DNA of 59,043 bases from assembly GCA_002869165.1 (NCBI GenBank), contig PKTK01000009.1:1-59043 (forward strand), read 5' to 3'. Made by a program: the position numbers and the translations under genes. This stretch comes from Candidatus Parcubacteria bacterium (GTDB taxonomy: Bacteria > Patescibacteriota > Patescibacteriia > Patescibacteriales > UBA12075). Below, in pieces: positions 1 to 59,043 of the stretch (the stretch's first letter is position 1; the number at the start of each line of letters is the position of its first letter). The notes beneath the pieces were generated by a model that saw nothing but the letters and a program-made list of their open reading frames with translations, was not told the origin of the DNA and searched no databases.

Positions 1-6
1 AAAAAT

Positions 7-945
7 ATGACATTATACAAGGATATTTTAAAAAAATCGTGGTCTATAACCATTAAAAATAAATTTTTGTGGTTTTTTGGTATTTTTTCCCTAATATTAG
101 GCAGTGCTGGTGAGTATGAAGTTTTGTATTCTATTACTAGAAGAGAAGATAAGGCCAATGGGGTAATAGATAGTTTTATTGATTTTATTATGGTTTTTTC
201 TAGTGGTTTTTTGGGAATTGGTAAAAGATTAATTGAAGAACCGTTGTTAACAGTTGAAATTTTATTAACCTTTTTGTTCTTGTTTATTTTGTTTTTGTTT
301 ATGGTGTGGCTGGCTAATATATCACAAATTGCTATAGTTGATTCAAACTATAAAATAACTAGACAGAAAGAAGCCAATATTAAAACCGGTCTAAATACCG
401 GGTTGAGTAAATTTTGGCCAGTGCTTTCCTTGAATATTTTTACTAAATTAATGATCATTTTGCTACTGGCTTTATTAGCTAAATTTACAACTTCGATTCT
501 ATACGGCTTTGTGTTTTTGTCTGTTTTGTTTTTGCTTTTGGTAATCGCCTTTATAACAAAATACGCTATTGCTTATATAGTGATTAGAAATGAAAAAATT
601 AAACACGCTTTAATTTTGGCTTATGATTTATTCAAGAAGAATTGGTTAGTCAGTTTAGAATTAACTTTGGTTTTGCTTGCCTTTACCTTTTTCTTTGTGT
701 TTGTTTCTATGTTGGTGATGGTTACAGCTCTATATTTTATGGCATTTTTGCTTGAATTTTTTAATTCTCATAATGACAGTATAGCATTGTATTTTTCTGC
801 TTTAATACCAATTTTACTTTTGATTATATTTACTTACACTTTAAGTTTATTGTCAGTTTTTCAGATTAGTGCTTGGACGAATTTATTTATTGAAATAGAT
901 GTTAAGGGTGCTAAAAGTAAACTTGAAAGAATGTTTACAAAATAA
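7..945 (+). CDS. Multi-pass membrane protein, unknown function
   Basis: 312-aa ORF with several long hydrophobic segments; no catalytic motif recognised. Confidence 0.7.
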   Translation: MTLYKDILKKSWSITIKNKFLWFFGIFSLILGSAGEYEVLYSITRREDKANGVIDSFIDFIMVFSSGFLGIGKRLIEEPLLTVEILLTFLFLFILFLFMVWLANISQIAIVDSNYKITRQKEANIKTGLNTGLSKFWPVLSLNIFTKLMIILLLALLAKFTTSILYGFVFLSVLFLLLVIAFITKYAIAYIVIRNEKIKHALILAYDLFKKNWLVSLELTLVLLAFTFFFVFVSMLVMVTALYFMAFLLEFFNSHNDSIALYFSALIPILLLIIFTYTLSLLSVFQISAWTNLFIEIDVKGAKSKLERMFTK

Positions 946-994
946 TTTAAATAATTACATTGCCACAAGGTAGATAATTATTCTTATCCCCATT

Positions 995-3900
995 ATGTCA
1001 AATGATTTGCAGTCAGTTGAAGATCTTATTAATGATAGCAAGGGAGGCGAGGTTGATGAAAAGAGTAAGTTGGCTGAGTTTCGAAGAAAACAAGCTGATA
1101 TAAAAATAAAAGACACTGAAAGAGTGACCAAGGCTAGAGCCGAAGAGCTTGGCCTTGAATATCATGATCTATTTGGTTTTCCAATTAGTCCTGACGCACT
1201 TATTATGGTTGACGAAGAAACAGCCAATAGTTTGAAATTGGTGTGTTTTTATTTTGACGGATCTAATATTCGTTTTGCTACCACTGATCCTGAAAATAAA
1301 GAATTAGCAAAAAAGATAGAGGAAATATCCCAGGTAAATTATGCTAACCCAAAATTGTATTTGATTTCTGAGAGAAGCATGGGTTTTTGTTTGGAAATGT
1401 ACAAGACTATTCCCAAGGTAAGAAAATGGATTCCTGGTATTGAGATTACCGAGGAGGATATTAAAAAACTAGAAGTTGGTATAACAGATTACAAAAAAAT
1501 AGAAGAAAAGATTCAAACAGTGAATATTACTGATGTTATTACTGTTTTGGTAGCTGGTGCTTTGAAACTTCGAGTTTCTGATATACACATTGAGGCTGAG
1601 GAAAACGCTATCGCTATTAGATATAGAATTGATGGTGTGATGTATGATGTCGGGGACTTAGACAAAAAGCAATGGAAGAAAGTTATTTCCAGGCTTAAGA
1701 TTATGGCGCGCGTAAAGATTAATGTTGATGATAAGCCACAAGATGGTAGATTTTCTATATTTTTGAAAAATGAAAAAAATGAAGTTCGTGTGTCATTCTT
1801 GCCAACTGGTTTTGGTGAGTCAGTCGTAATGAGAATTTTGAAAGCAGATTCTATCAATCTACCCTTTGAAGAGCTTGGTATTATGGATAGAGCTTTCAAT
1901 CAACTTTCTGCCGAGGTAAAAAAACCAAATGGTATGATCTTGACTACTGGCCCAACAGGATCTGGTAAGACCACTACTTTGTATGCGGTTTTAAATAAGT
2001 TAAACACTCCAGAGATTAAAATAATCACCTTAGAAGATCCTATCGAATATCAACTTAATGGTATTGCTCAGTCGCAAGTCGATCCAAGTAGAGATTACAC
2101 TTTTGCCAAGGGTTTGCGCTCAATTTTAAGACAAGATCCTGATGTGGTGATGGTGGGAGAAATTCGTGATTTAGAAACTGCTGAGATCGCTATTCACGCT
2201 TCACTAACTGGACACTTGGTTTTGTCAACCTTGCATACCAATGATTCAAGTGGAGTTATTCCTAGGCTAGTTGATATGGGAGTTAGACCTTATTTTATTT
2301 CGCCATCTATTAATGCTATTATTGGCCAGCGTTTAGTAAGGCGTTTATGTCCACATTGTCGTGAAGAACATATTTTGAGTAGTGAGGAGAGAGGACAGCT
2401 TGATAAAATATTGGCTGTAGTTTCTCCAAAAGCAAACGTTAATATTCCTCTAGAACTTACAAAACTTTATCAAAAAGGAAAGGGTTGTAGTGAATGCGGA
2501 CAGATTGGTTACAAGGGAAGAGTTGGAATATATGAAATTTTTACAATGACTGACAATATCAAATCTTTGGTTACCAAAGAATCATCCGCTTTTGAAATCC
2601 TCCAGCAAGCTATTGAAGAGGGCATGATAACTATGCTTCAGGATGGAGTTTTGAAAGCTCTTCAAGGAATGACAAGTCTAGAAGAAGTGTATCGGGTTAT
2701 TGGTAAATTTGAATATATTGATGCTTTGTATGATATTGTTATTCAGGATATTATTGGTCGAGGTATTTCAATTGTTAAGGAAGATATTGAATATGCAGAG
2801 TCACTAGCCAAGGATGTTATGAATATTGCGAGTAAACTTGAAGAACTTGGGACAGACAAACTTCTTTATGTGGTAATGGCAACCGCTGTTAAATCTATGG
2901 CAGGAGATGTACATATTGAGCCAACTGAAAAAGGTGCTAGTATCAGATATAGAATTGATGGCGTCATGCATGAAGTAGCAAATATTAAAAAGGATCAATA
3001 TATTCAGATGCTTTCCAAGATCAAAGACTCGGCTGGTTTTTCAACCAAAGAAAAACGTTCTCACTGGGATGGAAGATTTTCTATTGTTATGGATGGTGTT
3101 AGAAAAGACTCTCGTATTTCCATTATTTCAGGAGCTTATGGTGAAACTATCGTAATGAGGCTCTACATGAGTCAGGCTGCTGGTCTAAAAATTGAAGATT
3201 TGGGTATTTCGGCTCCAGCCTTGAACCCACTCAAGAAGTCACTCGAACAAACTAGAGGTATTGTGGTCACCACTGGTCCAACCGGTGCTGGTAAAACCAC
3301 CACTCTTTATTCAATACTTAATCAAATTAACCAGCCAGATATTAAAGTTATTACGATTGAAGATCCAATTGAGTATCATCTTGATGGTATTATGCAAACA
3401 CAAATTGATGTAGATAAGGGCTATACTTTCAAAAAGGCAATTCAATTCTTACTTCGTCAAAATCCGAATGTAATTATGGTTGGTGAAATTCGTGATGAGG
3501 AAACTGCTGAAGTAGCAATTGAGGCTTCACTTACTGGTCATTTAGTTTTGTCTACAATTCATGCGAATTCAGCCGCTGGAGCTATTTCACGTTTTTCAGG
3601 ACTTGGTGTAAACAGACAAACCTTGGCAAACGCAATTAATGCTACTATTGGTCAGCGTTTGGTTAGAACAATTTGTCCGCATTGTAAAGCTGAAGAGAAA
3701 ATAGATGATAAAACACTTAGTGAAGTAGAGATAATAATAAGTCAAATGAATCCAGATATCAGAAAAATACTCCCCAAGGAAAGAAAGTTTTATAAGGGCA
3801 TGGGTTGTGATAAATGTGGCGGTATAGGCTATAAGGGGAGATTAGGAATCTATGAAACCATTCGCATGGATGCAGACATGGAACAGCTTATTCAGAAAGA

Positions 3901-4030
3901 AGCAGTTACCGATGAGATGATCGAAAATTTAGCCATAGAAAAAGGCGCTATTTTAATGGTTCAGGATGGTATTTTGAAGGCTTTGCAAGGTTTGACAAGT
4001 ATTGGAGAAGTATTTAGAGTTATTAGGTAG
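995..4030 (+). CDS. pilB: GspE/PulE/PilB-family secretion/pilus ATPase with two tandem ATPase modules
   Basis: Walker A GPTGSGKTTT and GPTGAGKTTT; Walker B DPDVVMVGEIRD and NPNVIMVGEIRD; two His boxes (LSTLHTN, LSTIHAN); two Zn tetracysteine motifs (CPHC..CSEC, CPHC..CDKC); two SDIHIE/GDVHIE-RxRIDG N2 domains. Confidence 0.92.
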   Translation: MSNDLQSVEDLINDSKGGEVDEKSKLAEFRRKQADIKIKDTERVTKARAEELGLEYHDLFGFPISPDALIMVDEETANSLKLVCFYFDGSNIRFATTDPENKELAKKIEEISQVNYANPKLYLISERSMGFCLEMYKTIPKVRKWIPGIEITEEDIKKLEVGITDYKKIEEKIQTVNITDVITVLVAGALKLRVSDIHIEAEENAIAIRYRIDGVMYDVGDLDKKQWKKVISRLKIMARVKINVDDKPQDGRFSIFLKNEKNEVRVSFLPTGFGESVVMRILKADSINLPFEELGIMDRAFNQLSAEVKKPNGMILTTGPTGSGKTTTLYAVLNKLNTPEIKIITLEDPIEYQLNGIAQSQVDPSRDYTFAKGLRSILRQDPDVVMVGEIRDLETAEIAIHASLTGHLVLSTLHTNDSSGVIPRLVDMGVRPYFISPSINAIIGQRLVRRLCPHCREEHILSSEERGQLDKILAVVSPKANVNIPLELTKLYQKGKGCSECGQIGYKGRVGIYEIFTMTDNIKSLVTKESSAFEILQQAIEEGMITMLQDGVLKALQGMTSLEEVYRVIGKFEYIDALYDIVIQDIIGRGISIVKEDIEYAESLAKDVMNIASKLEELGTDKLLYVVMATAVKSMAGDVHIEPTEKGASIRYRIDGVMHEVANIKKDQYIQMLSKIKDSAGFSTKEKRSHWDGRFSIVMDGVRKDSRISIISGAYGETIVMRLYMSQAAGLKIEDLGISAPALNPLKKSLEQTRGIVVTTGPTGAGKTTTLYSILNQINQPDIKVITIEDPIEYHLDGIMQTQIDVDKGYTFKKAIQFLLRQNPNVIMVGEIRDEETAEVAIEASLTGHLVLSTIHANSAAGAISRFSGLGVNRQTLANAINATIGQRLVRTICPHCKAEEKIDDKTLSEVEIIISQMNPDIRKILPKERKFYKGMGCDKCGGIGYKGRLGIYETIRMDADMEQLIQKEAVTDEMIENLAIEKGAILMVQDGILKALQGLTSIGEVFRVIR

Positions 4031-4065
4031 ATTATCACATATCACAAAACACATATCATATATCA
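4031..4065 (+). repeat. Heptamer tandem repeat (ATCACAT/AACACAT) directly after the stop codon
   Basis: atcacatatcacaaaacacatatcatatatca; same family at 14862-14890, 15038-15070 (-) and 39663-39724 (-). Confidence 0.75.
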
Positions 4066-4200
4066 ATTTCTTTCCTTCTAAAAGATAAAAGGAATTGCAA
4101 AGCAAGAGAGAGTCCTTAGAAATGATTGTTCTGAGGTGGGAAAAATGTGTGTAGTTGTAAAACAACAATTATTTAATATTAAGTATTTAGTAAATAATAG

Positions 4201-4237
4201 AATTCGTAAATTCGTACAGATTCGTATTTTAGTAGCC
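4201..4237. repeat. Dispersed TTCGTA-type repeat, near-identical copy at 31175-31209
   Basis: ttcgtaaattcgtacagattcgtattttagtagcc vs ttcgtaaattcgtacagatttgtattttcgtagcc. Confidence 0.8.
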
Positions 4238-4244
4238 CAAAAAT

Positions 4245-4814
4245 ATGATTAACAAACAGTTTATTCAAAAATTAAAAAAGGAGCATGAGGAAAGTAATTC
4301 TGAAAGACGTCAGATTATTTCTAAGTCAAATATAATTTTGCATGATTCAAAGCGAGTTATTTTTTCAATACACAGAGGTGATATAGGAAAAGCTACTGAA
4401 AGTCTAGCGGAAATTGAAAAAATCCTTGTAAAATTACAAGAAAAGTTTGGTTTTGTAAGAGTTAGACAAGAAGGTTCATACAAGGCTGCTGTTGAAGAAT
4501 ATGTGGAAGCCAGGGTTTTATTCTTGGTAGTAACAGGCAAGAAGATTGATAAATTTAAAGGCATTAAGCTTGATTATGAATCTTATCTTGGTGGGATTTG
4601 TGACTTGACGGGTGAATTGGTTCGTCGAGCAACCAATAAAGCAGCTAATGGTGAATATGAGGAAGTTGAAAAGATCAAAGAATACATAAATCAAATAATG
4701 TCAGAATTGGTTGAGTTTGATATGGCAGGCTATCTTCGCACCAAGTATGATCAAGCCAGAGGAAGTCTTAGAAAGATTGAACAGATTAATTACGACATAA
4801 ATATTCGAAAGTAA
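4245..4814 (+). CDS. Translin/TRAX (C3PO)-family protein
   Basis: 189-aa all-helical protein with EEYVEA and YLGGICDLTGELVRRA motifs typical of translin/TRAX. Confidence 0.85.
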   Translation: MINKQFIQKLKKEHEESNSERRQIISKSNIILHDSKRVIFSIHRGDIGKATESLAEIEKILVKLQEKFGFVRVRQEGSYKAAVEEYVEARVLFLVVTGKKIDKFKGIKLDYESYLGGICDLTGELVRRATNKAANGEYEEVEKIKEYINQIMSELVEFDMAGYLRTKYDQARGSLRKIEQINYDINIRK

Positions 4815-5135
4815 ATTACCCTTAGCTTTTAGGCGAGGGGAGCTCTTAAAAAAATCTATTCAAGAAGAAAAATTTCAAACAGAAAGAAAAAAGATGCAAC
4901 TGGAGAATTAGAAAAACAGATATTGAGTGGGAAAGTAGAGTTGTGATTAGATTTTTCAAAAAGAGTGAGTAAAAAATTTTAATGTTGTTTACTATCATTT
5001 AGGGTGAAATAAAAAGTATTAATAGGGTATTAATAGGGTATTGATACCTTTTTTATTTCCTAAAAAACATCAAAAATGTTATAATAAAAGAAGTATTAAA
5101 GCCTAGATAACTAGGAATTTTTGTATTTTTTTTGA

Positions 5136-6296
5136 ATGAGACATAATCATAAAAAATTTTTTCAAGCCACAGCTGTAATGCTTGGTTATATTATTGGCGT
5201 AGGTATGTTTGGTATGCCTTATCTTATGCAAGAATCAGGTGTTGTTTCTTTTCTTTTTTTTATGGCTATTTTAGTTCCAGTGCAGTTTTTAGTGCATATG
5301 ATGTATGCTAGTTTAATTTTATCCACTAGAGAATATCATAGAATGCCTGGTTACGCTGGTCTTTATATTGGCAAGAAGATGAAAAATTTAGTTTTTGTTA
5401 CCAAAGTTTTTGGTAATTGGGGAGGGCTGCTTGCTTATATTATTATCACAGGATCATTTATGTTTACATTATTTGAGCCAATATTTGGGGGTAATGAATT
5501 TTTTTATGCTACCTTAGTGTATATTATTGAAATAGTAATTATATTTTTTGGTATAGTAATGATTGCTAAGGTGGAGTTAGGGATGACTTTTTTGCTGCTA
5601 TTTGCAGTTACTTTAATTCTCCTTAAAGGAGGTAATTATATTAATGTAGAAAATTTAAATTTAATGGGTAGAGGTGGCGCCTTTTTTCTTCATTACGGAG
5701 CTATGTTAATGGCGCTTGATGGAAACGGTGCTTTACCAATTGTTACTAGACTTGTTAAGCGTGATGCTAAGATGATTAGACGAGTAATACTTTATAGTAC
5801 TTTGATAGTGGCTATGTTGTTGCTTGTTTTTACTTTTTCTATTGCTGGGATTACTGGAGATGCTACTACGCAAAATGCTCTAAGCGGTTTAGAGGAGCTA
5901 CTTGATGGAGTTGTGCTTGTTTCGATTATTTTCGGGGTTATTTGCATGATCACTTCTTTTATTGGAGTGGCTGAGTCTATTAAGGAAACTTTTTCCTGGG
6001 ACTATGGATATGGCGAAAAAACATCTTTTCTTTTAGCAGTTTTTATTCCTTATATTTTGTATTTATTGGGATTTTCCGACTTGATAGAAGTTATTAGTTT
6101 TGTTGGTGCTGTTGGTGGAGGTTTTTCAGCAATTTTAATGGTGATTATTTTTAGAAAAATTAGAAACAAAAGAGGTGTCAAGAAAATGTTTAAATATAGG
6201 CCAAATACTTTGGTGCAAGGATTATTGATATGTATTTTTGTTTTGGGAATTGTTTACTCTCTTTGGGATTTTTTCAGTAATTTACAGATTGGATAG
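5136..6296 (+). CDS. Aromatic amino-acid permease family transporter (APC superfamily)
   Basis: N-terminal GYIIGVGMFGMPY motif, about 11 TM segments, ITSFIGVA motif. Confidence 0.8.
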   Translation: MRHNHKKFFQATAVMLGYIIGVGMFGMPYLMQESGVVSFLFFMAILVPVQFLVHMMYASLILSTREYHRMPGYAGLYIGKKMKNLVFVTKVFGNWGGLLAYIIITGSFMFTLFEPIFGGNEFFYATLVYIIEIVIIFFGIVMIAKVELGMTFLLLFAVTLILLKGGNYINVENLNLMGRGGAFFLHYGAMLMALDGNGALPIVTRLVKRDAKMIRRVILYSTLIVAMLLLVFTFSIAGITGDATTQNALSGLEELLDGVVLVSIIFGVICMITSFIGVAESIKETFSWDYGYGEKTSFLLAVFIPYILYLLGFSDLIEVISFVGAVGGGFSAILMVIIFRKIRNKRGVKKMFKYRPNTLVQGLLICIFVLGIVYSLWDFFSNLQIG

Positions 6297-6330
6297 TTAA
6301 AAAGTAATTATTTATATAATATATATTGAT

Positions 6331-7488
6331 ATGAATATTTTTTTATTTTTGAGTGGTGTTTTTCTGTTTACTTTTTTGGCAGGTAGGGTTTTGCAGACTC
6401 TTAGAATTCCTTGGATATTTTCTGCATTGTTGCTTGGTGGAATTTTTGCTATTTATAACCCATTTAGCCTCATAACCAATTCAGAGAGTTTTACTTTTTT
6501 ATCCAATTTGGGTATGTATTTTCTTTTGTTTATTATTGGTTTTGAAATTAATCTTAAGCAAATCAGTGAAAAAAGAGCTTTTATAATGAAAACAGCTTTT
6601 GTGGTTATATTTTCCAATACCTTATTTGGTAGTTTGTTTATTCACTATGTATTTGATTATAACTGGCTCATTTCAGTAATAGTTGCTTTATCATTTTCAA
6701 CTGTGGGTGAGGCAATCCTGGTTCCGATATTGGATGAATTCAATATAACCAAATCAAGTTTAGGTCAAACAATCTTAAGTGTAGGAACCTTTGATGATGT
6801 TTTGGAGATTCTTACTTTGGTTTTTGTGATTTTATTCGTTGGAGCAGGTATTCACGGGCAACTTAGCATACTGATAATATCAATGTCTTTGTTGGTTCTG
6901 TTTTTGATGACTTTTGGCTTGTCTAGATTAAAGACCCAAGGTGAAAGATTTAGTTATCTAAAAATTGAGCCACTTTTTCTCTTTGTTATCGCGACAATGT
7001 TTTTGTTTATTGGAGTAGGTGAATATGCTGAAGCTAGTGCTTTGGGAGCGGTTTTGGCAGGAATTGGACTTAGGACTTTTATTCCTGATGAACGTCTTGA
7101 AGCAATTGAAAATGAGGTAAAAGCAGTTTGCTACGGAATTTTTGCCCCAATCTTTTTTTTCTGGGTAGGCTTAGGACTTAATATTGATTATCTCCTAGAA
7201 AATTATTTTTTAGTTATTTTAACGATTATAATCTCTAGTGGGGCGAAGTTTTTGGCTACTATTTTATTTTGCAGAAAGGAGCTTGGTATGGTGAATTCTT
7301 TATTGCTTAGCACTGGTCTTTCAGTGAGATTCTCTACTAGTATCGTAGTAATGAAGATTCTATATGACAATGGGATTGTAGCGGATAATTTGTATTCGGT
7401 TATTATCGCTTCTAGTATAATACTGACTTTTATTGTTCCTATAGTTTTATCACAATTATTAAAAGAGCACTTCAGTGAAGTGTATTAG
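6331..7488 (+). CDS. Cation:proton antiporter (CPA2 / Na+/H+ exchanger family)
   Basis: LFIIGFEIN, SFSTV, VGTFDD and FAPIFFFWVGL motifs; about 12 TM segments. Confidence 0.85.
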   Translation: MNIFLFLSGVFLFTFLAGRVLQTLRIPWIFSALLLGGIFAIYNPFSLITNSESFTFLSNLGMYFLLFIIGFEINLKQISEKRAFIMKTAFVVIFSNTLFGSLFIHYVFDYNWLISVIVALSFSTVGEAILVPILDEFNITKSSLGQTILSVGTFDDVLEILTLVFVILFVGAGIHGQLSILIISMSLLVLFLMTFGLSRLKTQGERFSYLKIEPLFLFVIATMFLFIGVGEYAEASALGAVLAGIGLRTFIPDERLEAIENEVKAVCYGIFAPIFFFWVGLGLNIDYLLENYFLVILTIIISSGAKFLATILFCRKELGMVNSLLLSTGLSVRFSTSIVVMKILYDNGIVADNLYSVIIASSIILTFIVPIVLSQLLKEHFSEVY

Positions 7489-7492
7489 TTTT

Positions 7493-10057
7493 ATGAATTA
7501 TAATGGCTTAACAAGTGAAGAGGTAGAAAAAAGAAAAAAAATATATGGCAAGAATGAAATAACTCGGACAGTTAAAATTAACCCGTTAAAACTTTTTCTT
7601 TCCCAGTTTTTATCTCCCTTAGTTATTATTCTTTTGTTTGCAGCGTTGATATCTGTCTTGATTGGATTTTTGCCAGGTCAAGAACCAGACTATATCGACG
7701 CTTTTTTGATTTTTGTGATTGTTATTCTTTCTAGTCTTTCTGGTTTTATTCAGGAATATAAGGCAGAAAAATCTATTGAAGCTTTGCAAGAGATGTCTAT
7801 TCCTAGTATTCAAGTAATGCGTGATGGAGAAATCATAGAGATACCTGTTACCGATATTACAGTTGGTGATTTGGTACTACTTGAGGCTGGTGATGTTGTT
7901 CCAGCAGATGGGAAAATAATAGAATCCTTTAATTTTAAAGTTGATGAGTCAATTTTGACTGGTGAGTAAGATTCAGTTGACAAAAAAGCTGAAGATGAGG
8001 TGTATATGAATACATCGGTTTATGTAGGTAATGCTAAGATTAAAATTAGCAAGGTGGGCATGCAGACTAAAGTAGGTGAGATTGCCAATAAATTGCAACA
8101 GATTCCCAATGAAAGAACTTCATTTGAAGAAGAAGTGGCAAGTTTTAGTAAAAAGATATTTTGGGTAACTGGTTTTATAACAGTTGTGATATTTCTTGGT
8201 AATTTGTTTAAATATGATCTATACACCTCTTTACTTACAGCGGTTTCGCTTGCTGTTGCAGCTATTCCAGAGGGCTTGCCTGCTGTAGTAGTTTTGTCGC
8301 TAGCAATTGGTGCTAAAACAATGTTTAAAAACAATGCCTTGATTAGAAGGTTGAATGTAGTTGAATCAATTGGCGCCGTTGATGTTGTATGTTCAGATAA
8401 AACAGGTACAATCACTAAAAACGAAATGACTGTTGTTAGGCTTTTTGTAAATAACAAGGTTTATAACACTGAGATTCAGGACAAGGACAGAAAAGATGAA
8501 GATGAATTTTATTCTCTTCTTGAGTGTGGAGCGATTTGTAATAACACAAAGGTAAGTGGTCATCCAGAAGGAGATAGAAAATATATTGGAGAACAAACAG
8601 AGATTGGAATTATAAGGGTAGCCGAAGCTTTTGGTATTTATAATGAAAAAATAAACGAACAATACGCTAAGATAAATGAAATTCCTTTTAGTTCTGAAAG
8701 GAAAATGATGAGCGTGGTGGTTCATGAAAAGTTAGAAAAGAATGCAAATAAAAAAATGTTTAGCAAAGGTGCTCCAGAGGTATTGATTGAAAAGTGTAAT
8801 AGAATACTGGAAAATGGAAAAGTAAGAAAAATGGAATTGAATGATAAAAAAGTTATTTTAAGTCAAAATGAGAATTTTGCTGTGAGCGCTTATAGGGTTT
8901 TAGGTTTTGCTTACAAAGAGATTGATGACAATGACAAGCAAACGGAAAAAGACTTGATTTGGATTGGGCTTGAAGCAATGGTTGATCCTCCTCATACTGA
9001 AATTGTTGACACTTTGAAAAATTGTCAAACAGCTGGTATTAGAGTGATAATGATAACAGGAGACAATCCTATTACTGCTAAAGCAATTGCTGATACAATC
9101 GGTCTGAAAAGTGAAGGTGTTTTGGAGGGAAAAGATATAGAAAAGATGACAGTTAGGGATGTTCAAAATAGTCTTGATGAAAATATTAATATTTTTGCCA
9201 GAACCACTCCAATGCATAAATTAAAAATTTTAAAAGTCCTGGAAAAAAATAATCGTGTGGCTATGACAGGAGATGGGGTTAATGATTCGTTAGCGATCAA
9301 GCAAGCAAACGTAGGTATTGCTATGGGCCAGAGAGGCACAAGTGTAGCTAAGGAGTCTAGCGATATTGTGTTACTGGATGATAATTTTTCAACTATTATA
9401 AAAGCCATTAAAGAGGGCAGGAGAATATTTGATAATATTCGTAAGTTTATGAATTATCTATTGGTCTCTAATATTGCTGAAGTTTTTGTTTTGTTTTTGT
9501 CAGTTTTTTTGTTTACACTTGATAAGCCGATATTAATACCAGTGCAGATTTTATGGATAAATTTACTTACTGATGGAATGCCAGCTTTGGCCCTGGGTGT
9601 TGATCCGGCCAGAAAAGATATCATGAAGGATAAACCTCGTCACAAAAATGAAGCAATTATAAACAAACGTTTGGCATGGTTGATTGGTCTCATGGGAGCC
9701 AAGAAAACTATTGTTCTCTTGATAACCTTCTTGTTGGTTTTGCCTCAAGGGGAAGACTTGGCACGGACCACTCTTTTTACGGGATTTATCTTGTATGAAT
9801 TTGTGCGTATTGCCAGTATTCGTTCGCAGGAAAAACTTAATTGGACATCAAATCCTTGGCTCTTAATAGCTTTGTTAGTTTCTTTACTTCTTCAGTTGGT
9901 GATCGTGTATTCACCGCTAAATGTATTTTTCCATGCTGTTCCACTTGGACTTGGGCAATGGTTTATTTTGCTTTCAGGTGTTTGTATTGGATATTTTACA
10001 GCTCTATTAATAACAAAATTAGTTTCTGATTATTTTGAAAAGAAGGAGGCGAATTAA
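7493..10057 (+). pseudogene. Cation-translocating P-type ATPase (type II, Ca2+-like) with one in-frame TAA at 7967-7969
   Basis: ORFs 7475..7969 and 8000..10057 share a frame. The TGES motif reads LTGE* (TCA>TAA). DKTGT, TGDN, MTGDGVND and PEGLP are intact. May be a sequence error rather than a true pseudogene. Confidence 0.85.
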
Positions 10058-10067
10058 ATAAAATAAA

Positions 10068-10559
10068 ATGAAAATTGTAATTACCTCAGATATTCATGAT
10101 AATATCACAAATTTAAAAACTTGCCTTGATTGGTGTAAAAAAGAAAAAATTGAGACAATGATCTGTTGTGGAGATCTGGCTAGTTTGGATACGCTAGAAA
10201 TTTTAAGTAAGAATTTTCCTGGTCAGATTCATTATGTTTCCGGGAATATGGATTATATTTATCAAGATGATGCCGATGATTTTTCAAACATAAGTCATCA
10301 CGGTGAGGTTGGTCGGGTAGAAATAGCAGGGCTTAATATTGGCATGTGTCATCAACCTTTCAAATTTGATAGAGTTCTTGCTCTTGGTGAATGTGATATT
10401 GTTTTTTATGGCCACACTCATAAACCATGGGAAGAAAATAAAAATGGCGTAAGGTTTGTAAATCCTGGCACCTTGAGCGCCATGTTTTCTCTAGCAACTT
10501 TTGCGGTTTTTGATACAGAGAGAGGGGAGATGGAATTGAAGGTGCTTAACAAACTATAA
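10068..10559 (+). CDS. YfcE-family metallophosphoesterase
   Basis: SDIHDN, CGDL, GNMD, GHTH and NPG motifs. Confidence 0.88.
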   Translation: MKIVITSDIHDNITNLKTCLDWCKKEKIETMICCGDLASLDTLEILSKNFPGQIHYVSGNMDYIYQDDADDFSNISHHGEVGRVEIAGLNIGMCHQPFKFDRVLALGECDIVFYGHTHKPWEENKNGVRFVNPGTLSAMFSLATFAVFDTERGEMELKVLNKL

Positions 10560-10563
10560 TTTT

Positions 10564-10678
10564 TGTCATTTCGTAAGGAGTCCTGCCTGCCGGTAGGCAG
10601 GGAAACGACTGGAGAAATTCCTTAGATAATATATTTTGCAATGGCCAAGGAATCTCTCCGTTACGCTACGAAATGACA
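10564..10678. repeat. TGTCAT..ATGACA palindromic REP/MITE-like element with nested mini-palindrome cctgcctgccggtaggcagg (10582-10601)
   Basis: Terminal inverted repeats tgtcatttcgta / tacgaaatgaca; internal ggagaaattcctt / aaggaatctctcc. Confidence 0.85.
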
Positions 10679-10692
10679 AGTAGAAAAAAAAC

Positions 10693-11460
10693 ATGAATAG
10701 TAAAATAAAAAAAATAGCAGAGCAGGCTGCTATGAAGTCTGGTAGAGAACTTAAAAAGATTTATAATAATTTTTCACGTGCTACTGTGTCTTTCAAGTCT
10801 CATCATGAGATTTTGACTAAGGCGGATTTGGCAAGTGAAAAAATTATTATAAATGAAATTAAGAAAAACTTTCCTGAACATCAGATACTGGCCGAAGAGT
10901 CAGGGGACAATAAAAAGCAGTCTGATTATCTTTGGATAATTGATCCAGTTGATGGTACAACCAATTTTTCCATGCACAATCCTCTTTGGGCTGTATCAAT
11001 TGGAGTAGCTCATAAAGGCAAGCTAGTTTTTGGTTTGGTGCACGCGCCAATTTTAGGAGAAACTTTTGTGGCAGAGCTTGGTTGTGGTGCTAGAATGAAT
11101 GGCAAAAAAATAAAAGTCTCCAATATCAAAAAAGACAGAGCAATAAATACTTTTTGTCATTCAGGTGAGCAAAAAGATATTCGCCAGGCCACCAAATATC
11201 ACAGGCATCAAAAGCTTCACGGCTTTGATTGCCGGCAAATTGGTTCCGCATCAATTGAGCTTGCATATGTGGCTTGTGGTAGAGTGGAATCTATTATGAT
11301 ACCAGGAGCACATGCTTGGGATGTGGCGGCTGGTGTTCTACTAGTATCTGAAGCAGGAGGACGAGTCACTAATTTTGAAAACAAAAAATGGAACCTAGAA
11401 AGTAGAGATATTTTAGCTAGTAATGGATTAGTTCATAAAAATATTATAAACTTACTTTAA
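10693..11460 (+). CDS. suhB: Inositol monophosphatase family protein
   Basis: LAEESG, WIIDPVDGTTNF and WDVAAG motifs. Confidence 0.9.
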   Translation: MNSKIKKIAEQAAMKSGRELKKIYNNFSRATVSFKSHHEILTKADLASEKIIINEIKKNFPEHQILAEESGDNKKQSDYLWIIDPVDGTTNFSMHNPLWAVSIGVAHKGKLVFGLVHAPILGETFVAELGCGARMNGKKIKVSNIKKDRAINTFCHSGEQKDIRQATKYHRHQKLHGFDCRQIGSASIELAYVACGRVESIMIPGAHAWDVAAGVLLVSEAGGRVTNFENKKWNLESRDILASNGLVHKNIINLL

Positions 11461-11487
11461 AATATTGTAAAATGTACTTAAATATAT

Positions 11488-13077
11488 TTGAATGAAGTTA
11501 AATTAGATTTTATGAAAATTAAAAGCATTTTTTTACTTTTAACTTTTTTGTTAGTTAATTTTTTACCCTTAATGAAAGTATCAGCTAGCCAAGGGGATAT
11601 GTGGTTAAATCCTACATCAATTAGTATTGATGCAAGTCAAAATTTTAATATGGAAATTAGAATTGATATTGGTAGTATCGAATTGGGGGCCTTTGATATT
11701 TATTTTGATTTTGATGCCAGTGATGTGGAGATAAATACATCTAGTGGAGAAGATGGAGTAAGTCTAGGAGTAGACGCTTCGAATTATACAGTATTATCAA
11801 ATCCTGATGATTTATCAAATGGCCATTTCAGAATAGCCGGAATCTGTGCTCAAAATTGTGCAGATGGTTCAGATGAGCATTTACTTACAGTCCACCTTAG
11901 TTCGTTGTCAGGATTTACCAGTGGCTCAGCTAGTCTTTCCCTTCGAGTGAATGAATTAGCTGACACATTGGGAAGCTCAATTAGCGCAGGAACTTTAGGT
12001 TCAGCTACGGTTAGCGCTAATGAAGTAGATGAAGAAGCACCAACTAGATCAAATCCGTTACCAAATTCTGAATTAGAAGTAGGAACAACTAATACAATTA
12101 TATCTTTGTCTACTAATGAAAATGCAACTTGTAAATATGACACTAATCCAGGTTTGAGTTATGCTTCAATGTCGAATGCTTTTACGATCACTGGTGGAGT
12201 AACTCATAGCAAAACAGTGAATGGATTAGCTAATGGTGGTTCATATAATTATTATGTGAAATGCATGGACTCAGAATCAAATATAAATAGTGGCGATTAT
12301 TTGATCTCCTTTACAGTTGCTCAAGTTGTTACAGATTCTAGTTCTTCTGATGACACAACAAGCTCATCTGACACAACAAGTTCTTCTGATTCTAGCTCTT
12401 TAGATACAACAAGTTCACCTTATTCTACGGAGTCTAGTCAGGAAGAGCAAAATCCTAGTGAAGAAAACTATATTGTTGCCACTCAAAAATCGTTTAGAGG
12501 AAGTATTTTGAGCGTGAAGGATAGTGGGTTATATACAAGACTTAAGGGTAAGATACTTTTAAAAGTTGAAGATAATGGCAGAGCTTATTATATAAATCCT
12601 AGCACCGAAGAGGGATATTATTTAGGTAGACCAAGAGATGCTTTTTCCGTGATGAGGGAGCAAGGCATAGGTATAAGTAATAATGATTTAAAAAAACTAC
12701 CTATCGGTTTGAGTGGTATCAGTGGAACTGATACAGATGGAGATGGTTTGTCTGACATATTTGAAGAAGCAATTGGAACAAATGTAAATAGCAAAGATTC
12801 AGATTCAGACGGATTTGAAGATAAGCTTGAAGTTGAAAATGGTTTTAGTCCACTGGGTTCTGGAGCTATGACAACAGATAAAACATTCGCAGATAAACAT
12901 TTTGGAAAAATATTTTTGCAAGTTGAAAGCAAAGGAGAAGCATGGTATATACTTGACGGTAAAAGATATTATTTAGGTAGACCTAATGATGCCTTTGATA
13001 TAATGCGAACTTTGAGCCTAGGTATTTCAAATGCTGATTTTGATAGATTTGTTACAGAGACTGAAATAGATGAGTAG
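11488..13077 (+). CDS. Secreted/surface protein: cohesin-like domain, Ig-like domain, Ser-rich linker, Ca-binding DxDGDG repeats and a duplicated C-terminal repeat (probable start ATG 11511)
   Basis: Signal peptide; FNMEIRID..LGAFDIYFDFD cohesin-like pattern; DTDGDGLSD..DSDSDG; two copies of LxVE..G.A.Y..YYLGRP.DAF.(V/I)MR..GISN.D. Confidence 0.7.
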   Translation: MNEVKLDFMKIKSIFLLLTFLLVNFLPLMKVSASQGDMWLNPTSISIDASQNFNMEIRIDIGSIELGAFDIYFDFDASDVEINTSSGEDGVSLGVDASNYTVLSNPDDLSNGHFRIAGICAQNCADGSDEHLLTVHLSSLSGFTSGSASLSLRVNELADTLGSSISAGTLGSATVSANEVDEEAPTRSNPLPNSELEVGTTNTIISLSTNENATCKYDTNPGLSYASMSNAFTITGGVTHSKTVNGLANGGSYNYYVKCMDSESNINSGDYLISFTVAQVVTDSSSSDDTTSSSDTTSSSDSSSLDTTSSPYSTESSQEEQNPSEENYIVATQKSFRGSILSVKDSGLYTRLKGKILLKVEDNGRAYYINPSTEEGYYLGRPRDAFSVMREQGIGISNNDLKKLPIGLSGISGTDTDGDGLSDIFEEAIGTNVNSKDSDSDGFEDKLEVENGFSPLGSGAMTTDKTFADKHFGKIFLQVESKGEAWYILDGKRYYLGRPNDAFDIMRTLSLGISNADFDRFVTETEIDE

Positions 13078-13099
13078 TATAACTAAAGTAAATAACAAA

Positions 13100-13159
13100 A
13101 AGACTTCGTAATCAGTGAAGTTTTTTTTGTTTGACAATTCTTAAGATTTCTAATAATAT
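13100..13159 (+). promoter_or_regulatory. Terminator hairpin fused to a sigma70 promoter (TTGACA 13131-13136, TAATAT 13154-13159)
   Basis: AGACTTC/GAAGTTT stem plus T-run immediately followed by -35, 17-bp spacer and -10. Confidence 0.75.
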
Positions 13160-13195
13160 CTACACAAATAGATCTTTAAAAAAAGGAGAGAATAG

Positions 13196-13726
13196 ATGAA
13201 GAAAATTGAACTTAGTAGAAAGTTTACATTTTTATTTATTGGTTTTTTAGGATTGATTCTTGCATTTAATTTAGCGATGTTGATGGGCAATATCTTAGAA
13301 AAAATTACCTATAGCATGTCGAGCATTTATCTTTTAATATGTCTGAGTGTAATTATTTTTTCTGTGCTTGTGTTTTTGTTTTTTTATATTAATATTTTGA
13401 CATATGAAGCAGCCTTAAAAAGACAAAAAGATAATTTTAAAAAACTAAACGAAAGTAAAAAGAAATACGAATATATTTATTCCTTAAATAAAGAGGATTT
13501 TGTTCAATATGTAAAAGAGAATTTTAGTCTGATTCATGAAAAAGAACAGGATTTCAAATTATCATTAAAAGAAGGAATTGACTTGATTTTTGATGAAAAT
13601 GAAATAAAGGAAAAAACTTGGAAGAAAATTCAGGAAAAAAGAAACAATATATTTAACCAAAAAACCCTAAAAAAACCGTGGCAGTATAGTTTTCTAGCTA
13701 GGATGCTTCGACATAAAGAATATTAG
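13196..13726 (+). CDS. Hypothetical membrane protein (2 TM), SD-led
   Basis: ORF preceded by AAAAAGGAGAG; two hydrophobic helices then a charged tail. Confidence 0.65.
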   Translation: MKKIELSRKFTFLFIGFLGLILAFNLAMLMGNILEKITYSMSSIYLLICLSVIIFSVLVFLFFYINILTYEAALKRQKDNFKKLNESKKKYEYIYSLNKEDFVQYVKENFSLIHEKEQDFKLSLKEGIDLIFDENEIKEKTWKKIQEKRNNIFNQKTLKKPWQYSFLARMLRHKEY

Positions 13727-13845
13727 TTGCAAGCTAAGTTTCAGTATTTTGCTGAAATATTTTTATTGATATTTTATAGATCAAATTGGTATTCAAAACT
13801 ATATTACTAATTGTTGTTTTATTTTTAAATAAATGGAGGTTTTTT

Positions 13846-14241
13846 ATGATAAGTTTAGTTATATCTGGTTTGGTTGGATTTTGTTTAATTTCAATTGTCT
13901 GTTTAGGCTTTATAAAAAGAGCTAGAAAATATGAGCAATTTCGTGGATATCAAGAAAGATACATAGGTGCTGACCATGGTCTCCCTTGTACATCAGTTAT
14001 TTACTTTGGGGACGATTTGGTTGAAGAAATTGTAAAACAGAAATATGTAATGAATCCAATAAATGGAGAAAAGATATTTTGGGATGATGTAAGACATGTT
14101 AATGAAAAAGAACCCTATTGTAAAATAATTTCTATGTTTGAATATGGTTGCTCCGATCTAGATAAAATAACAAGGAGTATTGTATATTTGCCGCTCGAGG
14201 AATGCAATGCTTTAATTCGTAAAAAACTTGATTTACCATAA
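13846..14241 (+). CDS. Hypothetical protein with N-terminal TM anchor, SD-led
   Basis: ATG at 13846 preceded by GGAGG; in frame with track ORF 13786..14241. Confidence 0.65.
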   Translation: MISLVISGLVGFCLISIVCLGFIKRARKYEQFRGYQERYIGADHGLPCTSVIYFGDDLVEEIVKQKYVMNPINGEKIFWDDVRHVNEKEPYCKIISMFEYGCSDLDKITRSIVYLPLEECNALIRKKLDLP

Positions 14242-14247
14242 GTGCAT

Positions 14248-14284
14248 AAGACTTCGTTAATTCGGAGTCTTTTTTATTTGTCAA
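14248..14284 (+). terminator. Terminator hairpin fused to a -35 (TTGTCA); imperfect direct repeat of 13100-13137
   Basis: aagacttcgttaattcggagtcttttttatttgtcaa, followed by TATAAT after a 17-bp spacer. Confidence 0.75.
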
Positions 14285-14312
14285 AAAAACAATGCTTGAT
14301 TATAATAAAAAT

Positions 14313-14870
14313 ATGGAAAAATTAAACAATCAAGAAAAGAAAAAACTTTTAGAGGTCGCTAGTTTAGCCATAAAAGATTTTGTTTTACGTGGTGAGAAAA
14401 ATGATTTTGTAGCTGAAGGAGTTTTGGGTGAAAAACGAGCTGTTTTTGTGACAATATATAAGCATGGATCTTTACGTGGTTGTATAGGGCAAATCATAGC
14501 ACCTAGTAAAACATTAATAGAAAATGTTCGTGATATGGCGATAGCAGCAGCTACTGAGGATTTTCGTTTTGATCCTGTTAGAGCAGAAGAACTTGATGAA
14601 TTGGAAATTGAAATTTCTATTTTGAGCCCAACAGAGAAAATTGATTCTTGGGAAGAGCTAGAATTGGGTAAACACGGAGTTATTGTATCTCAAGGAAGAA
14701 ACAGTGGAGTGTTCTTGCCTCAAGTAGCCCATGACACTGGTTGGAACTTGCAAGAGTTTTTAGAGCATTTATGTGAAGAGAAAGCAGGATTAAATAAGAA
14801 TTCATATAAAGACCCAGATACGGTGATTGAAGTGTTTAGCGTTGAGTCATTTAAGTCATGTATCACATAA
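14313..14870 (+). CDS. amrA: AMMECR1-domain protein (AmmeMemoRadiSam system protein A)
   Basis: VFVTIYKHGSLRGCIG, AAATEDFRF, EISILS, HGVIV and GVFLPQV motifs. Confidence 0.9.
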   Translation: MEKLNNQEKKKLLEVASLAIKDFVLRGEKNDFVAEGVLGEKRAVFVTIYKHGSLRGCIGQIIAPSKTLIENVRDMAIAAATEDFRFDPVRAEELDELEIEISILSPTEKIDSWEELELGKHGVIVSQGRNSGVFLPQVAHDTGWNLQEFLEHLCEEKAGLNKNSYKDPDTVIEVFSVESFKSCIT

Positions 14871-14899
14871 CACATAACACATATCACATATTATTCCTT

Positions 14900-15008
14900 T
14901 GTCATCCTGGGGCCTGGAGCGTAAGCGGAAGGAACCTGGGATCCACCGTGTAAAAAACGTTACTGGATTTCAGATTCTTTTCACTTTGTTATGAGCCCCA
15001 GAATGACA
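14900..15008. repeat. TGTCAT..ATGACA element between convergent amrA and uvrA; close relative of 45169-45276
   Basis: tgtcatcctggggcctggagcg..gcggaaggaacc..ggatcca..ttcttttcact..ccagaatgaca. Confidence 0.85.
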
Positions 15009-15062
15009 AAAATAAAAACAGGCCTGAAGGCCTGTTTTGTGATATGGGCTGTGTGATATGTG

Positions 15063-17948
15063 TTATGTGCTGATGGCTTTTTTCAAGAACTTGCCAGTAT
15101 GACTTTCTTTGCATTCAGCTACTTCAAGAGGTGTTCCTTCGACCACTATCTCACCACCTTTGTCTCCACCTTCTGGTCCCATGTCTATAATGTGATCAAC
15201 TGATTTTATTACATCTAGATTATGCTCAATTATCAATATTGTATTTCCTTTGTCAGCAAGTTTGTTTAGAACTCCAAGAAGCCTCTTAATATCGTCAATA
15301 TGTAGACCAGTGGTAGGTTCATCTAGAATGTAGATGGTTTTACCCGTTGCTCGTCTGGATAGTTCGGTGGCTAGTTTGACTCTTTGGGCTTCTCCACCTG
15401 ATAGAGTCGTTGCAGATTGACCAAGTTTGATATATCCAAGTCCCACCTCTACTAGAGTTTTGAGCTTGTTGTGAATAGCTGGGATGTTTTTGAAAAAGAA
15501 ACAAGCATCTTCAATCGTCATATTGAGAACATCAGATATATTTTTGCCTTTATAGTGAATATCTAGAGTTTCTTTGTTGAATCTAGAACCGTGACAAACC
15601 TCACACTCCACATAAACATCAGGCAAAAACTGCATTTCGATCTTTACCATACCGTCACCGTTACAGGCTTCACATCTTCCGCCTATTACATTGAATGAAA
15701 ATCTGCCAGCTTTGTAGCCTTTAATTTTTGATTCAGGTAGACTAGCAAAAAGATCTCTGATAGGAGTAAAGGCACCGGTATAGGTAACTGGATTTGATCT
15801 AGGAGTTCTGCCAATAGGAGATTGGTCAATATTAATAACTTTATTAATATATCCTAGCCCTTCGATAGAATCATGTTTTCCAGGATCATCTTTGGCGCGA
15901 TAAAATTTTTTGTTCAAAGACTTGGCTAATATGTCAGTCATCAGAGTTGATTTACCAGAACCGGATACTCCAGTGATAGCAATAAATTTTCCCAAAGGAA
16001 TTTTTACATCTATGTTTTTTAGATTGTGCTCCTTGGCTCCTTTTATGATAATGTTTTTATTTAAACCTTTGCGAAACTTTTTTGGTATTTCAATTTTTAA
16101 TTCTCCAGACAAATACTTTCCTGTTAGAGATTTCTTGTTCGATTTTATTTTTGCTGGAGTGCCATGAGCAATGATTTCACCACCCTTAGCCCCAGCCCCA
16201 GGTCCAACATCAATTATATAGTCTGAAGCTTGCATAGTGGCATCATCATGCTCGACTACAATTACAGTATTACCATTATCTCTAAGTGTCTTTAAAGTTT
16301 TTATCAGCTTGTCATTATCTCTTTGGTGAAGGCCAATTGATGGCTCATCCAGGATGTAGAGAACACCAACTAGTTTGGTGCCGATTTGATTAGCGAGTCT
16401 AATTCGTTGCGCTTCACCACCTGAGAGAGTATTAGCAGCTCTATCTAGAGTTAGATAATTTAGACCAACATTAAGTAAAAACTCAAGTCTTGAACAGATT
16501 TCTTTTATTATTTGATTTGATATTTTTTTGTCTCTGGCACTTAAACTATTACCAGTAGCTAATTTTTCAAAATACTTTTTAGCATCTCTTATGGTTTTGG
16601 TAGAGACATCGTGTATAGATTCGTCTAATATAGTTACACCCAAAACTTCTTTTTTTAGTCTTTTTCCTCCACAAGCAGGACAAGGCAGGACTCTCATATA
16701 TTGTTCAATATCTTTTCTAATATAATCAGAGTCAGTTTGTTGGTACCTTCGTTCCAGATTATTGATAACTCCTTCAAAGCCTGTGGCCAACTCTCCTTGG
16801 AAGCGGTCACTTTCATATTCTACATTGTAATTTTTGTCACCAGAACCGTAGAGAACTATATCAAGTTGTTTTTTGCTCAAGTCTTTAATGGGAGTATTTA
16901 AATCAAAGCCATTGTTTTCTGCCACAGTTCCTAAGATGCGCATGTGCCAGGTCTGTCCGCTAGTATGAGCATGCGACCACGGTTTGATAGCACCTTGAGC
17001 AATGGTCAAGTTTGGATTTAGAATTAGTTTAGGGTCTATCTCTTGCTTAGTTCCTAGTCCTGAACACTCTTCACAAGCACCGTGAGGAGAGTTAAAAGAA
17101 AAGCTTCTTGGCTCAAGTTCATTTAACGAAATACCACAGTCTGGGCAAGCAAAAAGTTGAGAAAAAGTAATAGCAGGATCTTTTTTGGTGGCCTTTTCCA
17201 TTTTTTCAGCCTCCAATATACTTACCAATCCATCAGAATACTCTAGTGCTTTTTCAATTGAATCAATTAAACGAGCTTTATCGTCTTTGTCAGCGCTTAT
17301 TACAAGTCTATCTATTACAATGTCTAGATTGTGTTTTTTTTGCTTGTTTATTTCCAGATCATTGAATTCTTGCAAGCGAAGAACAGTACCATCAAAGCGG
17401 ACTCGTTTGAAACCAGCTTTAGCTATTGGGGTGATATGATTTTTGTGCTCACCTTTTTTGTCTTTTACAATCGGTGAAAGAACTAATATATCTTTGTCTA
17501 AAAATTTCTTTTCAATTTGTTTGACCATTTCATCAATAGCGAATGGTTTGATAATATTTCCACAGTCAGGACAATGAGGCACACCAATACGAGCAAAAAG
17601 AAGACGCATGTAGTCATAAATTTCAGTTACTGTTCCAACGGTTGAGCGAGGGTTGCGGGGAGCAGTTTTTTGGTCAATGGAAATAGCTGGAGAGAGCCCC
17701 TCAATAGAATCAACATCAGGTTTGTCCATAAGGCCAAGAAACTGCCTAGCATAGGCAGACAGAGACTCTACATATCTTCTCTGTCCTTCAGCGTAGATTG
17801 TATCAAAAGCAAGAGAGGATTTACCTGATCCAGATAGACCAGTGATTACCACAAATTTGTCTCTTGGTATTTCTACATCAACGTTTTTAAGATTATGTAC
17901 CCGAGCACCTTTTACAACAATTGATGTTTTTTTGTTATTTTTCGCCAT
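15063..17948 (-). CDS. uvrA: Excinuclease ABC subunit A
   Basis: [23 protein letters not shown], two LSGGE signatures, Zn fingers; 961 aa. Confidence 0.98.
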
Positions 17949-18051
17949 ACTATATTAAGTAATGTTTTTTAAAATCTCGCCTTTTTAAAGGGAGTACCCG
18001 AAGGGGATGGAGTTTTGTAATACTATTTTATCATTTTTAACGACGGGCTTT

Positions 18052-18080
18052 ATTATACATTCTTTTTATATTATTTGCAA
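18052..18080 (-). promoter_or_regulatory. Predicted uvrA sigma70 promoter
   Basis: Minus strand TTGCAA-17-TATAAT with TG extension. Confidence 0.65.
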
Positions 18081-18300
18081 GGGGTTTACTATCTACAAAA
18101 TTTAAAAAAATAGATTATAATTTATTTTTTCTTTTTAATATTCTTTATTTGTAAATTTTTCATCTAATAATAGTAAAGTATTGACATTTTTTACAAAATA
18201 TTTTTTTCTTGTCAGGGTTTTGGATTGTTGCTAAGATAAGAGTATCTTAAATCAATTAAGAATTAAGAGTTAAGAATTACCAATTTAGTAGCATTTAGCG

Positions 18301-18322
18301 TGTCATTCCTTTCGCAATGACA
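18301..18322. repeat. Minimal TGTCAT..ATGACA element
   Basis: tgtcattcctttcgcaatgaca. Confidence 0.6.
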
Positions 18323-18339
18323 ATAAAGATATAAAATAT

Positions 18340-19460
18340 ATGGATATACAATTAATTATTCAAATACTTATAGTTATAGCTCTTGGTGTGGTTATTTACC
18401 TTTTGCTTAACAAAAAAGATGAGAGCAAAAATGACAATGAAGCCTTGGTGTCTTTGAAAGAAAATATTAAGTTTTTGAGTGAGCAGAATAATAGTCTTAG
18501 AAAAGAGATTGATAATAAATTGTCAGAAACTCACAAAGTATCACAAGATCAGTTTGTGAAAACTGCGGGCATGATGCAGTCAATTAACAAACAAACCCAA
18601 GAAGCCATGAATGCCGTACATAAACAAAGCCAAGACGTAATAGCTCAAGTTACAGAAAAGCTTACCAAGCTTGATGAGACCAACAAGCAGGTTGTGAATT
18701 TTTCATCTCAGCTTCAGAATTTGCAGGATATATTAAAAATCCAAAACAACGTGGAGTATTGGGAGAGTATTATCTAGAAGAAACACTCAAGAATGTTTTG
18801 CCACCAAATTCTTACGAAATGCAGTATAGTTTCAAGGACGGCTCGATTGTTGATGCGATTGTTAAAGTGAAAGACAAGATTATTCCGATCGATTCTAAGT
18901 TTTCACTTGAAAACTATGAAAGAATTTTGAATTGCAACAACAAAGAAGAAAGAGAAAAGTTAGAACGAGCCTTTAAGCAAGACTTGAAGATTCGCATTGA
19001 TGAAACAAGCAAATATGTAAAGCCCAATGAAGGTACGATGGATTTTGCTTTTATGTTTATTCCTTCAGAGTCAATTTATTATGATTTACTTATAAACAAA
19101 GTTGGAGCAGTTCAGGTAAATACTCGAGATTTGATTGAGTATGCCTTCAAAGACAGACGAGTTATTATAGTTTCACCAACATCATTTTTGGCTTATTTAC
19201 AAACTGTACTTCAGGGCCTTAGAGCTTTACAAATTGAGGAGAGTGCCAAGGAGATCAAGTCCAATGTTGAAAAATTAGGTAGACACATTCTAAGTTATGA
19301 GTCATTTATCAAAAAACTTGGCACATCTATGTCAACTACTGTTAATCATTACAACAATGCTTATAAAGAATTTAATAAAATAAATAAAGATGTGTTGAGA
19401 ATTGCAGGTGGTGAGAACGAGGTTGATCCGATGGTAATCGATAGACCAAAGACAGAGTAA
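18340..19460 (+). pseudogene. rmuC: DNA recombination protein RmuC, split by a 1-nt frameshift in the A5 run at 18735-18739
   Basis: Adding one A gives LKNPKQRGVLGEYYLE, the conserved RmuC motif; the downstream ORF has PIDSKF, AFMFIPSE and SPT motifs. Confidence 0.85.
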
Positions 19461-19480
19461 ATTTTTTAATTATTAATATA

Positions 19481-20440
19481 ATGAAAGGATTACTTAAAGT
19501 ATTAGATTATTTTGTGTTAACGCAAAAATCTAGAACAAAAAAAAACATAGAGGAGGCAATACTTCGGGTAATTGTCTTTTTTGATGTTTTTTCTTTTCCT
19601 TTGACGAGCTTAGAGATTTGGAAGTATATAGATCTTGATTGTGATCTAAAAGACGTATTGGATGTTTTGGATAGCGAGAAAAAATGGACAAGCAACGGAG
19701 TGTTTTATTTTTTATCTGGCAGAGAAGAGATCGTGAGTGAGCGATTAAATAGGTATAATCACAGCAATCGGAAGCTGAAGAAGGCTTTACGTATTTCACG
19801 TGTTTTTTCTTTTATTCCTTGGATAAAAATGATTGCAATTGGCAATATTATTGGTAGTGACAATTTGAAAGACGGTTCAGATATAGATTTTTTTATCATT
19901 TGCGAAAAGAACAGAGTTTGGCTTAGTCGCTTTATTAGTACTTCAATCGTAAAAGTTCTTGGCCTAAGGCCAAAAGTGAATGATGTGAGAGATAAATTTT
20001 GTCTAAGTTTTTATATCGGAGAAGACGCTATGGATTTAAAGCAGTTTTTTCTTTCAAATACCGAGGATTTATATTTCAGGTATTGGTTTGCAGGACTAAA
20101 AGTTATTTATGAACAAGGAGATATTTATGATCGTTTTATAGAGGCTAACCAGCAAATAGTTGAAAGTATTCCAAATTGGCAAAAAACCAGAAATAGTCAA
20201 GATATGATTTTGGCAAAGAAAAAACTTTTTTACAAAGATGTATTGGATTTATTTTTTGGAGGACTAGAAAATACTTTTAAAAAGTTTCAGTTAAAAATTC
20301 TTCCCAATGACTTAAGAGAAGCAATGAATAAAAGCACCAGAGTAGTTATTAATGATTCAGTTTTAAAAATGCACGTTTTTGACAGGCGAAAAATTTTTAT
20401 CGATAAATACAAAAAAAACTTAATAAAAATAAACAAATGA
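19481..20440 (+). CDS. Putative nucleotidyltransferase-fold protein
   Basis: IAIGNII..DNLKDGSDIDFFII resembles the pol-beta NTase G(S)..DxD motif; C-terminal KxHxxD. Confidence 0.55.
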   Translation: MKGLLKVLDYFVLTQKSRTKKNIEEAILRVIVFFDVFSFPLTSLEIWKYIDLDCDLKDVLDVLDSEKKWTSNGVFYFLSGREEIVSERLNRYNHSNRKLKKALRISRVFSFIPWIKMIAIGNIIGSDNLKDGSDIDFFIICEKNRVWLSRFISTSIVKVLGLRPKVNDVRDKFCLSFYIGEDAMDLKQFFLSNTEDLYFRYWFAGLKVIYEQGDIYDRFIEANQQIVESIPNWQKTRNSQDMILAKKKLFYKDVLDLFFGGLENTFKKFQLKILPNDLREAMNKSTRVVINDSVLKMHVFDRRKIFIDKYKKNLIKINK

Positions 20441-21795
20441 AAAAAATTTTAGAATATTTATTTTATATTTTTCTTTTTCTTTTTCCTTTGCAAACCAGAC
20501 TTATGATTCAGGAAGGAGAGATAGATGGAGGTTTTTTTGAATATGGTACTTTTAGTTTGTATTTAAGTGATGTTATTTTACTTATTTTGTTGACTTCTTA
20601 TTTTTTGTATCAATTTAAAAAGAAAAGTTTTTTGGCTAGCAACAAAGTAAAGAAATTTTGGATAGCTATTGCTGTACTTGAGTTTATGTCTTTTGTTTCA
20701 ATTTTTGTTGCAAGTGACAAGCTTATTGCTATGCAGGCTTATCTTCGTTTAGTTTTGGGAATTGGTCTTTTTGCTTTTGTAAGTGATTTTTTCAGAGAAA
20801 AAGCCAAGCTTGTATTTGCTTTTTCTTTTGTGGTTTTATCTGAGGCCATTTTATCTATTGTGCAATTTGTCAATCAATCAATTGGCGCAAATAAATATCT
20901 GGGCATTGCCAGTCATGATCCGACCAACTTAGGAGTGTCAGTTGTTGAAGGTATGGGGAATCTCGGTTTTATTGAGAGATGGCTTAGATCTTATGGCACT
21001 ATGGATCATCCCAATATTTTAGGCGCATTTTTAGCTCTTGGATTGCTTGTATTTATAATTTATACCGTTAATAGAAATAAGAATTTACAAAGAGAACACG
21101 ATTTGTGGCAGTTTGTTAAAAATATATATGCTTATATTTTTGTTTTATTTACCACTCTTGGGCTTTTCTTTACCTTTTCACGAGCAGCTTGGCTTGGATT
21201 TTCTTTTGGAATAGTGTTTTATTTATTTTATTTGATTTTTAAAAATGATAAGTTATCTCAGAAATATTTTCTTCCTTTGTTTTTAATTATTGGAACGGTC
21301 TGTTTTATGGTGAGTATCCCTTATTCTAATTTAATTGAAGCTAGACTTAAGTCACAAGGGAAAATTGAATTTATTTCTAAAACTGAACGAATTAATTCAA
21401 TTCAAACCGCCAAAGAAATAATTGACTACAATTTTATTTTGGGAACAGGAATTGGTAATTATACAATTGAAATGAAAAATGAGCATATTAAAGATCAACC
21501 AGCCTATGCTTACCAGCCTGTTAATAATACTTTTTTATTGGTTTTGAGTGAAGCAGGAATTTTTGCTTTAATAGCCTTCGTGATGATGTTTGTATTTTTA
21601 CTTTCCAATACATATTATAATTCAAGTAAAACAATATTTATTTTTAAAACTATTATATATATTGTAATAATGTTGATGATGTTATTTGATCATTGGTGGT
21701 GGAGTTTGCATTTTGGAATTATATATTTTTGGTTAATACTTGGAATTGTTGAGGCGGTTTTTGGGCTTGAAAATGAATCGGCTAATGTGGTATAA
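20437..21795 (+). CDS. O-antigen ligase / Wzy_C-family membrane protein
   Basis: RSYGTMDHPNILG, TFSRAAW, GTGIGNY and PVNNTFLLVLSEAG motifs; about 12 TM segments. Confidence 0.85.
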   Translation: MKKILEYLFYIFLFLFPLQTRLMIQEGEIDGGFFEYGTFSLYLSDVILLILLTSYFLYQFKKKSFLASNKVKKFWIAIAVLEFMSFVSIFVASDKLIAMQAYLRLVLGIGLFAFVSDFFREKAKLVFAFSFVVLSEAILSIVQFVNQSIGANKYLGIASHDPTNLGVSVVEGMGNLGFIERWLRSYGTMDHPNILGAFLALGLLVFIIYTVNRNKNLQREHDLWQFVKNIYAYIFVLFTTLGLFFTFSRAAWLGFSFGIVFYLFYLIFKNDKLSQKYFLPLFLIIGTVCFMVSIPYSNLIEARLKSQGKIEFISKTERINSIQTAKEIIDYNFILGTGIGNYTIEMKNEHIKDQPAYAYQPVNNTFLLVLSEAGIFALIAFVMMFVFLLSNTYYNSSKTIFIFKTIIYIVIMLMMLFDHWWWSLHFGIIYFWLILGIVEAVFGLENESANVV

Positions 21796-21860
21796 TAAAA
21801 AAATAAAAATAAAAAAACAAAAAAACCAACGAAATCATTATTGTTGGTTTTTTAACTATT

Positions 21861-23807
21861 GTGATGAAATTATTTTCCAAAATATTACTAGTTGTATTTA
21901 TATTTAGTCCTTATTTTGTGCAGGCGGCTATGGTGAGTGATTCTTATGTTATTTATGAGAATGTTCATCATTATTTTGACGGACCAGTTATTAGTGGTGA
22001 AAGTGCAAGTTCTAATGCTAATACAGTTACTGTTACCTGGACAACGGATGTGGCAAGTGATAGCTTTGTTGTTTATGATACTGATCCATCAGTTCCCGAA
22101 TCAACTAGTCATGAACAGGGTAAGTCACCCAAGACAGAGACTTCTCATTCAGTTATGTTGACTGGATTAGCATATTCTACGACCTATTATTATAAAGTTA
22201 AGTCAACAAGAGTAAATGGTGGCACATCTGAGAGTTCAAGTATTTTAAGTTTTTCTACTGGAGCTAATCCAGACGCTTCAACTGAACAAGAATCTTCAGG
22301 TGGAGGAGGTGGAATGCTTATAATAGATAAAACAGACAAGGAAGCCCCAGAAATAAGTAATGTAGTAATAACAGCTATTGATTCAAGTAGCGCAAGAATT
22401 ACCTGGGAGACAAATGAAGAGGCTACGAGTTTTGTGGAATATGGTTTTTCAATTAATTATGGCAATGTATATGGGGAATGGGGAACGACCACTGAGCATG
22501 AGGTAGTACTTGATAATTTAGAGAGTGATGTTATTTATCATTACCGTGCTCTTAGTTCTGATTCCTGGGGAAATTTAGGTAAATCAGCTGATGCTACATT
22601 TGCTTTGATTCCTGGAGAAGACGATGAAGTAGAGATTGTCGAAGAACCTGAAGATGTAGAGGAAGTGGTGGAAGAAGACGAAGAGGAAGAGGAGCCAGTT
22701 TTGGAGAGAGTTACAGATACTGCTCTGGAGTTACTAAGAAGAATTTTTCCAAATATTAACTTAAATGAGTTAACTGATGAACAGTTGCAGTCAGTAGATT
22801 CTGTTGAAGATTTGTCTGATTTTGCACCAGTTCCTATTATGTCTGGCCAGCCGAGAATTGATGTGGGGGCTGATCAGGCAACTGTATATTGGACAACAGA
22901 CTTAGAATCAAATTCTCAAGTTGCTATTTCACCTGAAGATAGATACAGACCAGAAAGCGACGAACCTTATTATCAAATAATTGGTAACACCCAAGACTTT
23001 AGTACCGAACACGAAGTTACTATATATAGCTTACAACCCGATACCACATATCATTTTCAACTTAGAAGTAAACCGGAACTTGGGCCAACAGCAGTTTCAA
23101 ATGATTATACTTTTACAACTAATTTAGAGGGCTTGAGTATTGAAAGTTTTTTTACCCAGGTTATTTCCAATGAAGAAGCAGCAGTTAAATGGGTAACTAA
23201 CAAAGAAGCTAATTCAGAGATTAGATATGCTCCATATCAAAACGGTCAGGTAAATTATGATGAAAAGAAAGTTCTTATAGATAATAATTCTACCGTAATT
23301 CATGAGATGACTATGAATGATTTACAAGAAGGGGTATATTATATAATAGAAATCTATTCTACAGACGATTCTGCTAATGTAACCACTGAGACGATCAACA
23401 GGTTTTCAACTGCTGATACAGATGAAGCTCCAGAAATAAGTCATGTAAAGGCAGATTCAACAGTTTTTTTGGACAAAAGTAATAAAACTCAAACAATTAT
23501 ATCTTGGTTAACCAATGAGCCAGCTACATCAAAAGTGTATTACCAAGAAGGAGTGCATGGTTCTGAAATGGAATTTGCTGAAAGTACTGATTTGAAGGAC
23601 AGTTATACCAAGGAACATGTGATGGTTATTACTAAGTTTAAACCCGGCGTAGTGTATAGCTTTCGGGTTGAAAGTGTAGATTCTGGAGGGAATACAAGTA
23701 TTTCTAAAGTTCATACTTTTATGACTGCTAAACAACGAGAATCAATTATTCAAATAATAATCGGAATTTTTGAAGACACCTTTGGATGGGTTAAAAAATT
23801 GATGTAA
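21861..23807 (+). CDS. Secreted protein with multiple fibronectin type III-like repeats
   Basis: Signal peptide; repeated W.T...S.V.Y..H.V.L..L...T.Y.Y pattern (about 5 copies); acidic linker. Confidence 0.8.
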   Translation: MMKLFSKILLVVFIFSPYFVQAAMVSDSYVIYENVHHYFDGPVISGESASSNANTVTVTWTTDVASDSFVVYDTDPSVPESTSHEQGKSPKTETSHSVMLTGLAYSTTYYYKVKSTRVNGGTSESSSILSFSTGANPDASTEQESSGGGGGMLIIDKTDKEAPEISNVVITAIDSSSARITWETNEEATSFVEYGFSINYGNVYGEWGTTTEHEVVLDNLESDVIYHYRALSSDSWGNLGKSADATFALIPGEDDEVEIVEEPEDVEEVVEEDEEEEEPVLERVTDTALELLRRIFPNINLNELTDEQLQSVDSVEDLSDFAPVPIMSGQPRIDVGADQATVYWTTDLESNSQVAISPEDRYRPESDEPYYQIIGNTQDFSTEHEVTIYSLQPDTTYHFQLRSKPELGPTAVSNDYTFTTNLEGLSIESFFTQVISNEEAAVKWVTNKEANSEIRYAPYQNGQVNYDEKKVLIDNNSTVIHEMTMNDLQEGVYYIIEIYSTDDSANVTTETINRFSTADTDEAPEISHVKADSTVFLDKSNKTQTIISWLTNEPATSKVYYQEGVHGSEMEFAESTDLKDSYTKEHVMVITKFKPGVVYSFRVESVDSGGNTSISKVHTFMTAKQRESIIQIIIGIFEDTFGWVKKLM

Positions 23808-23811
23808 AAAT

Positions 23812-24852
23812 ATGTTTAAAAAATTAATACATTTTATTCAATATAATAATATTACAGTTTTAATAATTGTAGTGATATTTTTAGTAAGTACAGGAGTATT
23901 TGCACAAACCGAAACTGGCCAAGAGATTATTGGAGAAAAGGAAACCAGAGTAGAAGGGATTGATAATACACTTCTTTTGGAGGCAGATTTAGAAAATTTT
24001 GATATGGAATTTAAAATCGAGAATATTTCAGAAGACAAAACTCATTTTCATGTAACTTATACATATTTGGATTTACTTAGGAAAGATGATGTTTGGCAGT
24101 ATGAATTACAAGAAAAAGTAAGAAAAGTACCAAATATTCTTCCTATGGATTTGGGTGATTTTTTGATCGAAGAGTTTACTGAACAATTTGAACAAAGAAT
24201 CAAGGAATTGAAATTTGCTCAGCAAGAAGCAAATGGTGAGGGCGAACAACAAAGAGTTGAAATAACCGAGTATGACGGCTTGATTGGGCAGACTCTTTCT
24301 ATGGCGGAAAAAGTTTTTCCAGGCTACAAACCTGTAAAAACAGTTTCTATTCCTTCTCCTAGTGCACCTGACCTTTTGTCATTAAGTCGTGAAGAGCAAA
24401 TTGAAACTCAATCAATTGAAGATAGTTTAACAGATATATATAATGATTATGTATCTTTAAATGATCCAGATTATGACGATGTTTTTGGTGATATGGATAA
24501 TTGTCCAGATGATTATAATCCTCTTCAAGCTGACTATGACGGTGATGGCTTAGGGGATATTTGTGATCCTAGTAGTGGTCTACCAGAGGAAGTGGCCACT
24601 AGTTCAGATGAAGTTGCTAGTTCAAGTGATGAAGTAATTGAAGCTGATGATGAGGAAGCAAGCTCTAGTCCTGAATTTATAGAAGGCACCAAAGAATCTT
24701 CCCCAGAAGACAAAGAAATAAAAGAAGAGTCTACTGAAAATAGTGAAGAAATTACTCAAGACAATTCCAGTACTGAAGACGAGCCATCTGCAGGTGACTC
24801 AGAGGAGGCATCGGTCGAAGAAGAGACAGTTGAAATAATTGAAATAAATTAA
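23812..24852 (+). CDS. Membrane-anchored protein with thrombospondin type 3-like Ca-binding repeat and acidic tail
   Basis: DNCPDDYNPLQADYDGDGLGDICD motif. Confidence 0.75.
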   Translation: MFKKLIHFIQYNNITVLIIVVIFLVSTGVFAQTETGQEIIGEKETRVEGIDNTLLLEADLENFDMEFKIENISEDKTHFHVTYTYLDLLRKDDVWQYELQEKVRKVPNILPMDLGDFLIEEFTEQFEQRIKELKFAQQEANGEGEQQRVEITEYDGLIGQTLSMAEKVFPGYKPVKTVSIPSPSAPDLLSLSREEQIETQSIEDSLTDIYNDYVSLNDPDYDDVFGDMDNCPDDYNPLQADYDGDGLGDICDPSSGLPEEVATSSDEVASSSDEVIEADDEEASSSPEFIEGTKESSPEDKEIKEESTENSEEITQDNSSTEDEPSAGDSEEASVEEETVEIIEIN

Positions 24853-24856
24853 AAAA

Positions 24857-25459
24857 ATGCCAGATAATTATAAAAAAGTTGTAAATCTACAAGAACAAGA
24901 AGAGCCAAAACCAACAAGAAGACCAGCTGGTGCTAAGCGTGTCAAAAAAAGCAAAGTTGAGGAGATAGACCAAGTATACGCCAATGAAGATGATATAGAG
25001 AAAAATGAAATGAGTCGCATAGAAAGACCTAAAGTCAGAGAGGATAATGGTATTATTTATAAACAGCTTGTGTTTGTGTTGCTTGCTATTATTGCTTTGA
25101 TGTTTTTTTGGTTTTTATTTATACGAAATGATGGACAAAATCTAAATCAAGAAACAAGCGGAGAAAAACAGGGTGACTGGTATTCAGTAAAGTTAGTTAG
25201 TGATGAGACTTATTACGGATATATTGAAGACACTAGCGCTGATCCAATAATTCTTAGTAATGTTTACTATAATTATAATCAGTTGAACAAGGAAAATACC
25301 GAAGAGGATAATTCATCTAGTATCAAGTTAGTCAAAAGAGGCAAAGAAAGCCATGGGCCAAATGGTACTATGGAGTTAGTTCGTTCGCAAGTGTTGTTTA
25401 TGGAGAAATTAGGAGATGAATCTAAAATAAAACAAGCTATATTGGATTACGAGCAGTAA
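24857..25459 (+). CDS. Hypothetical single-TM protein
   Basis: Central TM; C-terminal WYSVKL..YYG..YY..LVKRG.E.HGP..Q.LF.E.L..S domain. Confidence 0.7.
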   Translation: MPDNYKKVVNLQEQEEPKPTRRPAGAKRVKKSKVEEIDQVYANEDDIEKNEMSRIERPKVREDNGIIYKQLVFVLLAIIALMFFWFLFIRNDGQNLNQETSGEKQGDWYSVKLVSDETYYGYIEDTSADPIILSNVYYNYNQLNKENTEEDNSSSIKLVKRGKESHGPNGTMELVRSQVLFMEKLGDESKIKQAILDYEQ

Positions 25460-25567
25460 TGTTATATTTACATTTTAGCCTTTGCCTGAGCTAACAAGGA
25501 CGGGCTAAGGCTTTTTTATTGAAAATAAAAAAAAGGTATCATAAAGTGGCCTTTGAAGATAATCAAA

Positions 25568-28501
25568 ATGTCAGAAAAAAAATTAAATCAAGAACAAAAA
25601 AAAGCAGTTGAACATTTGGCTGGACCAATGTTGGTTGTTGCTGGTGCAGGTACTGGTAAAACCACTGTTTTGATAGAGAGATTGAAGTTTTTGATTAAGA
25701 ATAGAAAGGCTGAAGGAGACGAGGTTCTACTTTTGACTTTTACTGAAAAGGGAGCAGGAGAAATGGAGGAACGCGCTTTGGAGATATTGCCTTATGGTTT
25801 TTTTGATTTATGGATCTCAACTTTTCACAGTTTTTGTGAACGGATATTACGGGAACACGCACTTGATATTGGTTTGAGCTCTGATTTTCGCATCGTTTCC
25901 ACAACAGAGCAATGGATTCTTGTCAAAAAAAATCTTGATTTGTTTGACCTTGATTATTATCAACCTCTTGGTAATCCAAATAAATTTATTTTTGAATTGG
26001 TAAAACATTTTTCCAGACTCAAAGATGAATATATCTCCACCAGGGAGTATTTAGACTTTGTAGATAATAAAATAGAAGACAAAGATATAAGTTTAGGGGG
26101 GATTGATTCCAAGCAGATTAAGAATGATGATGAAAAGGGTGAGATTTTGCGTTACCGAGAATTGGCCAATGCTTATAATACTTACAACAAAATACTTCTC
26201 GATAATGGTTTGCTTGATTTTGGGGACTTGGTCAATTATTGTCTTAAACTTTTTGAAACCAGGCCAGTTATACTGGAAAAATATCGAGAACAATTTAAAT
26301 ATATAATGATCGATGAGTTTCAAGATACGAACCTTTCGCAGTATATGCTCATTAAATTATTGGCTAGTCCCAAAAATAATCTTTTGGTGGTCGGGGATGA
26401 TGATCAGAGTATTTATAAATTTCGTGGTGCATCACTTTCAAATATCATGGAGTTTAAAGATGATTTTCCCAAGGCAAGAGAAGTGGTTCTGAATAATAAT
26501 TATCGTTCTGGACAGAATATTTTAGATTTAGCTTATAAATTTATTCAACACAATAACCCTAATAGATTAGAAGAGAGGATCAAGATTGATAAGAAACTAA
26601 ATTCTCCTCTTTCTATTAGTGATGAGATTAGGCATTATCAATTTGATAGTATATTTAATGAGCAGTCCTGGGTAGCTGAGAAAATATCAGCTTTAAAAAA
26701 GAATGATCCAGGATTAAAATGGTCAGATTTTGCGATTCTGGTTAGAAGTAATGCTATTGCCCAGGAATATTTAGAAGAATTAAAGAGAAAAAATATTCCT
26801 GCTACTTTTGTTTCTTTAAGAGGGCTTTATTATAAGCCGATTATTCTTGATTCAATTGCTTACCTGAAGCTACTTGATGATTATCATGAGTCATCTTCTT
26901 TGTTTCGTGTTTTAAATATTGATGTTTTTCGAATAGACCATAAGGACCTTATAGAGATTAGTAGATTTTCTAGACGAAAGAATTGGTCTATGTATGAAAC
27001 ACTCAAAAATATTGAAGTAGTTACCAAAATTGATTCTAGCACTCAGGAGAAAATAAAGTTTTTAATGACTTTAATAGAAAAACATTCTCAATTAGTAAAA
27101 GAAGAAAGTCCAAGTAAGGTTTTTTATTCATTTGTGCATGATGCAGGTTTGGACAAGAAGGATTATGATGAGTTTTTGGAGTATTATTCATACTTGAATC
27201 AGTTTTATGAAAAGATAAAGAAGTTTGAAGCACAGGTTCCGGGAGCAAGGCTCAAGGATTTTATGGAGCTGCTTGATATGGAGCTTGATTCAGGTGAGAC
27301 TGGATCTTTGCGACTTGATTTTGGGGATTCAGAAACTGTAAACATTATGACAGTTCATGCTTCCAAGGGGCTTGAGTTCAAAAATGTATTTTTAGTTAAT
27401 CTAGTTGATAAAAAATTTCCTACTATAAACAGGCAGGACAAAATTCAAATTCCTCTTGAATTACTAAAAGAAGAAGTACCTGACTCTAAAAATGCTCATA
27501 TTGAAGAAGAAAGAAGACTTTTTTATGTTGCTTTGACAAGAGCCAAGGAAAAATTATTCTTATGTTCAGCAAAAGATTGTGGTGGAGTTAGGGAAAAGCG
27601 AGTGTCTGTTTTTGTTGAAGAGTCAGATATTGTTTCTGAGTCTTTGGAGAGCGCTAGTCAAGACAAAAATATGTTACTTCGTGATATTGAGAGAAGCTCA
27701 AGTGTAGTGCCAACTAAGAAAATAGAATATAGCTTGCCGACAAAGTTTTCTTTTTCGCAGATTGAAGCTTATAGTAACTGTCCTTTGCAGTATAAATTTA
27801 ATTTTCTGATAAAGATACCAGTTCCATCCAAATCAGTCTTTGTTTTTGGTAGACTCATGCACAATGTACTTAGGGAAATGATGTCCATGCTTATTAGCAC
27901 GGGGCAGATGGGTATGTTTGGTGACAAAAGAACAAGTAAAGTAGTACCGAGTCTTAAAGATTTTCAAACTTCTTTTAAAAAATACTGGATGGATGAGGGT
28001 TATGCTTCTAAGGAAGAAGCTGGTAAATACAAAAAACAAGGACAAGACATGATTCGATCTTTGCATGCTTATTATGAATCAGCTAAATGGCCAGATGTTT
28101 TGTTTTGTGAAAAGTCTTTTACTTGCAAGATTAGTAACTATTTTTTTAAAGGAAGTATTGATAGAGTTGATAGATTGGAAGACGGTACATTAGAGATTGT
28201 TGATTATAAAACAGGCACAGCCAAGAAATCATTATCTTATAAGGAAAAAAGACAATTAATATTATATAAGATAGCTCTAGAAGAAGGATTAGGGGAGAGA
28301 GTTAGTAAGCAATCATTTATTTATTTAGAAAATACTAGTATTCAGTCTTTTGTATCAACGGAAAAAGAAGAAGAAAAATTAAAGCAGGAAATAATTGCGA
28401 CTATTGAAGAAATGAAAAAAGGAGATTTTTCAGCTAAGCCAGGATTTTTGTGTGATTATTGTGATTTTAATAATATTTGTGAATTTAGGAAGAAAAATTA
28501 G
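25568..28501 (+). CDS. UvrD/PcrA-type SF1 helicase fused to a C-terminal PD-(D/E)XK nuclease (AddA/AdnA-like)
   Basis: AGAGTGKT, DEFQD, GDDDQSIYKFRG, MTVHASKGLEF and EERRLFYVALTRA; nuclease GSIDRVD..IVDYK; Fe-S-type Cys (NCP..CDYCDFNNIC). Confidence 0.9.
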   Translation: MSEKKLNQEQKKAVEHLAGPMLVVAGAGTGKTTVLIERLKFLIKNRKAEGDEVLLLTFTEKGAGEMEERALEILPYGFFDLWISTFHSFCERILREHALDIGLSSDFRIVSTTEQWILVKKNLDLFDLDYYQPLGNPNKFIFELVKHFSRLKDEYISTREYLDFVDNKIEDKDISLGGIDSKQIKNDDEKGEILRYRELANAYNTYNKILLDNGLLDFGDLVNYCLKLFETRPVILEKYREQFKYIMIDEFQDTNLSQYMLIKLLASPKNNLLVVGDDDQSIYKFRGASLSNIMEFKDDFPKAREVVLNNNYRSGQNILDLAYKFIQHNNPNRLEERIKIDKKLNSPLSISDEIRHYQFDSIFNEQSWVAEKISALKKNDPGLKWSDFAILVRSNAIAQEYLEELKRKNIPATFVSLRGLYYKPIILDSIAYLKLLDDYHESSSLFRVLNIDVFRIDHKDLIEISRFSRRKNWSMYETLKNIEVVTKIDSSTQEKIKFLMTLIEKHSQLVKEESPSKVFYSFVHDAGLDKKDYDEFLEYYSYLNQFYEKIKKFEAQVPGARLKDFMELLDMELDSGETGSLRLDFGDSETVNIMTVHASKGLEFKNVFLVNLVDKKFPTINRQDKIQIPLELLKEEVPDSKNAHIEEERRLFYVALTRAKEKLFLCSAKDCGGVREKRVSVFVEESDIVSESLESASQDKNMLLRDIERSSSVVPTKKIEYSLPTKFSFSQIEAYSNCPLQYKFNFLIKIPVPSKSVFVFGRLMHNVLREMMSMLISTGQMGMFGDKRTSKVVPSLKDFQTSFKKYWMDEGYASKEEAGKYKKQGQDMIRSLHAYYESAKWPDVLFCEKSFTCKISNYFFKGSIDRVDRLEDGTLEIVDYKTGTAKKSLSYKEKRQLILYKIALEEGLGERVSKQSFIYLENTSIQSFVSTEKEEEKLKQEIIATIEEMKKGDFSAKPGFLCDYCDFNNICEFRKKN

Positions 28502-28608
28502 AGAAAAAGCTAAGATTGTGGTATAATAAAATATAAGTTAATAATCATTTTCAAAACAAAATCAGCTTAATTGTAAATATTTTAGCTAATTTTGTCTTTT
28601 TTGTATTT

Positions 28609-29595
28609 ATGTTATTAAAATCCGTTCACAATTTAAAGTTTAATTTATTTATTTTACTAGCTTTGTTCTTGTTTTCGGTATTTTTTTGGTTGACCTTTCC
28701 GGTTAGAGCTCAAGAATCAGATGCTATTAGCATCAGGGTGCATGCAAACAGAGAGCACAAGAGTGCTTTGATATGGTATCAAGAGGAATTTGCTGATAGA
28801 GAGGAGCAGGGCGCACCTCAGTCACTTCGGGTTGATGGTTATAATGCTGTTAGGGATGGCAGGACGGTGTATGTTCATGCAAGCAATATTGTTGACGGAG
28901 TATATGGATCGTATATTTATTTGATCTCATATTCGCAAGAAGCTGATCCGGGAACAATTGATGTTTTTTCTCGGATGTTGAAAACTTGGACCTTTAACAC
29001 TAACTTAATTGAGGATAGTACTGATTTTGGTTATTGTAATATTACAGACTTATCATGCAATATAGATGCAGACTGTGGTGATGGGTATGTTTGCAACCTA
29101 AGTAGATGTGCACCGAAGGATAGTAATTTTTCAGCTTGTTGGCGTGATCATGATTGTGATGATCATTGGTATTGTAGCAGTGAAAAGGCTCAAGTAACTA
29201 GAAGAACAATTAGGTATGAAAATTTAACCAAGATCATGTCTATGATTGAAGAGCATTATGAGACTGTAGAGTCTTACCCTGAATTAAAAGCTGGTACATA
29301 TGTTTCTGGTAAGTCATTGTCAGTTTGGCCTAGTTGGAATGATAATTTATCGCAAGAAATTGGTGGAGGAGAATTTCCTCTAGATCCAATTAACACCTTG
29401 GGGTCTTGTCCGAATTTTGATCCGGTTACTTGTTGGAATGAGCAAACCAAGGATTTTGCAGGCTCTTTTAATTCACAAGGTATTTTGAGTTCACCAGGAA
29501 GTTCTTTTGTTTATGGCTATACGCCGGAGCGAGTTTATTCGGTTTCACTTGAAGGTACCATGGTTTGTGAATTTTCTACTGGTATTTGCAATTAG
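28609..29595 (+). CDS. Secreted protein with Cys-rich repeats and a pseudopilin-like C-terminal region
   Basis: Signal peptide; C..DADC..GYVC..C and C..DHDC..C repeats; R..R..L..I...Y....YP..P.DP pattern. Confidence 0.6.
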   Translation: MLLKSVHNLKFNLFILLALFLFSVFFWLTFPVRAQESDAISIRVHANREHKSALIWYQEEFADREEQGAPQSLRVDGYNAVRDGRTVYVHASNIVDGVYGSYIYLISYSQEADPGTIDVFSRMLKTWTFNTNLIEDSTDFGYCNITDLSCNIDADCGDGYVCNLSRCAPKDSNFSACWRDHDCDDHWYCSSEKAQVTRRTIRYENLTKIMSMIEEHYETVESYPELKAGTYVSGKSLSVWPSWNDNLSQEIGGGEFPLDPINTLGSCPNFDPVTCWNEQTKDFAGSFNSQGILSSPGSSFVYGYTPERVYSVSLEGTMVCEFSTGICN

Positions 29596-29674
29596 CACTT
29601 GCAAAAATAAAGGGAAAATGATAAGATTTTCAGGTGCTAATTATTAATATTTTTTGTTTAATTTTAGCCTTTTT

Positions 29675-30052
29675 ATGACCTTAAGATCATATTTGATATT
29701 GATGATTAGTCTAACAAGTGTTTGTTGGCTTTTGTGGTTGCTTATTTTAAACATTATTGACCCAGAAGTTACTAATTGGATTGGCTTTTCATTATTTTAT
29801 TCTTCACTTTTTTTGTCCATTTTGGGAGCTGCTTCAATCTTTGGCTTTGTGATTAGATTTATTGCTATGAAGCAGTAACTTGTTTTTCGTTTAGTTAAAG
29901 ACGCTTTTAGACAGGCTTTTTTGTTTTCTTTTTTGGTAGTTGCCTGTTTATTACTTATGTCTCGTGATTTGTTTTCATGGCTTAATATGATTTTATTGGT
30001 ATTCGCAATATCAGTATTTGAATTTTTTTTATTAAGCTACGAAAAGAAATAA
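29675..30052 (+). pseudogene. Small 4-TM membrane protein with an in-frame TAA at 29876-29878
   Basis: Reading through KQ*LVFRLVKDAFRQAFLFS extends the hydrophobic ORF to TAA at 30050-30052. Confidence 0.65.
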
Positions 30053-30062
30053 ATAATTTTAT

Positions 30063-31091
30063 ATGCAAGACAAACTAGAAAAAATAAAAAAGGAAGCTCT
30101 GGATAAATTAGCTGATATTAAGAAGCTTAATTTACTTGAAGCCCTAGAAAAAGAGTACCTAGGTCGTAAGGGACAGCTTACAGCTATTTTAAGAAACCTA
30201 AGCTCTATGAGTGATGAGGACAAGAAAAAAATTGGTAAACTAAGTAACGAGATCAAAGTAGAGCTATCTGAAAAGTTCAAAGAAGCCAAGGATATTATTA
30301 TTGGCAGTGCTCGAGGGGGAAATTATGTAGATGTTAGTATACCAGGACAGAAAATCAAACAAGGACATATTCATCCTATAACTCAAGTAATGGGAGATTT
30401 AGAAAAGCTTTTTTCTTCGATGGGCTTTATGGTGTTAGATGGACCAGAACTTGAATCAGATCATTATAATTTTACAGCTCTAAATATTCCAGCTGATCAT
30501 CCTGCTCGTGACATGCAAGACACTTTTTACATTGATACCAAGAACAAAAACAATGAGCACGATATGGTGATGAGAACTCACACTTCACCAGTACAGGTAA
30601 GAGCAATGCAGAAATACGGTGCGCCTATCAAATGTGTGGTACCAGGTAGAGTTTTTAGAAATGAAGCAACTGATGCTACTCATGACACAACCTTTTATCA
30701 GATTGAAGGCTTGATGGTGGGAGAGGGGATTTCTTTGGCCAATCTAAAAGCAGTTTTGCAGGATGTTTTGAATGGAATTTTTCAGGAAGAAGTAGGTATG
30801 CGTATTAGACCAGGCTATTTTCCATTTGTGGAACCAGGTTTAGAAATCGATATCGCTTGCACCATTTGCAAAGGTGCTAAATGCCCAGCTTGTAAACATA
30901 CTGGTTGGTTAGAAATGCTTGGTTCGGGCATGATCCATCCAGAAGTTTTGAAGTATGGAGGAGTTGATCCAGAAAAGTATTCTGGTTTTGCCTTTGGTAT
31001 TGGAGTAACTAGACTCGCTATGATGAAATACAAAATTGATGATATTCGATTGTTTAATTCAGGGGACTTGCGGTTCATGGAACAATTTTAG
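30063..31091 (+). CDS. pheS: Phenylalanine-tRNA ligase alpha subunit
   Basis: HPARDMQDTF, MRTHTSPVQ, YFPFVEP and GFAFGIG motifs. Confidence 0.97.
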   Translation: MQDKLEKIKKEALDKLADIKKLNLLEALEKEYLGRKGQLTAILRNLSSMSDEDKKKIGKLSNEIKVELSEKFKEAKDIIIGSARGGNYVDVSIPGQKIKQGHIHPITQVMGDLEKLFSSMGFMVLDGPELESDHYNFTALNIPADHPARDMQDTFYIDTKNKNNEHDMVMRTHTSPVQVRAMQKYGAPIKCVVPGRVFRNEATDATHDTTFYQIEGLMVGEGISLANLKAVLQDVLNGIFQEEVGMRIRPGYFPFVEPGLEIDIACTICKGAKCPACKHTGWLEMLGSGMIHPEVLKYGGVDPEKYSGFAFGIGVTRLAMMKYKIDDIRLFNSGDLRFMEQF

Positions 31092-31112
31092 TTGGTTTAG
31101 AAAAACATATTG

Positions 31113-31207
31113 TCTACGAAAATACGAATCAGTACAAATTTACAAATAATTTTGTATTATTCATGTAGACTCGATTCGTAAATTCGTACAGATTTGTATT
31201 TTCGTAG
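31113..31207. repeat. Long imperfect inverted repeat of TACGAA-type heptads between pheS and nif3
   Basis: ctacgaaaatacgaatcagtacaaatttacaaa versus ttcgtaaattcgtacagatttgtattttcgtag. Confidence 0.75.
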
Positions 31208-31218
31208 CCTTTAATTAT

Positions 31219-31977
31219 ATGGTAAAAGCACAGGAAATAACAAAATATTGTCAGGAATTATTGAAGACGGAAAATTTCAAGGATTATTGTCATAATGGAA
31301 TGCAAGTTGAGGGAAAAGAGAATGTGGAGAAAATAGTTACGGGCGTAAGCTTATCAGAAAAGCTGATAAAAAAAGCTATAGAAAAAAAAGCTGATATGAT
31401 AATGGTGCATCATGGATTTTTTGGTATGTCTTTTGGTGAGAATCCAGTTATTAAATACGCTTCAAAGAAAAGACTTAAACTAATTTTAGAAAATGATTTA
31501 AATGTTTTAGGTTTTCATTTGCCACTTGATGCTCATATAGAAATAGGCAACAATGTATCTTTAGCTAAGTTGTTTGCTTTGAAAAATATCAAACCTATGA
31601 CCGAAGCCAAAGATAATTACGGTTTTATAGGAGAGAGTGATGACACTAGTTTGGCGGATTTTGTAAAATTAATAGATGAAAAACTAGAAACAAGATCAAC
31701 GATAATAGACGGAGGAAATAAGCAAGTAAAGAAAGTGGTCATAGTTTCTGGTGGTTCAGCTGATTATTTTATGGAGGCAAAGAATTTGGGGGCAGATACT
31801 TTTATTTGTGGTGAACTCAAAGAGCACGTTGTCAGGGAAGCTGAAGAAGCAGAAATAAATGTGATTGCTCCAGGCCACTACAATACTGAAAAGACCGGTA
31901 TACAGAATTTAGGAGAAAAAGTAGCCAAGGAGTTTGGCGTAGAAGTTGAGTTTGTATATATTCCCAATTCAATTTAA
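31219..31977 (+). CDS. Nif3-like dinuclear metal centre protein (YbgI / GTP cyclohydrolase I type 2 family)
   Basis: NGMQVEG, VHHG, HLPLDAH and GHYNTE motifs. Confidence 0.92.
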   Translation: MVKAQEITKYCQELLKTENFKDYCHNGMQVEGKENVEKIVTGVSLSEKLIKKAIEKKADMIMVHHGFFGMSFGENPVIKYASKKRLKLILENDLNVLGFHLPLDAHIEIGNNVSLAKLFALKNIKPMTEAKDNYGFIGESDDTSLADFVKLIDEKLETRSTIIDGGNKQVKKVVIVSGGSADYFMEAKNLGADTFICGELKEHVVREAEEAEINVIAPGHYNTEKTGIQNLGEKVAKEFGVEVEFVYIPNSI

Positions 31978-32016
31978 TTAAAAATTAAAAATTACAAATT
32001 AAAAATTATATAAAGT

Positions 32017-34449
32017 ATGTATTTATCAAATAAATGGCTAAAAGATTTTGTTGATATTCCAAAATCAGTCGAGGGTGATTAGCTAGGTAGACTTCTGACT
32101 GTTCACACTGTTGAGATTGATGGAGTAGAAAAGCAAAATGAAATATACAAGAATATGGTGGTGGGCGAGATCTTGGAAGTAAATAAACACCCTCAGGCAG
32201 ATAAATTACAACTAGCTGTAGTTGACGTGAAAACAGAAAAGTTAAATATTGTTTGTGGAGCCCCAAATATTGAAGTCGGACAAAAAGTTCCAGTTGCTTT
32301 AGTAGGAGCTGTGATGCCAAACGGTATGGAAATCAAGAAAACAAAAATCAGAGGAGAGGAATCTTGTGGTATGATGTGTGCCGAAGATGAGCTAGGACTG
32401 GGAGATGATCATGCTGGCATTATGATTCTTGATGAGAAAGCAAAAATTGGCACAGATTTATCTGATTATTTGGACCTTGATGATGTGATTTATGAAGTTG
32501 ATAACAAATCTATCACCAATAGGCCAGATCTTTGGGGGCACTATGGCATGGCCAGGGAAATTGCAACTTTTTTGGACAAGAAGTTAAAAGTAGATGCGAG
32601 TGAATATGATTTTTCTAAAATTGAGGTAGATAAAAAAGAGCGAAAAATTAAAATCAAGATTGAAGACAAAGAAAAATGTCCAAGATATTCAGCTGTTTCT
32701 ATGGGAGGTATTAAGATCGAGCCATCTCCAAAGTGGTTACAAACCAAACTAATTGCTTCGGGTATTAGGCCAATTTCAAATATTGTTGATGTAACTAATT
32801 ATGTAATGCTTGAGTTGGCTCAACCAATGCACGCTTTTGATGCAAGTAAAATTTCAGACACTAAAGACATAAAAATTGTAGTAAGAAACGCTAAAAAGGA
32901 TGAAATCTTAAAAAGCTTGGATGGTGAAACAAGAGAACTCGATGAAAATGATTTAGTTATAGCGAGTGACAAAGAAGCAATCGCTATTGCTGGTGTTATG
33001 GGGGGTGAGGAAAGTGAAATTGATAGTTCTAGTACAGAAATAGTTCTTGAATCAGCCAATTTTAATTATTTATCTGTTAGAAAAACAGGTCATAAGCTAG
33101 CTCTTCGTTCCGAGGCTTCACAAAGATTTGAAAAATCTCTTGATCAAAGTACTTGTGAACAAGGTTTGGTTAGAGCAGTTGAACTTATCAAGAAAATTTG
33201 TCCAGATGCTTATGTTAGTTCAGAAGTAGCTGACGAAAGCACTTTTTCCTACAAAACAAAAGTACTTGATATTGAGATTGAGTGGATAAACAAAATACTG
33301 GGAGCTGAAATTGAAACCAAGGAAATAGAAAGAATATTGACTAGTCTAGGTTTTGGTTTAGAAATAAAGGATAATATAATGAATGTAAGTATCCCTTCTT
33401 GGCGAGCAACCAAGGATGTTTCTATTAGGGAAGATATAGCCGAAGAAATAGCTCGAATTTATTCATATGAAAAAATAGAGGCCAAGATGCCAGTTCTTGA
33501 AATGAATATTCCTTTGGAAAATGAGAGTAGGGACTTAGATAGTAAAATTCGACGTATTTTGAGTGGTGGGCCAGCCTTGTCCGAGGTTTATAATTATTCT
33601 TTTGTTGGTGAAGAGCAACTCAAACATTTGGGGGTAGATTTTGAAAACTATATTCGTCTGGCCAATCCAATTAGTAGCACCCAAACTATGTTAAGACAGA
33701 GTTTAGCTACTAATCTTTTTGATAATATTAAGAAAAATCAGGCAAGGCATGAGGAGATTGAGTTGTTTGAGATTGGTAGTGTATATTTAAACTTTGATGG
33801 TCAGTACAAGAAGCAAGTAGAGGAGGTGGATGTTTTGCCGGCACAAGAAAAAAGACTTGCTATTGTTATTGCTGGGAAAAATACAGAGGTTTTTATGAGA
33901 GTTAAAAGCGTTTTGAGCTTTTTGCTTGATTCATTTGATTTGCAAGCTGAATACACAGAAAGAGAAACCGCATTTGCTTGGGCAAATAAGATATATTCAA
34001 CTGAAATAAGGGTAGCTGGCAAAGTACTTGGTTTTGTTAATCTATTAGATGAACAAAAAGCCAAAAAAATTGGACTCAAAAAATCAGTAGCAGTTGTTGA
34101 AATAAGCTTAGTTGATCTTTTGGATGTCTTAAACAAACAGGCAAATAAAACATATAAGCAATTTGATAAGTTCCCCCCAGTAGTTAGAGATTTAGCTTTT
34201 GTGGTGAGTGATAAAATAACTTATAATGATATCAAAGCTAAGATGGAAAATTTTCACCAATATATCAAGGAAGTCGAATTGTTTGATGTTTATCAAGGTG
34301 AAGAAGTAGGTAAAGACAAGAAGAGCTTAGCTTTTCATATAAACTACGTAGCAGAAAAAACCTTAACCGGTGAAGAAGTGGACAAAATCCAAACTAAACT
34401 AATCAAAGATTTAGAAAATAATTTTGAAGCTAAGGTAAGAGACTTTTAG
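32017..34449 (+). pseudogene. pheT: Phenylalanine-tRNA ligase beta subunit with an in-frame TAG at 32080-32082
   Basis: MYLSNKWLKDFVDIP..D*LGRLLTVHTVEID is in frame with ORF 32155..34449 (HPQADKL, NRPDL, FDX-ACB C-terminus). Essential gene, so an error is more likely than true inactivation. Confidence 0.92.
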
Positions 34450-34547
34450 TTACTCGCTTTGCTCGGTCGCACTACGAACGCGACACATCCGAATAGAGTT
34501 TGTAGTATTCGGATATTTATTTGTAGTATTAGAATTAATCTATATAT

Positions 34548-34829
34548 ATGTTAGAAACATCAAAAGACGTATTAAATATCGTGCTAGCCGTTTCAATCGG
34601 TGGTATCGCCTTCTTCCTTTGCTGGGGGCTTTATTATATGGTTCAAGTAGGAAGAAATATTTTTATTATGGTGAAAGGTTTTAAGGAAAAGATAGATAGA
34701 ATCGATGAGATTTTAAAAATACTCAAAGACAAGATTGAACACTCAACATCATATCTGCTTTTGATTGGTGAAGGGGTGAAGAAATTGGTAGAGATAATGA
34801 AGAAGAGAGAAGAAAAGGAAGATAAGTAG
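34548..34829 (+). CDS. Small membrane protein (TM plus coiled coil)
   Basis: 93 aa, one TM followed by a coiled-coil. Confidence 0.7.
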   Translation: MLETSKDVLNIVLAVSIGGIAFFLCWGLYYMVQVGRNIFIMVKGFKEKIDRIDEILKILKDKIEHSTSYLLLIGEGVKKLVEIMKKREEKEDK

Positions 34830-34882
34830 GATTTTCGAGACTCTTAAGACCCTTGAGATTATTGGGATTCAAACTCCTTCTT

Positions 34883-34910
34883 CCTTTGGGAGAGGGTCGA
34901 GGTGAGGGCT
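34883..34910. repeat. GGGAGAGGG/GGTGAGGG-type REP-like hairpin; relative at about 58023-58065
   Basis: ctccttcttcctttgggagagggtcgaggtgagggc; ttcctc..ggagagggttggggtaagggt. Coordinates approximate. Confidence 0.55.
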
Positions 34911-35033
34911 GTGAAGACGAGAATGATAGTAGGGATTTGGAGACCCTAGAGAATATTGGGAAATAAAATATTTTTAAATAAAAAACAGGTAGTGTTTATA
35001 AGCTTACCTGTTTTGTTTTTTGTCTGGGAACTT

Positions 35034-35117
35034 TGTCATTTCGAACGAAGTGAGAAATCCCTTGGCCGTTACAACATTTATGTCTAAGGGATTTCTCCGC
35101 TTCGCTACGAAATGACA
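35034..35117. repeat. TGTCAT..ATGACA element
   Basis: tgtcatttcgaacgaagtgagaaatccctt..aagggatttctccgcttcgctacgaaatgaca. Confidence 0.85.
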
Positions 35118-35160
35118 AGTGCTTTAGAGTTTGTTATTTTAAACAATATAAAATGAAAAA

Positions 35161-35206
35161 TTTCAATGTATATACATATGTATAGACATATGTATATACA
35201 TTGAAA
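35161..35206. repeat. Perfect 21-bp inverted repeat with a 4-nt spacer
   Basis: TTTCAATGTATATACATATGT-ATAG-ACATATGTATATACATTGAAA. Confidence 0.9.
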
Positions 35207-35267
35207 GTGTTTGGAAAAATAAATAGTCAGAATTTGCCAGATGAATATTTTATTTAAAGGTGCTATA

Positions 35268-35462
35268 TTAGATTTTAACAATAGCACCAACTATGCTCGT
35301 AATTAGTATGGTAGTAATGCCAGCCATATAACGAATATTAGTACTTACATCACTTGCCATAGTAATTGTTAGAAGTATTGCCAATATCAACATCACAGGA
35401 ATTTTATATTTTGGATCATGATGAGCAACTCCATCCAAACATTTCAATATTATTCCTTTCAT
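35268..35462 (-). CDS. Small 2-TM hypothetical protein, SD-led
   Basis: ATG at 35462 preceded by AGAGGAG. Confidence 0.6.
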   Translation of the reverse strand: MKGIILKCLDGVAHHDPKYKIPVMLILAILLTITMASDVSTNIRYMAGITTILITSIVGAIVKI

Positions 35463-35598
35463 TTTTTTCTCCTCTTTTGTGTTTTGTCCCAATTTTGATT
35501 TTTTATAATATAATGTACATTTTTTTGTTTTTTTAGAATATCATTTATTAAAGATAATAGCAATAAACAAAGATTGATGTTATTTTAAATTGAATTGG

Positions 35599-35627
35599 TT
35601 GACAAATTTATAAAAACATGATATAAA
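35599..35627 (+). promoter_or_regulatory. sigma70 promoter of the accessory cassette
   Basis: TTGACA-17-TATAAA with TG extension. Confidence 0.65.
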
Positions 35628-35687
35628 ATTGGCACATAAATCTAGTTAATTTTATATTGATCATTTAAAAAAAAGGAGAGTGTAGAA

Positions 35688-35900
35688 ATGGGAAACAATG
35701 TGAAGATTGATAATTGTATTGACTGTAGCTATCACAGAGAGCTACCTGATCCTGATCCGGATGACTGGTTTTGTGATGATGATGTTAAAGTTGTTTGCAC
35801 AAAGAAAAAGCCTTCGAAAAACATTACCGTAGCATGTCGACCATACAATACAAGAAATGAATGTGATATTCCAGAGTGGTGCCCAAGATTAAATAATTAG
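35688..35900 (+). CDS. Small Cys-rich (probable metal-binding) hypothetical protein, SD-led
   Basis: CIDC, DPDPDDWFC, CRP, C.IPEWCP; AAAAGGAGAG upstream. Confidence 0.7.
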   Translation: MGNNVKIDNCIDCSYHRELPDPDPDDWFCDDDVKVVCTKKKPSKNITVACRPYNTRNECDIPEWCPRLNN

Positions 35901-35913
35901 ATAATTCAGGTAG

Positions 35914-36138
35914 TTGTATAAACAGGAGGCTGATGCGTCTGATAAAAAAATGATTGATGACAGAATGAAAGATGCTTTTATTCAGATTTCGCGAAATGGA
36001 AGATGGGGAACCTGCGTGGCTTGTCCCAGAGATTCTAATGGCCATGCCTATCCAGAGTTTTGTGAATACACTGATCGCTACGATTATCTACTAACCGTAG
36101 ATTATCTTGCAGAAGCTCACAGGAAATATCTGAAATAA
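35914..36138 (+). CDS. Small hypothetical protein (CxxC); start uncertain
   Basis: ORF in track; CVACP..FC. Confidence 0.5.
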   Translation: MYKQEADASDKKMIDDRMKDAFIQISRNGRWGTCVACPRDSNGHAYPEFCEYTDRYDYLLTVDYLAEAHRKYLK

Positions 36139-36273
36139 CTGAGTTTAGCCTCGTGTTCGATAAAAGAATACGAGGTTTTTTGTTTTGTTGACACATTGAT
36201 AATATTATATTAAAGTAAAGCATTGGTCTTTTTATAGTATAAATAAACAAAATAATATCAAAAAGGAGAAATT

Positions 36274-36453
36274 ATGAAAGATAAATTAGCTAATACTATA
36301 ATGGTTTTGATGCTAATGAGTCCATTTTTCATTGCAGGTTTTGAAAAAGTATTCCCCGAGTATACACCTTGGGATGTTAGTAACACAAGAGTCCAAATCT
36401 TGGGCGTCCAGGTAGAGCCAATGAGCACATTGATTTTGATTACTAGTGGTTAA
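36274..36453 (+). CDS. 59-aa hypothetical membrane/secreted peptide, SD-led (not in ORF track)
   Basis: AAAAAGGAG then ATG: MKDKLANTIMVLMLMSPFFIAGFEK..LILITSG*. Confidence 0.55.
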   Translation: MKDKLANTIMVLMLMSPFFIAGFEKVFPEYTPWDVSNTRVQILGVQVEPMSTLILITSG

Positions 36454-36492
36454 AAAAAACGGGGTAACGCTAATTTTAACTAAGGAGGCAAA

Positions 36493-36795
36493 ATGCTTAT
36501 TATTAATAATGCATCATTTCCGGTGATTGCGATGTGTTGGCACAAGCAATATGGCTATGGTGATCAGGAAATAATTGAGCCTAATGAAAGTGAGAATATT
36601 TCTGGTCCTTTTCTTGGTGAAATGGATGGAGGAGAATGTCGTTTGGCCATGCCAGGCGAGATTAGCTGTCATGAAGATGAGGACAATGAAAATGGCTTTC
36701 ATGTATCCAAGGGAAGTCAGCTCAATTTAGGTAATGGAGATTTTGGAGTGATCATTTGGCACTATGAAGATGAGTTGGTGTTAAAGAAGGAATAG
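36493..36795 (+). CDS. Hypothetical protein, SD-led
   Basis: TAAGGAGG five nt before ATG; followed by terminator 36816-36851. Confidence 0.7.
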   Translation: MLIINNASFPVIAMCWHKQYGYGDQEIIEPNESENISGPFLGEMDGGECRLAMPGEISCHEDEDNENGFHVSKGSQLNLGNGDFGVIIWHYEDELVLKKE

Positions 36796-36815
36796 TATAA
36801 TGTTTGTAAAATAAT

Positions 36816-36851
36816 AGGCGATGTAATAAAAAAATTACATCGCCTTTTTTA
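36816..36851 (+). terminator. Intrinsic terminator
   Basis: aggcgatgtaat/attacatcgcct stem plus T-run. Confidence 0.8.
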
Positions 36852-37111
36852 TTTAATTCAGTTAACATTTCTGTGTAACTGAAGTTTTAAATAATTTTTT
36901 TATCACAGAACCTGATAATTCGTGTTAAGTGAAGTAACCTTTTATAAAAGTCCTAGGAAGATCCTCGGACTTTTTTCTTTGGTCAAACTTTAAATTAGCA
37001 AGAACGTTTAAGGTTGTTTAATTTAACTAGAGTGATGTCTGAAGTTTTTGAAAACTCTTTTTAGAAAAAGGGGGAATTCGATTGATTCCCCCCCAAAAAA
37101 AACAATTTTAA

Positions 37112-37294
37112 TTATACGATCCTTTTTTGTTTATCTTCCATTCTCTTTTTTACTTGTTCGAACCATATTTTGTAGTCGGGGTCGTATTTAGAATACATCT
37201 CAGACAGTATTTCTACTGATGATTTTGTAGGATGTACTAGTCTATTTTTTCGTGTAAAAAATTTACGCCTTTTATTTTTATTTTCTCGGGACAT
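37112..37294 (-). CDS. Small basic hypothetical protein
   Basis: 60-aa ORF followed by a GC hairpin at about 37066-37093. Confidence 0.5.
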   Translation of the reverse strand: MSRENKNKRRKFFTRKNRLVHPTKSSVEILSEMYSKYDPDYKIWFEQVKKRMEDKQKRIV

Positions 37295-37396
37295 TATTTC
37301 AACTCATTTGTTGTTTTTTCTTGTTTTATCCTCTCTAAAAATATTACTCTCTGGTGTAGCCAGATACAACATGTTATGTGTAGTTTGAATTGGACA

Positions 37397-37837
37397 CTAT
37401 TTAGCAAGCTTTTTCTCTAAAAAATATTTATGATTTTGTTTTTTGGTAATAACGTAGCCTAACTTTTTATAAAATGACACAGCAGGATTGTTTTCCCATA
37501 CTTCAAGCGTTATTTTGCGATACCTATGCGTTTCAAAGCTTTTCATGATTTGCGAACCAAGTCCTTTTCCTTGATAGAACGGTGTTAAAAATATACGTGA
37601 TACGTATAGATTACGTTTTTGTTCTTTAACTTCGTATAAACCGATTCTACGCTTTCCTCGAAGTAGTATAACCATTTTTCCATAGTCTTTATAAAACTTT
37701 TCATCAAACTTGTTTTTATCAACTGGTTGGAATTTCTCAATCAAAGGAAATAACGTTGTTTTCATTAAACGATACACGAACGCATAGTCGTCTTTTTTAC
37801 ATTTGCGTTTTTTTATATTCATAACGTTTTGAGTCAT
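37397..37837 (-). CDS. GNAT-family N-acetyltransferase
   Basis: YQGKGLGS acetyl-CoA motif; LEVWENNPAVSFYKKLGY. Confidence 0.88.
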   Translation of the reverse strand: MTQNVMNIKKRKCKKDDYAFVYRLMKTTLFPLIEKFQPVDKNKFDEKFYKDYGKMVILLRGKRRIGLYEVKEQKRNLYVSRIFLTPFYQGKGLGSQIMKSFETHRYRKITLEVWENNPAVSFYKKLGYVITKKQNHKYFLEKKLAK

Positions 37838-38120
37838 TTTATAAAAAGTTAGGCGGATTTATAGAAGTTCAATTCAAATTTCACATAACAAGTTATATGT
37901 GAACTTGTTGATTATTTATTTAAAATTAGTTAAATATTTGTGGTTTATTTCCAATCAAGAAGTGTTTTTGTGGTTTTTATTTTGAGAATTGTTTGTTTTG
38001 CCTTTATGTTAGCATAAATATTTTTAAAAGCAAAATATGGATGTCTTATAATATTGATTAAAAAAGAGCTTTTTAAAAATTATAATTGATGATTTAAGCT
38101 ATTTTTAAATTTGTCAGAAA

Positions 38121-38149
38121 TTGACTTTTGTATTTTTTTCTTGTAAAGT
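38121..38149 (+). promoter_or_regulatory. sigma70 promoter upstream of a structured leader
   Basis: TTGACT-17-TAAAGT with TG extension. Confidence 0.6.
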
Positions 38150-38156
38150 TTATATT

Positions 38157-38320
38157 AATACTAGTGGTTGATCAAGGAGATATTTAAACTTGTAGCCACA
38201 ATTGCGCCATCGGCTTGTCTGATTTACCCATCCGTTGCTTATGCCGAGAAATCTGATGACCGTAGGCGTAAGTATTAGAGGCGAGCAGAAACGTAATGTT
38301 TCAGCAACGGATGGATTTTG
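38157..38320 (+). ncRNA. Candidate structured leader RNA / ncRNA upstream of the CHC2 gene
   Basis: Hairpin 38164-38199; perfect 12-bp stem 38228-38239/38303-38314 enclosing two sub-hairpins. Confidence 0.45.
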
Positions 38321-38346
38321 TTATTTTAAATTAAAAAGGTAGGTGT

Positions 38347-38679
38347 GTGATGAAAATAAGAAGAATTCCACATTCATATTTTGTGGAAGTAAAACAGGAG
38401 CTTGACTGGGAGGATGTTCTGCATAAGCTTGGAATAAAATTTCATTCAACCAAGAAAGGAGGAAGTATATACGAGGCAAAGTGTATTCTTCATAATGAAA
38501 ATACACCATCTCTTACTTTCAATCCATACATGTGTGCTTTTCATTGCTTTGGTTGCGGGCAAAGTGGAGATACTTTTAATTTTATTTCCTATGCCTTGAC
38601 CGGAGAGCTATATAACTATGGAAGAGTTTTTCGTTGGTTAAATAAAAATTTCAACATACCCTTACCATGGGACCGCTGA
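38347..38679 (+). CDS. Stand-alone CHC2 zinc-finger protein (DnaG primase Zn-binding-domain-like)
   Basis: CILHNENTPSLT..FHCFGCGQSGD motif; no Toprim domain follows. Confidence 0.85.
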   Translation: MMKIRRIPHSYFVEVKQELDWEDVLHKLGIKFHSTKKGGSIYEAKCILHNENTPSLTFNPYMCAFHCFGCGQSGDTFNFISYALTGELYNYGRVFRWLNKNFNIPLPWDR

Positions 38680-38888
38680 TATTTTGTAAAGATTGAGGCG
38701 GTTTTTATTTGTATAAATTTCAAAATCAAAATATAAGCAATAAATAATTATAAGAGTATTTATTTAAAAATTTTATCTAACATCTATCGAAAATGATAAA
38801 GAAGATGAATTATATAATTTATTAGCATGGAAAAATTTTATTACAAAAAAAGCAGGGCAATTAAGTACTCTGCTTTTTTGTTAATTGT

Positions 38889-39269
38889 TTAATAAATAGG
38901 CATTTCGTATTTTGAGTAGTCATTTTTATCAACAAATATTTCAAGCGTCTTACCTTCTCTATATTCATTGATTGGATCATAAGTCCAGTCAGGGCAATAG
39001 AATGTGTGTTGTTTTTGACTTTCATCAGTAAAATGTGCGATGACTGCCCAACGTTTTCCTTTTTTAGTTTGGTAAAATCCTGTTTTGCCGATTGTTGCTT
39101 TAATTTTTATTTGATTTTCTTTTTTTAGCTCAAAGAATTCACTAAGAGTTGAACTGCCTTTTTCTTTGTATTCTTTAAACCAAGGTAAGCCTTCACCTAA
39201 GTCTGTATATTCATCAGCAGTGTGAGTAGGCCCTGAGAGTGATGATAAAATTTTGTCAAAAAATCCCAT
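38889..39269 (-). CDS. Hypothetical protein (small beta-rich domain)
   Basis: 126-aa ORF with a plausible upstream promoter. Confidence 0.65.
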   Translation of the reverse strand: MGFFDKILSSLSGPTHTADEYTDLGEGLPWFKEYKEKGSSTLSEFFELKKENQIKIKATIGKTGFYQTKKGKRWAVIAHFTDESQKQHTFYCPDWTYDPINEYREGKTLEIFVDKNDYSKYEMPIY

Positions 39270-39360
39270 ATAGTTTTTTTATTAGTTAAATTAATTTTTA
39301 TCTTATCTTTTTATTTTATATTAGCATAAAATAAGCCATAAACAAAATGTTGGATTTTTG

Positions 39361-39384
39361 ATGTACGTACATATGTACGTACAT
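39361..39384. repeat. Perfect 24-bp palindrome
   Basis: ATGTACGTACATATGTACGTACAT. Confidence 0.9.
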
Positions 39385-39393
39385 TGAGTTTTA

Positions 39394-39606
39394 TCATTCA
39401 TTCAAAGGTAGGAATGATAATGAAGAATATCTATCTATGAGATTCCCTTCCCTCGCTTCGCTCGCCGGGAATGACAGGGGGGGGAGCGTTGCGCTTCGGC
39501 CGGGAATGACAAATGAAGTGGTATTACTTTTAGGAAAAATTAAGACGAGATTCCCTTCCCTCGCTTCGCTCGCCCCCGCAAGAAGACGGGACAGGCGGGA
39601 ATGACA
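39394..39606. repeat. Cluster of three GGGAATGACA half-elements, two sharing a near-identical ~28-nt core
   Basis: gagattcccttccctcgcttcgctcgcc at 39439 and 39547; gggaatgaca ends at 39476, 39511 and 39606. Confidence 0.8.
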
Positions 39607-39724
39607 GGGGGGGGGATAATAAAAATGAAAAAACAAAACAGAGTAGTATGAACTACTCTGTTTTATGTTATGTGATATGTGTTATGTGCTATGTGTTTTG
39701 TGCTATGTGATGTGTGATACGTGC

Positions 39725-41950
39725 TTACTTCGTGTATCCACATCCTTTGGCTGAACATTTTAGTCCATCTTTTGACTCTACTAGTAATGCTCCGCAGTCT
39801 GGACATTTTTCTCCAGTTGGTTTGCCCCAGAGAGCATTTTTGCAGTCAGGGTATTGGTCGCAGGCGTAGAAGGTACCTCTTCGGCTTCGTTTTTGGACGA
39901 ATTCTCCTTTGCCACATTTGTCGCACTTTATGCCAGTTGAGTTGGAGTTTTCTTTGATGCTTTTGATATTCTTACATTTTGGATAGCCTGAACAAGCAAG
40001 AAAATGGCCGAAGCGTCCGTTTTTGATTACCATTGGCTTACCGCATTTGTCACATTCTTCATGTTTGTACTTTTCTTCGAGTGCTTGAGTCTCTTTGTCT
40101 TTTTCTCCAGCGTCAGCCGGTTTGCCGTCTTTGTCCATACCTTTGATGTTTTTGCACTCAGGATAGGCTGAGCAGGCTAGGAATTTGCCGAAACGGCCAG
40201 TTTTGATAATCATTTTTGCGCCACATTTGTCGCATTTTACGTCTGTTTGTTCTTCAGGCATAATATCTTCTTTTTTAAGTTCTTTATCTTTTTTTTCTAA
40301 GTTAGCATGAAATGGTTCATAGAAGTCTTTGATGACTGGTTGCCACATGGTTTCACCTTCAGCGATTTTATCAAGATCAGTTTCTACTTGGGCGGTGAAT
40401 TCATAGTCAACCACTCGAGGGAAATGACCAACTAGTAGATCAGTAACTACATAGGCAATATCAGTTGGATAAAGCTTTTTAGCGTCATCTCTTTGCACGT
40501 AGTTTCTGGTGATAATAGTGGCTAAGGTTGGTGCATAAGTAGAAGGTCGGCCAATGCCGTATTTTTCTAAAATTTTTACAATCCCAGCATCAGAGTATCG
40601 TCCTGGTGGCTTGGTGAAATGTTGTTCTTTGTTTAGATTTTCAAGATCCAGTTCTTCCTTTTCTTTTACATCAGGCAATATTAGTTCTTTTGATTGTTCT
40701 GGATAGATTTTTAAGTAACCATCGAATTTCAAGATTTGACCTGTGGTGCGGAATTGATAGCTAGTACCATCAGCATCTATGTCTATACTGGTTGAGTTTA
40801 CGATTGCTTCAGTCATTTGACTGGCTACTGCTCTTTGCCAAATCAGGGTGTACATCTTCAGCTGTTTAGGATCGAGGCTTGAGCTGAGAATCTCAGGAGT
40901 ATTACCAGCTTCAGTTGGTCTGATAGCTTCATGAGCTTCTTGAGCTCCTTTGGACTTGGTTTTAAATGTTCTTGGTTTTGTAAGTGCGTATTCTTTGCCC
41001 ACATATTCTTCCAAGTGCTTTTTGGCATCATCTAGGAATTTTTGAGATAGATTTAGAGAATCTGTTCTCATATAGGTAATATAGCCTTGTTCATAGAGTT
41101 GCTGAGCTAGCATCATGGTTTGTTTGGCGGAGTAGCCTAGCCAACGATTCGCGGTTTGTTGCAAAGTTGAAGTAGTAAATGGTTTAGGTGGATTCTTTTT
41201 TGTTTCTCTTTTATTAATAGATGAGATAATATACTTAGCACCTTGGAGGTCTTTGGTGATCTTATCTGCTTCAGCTTTGTTTTTGATAGCTAGTTTGTCT
41301 AGAGTTTTACCCTCGATTTTATTTAGCTTAGCTTCAATCTTGTCTTCTTTGTTGTCTTGTTTATTTAGCAGTAAGTCTATGCTCCAGTATTCATCTGGCT
41401 TAAAGGCCTTGATTTCTCTTTCTCTTTCTACGATGAGTCTAACCGCTACTGATTGAACACGTCCGGCTGATAATCCTCTAGCAACCTTTTTCCATAGAAA
41501 AGGGGATAGTTCATAGCCTACTAGTCTATCAAGAACTCTTCTGGCTTGTTGAGCATCCACTAGTCCCATATCAAGTTTACGAGGATTTTTCATCGCTTCC
41601 TCAATAGCACCTTTGGTTATTTCATGAAATACAATCCGCTGGGTTTTGTCTTGGTCGATCTTCAAGGCACTTAGAAGATGCCAAGCAATAGCTTCCCCTT
41701 CGCGGTCTTCATCAGTTGCGAGGATGATGTTATCAGCTTTTTTAGCTAATGTTTTTAGAGCTGTTACCTGTTTTTTGGCTTTGGCAGGTATTTCATAAGT
41801 TGGTTCGAAATTGTTTTCGGTATCAATACCAATCTTGGATTTAGGCAAATCTCTGATATGCCCAAAAGAAGACTCTACTTTGTAGCCTTTGCCAAGAAAT
41901 TTGGTGATTGTCTTCGCCTTGGTAGGCGACTCTACTATTATTAAATTCAT
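39725..41950 (-). CDS. topA: Type IA DNA topoisomerase I with C-terminal Zn-ribbon repeats
   Basis: IVESPTKAKTI, ATDEDREGE, SAGRVQS, ITYMRTDS and GIGRPSTY motifs. Confidence 0.97.
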   Translation of the reverse strand: MNLIIVESPTKAKTITKFLGKGYKVESSFGHIRDLPKSKIGIDTENNFEPTYEIPAKAKKQVTALKTLAKKADNIILATDEDREGEAIAWHLLSALKIDQDKTQRIVFHEITKGAIEEAMKNPRKLDMGLVDAQQARRVLDRLVGYELSPFLWKKVARGLSAGRVQSVAVRLIVEREREIKAFKPDEYWSIDLLLNKQDNKEDKIEAKLNKIEGKTLDKLAIKNKAEADKITKDLQGAKYIISSINKRETKKNPPKPFTTSTLQQTANRWLGYSAKQTMMLAQQLYEQGYITYMRTDSLNLSQKFLDDAKKHLEEYVGKEYALTKPRTFKTKSKGAQEAHEAIRPTEAGNTPEILSSSLDPKQLKMYTLIWQRAVASQMTEAIVNSTSIDIDADGTSYQFRTTGQILKFDGYLKIYPEQSKELILPDVKEKEELDLENLNKEQHFTKPPGRYSDAGIVKILEKYGIGRPSTYAPTLATIITRNYVQRDDAKKLYPTDIAYVVTDLLVGHFPRVVDYEFTAQVETDLDKIAEGETMWQPVIKDFYEPFHANLEKKDKELKKEDIMPEEQTDVKCDKCGAKMIIKTGRFGKFLACSAYPECKNIKGMDKDGKPADAGEKDKETQALEEKYKHEECDKCGKPMVIKNGRFGHFLACSGYPKCKNIKSIKENSNSTGIKCDKCGKGEFVQKRSRRGTFYACDQYPDCKNALWGKPTGEKCPDCGALLVESKDGLKCSAKGCGYTK

Positions 41951-41965
41951 AATTCTGCATTATTT

Positions 41966-42116
41966 TGTCATTCCCGGACGGAGCCTTATGAGCGGAGTGA
42001 ATAAGCGTAGGGGAAGGGAATCTACGTATCAAAGAATAGTTGCGCGTAGATTCCTTTCCCCTCCGTAATTCGCTTTCGTTAGCTGACGAAGCTCATTACT
42101 CCGGCCAGGAATGACA
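41966..42116. repeat. TGTCAT..ATGACA element between dprA and topA
   Basis: tgtcattcccgg..ggggaagggaatctacg..cgtagattcctttcccc..ccaggaatgaca. Confidence 0.85.
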
Positions 42117-42125
42117 AGATAGTTA

Positions 42126-52087: not shown

Positions 52088-52825
52088 GTGATGAAAAAAA
52101 TAATAATAATTTTTTTTATACTATTTAGCACTAAGTATTTGTGGGCTGGGGATTGTGGTGTTAAATTAGAAATATTGAGCATAAAAGAGGCGATTAACAG
52201 GGTGGGTAGTGAAAAAAGAATAAGAGAATACAAGGCCTTTGAAAATCGAATTCGTTTAGTAAATCTAATTTCGTCTGATAAGAAAAAAAAGTTTAAAACA
52301 GTTGCTTCAAAAAGATTTGATATTGAGAATATTTATTATCCGGTTGATCAGGAAATTTATGATAAAGTTGACAGGTTTTTAACTAAAGTAATGACAGGGT
52401 ATCATTTAAATTTTAAGAAGATAGAGAATGAAAAACAAGCTGAAAAATTTTTCACAATGATTGCTGAAAAAATTGTTAAAGAACTTGACATGCAGATTGT
52501 TGATGAGCAGTTACTCTTAAGTAGGGCAATTACTAGTCATATCTTTGATTGTGACACATTAGCTACTTTGTATCTAGCAGTTGGTCAGATTTTGAATTTA
52601 CCTATTCGTGCAGTTGCGATCCCAAATCATGTGTTTGTGAGATTTTATTTTGAGGATGGCACGTATTTTAATTGGGAGACTAGGACATGGTCTTCAAAAG
52701 GTAATCAGATTTATATTGAAGAAAAGTGTTTGGAGTATAATTATTTTGAAGTTTTGGATTGTGATAGCTTTATTGAAAAGTTTATAGGAACCGACCTGGC
52801 TTTTTACTATTATAGTAATTTGTAA
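52088..52825 (+). CDS. Secreted transglutaminase-like (SirB1/Transglut_core2-like) protein, SD-led
   Basis: Signal peptide; FDCDTLATLYLAV..LNLPIRAVAIPNHVFVRF Cys/His pattern; own TTGACA promoter at 52030. Confidence 0.65.
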   Translation: MMKKIIIIFFILFSTKYLWAGDCGVKLEILSIKEAINRVGSEKRIREYKAFENRIRLVNLISSDKKKKFKTVASKRFDIENIYYPVDQEIYDKVDRFLTKVMTGYHLNFKKIENEKQAEKFFTMIAEKIVKELDMQIVDEQLLLSRAITSHIFDCDTLATLYLAVGQILNLPIRAVAIPNHVFVRFYFEDGTYFNWETRTWSSKGNQIYIEEKCLEYNYFEVLDCDSFIEKFIGTDLAFYYYSNL

Positions 52826-52832
52826 AATAAAT

Positions 52833-52853
52833 AGACGGTTTTTTTAACCGTCT
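52833..52853. terminator. Bidirectional intrinsic terminator
   Basis: agacggtt/aaccgtct stem flanked by A- and T-runs between convergent genes. Confidence 0.75.
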
Positions 52854-52857
52854 TTTT

Positions 52858-53130
52858 TTATTTACGAATTATTCCAAGTTGTCCTTGGTTGACCTTGTTT
52901 ACGTATTTTCCATTTATCTTTTTTACCGTAGCAAACCTGTTATTACAACTATGACAAAAGATATCAAAACCTTCTTTTTCGAAATTATCTAAAAAAAGAT
53001 AGTGATAGTCTTTGGCAATTCTATCTCTATGAATTTTTCTAAGTCTACCAGGTCCTTTTTTGCGGTAGAGAACAATTTTTTCCCCACATTTACAAAATAC
53101 TTTCCAATTTGTGTATTCTTTGGTGTTCAT
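52858..53130 (-). CDS. Small zinc-ribbon protein
   Basis: CKC..YRKKGPGRL..CHSC. Confidence 0.7.
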   Translation of the reverse strand: MNTKEYTNWKVFCKCGEKIVLYRKKGPGRLRKIHRDRIAKDYHYLFLDNFEKEGFDIFCHSCNNRFATVKKINGKYVNKVNQGQLGIIRK

Positions 53131-53210
53131 GTTTTTTAGTATATAGCTTGTTAGTCCGAGAAGCAAATATTTTGCATTTAGTATTAAAATTAAGAATCCT
53201 TCTTTTTAGT

Positions 53211-53449
53211 TGTCATTCCGAAGCGTTGTTGGGGAAGAATGTGAATTGCGAAGCCCGTCTGCAGGACGGACGGGCAAGAGAGGCCGCCCCGGAGTATCCT
53301 TTAAACATGGGAATTTATAGGTCATTACAAGTGACCGCCATCGTGAAAAATGCATCTTTTTCTCTGGGGGGGGGCAGGCAAGTTCTTGGATGTACTATCA
53401 TTATTGTTTAAGGGATCTCTCCAGTCACTTCGTTCCTTACGAGATGACA
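53211..53449. repeat. Extended TGTCAT..ATGACA element with nested mini-palindrome cccgtctgcaggacggacggg (53254-53274)
   Basis: Terminal tgtcattccg / cgagatgaca; internal atcctttaaac / gtttaagggat. Confidence 0.75.
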
Positions 53450-53550
53450 AAAATGTTGTATATAGTTATTGATTAAAAAATTAAAAATTTTCAGCATTTT
53501 TTTCTTTACAAAAAGTTTTTATATGATATTATATTAATATTAGTAAAAAA

Positions 53551-53590
53551 GAGTGCGTAGCTCAGTTGCTTAGAGTGAGTTACGTTGACA
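53551..53590 (+). pseudogene. 5' tRNA fragment (acceptor, D-arm, partial anticodon arm)
   Basis: GAGTGCG-TA-GCTC-AGTTGCTTA-GAGT..TACGTTGACA; acceptor strand complementary to CGTGCTC at 53782-53788. Confidence 0.6.
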
Positions 53591-53600
53591 ATATATTATA

Positions 53601-53674
<74 letters not shown>

Positions 53675-53702
53675 CAAGAAATAAAATTTATTATGTAGAA
53701 GA

Positions 53703-53789
53703 ATCAGAGCGCCCCGGTTAATACCGGGCAGGTCAGAAATTTCCGCCCTAGGCGGACCAGCCTTGGGCTGGCAAATCTTCTCGTGCTCA
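53703..53789 (+). pseudogene. 3' tRNA-like fragment with a 29-nt twin-hairpin insertion in the T-loop (53743-53771)
   Basis: AGAGCG..CAGGTC-AGAAATTT[ccgccctaggcggaccagccttgggctgg]CAAATCTTCT-CGTGCTC-A. Confidence 0.6.
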
Positions 53790-53841
53790 CAAATAAATAA
53801 ATATTAAGTCGAAGCGGATCTTGTCCCGTCGGATAACGGGA

Positions 53842-53926
53842 TTGACATCGCAAGAGCTCACAAGTTAATCCAGTCATCCGACTGGATAGTCAGGTCGGAT
53901 GACCTGATAAATCTTGTGTCGTCCAC
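53842..53926 (+). pseudogene. Duplicated 3' half of tRNA-Val with a 42-nt twin-hairpin insertion in the T-loop (53867-53908)
   Basis: TTGACATCG..TCACAAGTT[insert]AAATCTTGTGTCGTCCAC matches 53633-53675. Confidence 0.8.
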
Positions 53927-54051
53927 ATCCGTATATATTTTGCTAATTAGTGAATTTGTGGCAAGATTTATGTATTTGCAATTAATATTGAAATATTAGA
54001 AAAAAAGTATTATAATTAGCATAGGTTAAAAAATAAGTAATTATCACATAT

Positions 54052-54558
54052 ATGAAAAATTTACTCAAAAAATTTTCAGGTGTAAATAAAAAAACTGAGG
54101 AATATGAGGAAGAATTAGAGGATGAAGAATTAGAAGATGAATACGAAGAAGAGGAGGAAGCAGAAGAGGAGGAGGAGGAAGAAGAAGTATCAGAAGAGGA
54201 AGAAGAGTGGATGCCTGATGAATACGAAGAAGGTCAACTATCAATTGATGTATATCAAACTGATAAAGACATTGTAGTTCAATCAACTATAGCTGGGGTT
54301 AAACCAGAGGATATTGATATTTCTATCAACAATGACATGTTGACTATCAGAGGAAAAAGAAGCATGGAGAAAGAGATTGAAGAAGATAATTATTTATACC
54401 GAGAATGTTACTGGGGTTCTTTTTCTAGATCTATTATTTTGCCAGTAGAAGTTCAGGCTGAAAAGATCGATGCTGAATTAGAAAATGGAGTTTTAACTGT
54501 AAAATTACCTAAATCAAAAGTGTCTAAACAAATTTCTATAAAAGTAAAAGAAAAATAA
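54052..54558 (+). CDS. Hsp20/alpha-crystallin small heat-shock protein with a poly-Glu N-terminal arm
   Basis: GQLSIDVYQT, AGVKPEDIDI, ECYWGSFSRSIILP and NGVLTVKLPK motifs. Confidence 0.93.
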   Translation: MKNLLKKFSGVNKKTEEYEEELEDEELEDEYEEEEEAEEEEEEEEVSEEEEEWMPDEYEEGQLSIDVYQTDKDIVVQSTIAGVKPEDIDISINNDMLTIRGKRSMEKEIEEDNYLYRECYWGSFSRSIILPVEVQAEKIDAELENGVLTVKLPKSKVSKQISIKVKEK

Positions 54559-54782
54559 TGACTATAGACTCTGTAATAGATAGAATTGAGGGGGATCGAG
54601 CAGTTTTAAAAACTCCCGATGGGCTTGAAATTATCTGGCCTGCTAGTAAATTACCAGCTGATGCCAAAGAAGGAACAGTTATTAAGATTGCCATTACCGA
54701 TGACACCGCCAAGGAAAGCGCTGATAAGGAACTTGCCAAAAATATCTTGAGCGAGATACTAAACAATTCAAATGAAGCTTAA
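54558..54782 (+). CDS. DUF3006-like protein
   Basis: VIDRIEGDRAVL..LPADAKEG pattern. Confidence 0.75.
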   Translation: MTIDSVIDRIEGDRAVLKTPDGLEIIWPASKLPADAKEGTVIKIAITDDTAKESADKELAKNILSEILNNSNEA

Positions 54783-56616
54783 TAAAGAACTCGTCAAATC
54801 ATTAGCGTGGAAGTGGCTACTTGTATTAGTAGCTATTTTTTTAATTCTAATTATAGCTTCTGGAGTTTTTTTGATTTATTTTGAAAAAACTTATGAGAAT
54901 AGTTATTATCCAGGCACTTCTATTGCTGGTGTTAATGTCGAAGGTCTAAACAGGTTAGAAGCAGAAGATCTTTTGAACGAAAAAATAGATAATATGCATG
55001 AAAAAGGTGTGATTTTTTCTTATTTGAATGAACAAGCTAGGCTGGATATTTTGCAAAGTGCTGGAGCTGACATTGCTGTGCCAATCGCTTTGTTTGATTT
55101 TGAGAGTGCTATTGATGAGGCTTTTAATTATCCTAGAACTGAAGATAGTTTAACGAATTTTTATTTGAAATATTCATTATGGAAAGATCAAGGAAATTTT
55201 CCTATAGCTGTTAATTTGAATGAAGAAATGGTTGATGATTTTTTTAAGATTAATTTTTCTCATTTTTCCACTCCAGCCAAGAACGCTAGCTTGGTATCAA
55301 CTAGCTCACCATATACAAAAGAAGTAGAGTTTGGTGTCAGCCAGGAAGTTTATGGACAGGTTTTAGATATTGAGAAGGCCAAGCAAAAATTACGAGAGCA
55401 ACTTGCCTTACTTGAGTATAACAATATTGAATTAGAGGCTACTATAGAGTTACCAGAAATTGCAAAAAAAGATGTTGAAAATATTGAAGTAATAGCTAAT
55501 AAGTATTTAGATAAAGCTCCAATTGATCTTGTATATGAAGATAATTCCTGGACAGTGAGCCGTGATGATTTGTTAAATATTATGCAAATCAAGAAAAATG
55601 AGGCAGGCAAGATATATATAGGTTTAGATTTGGAACTAGGTTCCAGGTATCTTTTTGATAATATTGCTAGCGAAATAAATATAGAAGCAGCAGATGCTAA
55701 ATTTGAAATAGTAGATGATCGAGTAGAGAAGTTTCAACCGAATCATGATGGTTTAGAGCTTGATTTGTATAGTAGTTTAGCTAAGATTGAAAAAGTCATT
55801 GCAACAAATACTGAAGAAAAAATAGACTTGATCACCAAAGTAATAAAAAGCAAAGATTCAACCGAGGAAATGGAAAATTTGGGAATTACCGAGATTATTG
55901 GAGTAGGCCATTCGAATTTTTATGGCAGTCCTGCTAATCGTGTACACAATATCTCAGTAGGGGCTGAGAGTGTTAATGGTACTTTAGTGGCCCCAGGTGA
56001 AGAATTCTCACTTTTATCTGTGCTTGGAACGATAGATGGTACAACAGGATATAAACAAGAACTAGTTATCAAAGATAATCAAACTATTGCTGAATATGGT
56101 GGAGGTTTGTGTCAGATAGGTACAACAGTATTTCGTGGTACAGTAGACTCAGGACTTCCGGTAACTATGAGGCGTAATCACTCCTATCGAGTTAGTTATT
56201 ACGAGCCTGCTGGAACTGATGCAACTATTTATGATCCATGGCCAGACTATAAATTCAAAAACGATACACCTAGTCATGTTTTGATCTTATCTCGTATCGA
56301 AGGCACTGATCTGTATTTTGATTTTTGGGGAACCAATGATGGTCGGGTAGCTAGTGCAACTGATCCCGTAATTTATAATATCAAACGACCACCACCCACC
56401 AAGATAATTGAAACACTTGATTTAGAGCCTGGAGTAAAAAGGTGTACCGAGCATGCTCACAATGGAGCTGATGCCTATTTTGATTATGGTGTAAGGTATG
56501 CTGATGGTACTCAGGTAAATGAAAGGTTTAAGTCGCATTATTCACCATGGCAAGAGGTCTGCCTCTTGGGAGTTGAAGCTCTATCTACTTCCACTGAAGC
56601 AGTATTAAGTAATTAA
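54772..56616 (+). CDS. VanW-family protein with N-terminal TM and putative peptidoglycan-binding domains
   Basis: NRVHNI..PGEEFS..GYKQ..YGGGLCQ..RRNHS..GTDAT..DYKFKNDT. Confidence 0.9.
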   Translation: MKLNKELVKSLAWKWLLVLVAIFLILIIASGVFLIYFEKTYENSYYPGTSIAGVNVEGLNRLEAEDLLNEKIDNMHEKGVIFSYLNEQARLDILQSAGADIAVPIALFDFESAIDEAFNYPRTEDSLTNFYLKYSLWKDQGNFPIAVNLNEEMVDDFFKINFSHFSTPAKNASLVSTSSPYTKEVEFGVSQEVYGQVLDIEKAKQKLREQLALLEYNNIELEATIELPEIAKKDVENIEVIANKYLDKAPIDLVYEDNSWTVSRDDLLNIMQIKKNEAGKIYIGLDLELGSRYLFDNIASEINIEAADAKFEIVDDRVEKFQPNHDGLELDLYSSLAKIEKVIATNTEEKIDLITKVIKSKDSTEEMENLGITEIIGVGHSNFYGSPANRVHNISVGAESVNGTLVAPGEEFSLLSVLGTIDGTTGYKQELVIKDNQTIAEYGGGLCQIGTTVFRGTVDSGLPVTMRRNHSYRVSYYEPAGTDATIYDPWPDYKFKNDTPSHVLILSRIEGTDLYFDFWGTNDGRVASATDPVIYNIKRPPPTKIIETLDLEPGVKRCTEHAHNGADAYFDYGVRYADGTQVNERFKSHYSPWQEVCLLGVEALSTSTEAVLSN

Positions 56617-56633
56617 TATTTAATTAGCATGTG

Positions 56634-56692
56634 TGTCATCCTGAGCGAATATGAAGCCCGCCCGCCGGACTTCGCTTGCGCTCAGGATGACA
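56634..56692. repeat. TGTCAT..ATGACA element
   Basis: tgtcatcctgagcgaa..ttcgcttgcgctcaggatgaca. Confidence 0.85.
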
Positions 56693-56748
56693 CAATCGTA
56701 TAAATAAAAAAGGGAAATACGCGTAAGCGAATTTCCCCTTTTGCTTTT

Positions 56749-57018
56749 TTAATCGTCGTTTTCAAAGAAACCGGTTGTTTCAAAAGACCCATCTTTGCGA
56801 ATAACGATCTCAACGTCAACCTTTGAATAAAGGTCAAAGTCAAGGATGTAGCCAGAAATTACAGCCACTTCTTTTTTGTTGTTTCCGCATACTCGAAATG
56901 AAGTGATGGTCATCTCGCTCCATTCTTTTTCTTCAGGGCGTCTTACTTTTGCAACACAACCTACCCCAAAAGAAAAAAACTCTGAAAAAACAAGTTTAAA
57001 AGTTTCTTTTCTACTCAT
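56749..57018 (-). CDS. Small hypothetical protein, SD-led
   Basis: ACAGGAG upstream of ATG 57018; overlaps the end of the ClpP-like gene. Confidence 0.55.
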   Translation of the reverse strand: MSRKETFKLVFSEFFSFGVGCVAKVRRPEEKEWSEMTITSFRVCGNNKKEVAVISGYILDFDLYSKVDVEIVIRKDGSFETTGFFENDD

Positions 57019-57586
57019 GCTCTTTCTCCTGTTCACCTGTAATTATTTCATCAATAAGACCAAGTTTAAAAGCTTTCTTGGCTGTTATCTCGTAATATTT
57101 CAAACATTCAGAGCGAATTTTTTTTCTGCTCAAACCTGTTTTTTCTACCAGTATATTTTCAACTCGTTTATGACTTTTTTTACTATCTTTTATTAGAGCT
57201 TTGAGCTTTTTCTTTTTTATCAAAGTGACAAGACTGATGTTGCTTAATACAATATAATGAATCAGAAAAGAGCTATGCGCATAAGACTTTCTTTTATTAC
57301 AGGCTTGAAGAATAGTAACAGCTGCAGATTTTGCAAAGCCAATTGCAATACCAGTAGTCTTGCCAGGATAGTTACTGATCATGTCATAGATATCAAGTGA
57401 TGCTTTAGTATTTCCGCCGTTGCTTTTGATGTATATTGTAATGTCAGGATTTCCCCAGATAGCAAGAATTGCCATTGCTTTTTGAAATATAATAACCAAG
57501 TCATCGCATATTTCACTTTTGATAACTATAATATTCTTTTTTAAAAGTTCAAAATCAAATTCATCCAGTAGTTCTTCTATTTTCAT
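57011..57586 (-). CDS. Divergent ClpP-family protease subunit, SD-led
   Basis: ITIYIKSNGG, GFAKSAA (Ser), FLIH (His) and LGLIDEI motifs; GGAGG before ATG. Confidence 0.8.
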   Translation of the reverse strand: MKIEELLDEFDFELLKKNIIVIKSEICDDLVIIFQKAMAILAIWGNPDITIYIKSNGGNTKASLDIYDMISNYPGKTTGIAIGFAKSAAVTILQACNKRKSYAHSSFLIHYIVLSNISLVTLIKKKKLKALIKDSKKSHKRVENILVEKTGLSRKKIRSECLKYYEITAKKAFKLGLIDEIITGEQEKEHE

Positions 57587-57611
57587 TTTTTCCTCCGGTT
57601 TGTTTTATTTT

Positions 57612-57792
57612 AAAAAAAGACCAACTTAAGCGGGTTAGGCAAGAAATTTTCTTCAGCAGTCCTCGAGCCGTAGCCAGAGAAACCCTGGTAAGAAAATCCC
57701 CATGCTTGTCGTGCCTGACCCGCTAAAAATGGTCTTTCTTAGTTTTTTACCCAACAATAAAATGCGGGGCGTTTTTTTGTTTTTTATGTTAA
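57612..57792 (-). ncRNA. Candidate structured leader/ncRNA upstream of the ClpP-like gene
   Basis: Rod of stems 57616-57623/57730-57737, 57629-57641/57712-57724 and 57646-57653/57690-57697; minus-strand promoter TTGACA(57822-57827)-17-TAGAAT(57799-57804); U7 after the rod. Confidence 0.5.
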
Positions 57793-58091
57793 TAGACTAT
57801 TCTAGCATACAATTTAAATCTTGTCAAGTCTTTTTTAGCTAGTATTTGGTAATTTTTGTTAATAAATGTTATCAAAAAAAAGCTAGATTTACCCATCTTC
57901 TAGTTATTATACAAAATTTTCCTTAAAAACAAGTTAAATTTTAGCTAATATTAAAATTATTTTGTGTAAAAAGTGTCAACAACTTTTGACATTTTATAAA
58001 AAGTATGCTAGAATTAAAGTATTCCTCTTCTTCCTCTACTTGTTAAGGAGAGGGTTGGGGTAAGGGTATATAATAAATTAAATTAATATAT

Positions 58092-58838
58092 ATGGATTAT
58101 AAAGAATTAACTTATTTAGGTCTTTCTGAAAAAGAAGCCAAAGTTTATTTAGCATCATTGGAGTTAGGAAGTTCAACAGTTCAAAAAATATCCCAAAAAG
58201 CCAAAGTAAATAGAGCTACAACTTATGTGGTAATAGAAGCGCTTATAAATAAAGGCATGATGAGTCAATATACTGAGGGTAAAAAACAGTATTTTGTTGC
58301 AGAATCACCCGAAAAGTTAAGTTTACTTTTCAGGGAGCAGGCTATGGAAATACAGAGGAAGCATGAGTATTTGGATAAGATATTGCCACAGTTAAGAGGT
58401 CTTAATTCTGACAAAAAAGATGGACCAGTTGTTAGGTATTTTGAAGGCAAAGAGGGGATGAGAGCAATTGCTGAAGAAATATTTGTTAATGATAATAAGG
58501 GTAAGATTAGGATGATATATTCTTATGATCTTTTAGTTGATATGTTTGGCGAAGATGAGATTAAGGAAATGAGAAAAAAAAGACAATCTAAACAAATAAA
58601 AGCAGAAATAATCACTAATGACGAGCAAAATAGACTTGAAACGGATGCTTCGGTTTATAGAGTTTCAACAGATAAAAATAAGATTACAAGTGATGTTGCG
58701 ATATTTGGAGACAGGGTAAGAATTATTTCTCAAAAAGGTAAACAGTCAGGCCTTGTTATAGAAAATAAAGAAATTGCAAATACATTAAAAACCTTATTTG
58801 ATTTAGCAGTAAAGGGTTTGCAAAAAAAAGAGGGGTAA
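58092..58838 (+). CDS. TrmB-family transcriptional regulator
   Basis: LGLSEKEAKVYLASL..RATTY..L..KG HTH; VRYFEGKEG and C-terminal sensor-like domain. Confidence 0.9.
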   Translation: MDYKELTYLGLSEKEAKVYLASLELGSSTVQKISQKAKVNRATTYVVIEALINKGMMSQYTEGKKQYFVAESPEKLSLLFREQAMEIQRKHEYLDKILPQLRGLNSDKKDGPVVRYFEGKEGMRAIAEEIFVNDNKGKIRMIYSYDLLVDMFGEDEIKEMRKKRQSKQIKAEIITNDEQNRLETDASVYRVSTDKNKITSDVAIFGDRVRIISQKGKQSGLVIENKEIANTLKTLFDLAVKGLQKKEG

Positions 58839-58860
58839 AACTATATGTTTTACCCCTTTT
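58831..58860. terminator. Intrinsic terminator
   Basis: aggggtaaaac/gttttacccct stem plus T-run. Confidence 0.75.
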
Positions 58861-59043
58861 GTTTTAGAACTCTTTCTTCATTAAATTAGCCATTCATGGT
58901 TGTTTCTCCATTTTTGAAGTACTTTTGTTTTTTACAGAGTCTATGTTTGACATTCTAGCCGTTCACTGTTGTCTCTCCTTCTTATGTTATGAGATGTTCT
59001 AACTCCTACTAGGTTCCAGTCCCAAGACTTCTGGGACTGGTTT

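Follow-up and report, generated by a model that had tools for sequence, protein, structure and literature searches.

Shine-Dalgarno (SD) sequences in a tiny, uncultured bacterium of the Patescibacteria (CPR), placed near Candidatus Falkowbacteria by HisS loci, are almost confined to the gene for ribosomal protein bS21 (rpsU) and ~140 clustered accessory genes, and thus the two gene sets appear to use different ribosome routes. We consider it probable that the core is translated independently of SDs while accessory cassettes use the anti-SD, having spread as host-independent expression units. The conserved genes of this host, its family, and its order would then be translated without SD:anti-SD pairing, and the intact anti-SD would serve a minority of mRNAs, namely those of rpsU, of a handful of surface genes with very high expression (the major pilin, for example), and of genes in the flexible genome.

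SD-led and SD-less genes in the window

The original prediction for the window (the whole 59,043-nt stretch of DNA analyzed) was that core genes lack SDs and accessory cassettes have strong ones, and this holds. All 12 sites claimed to carry an SD do so. At 11 of them (13196, 13846, 35462(-), 35688, 36274, 36493, 43948(-), 51706, 52088/52091, 57018(-), and 57586(-)), AGGAG, GGAGG, or GAGGT lies 5-8 nt before an ATG or GTG, with duplex energies of -8.2 to -12.3 kcal/mol with the host's own 16S rRNA tail. The site at 38347 (+), predicted as AGGTG, has an SD in the bulged form AAAGGTAGGTG (-7.8 kcal/mol), like the rpsU leaders of relatives. The SD-led loci are as follows (dG, duplex energy).

13184-13726, plus strand: accessory ORF, 176 aa, membrane-like; SD AAAAAAAGGAG 7 nt before ATG 13196; dG -9.3
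13832-14241, plus strand: accessory ORF, 131 aa; TGGAGGT 6 nt before ATG 13846; dG -10.5
35268-35475, minus strand: small orphan ORF, 64 aa; AGAGGAG 6 nt before ATG 35462; dG -9.4
35670-35900, plus strand: small orphan ORF, 70 aa; GATCATT leader motif and AAAAAAAAGGAGAG before ATG 35688; dG -12.3
36260-36453, plus strand: small orphan ORF, 59 aa; AAAAGGAG 5 nt before ATG 36274; dG -9.3
36478-36795, plus strand: orphan ORF, 100 aa; TAAGGAGG 4-5 nt before ATG 36493; dG -11.1
38330-38679, plus strand: ORF, 110 aa, with a CHC2 (DnaG-type) zinc finger; leader AAAAGGTAGGTG with an rpsU-type bulged SD; dG -7.8
43733-43962, minus strand: small orphan ORF, 71 aa; ATAAGGAGAG 7 nt before ATG 43948; dG -8.2
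51650-51990, plus strand: orphan ORF, 94 aa; TTGACA promoter and AAAAAAAGGAGG 6 nt before GTG 51706; dG -12.2
52040-52825, plus strand: ORF, 244-245 aa, whose product has a signal-peptide-like N-terminus and a transglutaminase-like core; TTGACA promoter, GTTCATT leader motif, and AAAAAAAGGAGG; dG -12.2
56749-57031, minus strand: orphan ORF, 89 aa; CAGGAGAA 7 nt before ATG 57018, within the 3' end of the upstream gene; dG -8.9
57011-57600, minus strand: ClpP-family protease paralog, 191 aa; GGTCTTT leader motif and CCGGAGG 5 nt before ATG 57586

The ORF at 13196 also possesses a TTGACA-17-TAATAT promoter and the GATCTTT leader motif; it matched no confident Pfam family and had no homolog in either of two relatives, G005 and G033. 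The ORF at 36493 occurs in 2 of 151 genomes of the order, and the one homolog found comes from a different family. For the ClpP-family paralog, the relatives' housekeeping clpP was not the reciprocal best match.

The core genes named as SD-less and called in the window have A/T-rich leaders, none of which pairs more strongly than -5.9. The identities of amrA, uvrA, pheS, pheT, topA, pth, and a yqeY-like gene were confirmed with NCBIfam, and the predicted suhB is an inositol-monophosphatase (SuhB)-family protein whose best NCBIfam matches fall below curated cut-offs. As also predicted, the accessory GNAT gene and the ORF from 39269 are SD-less. Features in or beside this set include the following.

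15063-17948, minus strand: uvrA, SD-less core gene; leader ...AAAAAACATTACTTAATATAGT-ATG; dG +1.3
30063-34449, plus strand: pheS (30063-31091), a 252-aa ORF originally named nif3 (31219-31977), and pheT (32155-34449), all three SD-less
37397-37837, minus strand: GNAT acetyltransferase gene, accessory and SD-less
39725-41950, minus strand: topA, SD-less core gene; leader without an SD
44559-45143, minus strand: pth, SD-less core gene; conserved neighbor of a non-coding RNA gene described below
49250-50668, plus strand: hisS, SD-less core gene directly upstream of rpsU
53601-53675, plus strand: tRNA-Val(GAC), bordering the accessory stretch at 51.6-53.4 kb

The SD split follows gene conservation

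The 3' end of the host 16S rRNA reads GGAUCACCUCCUUUCUAG, with a canonical and intact anti-SD tail. Genome-wide, we called 1284 genes with a home-made ORF caller that is blind to SDs and misses genes shorter than 50 aa, and conservation classes were assigned by tblastn against G005 and G033, each taken whole; lineage-specific here means without a homolog in either of these two relatives, both from other genera. Our SD criteria were strict, as only 34% of genes were SD-led in a Clostridia control compared to 4% in close CPR relatives, both taken from the hisS neighborhood with the identical pipeline, and interior in-frame start codons passed at a null rate of 2.5%. SD:anti-SD pairing energies were bimodal among genes, and SD 5-mers peaked 6-15 nt upstream of first start codons, where two adjacent 5-nt bins held 103 and 72 compared to roughly 5-20 per bin elsewhere upstream.

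We found a strong SD on 13 of 476 genes conserved in both relatives (2.7%) compared to 122 of the 551 lineage-specific genes (22%; the interior-start null expects 33), a contrast (Fisher p = 1e-22) that was kept in every length class. Core and accessory genes thus differ in SD frequency well beyond the window. Among the 13 SD calls on conserved genes, most are false starts inside genes, and rpsU, pilin, and glmS are the genuine cases. At most 1% of true core genes are SD-led, while the SD-led set amounts to ~10% of genes and is nearly all lineage-specific. Both relatives replicate the split, with SD-led genes making up 12/451 conserved versus 63/296 lineage-specific genes in G005 and 3/412 versus 17/152 in G033. 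Since 78% of lineage-specific genes lack an SD, being accessory is not sufficient for having one.

Start positions in a MAG without annotation carry some uncertainty, and the internal false starts among conserved genes raise the prospect that the split reflects misplaced core starts, ORFs picked for SD-like words, or mis-binned contigs. We find this hardly credible: such false calls inflate the core class and not the accessory class, the ORF caller ignores SDs, and the positional peak and the spacing are sharp. Moreover, 234 core starts anchored by ortholog N-termini carried no G-rich signal: G stayed at or below 0.15 throughout positions -30 to -1, A reached 0.56-0.64 between -6 and -2, and U reached 0.73 at -1. 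SD-led islands are also flanked by core genes within single contigs, the window included.

Cassette features of SD-led genes

In SD-led genes, the distance between the first G of GGAGG and the start codon varies little (10-11 nt). Their start context also differs, since U occupies -1 in 26% of them compared to 57-62% of SD-less genes, whose context is A-rich (consensus AAAAAU-AUG) and ~7% of which look leaderless. Together with the bimodal energies, the split in two further genomes, and the inheritance of the SD with the gene (see below), these findings support well the proposal that SD-led genes form a distinct translational class. The shared leader and consensus promoter described in the original prediction are both real. 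A near-consensus TTGACn-N16-18-TAnnnT promoter (TTGACA-17-TATAAT type) accompanies 27% of SD-led genes versus 2-3% of others, and 35 of 138 (25%) versus 4% of others have the leader motif [AG][ATG]TC[TA]TT (GATCTTT/GTTCATT) 28-40 nt ahead of the start. SD-led genes also form islands, with 41 adjacent SD-SD pairs compared to 14.5 +/- 3.4 expected.

Under our preferred explanation, a flexible-genome gene would be a self-contained cassette made up of a near-consensus sigma-70 promoter, a short leader in which GATCTTT or GTTCATT is common, and an ATG preceded at the optimal distance of 5-6 nt by an extended SD (AAAGGAGG). Such cassettes would fit horizontally moving genes that carry universal, host-independent expression signals. 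From the SD statistics, the conservation of the SD with the gene, and the intact anti-SD, we infer that accessory SDs recruit the 30S subunit, and the portability of the cassette may be the reason that they are kept.

By Pfam, SD-led cargo includes PrkA-DUF444-SpoVR, TrpF, a Nuo51-like protein, and a thymidylate-kinase-family enzyme, and sugar-nucleotide enzymes and lipoproteins were named by eye from sequences only. SDs might instead mark very highly translated or small secreted or membrane proteins, whatever their origin. Extended SDs are also found on the major pilin and one conserved secreted protein, SD-led proteins are shorter (median 139 aa), and 28% have a hydrophobic N-terminus compared to 14-21%. 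However, the class includes ordinary cytoplasmic enzymes and proteins of 400-1700 aa, and the contrast between core and accessory genes does not depend on length. Beyond the three real cases given above, no gene conserved in both relatives has a real SD, in a set that should hold other ribosomal-protein and chaperone genes and from which GroEL was looked at individually. We therefore regard protein type or expression level as an improbable basis for the split.

Inheritance and origin of the SDs

An SD was kept in 5 of 7 reciprocal-best orthologs versus gained in 10 of 382 (p = 8e-7), and the orthologs that keep it have diverged to ~30-40% identity. The prkA operon is patchy (13/151 order genomes), and all 8 prkA homologs in seven other genomes of the order, across families, have GGAGG or AGGAG at 5-8 nt. 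Since SDs persist in diverged orthologs and in every one of these prkA homologs, we conclude that they are under selection rather than decaying relics, and SD-led genes need not be recent. The SDs of accessory genes are thus predicted to be functional as well as selected.

The original prediction offered recent import as one reading of the class, and here the evidence divides. Islands, patchy distribution (prkA and the ORF at 36493), slightly higher GC3 (0.28-0.30 versus 0.26), and lower codon adaptation agree with import; on the other hand, GC is native (0.347 versus 0.346), and the persistence of the SD argues against recency. A stronger form, in which SD-led genes are recent imports from SD-using donors and their SDs are leftovers without a role, draws on the same signs of import but is very improbable. 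Besides the retention described above, the spacing is tightly optimal, G-rich motifs should erode fast in a 33% GC genome, and the pattern recurs in three genomes.

SD-led genes resemble genomic islands and horizontally acquired cassettes in being clustered and patchy, with slightly atypical codon usage and a cargo of accessory metabolic, surface, and defense-type genes. Unlike in such islands, the mark here is an initiation signal plus a consensus promoter, not base composition, and it is conserved with the genes over long divergence. We found no integrase or other mobility gene in the window's islands and no att sites in the window, and viral contigs held no close relatives.

Candidate switches acting on the SD-led class

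The other reading originally proposed was conditional translation, for which there are two candidate switches, the extended SD of rpsU and an RNA in the window that mimics the anti-SD.

50686-50941, plus strand: rpsU (bS21, 77 aa), gene 50708-50941 with a GTG start at 50708
43275-43540, plus strand: non-coding RNA gene with a TTGACA-N14-TGCTAAGTT promoter, two long hairpins, and a closing U-run

The SD predicted for rpsU is present: the leader CTAGAAAGGAAGGTG before the GTG (-17 to -21 kcal/mol) is complementary to 14 nt of the 16S tail CACCUCCUUUCUAG, apart from a single bulged base, and would pair with the entire 16S 3' tail. It is conserved across the order, where 48 of 49 distinct relatives' leaders reach -12 kcal/mol or stronger (median -20). 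Within the order, bS21 is extended at its C-terminus by a conserved, less basic segment in which one Tyr never varies and the last residue is a Trp.

The RNA lies between dprA and pth, with syntenic counterparts in G005 and another relative, G001. Its apical loops UUUUUUUCCUCCUUGU and UUACCCUCCUUGA are copies of the 16S anti-SD (CCUCCUU), its fold has a z-score of -11, and it matched no Rfam family. The promoter-plus-loop pattern occurs in 12 of 151 order genomes, compared to 0 with a reversed control. Covariation is seen at 17 of 21 stem pairs, and the CCUCCUUG loop does not vary. With these features, the RNA may regulate SD-led mRNAs. Regulatory sRNAs whose C-rich loops pair with SD regions include RsaE/RoxS in Bacillota and 6C in Actinomycetota. 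Like these, the RNA is predicted to be independently transcribed and structured, and its sequence conservation is limited to an unpaired, C-rich loop with complementarity to SDs; unlike these, the loop copies the 16S anti-SD exactly and there is no Rfam match. Since SDs are almost only on accessory genes in this host, its potential target set would be the flexible genome.

A gated regulon, compatible with our preferred explanation, is a tentative and rather unlikely addition to it. On most ribosomes, the anti-SD would be out of reach, like the 16S tail that bS21, bS18, and bS6 sequester in Bacteroidia; the SD-led class and rpsU would be translated mainly when it is free, e.g., on bS21-lacking ribosomes, or else the small RNA would pair with AAGGAGG through its anti-SD-like loops and repress the class jointly. 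If so, the flexible genome would be a conditionally translated set. The rpsU leader, of the kind that marks bS21 autoregulation in Flavobacterium (PMC9976891, PMC13000453), speaks for this, as do the conserved bS21 extension and an RNA with its own promoter, U-run, and conserved loop; since core genes are SD-less, the effect of either switch would be confined to the SD-led class. However, ~140 optimally spaced SDs are hard to square with generally SD-blind ribosomes, a CCUCC loop would be predicted to pair with any SD as a matter of course, and bS21 in E. coli promotes SD use rather than blocking it. Flavobacteriales typically have an SD on rpsU only (PMC9976891), and the tail-contact residues are described as unique to Bacteroidia (PMC7797042).

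Likeness to known systems

SD-independent translation in Bacteroidia and autoregulation of bS21 (rpsU) are described in Flavobacterium johnsoniae (PMC7797042, PMC9976891, PMC13000453). As in that group, the host retains a canonical anti-SD though its conserved genes are SD-less, start contexts are A-rich, and the extended SD of rpsU, conserved within the lineage, matches most of the 16S 3' tail by complementarity. On the other hand, the host belongs to a different phylum, Patescibacteria, its promoters are of the sigma-70 type (TTGACA/TATAAT) and not of the Bacteroidia type, its rpsU SD has a conserved one-base bulge, and strong, optimally spaced SDs remain on ~10% of genes, nearly all of them lineage-specific, rather than typically on rpsU only. 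In Bacteroidia, bS21, bS18, and bS6 sequester the tail, which for the present host could be proposed by analogy only. We take the host system to be a variant of SD-independent translation. For CPR, bS21 has been reported to be enlarged, and some Parcubacteria to have lost the CCTCCT motif (PMC9297842), in an account from which gene SD usage, the core/accessory split, and the rpsU leader are absent. In line with that account, the relative G033 has the variant 16S tail UAUCUCC, whereas the anti-SD of our host is intact.

Strong SDs are concentrated in lineage-specific genes

The original prediction held that core genes in the window lack SDs and that accessory cassettes carry strong ones. The source genome (1.43 Mb, 33% GC, 96% complete; the window is its entire contig C10) falls among Patescibacteria (CPR) when its HisS locus is compared with those of named genomes, Candidatus Falkowbacteria, Parcubacteria BM507 and similar records being nearest. 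It has a single 16S rRNA gene, whose 3' end we read as ...GGAUCACCUCCUUUCUAG, a canonical anti-SD tail of the long type seen in Bacillus. All 12 SD sites named beforehand were found in the window sequence, 11 of them as AGGAG, GGAGG or GAGGT placed 5-8 nt 5' of ATG or GTG, and several lie downstream of TTGACA-17-TATAAT-like promoters. When paired with the genome's own 16S tail, the window sites gave duplex energies of -8.2 to -12.3 kcal/mol, and the leader of the ORF at 38347, AAAGGTAGGTG, gave -7.8 kcal/mol. Leaders of the window's conserved genes are A/T-rich, as had been claimed for core genes, and none of those called pairs as strongly as -6; NCBIfam confirmed uvrA, pheS, pheT, topA, pth, amrA and a yqeY-like gene, and an inositol-monophosphatase (SuhB)-family protein matched below the curated cut-offs. 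The GNAT gene and the ORF at 39269, accessory genes thought to lack SDs, are indeed SD-less. Most SD-led ORFs in the window are orphans, the exceptions being a CHC2 zinc-finger protein, a transglutaminase-like secreted protein and a ClpP-family paralogue.

To compare genes genome-wide, we called 1284 genes with a dicodon model that is blind to upstream sequence and assigned conservation classes by tblastn against two relatives fetched whole, G005 (same family, other genus, 1.17 Mb) and G033 (same order, other family, 0.70 Mb). We counted an SD as strong if it contained a 5-mer of AGGAGGTG, had a spacer of 3-11 nt and reached an energy of -8.5 kcal/mol or lower.

SD-led genes of the source genome by conservation class
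Conserved in both relatives: 13 of 476 (2.7%)
Conserved in one relative: 14 of 257
Conserved in neither relative: 122 of 551

An interior-start-codon null predicts 33 SD-led genes in the last class, compared to the 122 observed, and the contrast between core and accessory genes (Fisher p = 1e-22) holds in all four length bins. SD frequencies are therefore not similar in the two classes (13/476 vs 122/551), and our findings confirm that the observation made in the window generalises beyond it. On inspection, the hits among genes conserved in both relatives were mostly internal false starts, the genuine SD-led conserved genes being rpsU, the major type IV pilin and glmS. The same split emerged with G005 as the focal genome (12/451 conserved vs 63/296 lineage-specific genes SD-led) and with G033 (3/412 vs 17/152). 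In a pipeline control using hisS neighbourhoods, 34% of genes were SD-led in Clostridia and 4% in close CPR (Patescibacteria) relatives; since these strict criteria recover just 34% in Clostridia, absolute SD rates are underestimated and the contrasts alone are meaningful. Within coding sequences, SD-like 5-mers occur at 0.92 of their frequency in synonymous shuffles, compared to 0.95-0.99 for control G-rich 5-mers. We found no description of a core/accessory SD split in CPR bacteria in the literature searched.

The SD split is a stable property of the lineage

SDs are kept across genera: five of the seven SD-led reciprocal-best orthologues shared with G005 and aligned from the N-terminus have an SD there too, compared to 10 of 382 SD-less genes (p = 8e-7), and several of the pairs that keep it are just ~30-40% identical. 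The prkA family, present in 13 of 151 genomes sampled across the order, behaves likewise, as all eight full-length homologues, from seven other genomes of several families, carry GGAGG or AGGAG 5-8 nt before ATG. Together, orthologue retention and the prkA survey point to selection on the SDs, and since a useless G-rich motif should decay at 33% GC, the anti-SD is evidently used. In the source genome, every gene of the PrkA/DUF444 (YeaH)/SpoVR/second PrkA-like operon (contig C14:141920-149318) is SD-led.

Recent import had been proposed as one origin of the SD-led class, and part of this proposal stands. The genes are patchily distributed (the family of the ORF at 36493 occurs in 2 of the 151 genomes) and clustered (41 adjacent SD-SD pairs vs 14.5 +/- 3.4 expected), as in horizontally acquired islands. 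On the other hand, SDs are kept over long divergence and GC is native: overall GC is unshifted (0.347) and the compositional shift is small, with a median GC3 of 0.283 in SD-led genes vs 0.26 (p = 1e-5). No integrase was found among the window ORFs scanned, and a tRNA-Val adjoins one accessory stretch of the window. A search of viral contigs for relatives of the ClpP-like and zinc-finger proteins returned none that were close, and PHROGs matched only primase and ClpP-type domains. The SD dichotomy is stable and extends across the lineage, which sets it apart from the footprint of a single recent import; patchy spread, clustering and consensus promoters fit self-sufficient cassettes that circulate horizontally.

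SD-led and SD-less genes differ in leader, promoter and cargo

About 138 genes of the source genome, 122 of them lineage-specific, have strong and optimally spaced SDs. In 84 of the 138, GGAGG begins 10-11 nt from the start, and the run of A that precedes it extends the site to AAAGGAGG, the complement of CCUCCUUU; the frequency of U at -1 falls to 0.26. A TTGACn-N16-18-TAnnnT promoter lies within 110 nt upstream of 27% of SD-led genes, compared to 2-3% of SD-less genes. The shared leader noticed in the window was also borne out, in that 25% of SD-led genes vs 4% of others have the motif [AG][ATG]TC[TA]TT (GATCTTT/GTTCATT) immediately after the -10 box and 28-40 nt ahead of the start. This motif might act as an initial transcribed sequence, mark a processing site or, through UCUUU, pair weakly in cis with the SD's AAAGG.

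Examples of the leader motif in the window
13166 to 13172: leader motif
35664 to 35670: leader motif
52063 to 52069: leader motif

SD-led genes are shorter than others and less codon-adapted (coding score 0.25 vs 0.30-0.38). Their products are typical flexible-genome cargo: Pfam identified the PrkA-DUF444-SpoVR operon, TrpF, a Nuo51-like protein and a thymidylate-kinase-family enzyme, and inspection of the sequences by eye added sugar-nucleotide and glycosyl-transfer enzymes, radical-SAM proteins, lipoproteins and a 1785-aa surface protein. We rejected protein type as the main cause of the SDs, since signal peptides and membrane proteins are just weakly enriched.

SD-less genes start differently. 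At 234 core starts anchored on orthologue N-termini there is no G-rich signal; instead, A prevails at -6 to -2 (0.56-0.64), U at -1 (0.73) and A at -11, and the context consensus of SD-less genes is AAAAAU-AUG. Among SD-less genes, 11-12% have a TAnnnT hexamer that spans precisely -12 to -7 relative to the ATG, compared to ~5% at neighbouring offsets and 0% in SD-led genes, a geometry that is expected of leaderless mRNAs and suggests that a minority of SD-less genes may be transcribed in this form. The release factor gene prfB (RF2; contig C11:23478-24575, - strand), looked at as a probe of anti-SD use during elongation, is a single intact reading frame that lacks the programmed +1 frameshift site. 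It is probable that translation follows two routes: conserved genes initiate independently of SDs, and SDs that are functional and under selection are limited to rpsU, a small number of surface genes and self-contained cassettes that circulate horizontally. Two practical consequences are that SD-trained gene finders will mis-set starts in CPR genomes and that the presence of an SD can serve there as a hint that a gene is accessory or moves horizontally.

The extended SD of rpsU is complementary to the 16S tail

The rpsU product (window 50708-50941) is a bS21 protein of 77 aa, and all its PDB matches are bS21 chains. Upstream, at 50686-50700, the leader CTAGAAAGGAAGGTG complements CACCUCCUUUCUAG but for one extra base. 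Nearly all relatives examined have this bulged arrangement, CTAGAAAGG-(N)-AGGTG with the start 5-7 nt later, and 48 of 49 distinct rpsU leaders pair at -12 kcal/mol or stronger with the 18-nt tail (median -20). By SD energy, rpsU ranks in the top 3 of all genes in the source genome and in the top 2 in G005. At class level the exact bulged motif was found in 8 of 301 genomes (2 control hits), by a strict pattern that under-counts variants, so the precise bulged form is mostly a trait of this family and order. Two other genes of the source genome have rpsU-like extended leaders, namely the major type IV pilin (contig C4:62267-62743; TTAGAAAGGTGGTGAAAT-ATG) and a 61-aa glycine-rich protein, MVNMPNRNGTGPEGKGPR... 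(contig C14:118499-118684; CTAGAAAGAGGGGTGG).

Across the order (rpsU loci L003-L112), bS21 is 77 aa long and has a conserved C-terminal extension, ...EYL(K/R)KIGKLKEEPRxRW, with 13 basic and 4 acidic residues in 35. NCBIfam models do not match the order's bS21 at E = 1e-5, a possible reason why bS21 has been reported as 'absent' in many Parcubacteria. In G033, the 16S tail (C1:~47935-48010) is GGAUUAUCUCCUUUCUAG, a variant anti-SD with UCUCC instead of CCUCC, and the rpsU leader keeps its CUAGAAAGG half, whereas its GGUG half is gone and nothing in the leader compensates for the variant. This combination of variant tail and reduced leader is suggestive, as a single case.

To our knowledge, Bacteroidia are the only group in which the mechanism of SD-independent translation by ribosomes that retain the anti-SD has been elucidated. 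In Flavobacterium johnsoniae, the 16S tail is sequestered by bS21, bS18 and bS6, and ribosomes that lack bS21 translate rpsU via an extended SD (PMC7797042, PMC9976891, PMC13000453). The tail-binding signature comprises Tyr54 and a less basic C-terminal domain in bS21, Phe50, Asn56 and Lys37 in bS18 and the C-terminal helix of bS6, and the residues that contact the tail are reported to be unique to Bacteroidia (PMC7797042). The nearest published account notes, for some Parcubacteria, just loss of the anti-SD and an enlarged bS21 (PMC9297842). The present lineage resembles Bacteroidia in keeping a canonical anti-SD while its genes are generally SD-less (2.7% of conserved genes pass, mostly false starts) and in maintaining an extended rpsU SD complementary to the 16S 3' tail. 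Unlike in Flavobacteriales, where rpsU is typically the one gene with a strong SD, there are ~140 other strong SDs here, and selection on these argues against ribosomes that are generally blind to SDs. These hallmarks of Bacteroidia in Patescibacteria, an SD-less core and a tail-complementary rpsU leader, point to convergent or much wider use of the Bacteroidia logic, with the new twist that the SD survives as a mark of the flexible genome, packaged with consensus promoters.

A structured RNA copies the anti-SD in its loops

The window also encodes a putative small RNA:

43275 to 43540, + strand: ncRNA between dprA and pth, with promoter TTGACA-N14-TGCTAAGTT (TTGACA-N14-TGCTAA), two long hairpins and then a U-run

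The hairpins end in loops, UUUUUUUCCUCCUUGU and UUACCCUCCUUGA, that reproduce the anti-SD of the 16S rRNA (CCUCCUU), and the fold z-score of the RNA is -11. Rfam assigned it to no family, the sole match in the window being the tRNA-Val, and nhmmer found nothing in G005, G033 or G001 (a further relative). Counterparts were detected by structure, synteny and pattern searches. In G005 and G001, the dprA-pth interval holds a 30-45 bp hairpin with a CCUCCUUG loop behind the same promoter, and a scan of 151 genomes of the order for TTGACA-N13-15-TGCTAA-N60-90-CCTCCTTG was positive in 12 (reversed control 0), with CCTCCTTG as an apical loop in 11 of the 12. An alignment of 10 of these RNAs revealed an invariant CCUCCUUG loop and compensatory changes in 17 of 21 stem pairs. 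BLAST of the ncRNA against 40 relatives gave short matches; the five inspected were not hairpins, and at least some resemble the antisense strands of SD leaders. In its independent transcription unit, conserved structure and invariant C-rich apical loops, the RNA is like RsaE/RoxS and the 6C sRNAs, but it lies outside the described Rfam families.

The loops are complementary to AAGGAGG. Since core genes lack SDs, an RNA that pairs with this site would act selectively on the SD-led class, which makes the ncRNA a concrete candidate mechanism for conditional translation of SD-led genes, the second alternative that the original prediction had offered. A broader proposal, which we consider rather unlikely at present, is that SD-led genes are gated collectively through anti-SD availability, by bS21 and/or the mimic RNA. 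Under such gating, housekeeping mRNAs would take the SD-independent route (AAAAAU-AUG, some of them leaderless), the flexible genome and rpsU would depend on the anti-SD, and the cell would regulate how accessible the anti-SD is, through the extent to which bS21 occupies the 30S platform and through the conserved RNA. rpsU would autoregulate through its bulged 14-nt SD; the two anti-SD-copy loops of the conserved RNA would titrate contiguous AAGGAGG sites, and the interrupted rpsU site would escape this titration. If this holds, the whole accessory set could be switched up or down in one step with core translation untouched, so that a small-genome symbiont may control its accessory genes globally via anti-SD availability, with a concrete RNA candidate at hand.

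Other observations on window genes

Three genes of the window have irregular reading frames. In der (engA; 45321-46769, - strand) there is an in-frame TAA at ~46466-46468 (...QALGFLK*ADIILFLVDARDG...), and the G005 orthologue is a single 508-aa ORF; the TAA may reflect an error in sequencing or a nonsense mutation of recent date, or it may be read through. At 7475-10057 (+ strand), residue 1 of the 8000-10057 ORF aligns to residue 170 of the N-terminally longer G005 orthologue, and a separate 164-aa ORF (7475-7969) lies immediately upstream, so this gene may be split in the source genome; GAGGTG-TAT-ATG precedes the 8000-10057 ORF and was flagged by the SD caller. Finally, the gene originally named rmuC (18340-19460, + strand) consists of two overlapping ORFs of 145 aa and 233 aa, and since both are conserved in relatives, a frameshift is possible.

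What the first reader, a model, noticed from the sequence alone, without database searches (positions are those of the whole stretch)
38121..38679. Structured ~160-nt RNA leader coupled to a stand-alone primase zinc-finger gene
Seen: promoter, then a hairpin holding AAGGAG (38164-38199), then a perfect 12-bp stem closing a multiloop with UAUGCC/GGCGUA and GAAAC/GUUUC arms, then a CHC2-only ORF. I could not match it to a riboswitch I know. Known: the DnaG Zn-binding domain recognises single-stranded template. Inference: an RNA-protein pair, either an autoregulatory leader or an ncRNA plus a primase-modulating protein.
Basis: partly seen in the sequence, partly recalled or inferred. Interest (0 to 1): 0.55.

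Follow-up and report, generated by a model that had tools for sequence, protein, structure and literature searches.

The report
Conserved pseudoknot leader of primase-finger gene
A rare accessory gene of candidate-phyla-radiation bacteria, encoding only the zinc-finger domain of DNA primase, always follows its own about 150-nt folded RNA leader; the leader's two interleaved helices are kept by compensatory mutations, it matches no catalogued RNA family, and it probably controls the gene.

Summary
Window 38121-38679 carries a promoter-like site, a 5' hairpin, a perfect 12-bp stem and a 109-aa CHC2-only ORF.

- **Protein:** it is a complete DnaG zinc-binding domain. It is an extra copy, because every genome checked also has a DnaG with its own finger.
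- **Family:** it is rare and patchy in Patescibacteria: 2/316 genomes in the window's order and 9/301 in another order. Gene neighbours differ between genomes.
- **Leader:** all 15 loci recovered have a structured leader with the same layout: promoter, helix A 5' strand, stem S 5' strand (in A's loop), helix A 3' strand, linker, small hairpin, stem S 3' strand, a 19-44-nt A/U-rich spacer, SD, start.
- **Covariation:** A and S each show compensatory changes in three independently aligned subfamilies (5-8 doubly changed pairs; slid controls mostly 0-1).
the 12-bp stem is real, but GGCGUA more likely pairs with the 5' UGCGCC in a 20-bp helix. The fold is then a pseudoknot or a switch, not a simple multiloop.
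- **Novelty:** no Rfam family matches any leader.

My best reading (about 0.45) is a cis-acting leader that the zinc-finger protein itself binds, laid out like the T4 gene 32 operator. A riboswitch or an RNA partner of the protein is not excluded. Binding and regulation are untested.

The parts
38121..38149 (+). sigma-70-like promoter (TTGACT, 17 nt, TAAAGT)
   Evidence: Found by the consensus scan. A comparable TTGAC(A/T)-type site with a 16-18-nt spacer lies upstream of 14 of the 15 family leaders (none in L221), usually 29-91 nt before stem S and at most 170 nt. It is a consensus match only; no transcript data exist.
38164..38199 (+). 5' hairpin 1 (base GUGG.../...CCAC)
   Evidence: Present in the MFE fold. 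The base of the hairpin is kept in L014 and L015, with a U-A to C-G change and an insertion of variable length. It is specific to the window's subfamily. The AAGGAG in its loop is not conserved.
38203..38225 (+). helix A, 5' strand
   Evidence: RNAalifold consensus. It forms 20 pairs with 38249-38270, and 3 of these changed on both sides in L015; 96.6% of cells are paired.
38228..38239 (+). stem S, 5' strand (lies in the loop of helix A)
   Evidence: Perfect 12 bp with 38303-38314. Two pairs changed on both sides within the subfamily. An equivalent 8-12-bp stem is present in all 15 leaders.
38240..38245 (+). conserved single-stranded UAUGCC after S 5'
Evidence: (U)AUGCC directly follows the S 5' strand in 8 of the 15 leaders, across three sequence-unrelated subfamilies (window, L014, L015, L208, L213, L214, L215; L219). 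Its role is unknown.
38249..38270 (+). helix A, 3' strand
   Evidence: Invariant G-U and U-G pairs make the helix specific to the sense strand.
38288..38302 (+). small hairpin (arm 2) just before S 3'
   Evidence: GAAAC/GUUUC in the window and in L014, absent in L015. An equivalent hairpin abuts the S 3' strand in the other subfamilies and covaries there.
38303..38314 (+). stem S, 3' strand
   Evidence: Across the 15 leaders its 3' end lies 19-44 nt before the start codon.
38315..38349 (+). A/U-rich spacer with U-run, UUAAA words and Shine-Dalgarno (AAAGGUAGGUG, 38335-38345)
   Evidence: 35 nt and 77% A+U in the window; 19-44 nt and 61-85% A+U across the family. A GUUCUUU-like word follows S in most leaders.
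38350..38679 (+). stand-alone CHC2 zinc-binding-domain gene (109 aa; alternative GTG start at 38347)
   Evidence: PF01807, E 9e-15. The AlphaFold model has mean pLDDT 89.9. The best fold match is 1d0q, the DnaG zinc-binding domain, with TM 0.71-0.75 over 102 columns. The family shares a conserved C-terminal RW(L/F)KK.F.IPLPW motif.
38673..38706 (+). terminator-like stem (CCGCU...GGCGG) plus U5 overlapping the stop codon
   Evidence: Read from the sequence. The same arrangement, with U7, follows the L014 gene.

Best explanation
The 38150-38349 segment is the 5' leader of the mRNA for a stand-alone primase zinc-binding-domain (ZBD) protein, and it acts in cis.

The leader has two long helices.
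- Helix A has about 20 bp.
- Stem S has 12 bp. Its 5' strand sits in the loop of A, directly next to A's 5' strand.

Together they give an H-type pseudoknot topology, or two alternating conformers. A small hairpin abuts the S 3' strand. After S comes an unstructured A/U-rich spacer that holds the ribosome-binding site.

I propose autogenous control. The ZBD protein is built to recognise single-stranded nucleic acid in a sequence-specific way. It would bind the structured domain of its own leader. The conserved single-stranded UAUGCC at the A/S junction is the obvious candidate site. Binding would lower expression in one of two ways: by occluding the adjacent spacer and SD, as T4 gp32 does on its own mRNA, or by stabilising S so that S plus the U-run acts as an attenuator.

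What is shown and what is inferred:
- Shown: the structure, its conservation and covariation, its exclusive linkage to this gene family, and the fold of the protein.
- Inferred: transcription from the promoter-like site, protein binding, and the direction and level (translation or termination) of control.
For: 1. **Linkage.** All 15 loci of the family carry the architecture. They are the window, L014, L015, L207, L208, L213-L221 and L052, and they include a 361-aa fusion form and a pseudogene. Each genome searched has one copy, next to the gene.
2. **Constant geometry.** The leader is always on the same strand. Stem S ends 19-44 nt before the start codon. Helix A abuts the S 5' strand with a gap of 0-3 nt. 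A free-standing sRNA gene would not need this.
3. **Covariation in three independently aligned subfamilies.** In every subfamily both A and S are supported.
   - A6: 95% of cells paired, 6 pairs changed on both sides, against 0-1 in slid controls.
   - A9: 96%, 8 pairs, against 0-1.
   - A8: 99%, 5 pairs, against 0-1.
4. **Strand specificity.** Conserved G-U pairs make the fold specific to the sense strand, so it acts at the RNA level.
5. **Controls.** The S+A detector fires on 15/15 leaders, 1/37 other upstream regions of the window and 9/600 shuffles. A different CHC2-like gene in G1080 has no structured leader (z +0.58).
6. **RNA diverges with the protein.** Between subfamilies the RNA sequence is almost wholly different and only short words survive. 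The covariance model of one subfamily finds none of the others. This is the pattern of protein-specific leaders rather than of metabolite aptamers.
7. **The protein is a full DnaG ZBD**, a module known to read template sequence and to act in trans (PMC2978363).
8. **Precedent.** A pseudoknot followed by an unstructured A/U-rich stretch with UUAAA words and the RBS is the layout of the T4 gene 32 autogenous operator (PMC535899).
Against: - There are no experimental or transcript data, so the TSS and the 3' end of the leader RNA are unknown.
- The ZBD is known as a ssDNA reader. RNA binding by it is an assumption.
- No consistent anti-SD pairing was found. Only L207 and L220 have a significant one, so the way the SD would be shut off is not visible in the sequence.
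- The U-run after S is weaker than the genes' own terminators, and it is missing in L220.
- Each alignment has only 3-4 sequences, and related sequences inflate shuffle statistics.
- Whether A and S form together or alternately cannot be decided from sequence.
Confidence: 0.45

Rival explanations
1. The leader is a riboswitch. It would be an aptamer for a metabolite or ion, for example a nucleotide alarmone or Zn2+. Ligand binding would stabilise the A/S pseudoknot and so set termination at the U-run or access to the SD.
For: - The architecture is a two-part domain joined by a variable linker. A pseudoknot strand directly follows a 3' hairpin, and an expression-platform-like U-run and SD come next. 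This resembles pseudoknotted riboswitches such as ZTP/pfl (from my memory of that family).
- Short words survive across subfamilies: AUGCC, and a G-rich GAGGG-like word before arm 2.
- In subfamilies i and ii, AUGCC can compete with the 5' strand of helix A for the same 3' strand, which suggests a switch.
Against: - It is found only before one protein family and nowhere else in the three genomes searched. Riboswitch classes usually serve several gene families tied to their ligand.
- Almost no nucleotides are conserved across subfamilies, and the helices are long and perfect.
- No Rfam riboswitch model scores, even at E 1-10.
- Nothing about a primase finger suggests an obvious ligand.
Confidence: 0.2
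2. The RNA is a product in its own right. It would end at stem S plus the U-run and form a complex with the ZBD protein. It could act as an antidote or decoy that neutralises a primase-interfering protein, in the manner of a type III toxin-antitoxin pair. Or it could be a guide or scaffold that directs the finger.
For: - Gene order is promoter, pseudoknotted RNA, U-run, then protein gene, as in type III toxin-antitoxin loci (from memory).
- The module is self-contained, with its own promoter and terminator. It is rare and patchy, and its neighbours are not conserved, as for accessory or selfish cassettes.
- An extra ZBD could plausibly disturb the trans ZBD-RPD crosstalk of DnaG (PMC2978363).
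- The pseudogene locus L219 keeps an intact leader.
Against: - The RNA has no tandem repeats, which are a defining feature of type III antitoxins.
- The protein is not a nuclease.
- PADLOC matches only the CHC2 domain of RT-fusion proteins.
- The U-run is weak, and the spacing to the start codon is constrained, which points to cis action.
- L219 may simply be a recent decay or an assembly error.
Confidence: 0.17
3. The leader is a passive element with no dedicated sensor. It could set mRNA stability or processing, since long helices are RNase III-type targets. It could set a fixed low level of read-through. Or it could respond to temperature or to the pace of transcription and translation.
For: - It has long, nearly perfect helices of about 20 bp and few conserved unpaired bases.
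- No consistent anti-SD pairing was found.
Against: A passive stabiliser would not need the conserved interleaved topology, the fixed junction geometry, and the AUGCC word across otherwise unrelated sequences.
Confidence: 0.13
4. The structure works at the DNA level, for example as a single-strand initiation site or as the recombination site of a mobile cassette, and is recognised by the finger protein.
For: - Primases recognise hairpinned ssDNA origins (G4-type origins and ssi sites; from memory, and PMC8567376 as listed).
- The module is patchy in its distribution.
Against: - Conserved G-U pairs and G-C/G-U/A-U exchanges make the fold specific to the sense strand and fit RNA best.
- The element always lies between a promoter-like site and the SD of the gene.
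- No flanking repeats or integrase travel with it.
- In several genomes it sits among housekeeping genes.
Confidence: 0.04

Closest known systems
Translational operator of bacteriophage T4 gene 32 (autogenous control by the ssDNA-binding protein gp32)
   Same: - A replication protein that binds single-stranded nucleic acid.
- A 5' leader with an RNA pseudoknot, followed by a less structured A/U-rich stretch of about 40 nt with UUAAA/UAAA words that contains the RBS (PMC535899).
- Here a pseudoknot-type domain is followed by a 19-44-nt spacer of 61-85% A+U, with UUAAA-like words and the SD.
   Different: - The T4 pseudoknot is about 28 nt. Here the structured domain is about 110-150 nt, with helices of about 20 bp and 8-12 bp plus an extra hairpin.
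- The protein is a zinc ribbon, not an OB-fold SSB, and cooperative binding is not known for it.
- There is no sequence relation.
- Binding is untested here.
Ribosomal-protein and other protein-specific autoregulatory mRNA leaders (e.g. the S15 and L20 pseudoknot leaders)
   Same: - One RNA motif is tied to one protein gene, directly upstream.
- It is maintained by covariation.
- Its sequence drifts with the lineage while the fold stays the same.
   Different: - Those proteins are natural RNA binders, and their leaders mimic rRNA sites. No natural RNA target is known for a primase finger.
- No Rfam leader family matches. The only weak hits (L20_leader and ylbH, E 1-6) lie on the terminator at 38838-38900, not on this leader.
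Pseudoknotted riboswitches with two sub-domains (ZTP/pfl type; also preQ1-II, SAM-II)
   Same: - Helices, then a variable linker, then a 3' hairpin whose 3' flank pairs back into the first sub-domain.
- An expression platform follows directly.
   Different: - The pseudoknot helix here is 8-12 bp long and sits in a terminal loop.
- No conserved ligand-pocket nucleotides are seen across subfamilies.
- Only one gene family is served.
- No Rfam model hits.
DnaG primase zinc-binding domain (PF01807; PDB 1d0q, 2au3) and stand-alone CHC2 proteins of phages
   Same: - The C-x2-H-x17-C-x2-C ligands are present.
- The HMM match is above the cut-off.
- The fold matches over the whole 102-residue domain.
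- Short stand-alone CHC2 proteins of 91-110 aa are common in phage-derived clusters.
   Different: - There is no RNA-polymerase/Toprim domain and no helicase-binding domain.
- The family has its own C-terminal RW(L/F)KK.F.IPLPW motif.
- Phage records hold only distant relatives, at most 34% identity over the full length.
- It is an extra copy beside an ordinary dnaG.
Type III toxin-antitoxin loci (ToxIN type)
   Same: The gene order is the same: promoter, pseudoknot-forming RNA, terminator-like U-run, then protein gene.
   Different: - There are no tandem RNA repeats.
- The protein is not an endoribonuclease.
- No defence-system model matches beyond the shared CHC2 domain.

Membership tests
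PF01807 CHC2 zinc finger / DnaG zinc-binding domain | HMM match above Pfam's gathering score | tested here: met
   54.7 bits against a cut-off of 24.9, E 9.1e-15, covering residues 13-82.
PF01807 CHC2 zinc finger / DnaG zinc-binding domain | Four zinc ligands, Cys-His-Cys-Cys | tested here: met
   C45, H48, C66 and C69 are invariant in all 28 aligned family members.
PF01807 CHC2 zinc finger / DnaG zinc-binding domain | Fold of the solved domain | tested here: met
   The model has pLDDT 89.9. Foldseek matches 1d0q_A at E 8.7e-7 with TM 0.71/0.75 and rmsd 2.6 over 102 columns; 2au3 is second.
DnaG primase (TIGR01391 equivalog) | Zinc finger joined to the RNA-polymerase core and Toprim domain; score above the curated cut-off | tested here: not met
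   52.5 bits against a cut-off of 283.6, and only positions 2-94 of 414 are matched. The ORF ends at 109 aa. The true dnaG lies elsewhere in the genome.
Any Rfam 15 RNA family | Covariance-model score at or above the family's gathering score | tested here: not met
   No match on 38100-38350 at gathering thresholds or up to E 10. No match on the leaders of 11 other loci at E up to 1.
Autogenous mRNA operator of the T4 gene 32 type | Pseudoknot 5' of an unstructured A/U-rich stretch that holds the RBS | tested here: met
   The interleaved helices A and S are supported by covariation. The spacer is 19-44 nt and 61-85% A+U, and it ends in the SD.
Autogenous mRNA operator of the T4 gene 32 type | The encoded protein binds the operator and represses its own synthesis | not testable with these tools
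   This needs binding and reporter assays.
Riboswitch | Conserved ligand-binding core shared by all representatives | tested here: inconclusive
   Only short words (AUGCC, a G-rich word, GUUCUUU) recur across subfamilies. The model of one subfamily does not detect the others. There are too few sequences for a firm answer.
Riboswitch | Control of genes functionally linked to a ligand, usually several gene families | tested here: not met
   It is found only before this CHC2 family, in a single copy in each of the three genomes searched for the RNA.
Intrinsic (Rho-independent) terminator / attenuator | G+C-rich stem directly followed by a U-run | tested here: inconclusive
   S is a stem of 8-12 bp (duplex energy -11 to -22 kcal/mol), followed within 1-3 nt by a U-rich word in 14 of 15 leaders but not in L220. 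The stem spans 74-135 nt rather than closing a short loop, so the terminator scan cannot call it.
Type III toxin-antitoxin system | Antitoxin RNA made of tandem direct repeats, processed by an endoribonuclease toxin | tested here: not met
   No tandem repeats in 37900-38750. The protein is a zinc ribbon and not a nuclease.

The most novel reading that the evidence does not exclude
The leader is not just a brake on its own gene. Together, the RNA and the stand-alone primase finger would form a two-part accessory system. In one version the RNA is a dedicated partner, a decoy or antidote, of a protein that re-programmes or blocks the host primase in trans. That would be a new RNA-protein module acting on DNA replication in ultra-small bacteria. 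In the other version the RNA is a new riboswitch class that ties an accessory primase regulator to an unknown signal.
Probability: 0.25. Interest if true: 0.8.

Novelty: new member of a known kind. Interest (0 to 1): 0.58.

Why it matters
Structured RNAs of the candidate phyla radiation are almost uncharted. This one is well defined: two covarying helices in an interleaved arrangement, and it matches no Rfam family in 12 of the 15 loci scanned.

It is bound to a protein that is interesting in its own right. That protein is an extra, free-standing copy of the primase domain that chooses where primers start, and that domain is known to work in trans on other primase molecules.

If the protein binds the leader, this would be the first case I know of (from my own knowledge; no targeted literature check was made) of a primase finger recognising an RNA. 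It would also be a new example of a replication protein that regulates itself through an mRNA mimic of its substrate. If the RNA senses a ligand or neutralises the protein, it would open a route to how these minimal cells tune or defend DNA replication.

In any case the motif is ready for Rfam-style curation and for simple binding and probing experiments.

Tried and rejected
**Searches that found nothing**
- Rfam at gathering and permissive thresholds, on the window and on 11 other loci.
- Covariance model R1 (window subfamily) over 164 metagenome and viral CHC2 loci and over L207/L208. It found only its own three training sequences, because the subfamilies share the fold but not the sequence.
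- blastn of the leader in the own genome and in 60 relatives.

**Searches that were swamped or unavailable**
- The scans of metagenome contigs and viral contigs with the protein alignment were swamped by the generic C(F/Y)GCGxxGD primase pattern. Only one true family member came back, L052.
The contigs of P0002, P0004 and about 25 further family representatives could therefore not be fetched.

**Readings considered and dropped**
- Viral origin. One pattern hit (L222) lies inside a coding region of a high-GC phage and scores 9 bits with R1, so it is chance. Phage records hold only distant relatives.
- Hammerhead-like CUGAUGA in the window. It is not conserved (UUAAAUGA in L015) and has no Rfam hit.
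- A leader peptide starting at the conserved AUGCC. The ORF length varies from 2 to 33 codons, there is no SD before it, and indels are not multiples of three.
- Long-range SD sequestration as a general mechanism. It is significant only in L207 and L220.
- The idea that the stand-alone finger replaces a missing finger in DnaG. Every genome checked has a DnaG with its own finger.
- An integron attC site or other mobile-element end. No flanking repeats or integrase travel with the module, and the structure is at the RNA level.

**Unpublished genome**
No claim in this report rests on the unpublished genome G214. It appeared only as an ordinary DnaG hit.
Full report
**1. The observation**

- A sigma-70-like site, TTGACT-17-TAAAGT, lies at 38121-38149.
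- A hairpin lies at 38164-38199.
- A perfect 12-bp stem joins 38228-38239 to 38303-38314.
- UAUGCC/GGCGUA and GAAAC/GUUUC are complementary pairs of words.
- An ORF of 109 aa runs from ATG 38350 (a GTG lies at 38347) to 38679.

The ORF's only Pfam match is the CHC2 zinc finger PF01807 (E 9e-15). Rfam has nothing on the leader at curated thresholds or up to E 10. On its own, the fold of the leader is only mildly better than shuffles (z -2.29). So the case rests on comparison with other genomes.

**2. The protein**

The window lies in a 1.43-Mb, 15-contig genome of the Patescibacteria type.
- The four zinc ligands (C45, H48, C66, C69) are invariant in the family.
- An AlphaFold model built from 28 relatives is confident, with mean pLDDT 89.9.
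- Its best structural match is the isolated zinc-binding domain (ZBD) of Bacillus DnaG, 1d0q, at TM 0.71-0.75 over 102 columns. Aquifex primase 2au3 is next. Profile search of PDB sequences agrees.
- The protein scores far below the DnaG equivalog cut-off and has no Toprim or helicase-binding part.

A profile search of 1.8 billion representatives found about 30 clusters of stand-alone proteins of 100-130 aa. They share a C-terminal RW(L/F)KK.F.IPLPW motif. The finger is an extra copy. The window's genome and ten other genomes that carry it each also have a dnaG with its own ZBD.

**3. Distribution**

The family is rare and patchy.

| Genomes searched | With the family |
|---|---|
| Own order | 2 of 316 |
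| Sample of the own class | 2 of 401 |
| Phylum-wide sample | 1 of 401 (the window's genome only) |
| Order holding L014 and L015 | 9 of 301 |
| Sample of that order's class | 3 of 401 |

Neighbouring genes differ from genome to genome.
- Window: a GNAT gene and unknown small genes.
- L015: NUDIX and an ELP3-like gene.
- L207: a DHH-type gene and valS.
- L208: a Mur ligase and clpB.
- L217: a Mur ligase and trmD.

Each copy has its own promoter-like site (14 of 15 leaders). The window and L014 copies also have a terminator-like end. It is therefore a self-contained cassette.

**4. The leader is conserved with the gene**

L014 (Moraniibacteriota) and L015 (Parcubacteria) encode proteins 50-55% identical to the window's. 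Both have a clearly alignable leader, 73-82% column identity, with indels that are not multiples of three.

More distant family members have leaders that cannot be aligned to the window by sequence. These are L207, L208, L213-L218, L220, L221, the metagenome locus L052, and the decayed copy L219. Model R1 does not find them. Yet each shows the same order of elements:
1. a promoter-like site;
2. the 5' strand of a long helix A;
3. after 0-3 nt, the 5' strand of a stem S;
4. a short joint, often (U)AUGCC;
5. the 3' strand of A;
6. a linker, often with a G-rich word;
7. a small hairpin;
8. the 3' strand of S;
9. an A/U-rich spacer, often starting with GUUCUUU;
10. the SD and the start codon.

A script that knows none of the sequences recovers the architecture in all 15 leaders.
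- S is 8-12 bp and ends 19-44 nt before the start codon.
- A forms 11-24 pairs between the 27 nt upstream of the S 5' strand and the 36 nt downstream of it.

The same script fires on 1 of 37 other upstream regions of the window and on 9 of 600 shuffles. At a stricter cut it fires on 0 of 37 and 0 of 600, while 13 of 15 real leaders pass. A different CHC2-like gene in the genome of L015 has an unstructured upstream region (z +0.58).

**5. Covariation**

I aligned three subfamilies separately and counted pairs for the interleaved structure.

| Alignment | Members | Cells paired | Pairs changed on both sides | Slid controls |
|---|---|---|---|---|
| A6 | window, L014, L015 | 95.1% | 6 (3 in A, 2 in S, 1 in the small hairpin) | 0-1 |
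| A9 | L208, L219, L213, L214 | 96.4% | 8 | 0-1 |
| A8 | L216, L218, L217 | 98.6% | 5 | 0-1 |

The three-sequence version of the second subfamily gave 8 pairs, against 0-4 in slid controls.

The alignments are small and the sequences are related, so the shuffle counts overstate significance. What carries the argument is agreement across three sets that share no sequence. G-U pairs that never vary, and G-C/G-U/A-U exchanges, show that the fold belongs to the sense strand and hence to RNA.

**6.

RNAalifold did not return the multiloop. It returned a 20-bp helix between 38203-38225 and 38249-38270. In that helix GGCGUA pairs with the 5' UGCGCC.

It has no covariation, and it loses a pair in L015. 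It remains possible as an alternative conformer. In subfamilies i and ii, AUGCC can compete with the 5' strand of A for the same partner, but this does not hold in the others.

A and S interleave in the order A5'-S5'-A3'-S3'. This is an H-type pseudoknot topology, and the loops are long enough to allow both helices at once. That last point is my own geometric estimate and has not been tested.

**7. What it does**

Four facts point to cis-control that is specific to the protein.
- The leader is linked to one gene family only. It is single-copy in each of the three genomes searched.
- Its strand is fixed and its spacing to the start codon is constrained.
- It persists before a 361-aa fusion form (L216, L218).
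- The RNA sequence co-diverges with the protein.

These facts argue against a metabolite sensor and against an independent sRNA.

The layout, a pseudoknot followed by an unstructured A/U-rich stretch with UUAAA words and the RBS, is that of the T4 gene 32 operator. There the pseudoknot nucleates binding of a single-strand-binding replication protein, which then covers the RBS (PMC535899).

The ZBD is the part of primase that reads template trinucleotides, and it can act in trans on another primase molecule (PMC2978363). So both a nucleic-acid-reading activity and a reason to keep the dose of an extra finger low are plausible.

I therefore favour autogenous repression, at about 0.45 confidence. 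I could not find a general anti-SD. The U-run after S is weaker than the genes' own terminators. So whether control acts on translation or on termination is open.

The rivals are:
- a riboswitch (0.2);
- an RNA partner or antidote of the protein (0.17);
- a passive stability or processing element (0.13);
- a DNA-level site (0.04).

**8. Novelty**

Stand-alone CHC2 proteins are known, above all in phages. Protein-specific structured leaders are a known kind of regulator.

What is new:
- this RNA motif itself, which is absent from Rfam 15 and was not met in the paper searches made;
- its interleaved two-helix architecture;
- its strict coupling to a primase-finger paralogue in the candidate phyla radiation.

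I file it as a new member of a known kind. There is about a one-in-four chance that it is something more unusual.

**9. Limits**

Only 15 of perhaps several dozen family loci could be read.
- No transcript or biochemical data were available.

Noticed in passing
L009:1489-3270 (G000 contig C4, outside the window): The genome's own dnaG is interrupted by an in-frame TAA (L009 2521-2523) just after the Toprim domain. The helicase-binding part (DnaB_bind) continues in the same frame. G1261, another genome with the module, has dnaG frameshifted at the same domain boundary (L225). Other module-bearing genomes have intact DnaG of 598-632 aa. This could be a natural split, recoding, or an assembly error.
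   Followed up: partly
L216:1456-2541 and L218:1456-2544: In two genomes the finger is fused to a C-terminal region of about 240 aa with no Pfam match. That region carries an RHG...R..G motif, which I recall (untested) as typical of histidine phosphatases. The structured leader is kept before the fusion.
   Followed up: no
L219 (G1199), minus strand, about 1400-1985: This is a decayed family member. The CHC2 reading frame is broken between the His and the second Cys pair, yet the leader upstream is intact and still fully paired.
   Followed up: partly
window 35034-39606: The module sits in a stretch of low coding density with small unrelated ORFs, several of them Cys-rich, and repeated elements at 39394-39640, just before topA. 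I did not test the repeats.
   Followed up: no
L220:1340-1500: This leader carries an insertion with CCUCCUUUUU. That word can pair either with a nearby AAGGAGGGG or with the true SD, GAAAAGGAGG (10 bp, p about 0.01). This is a three-part SD switch that the other leaders lack.
   Followed up: partly
window 38673-38706 and L014:3320-3375: The 3' end of the gene is conserved at the DNA level (AAGATTGA[G/A]GCGG plus a T-run). A terminator-like stem uses the last sense codon (CGC) and the first base of the stop codon.
   Followed up: no
L208, L216, L217, L218: A Mur-ligase gene lies next to the module in four loci from two different classes. It is divergent in L216-L218 and convergent in L208. This is the only recurring neighbour seen.
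   Followed up: no
L223:453-839 (G1080 contig C7): This is a third, degenerate CHC2-like stand-alone protein (128 aa) in the genome of L015. It lacks the IPLPW tail and has no structured leader.
   Followed up: partly
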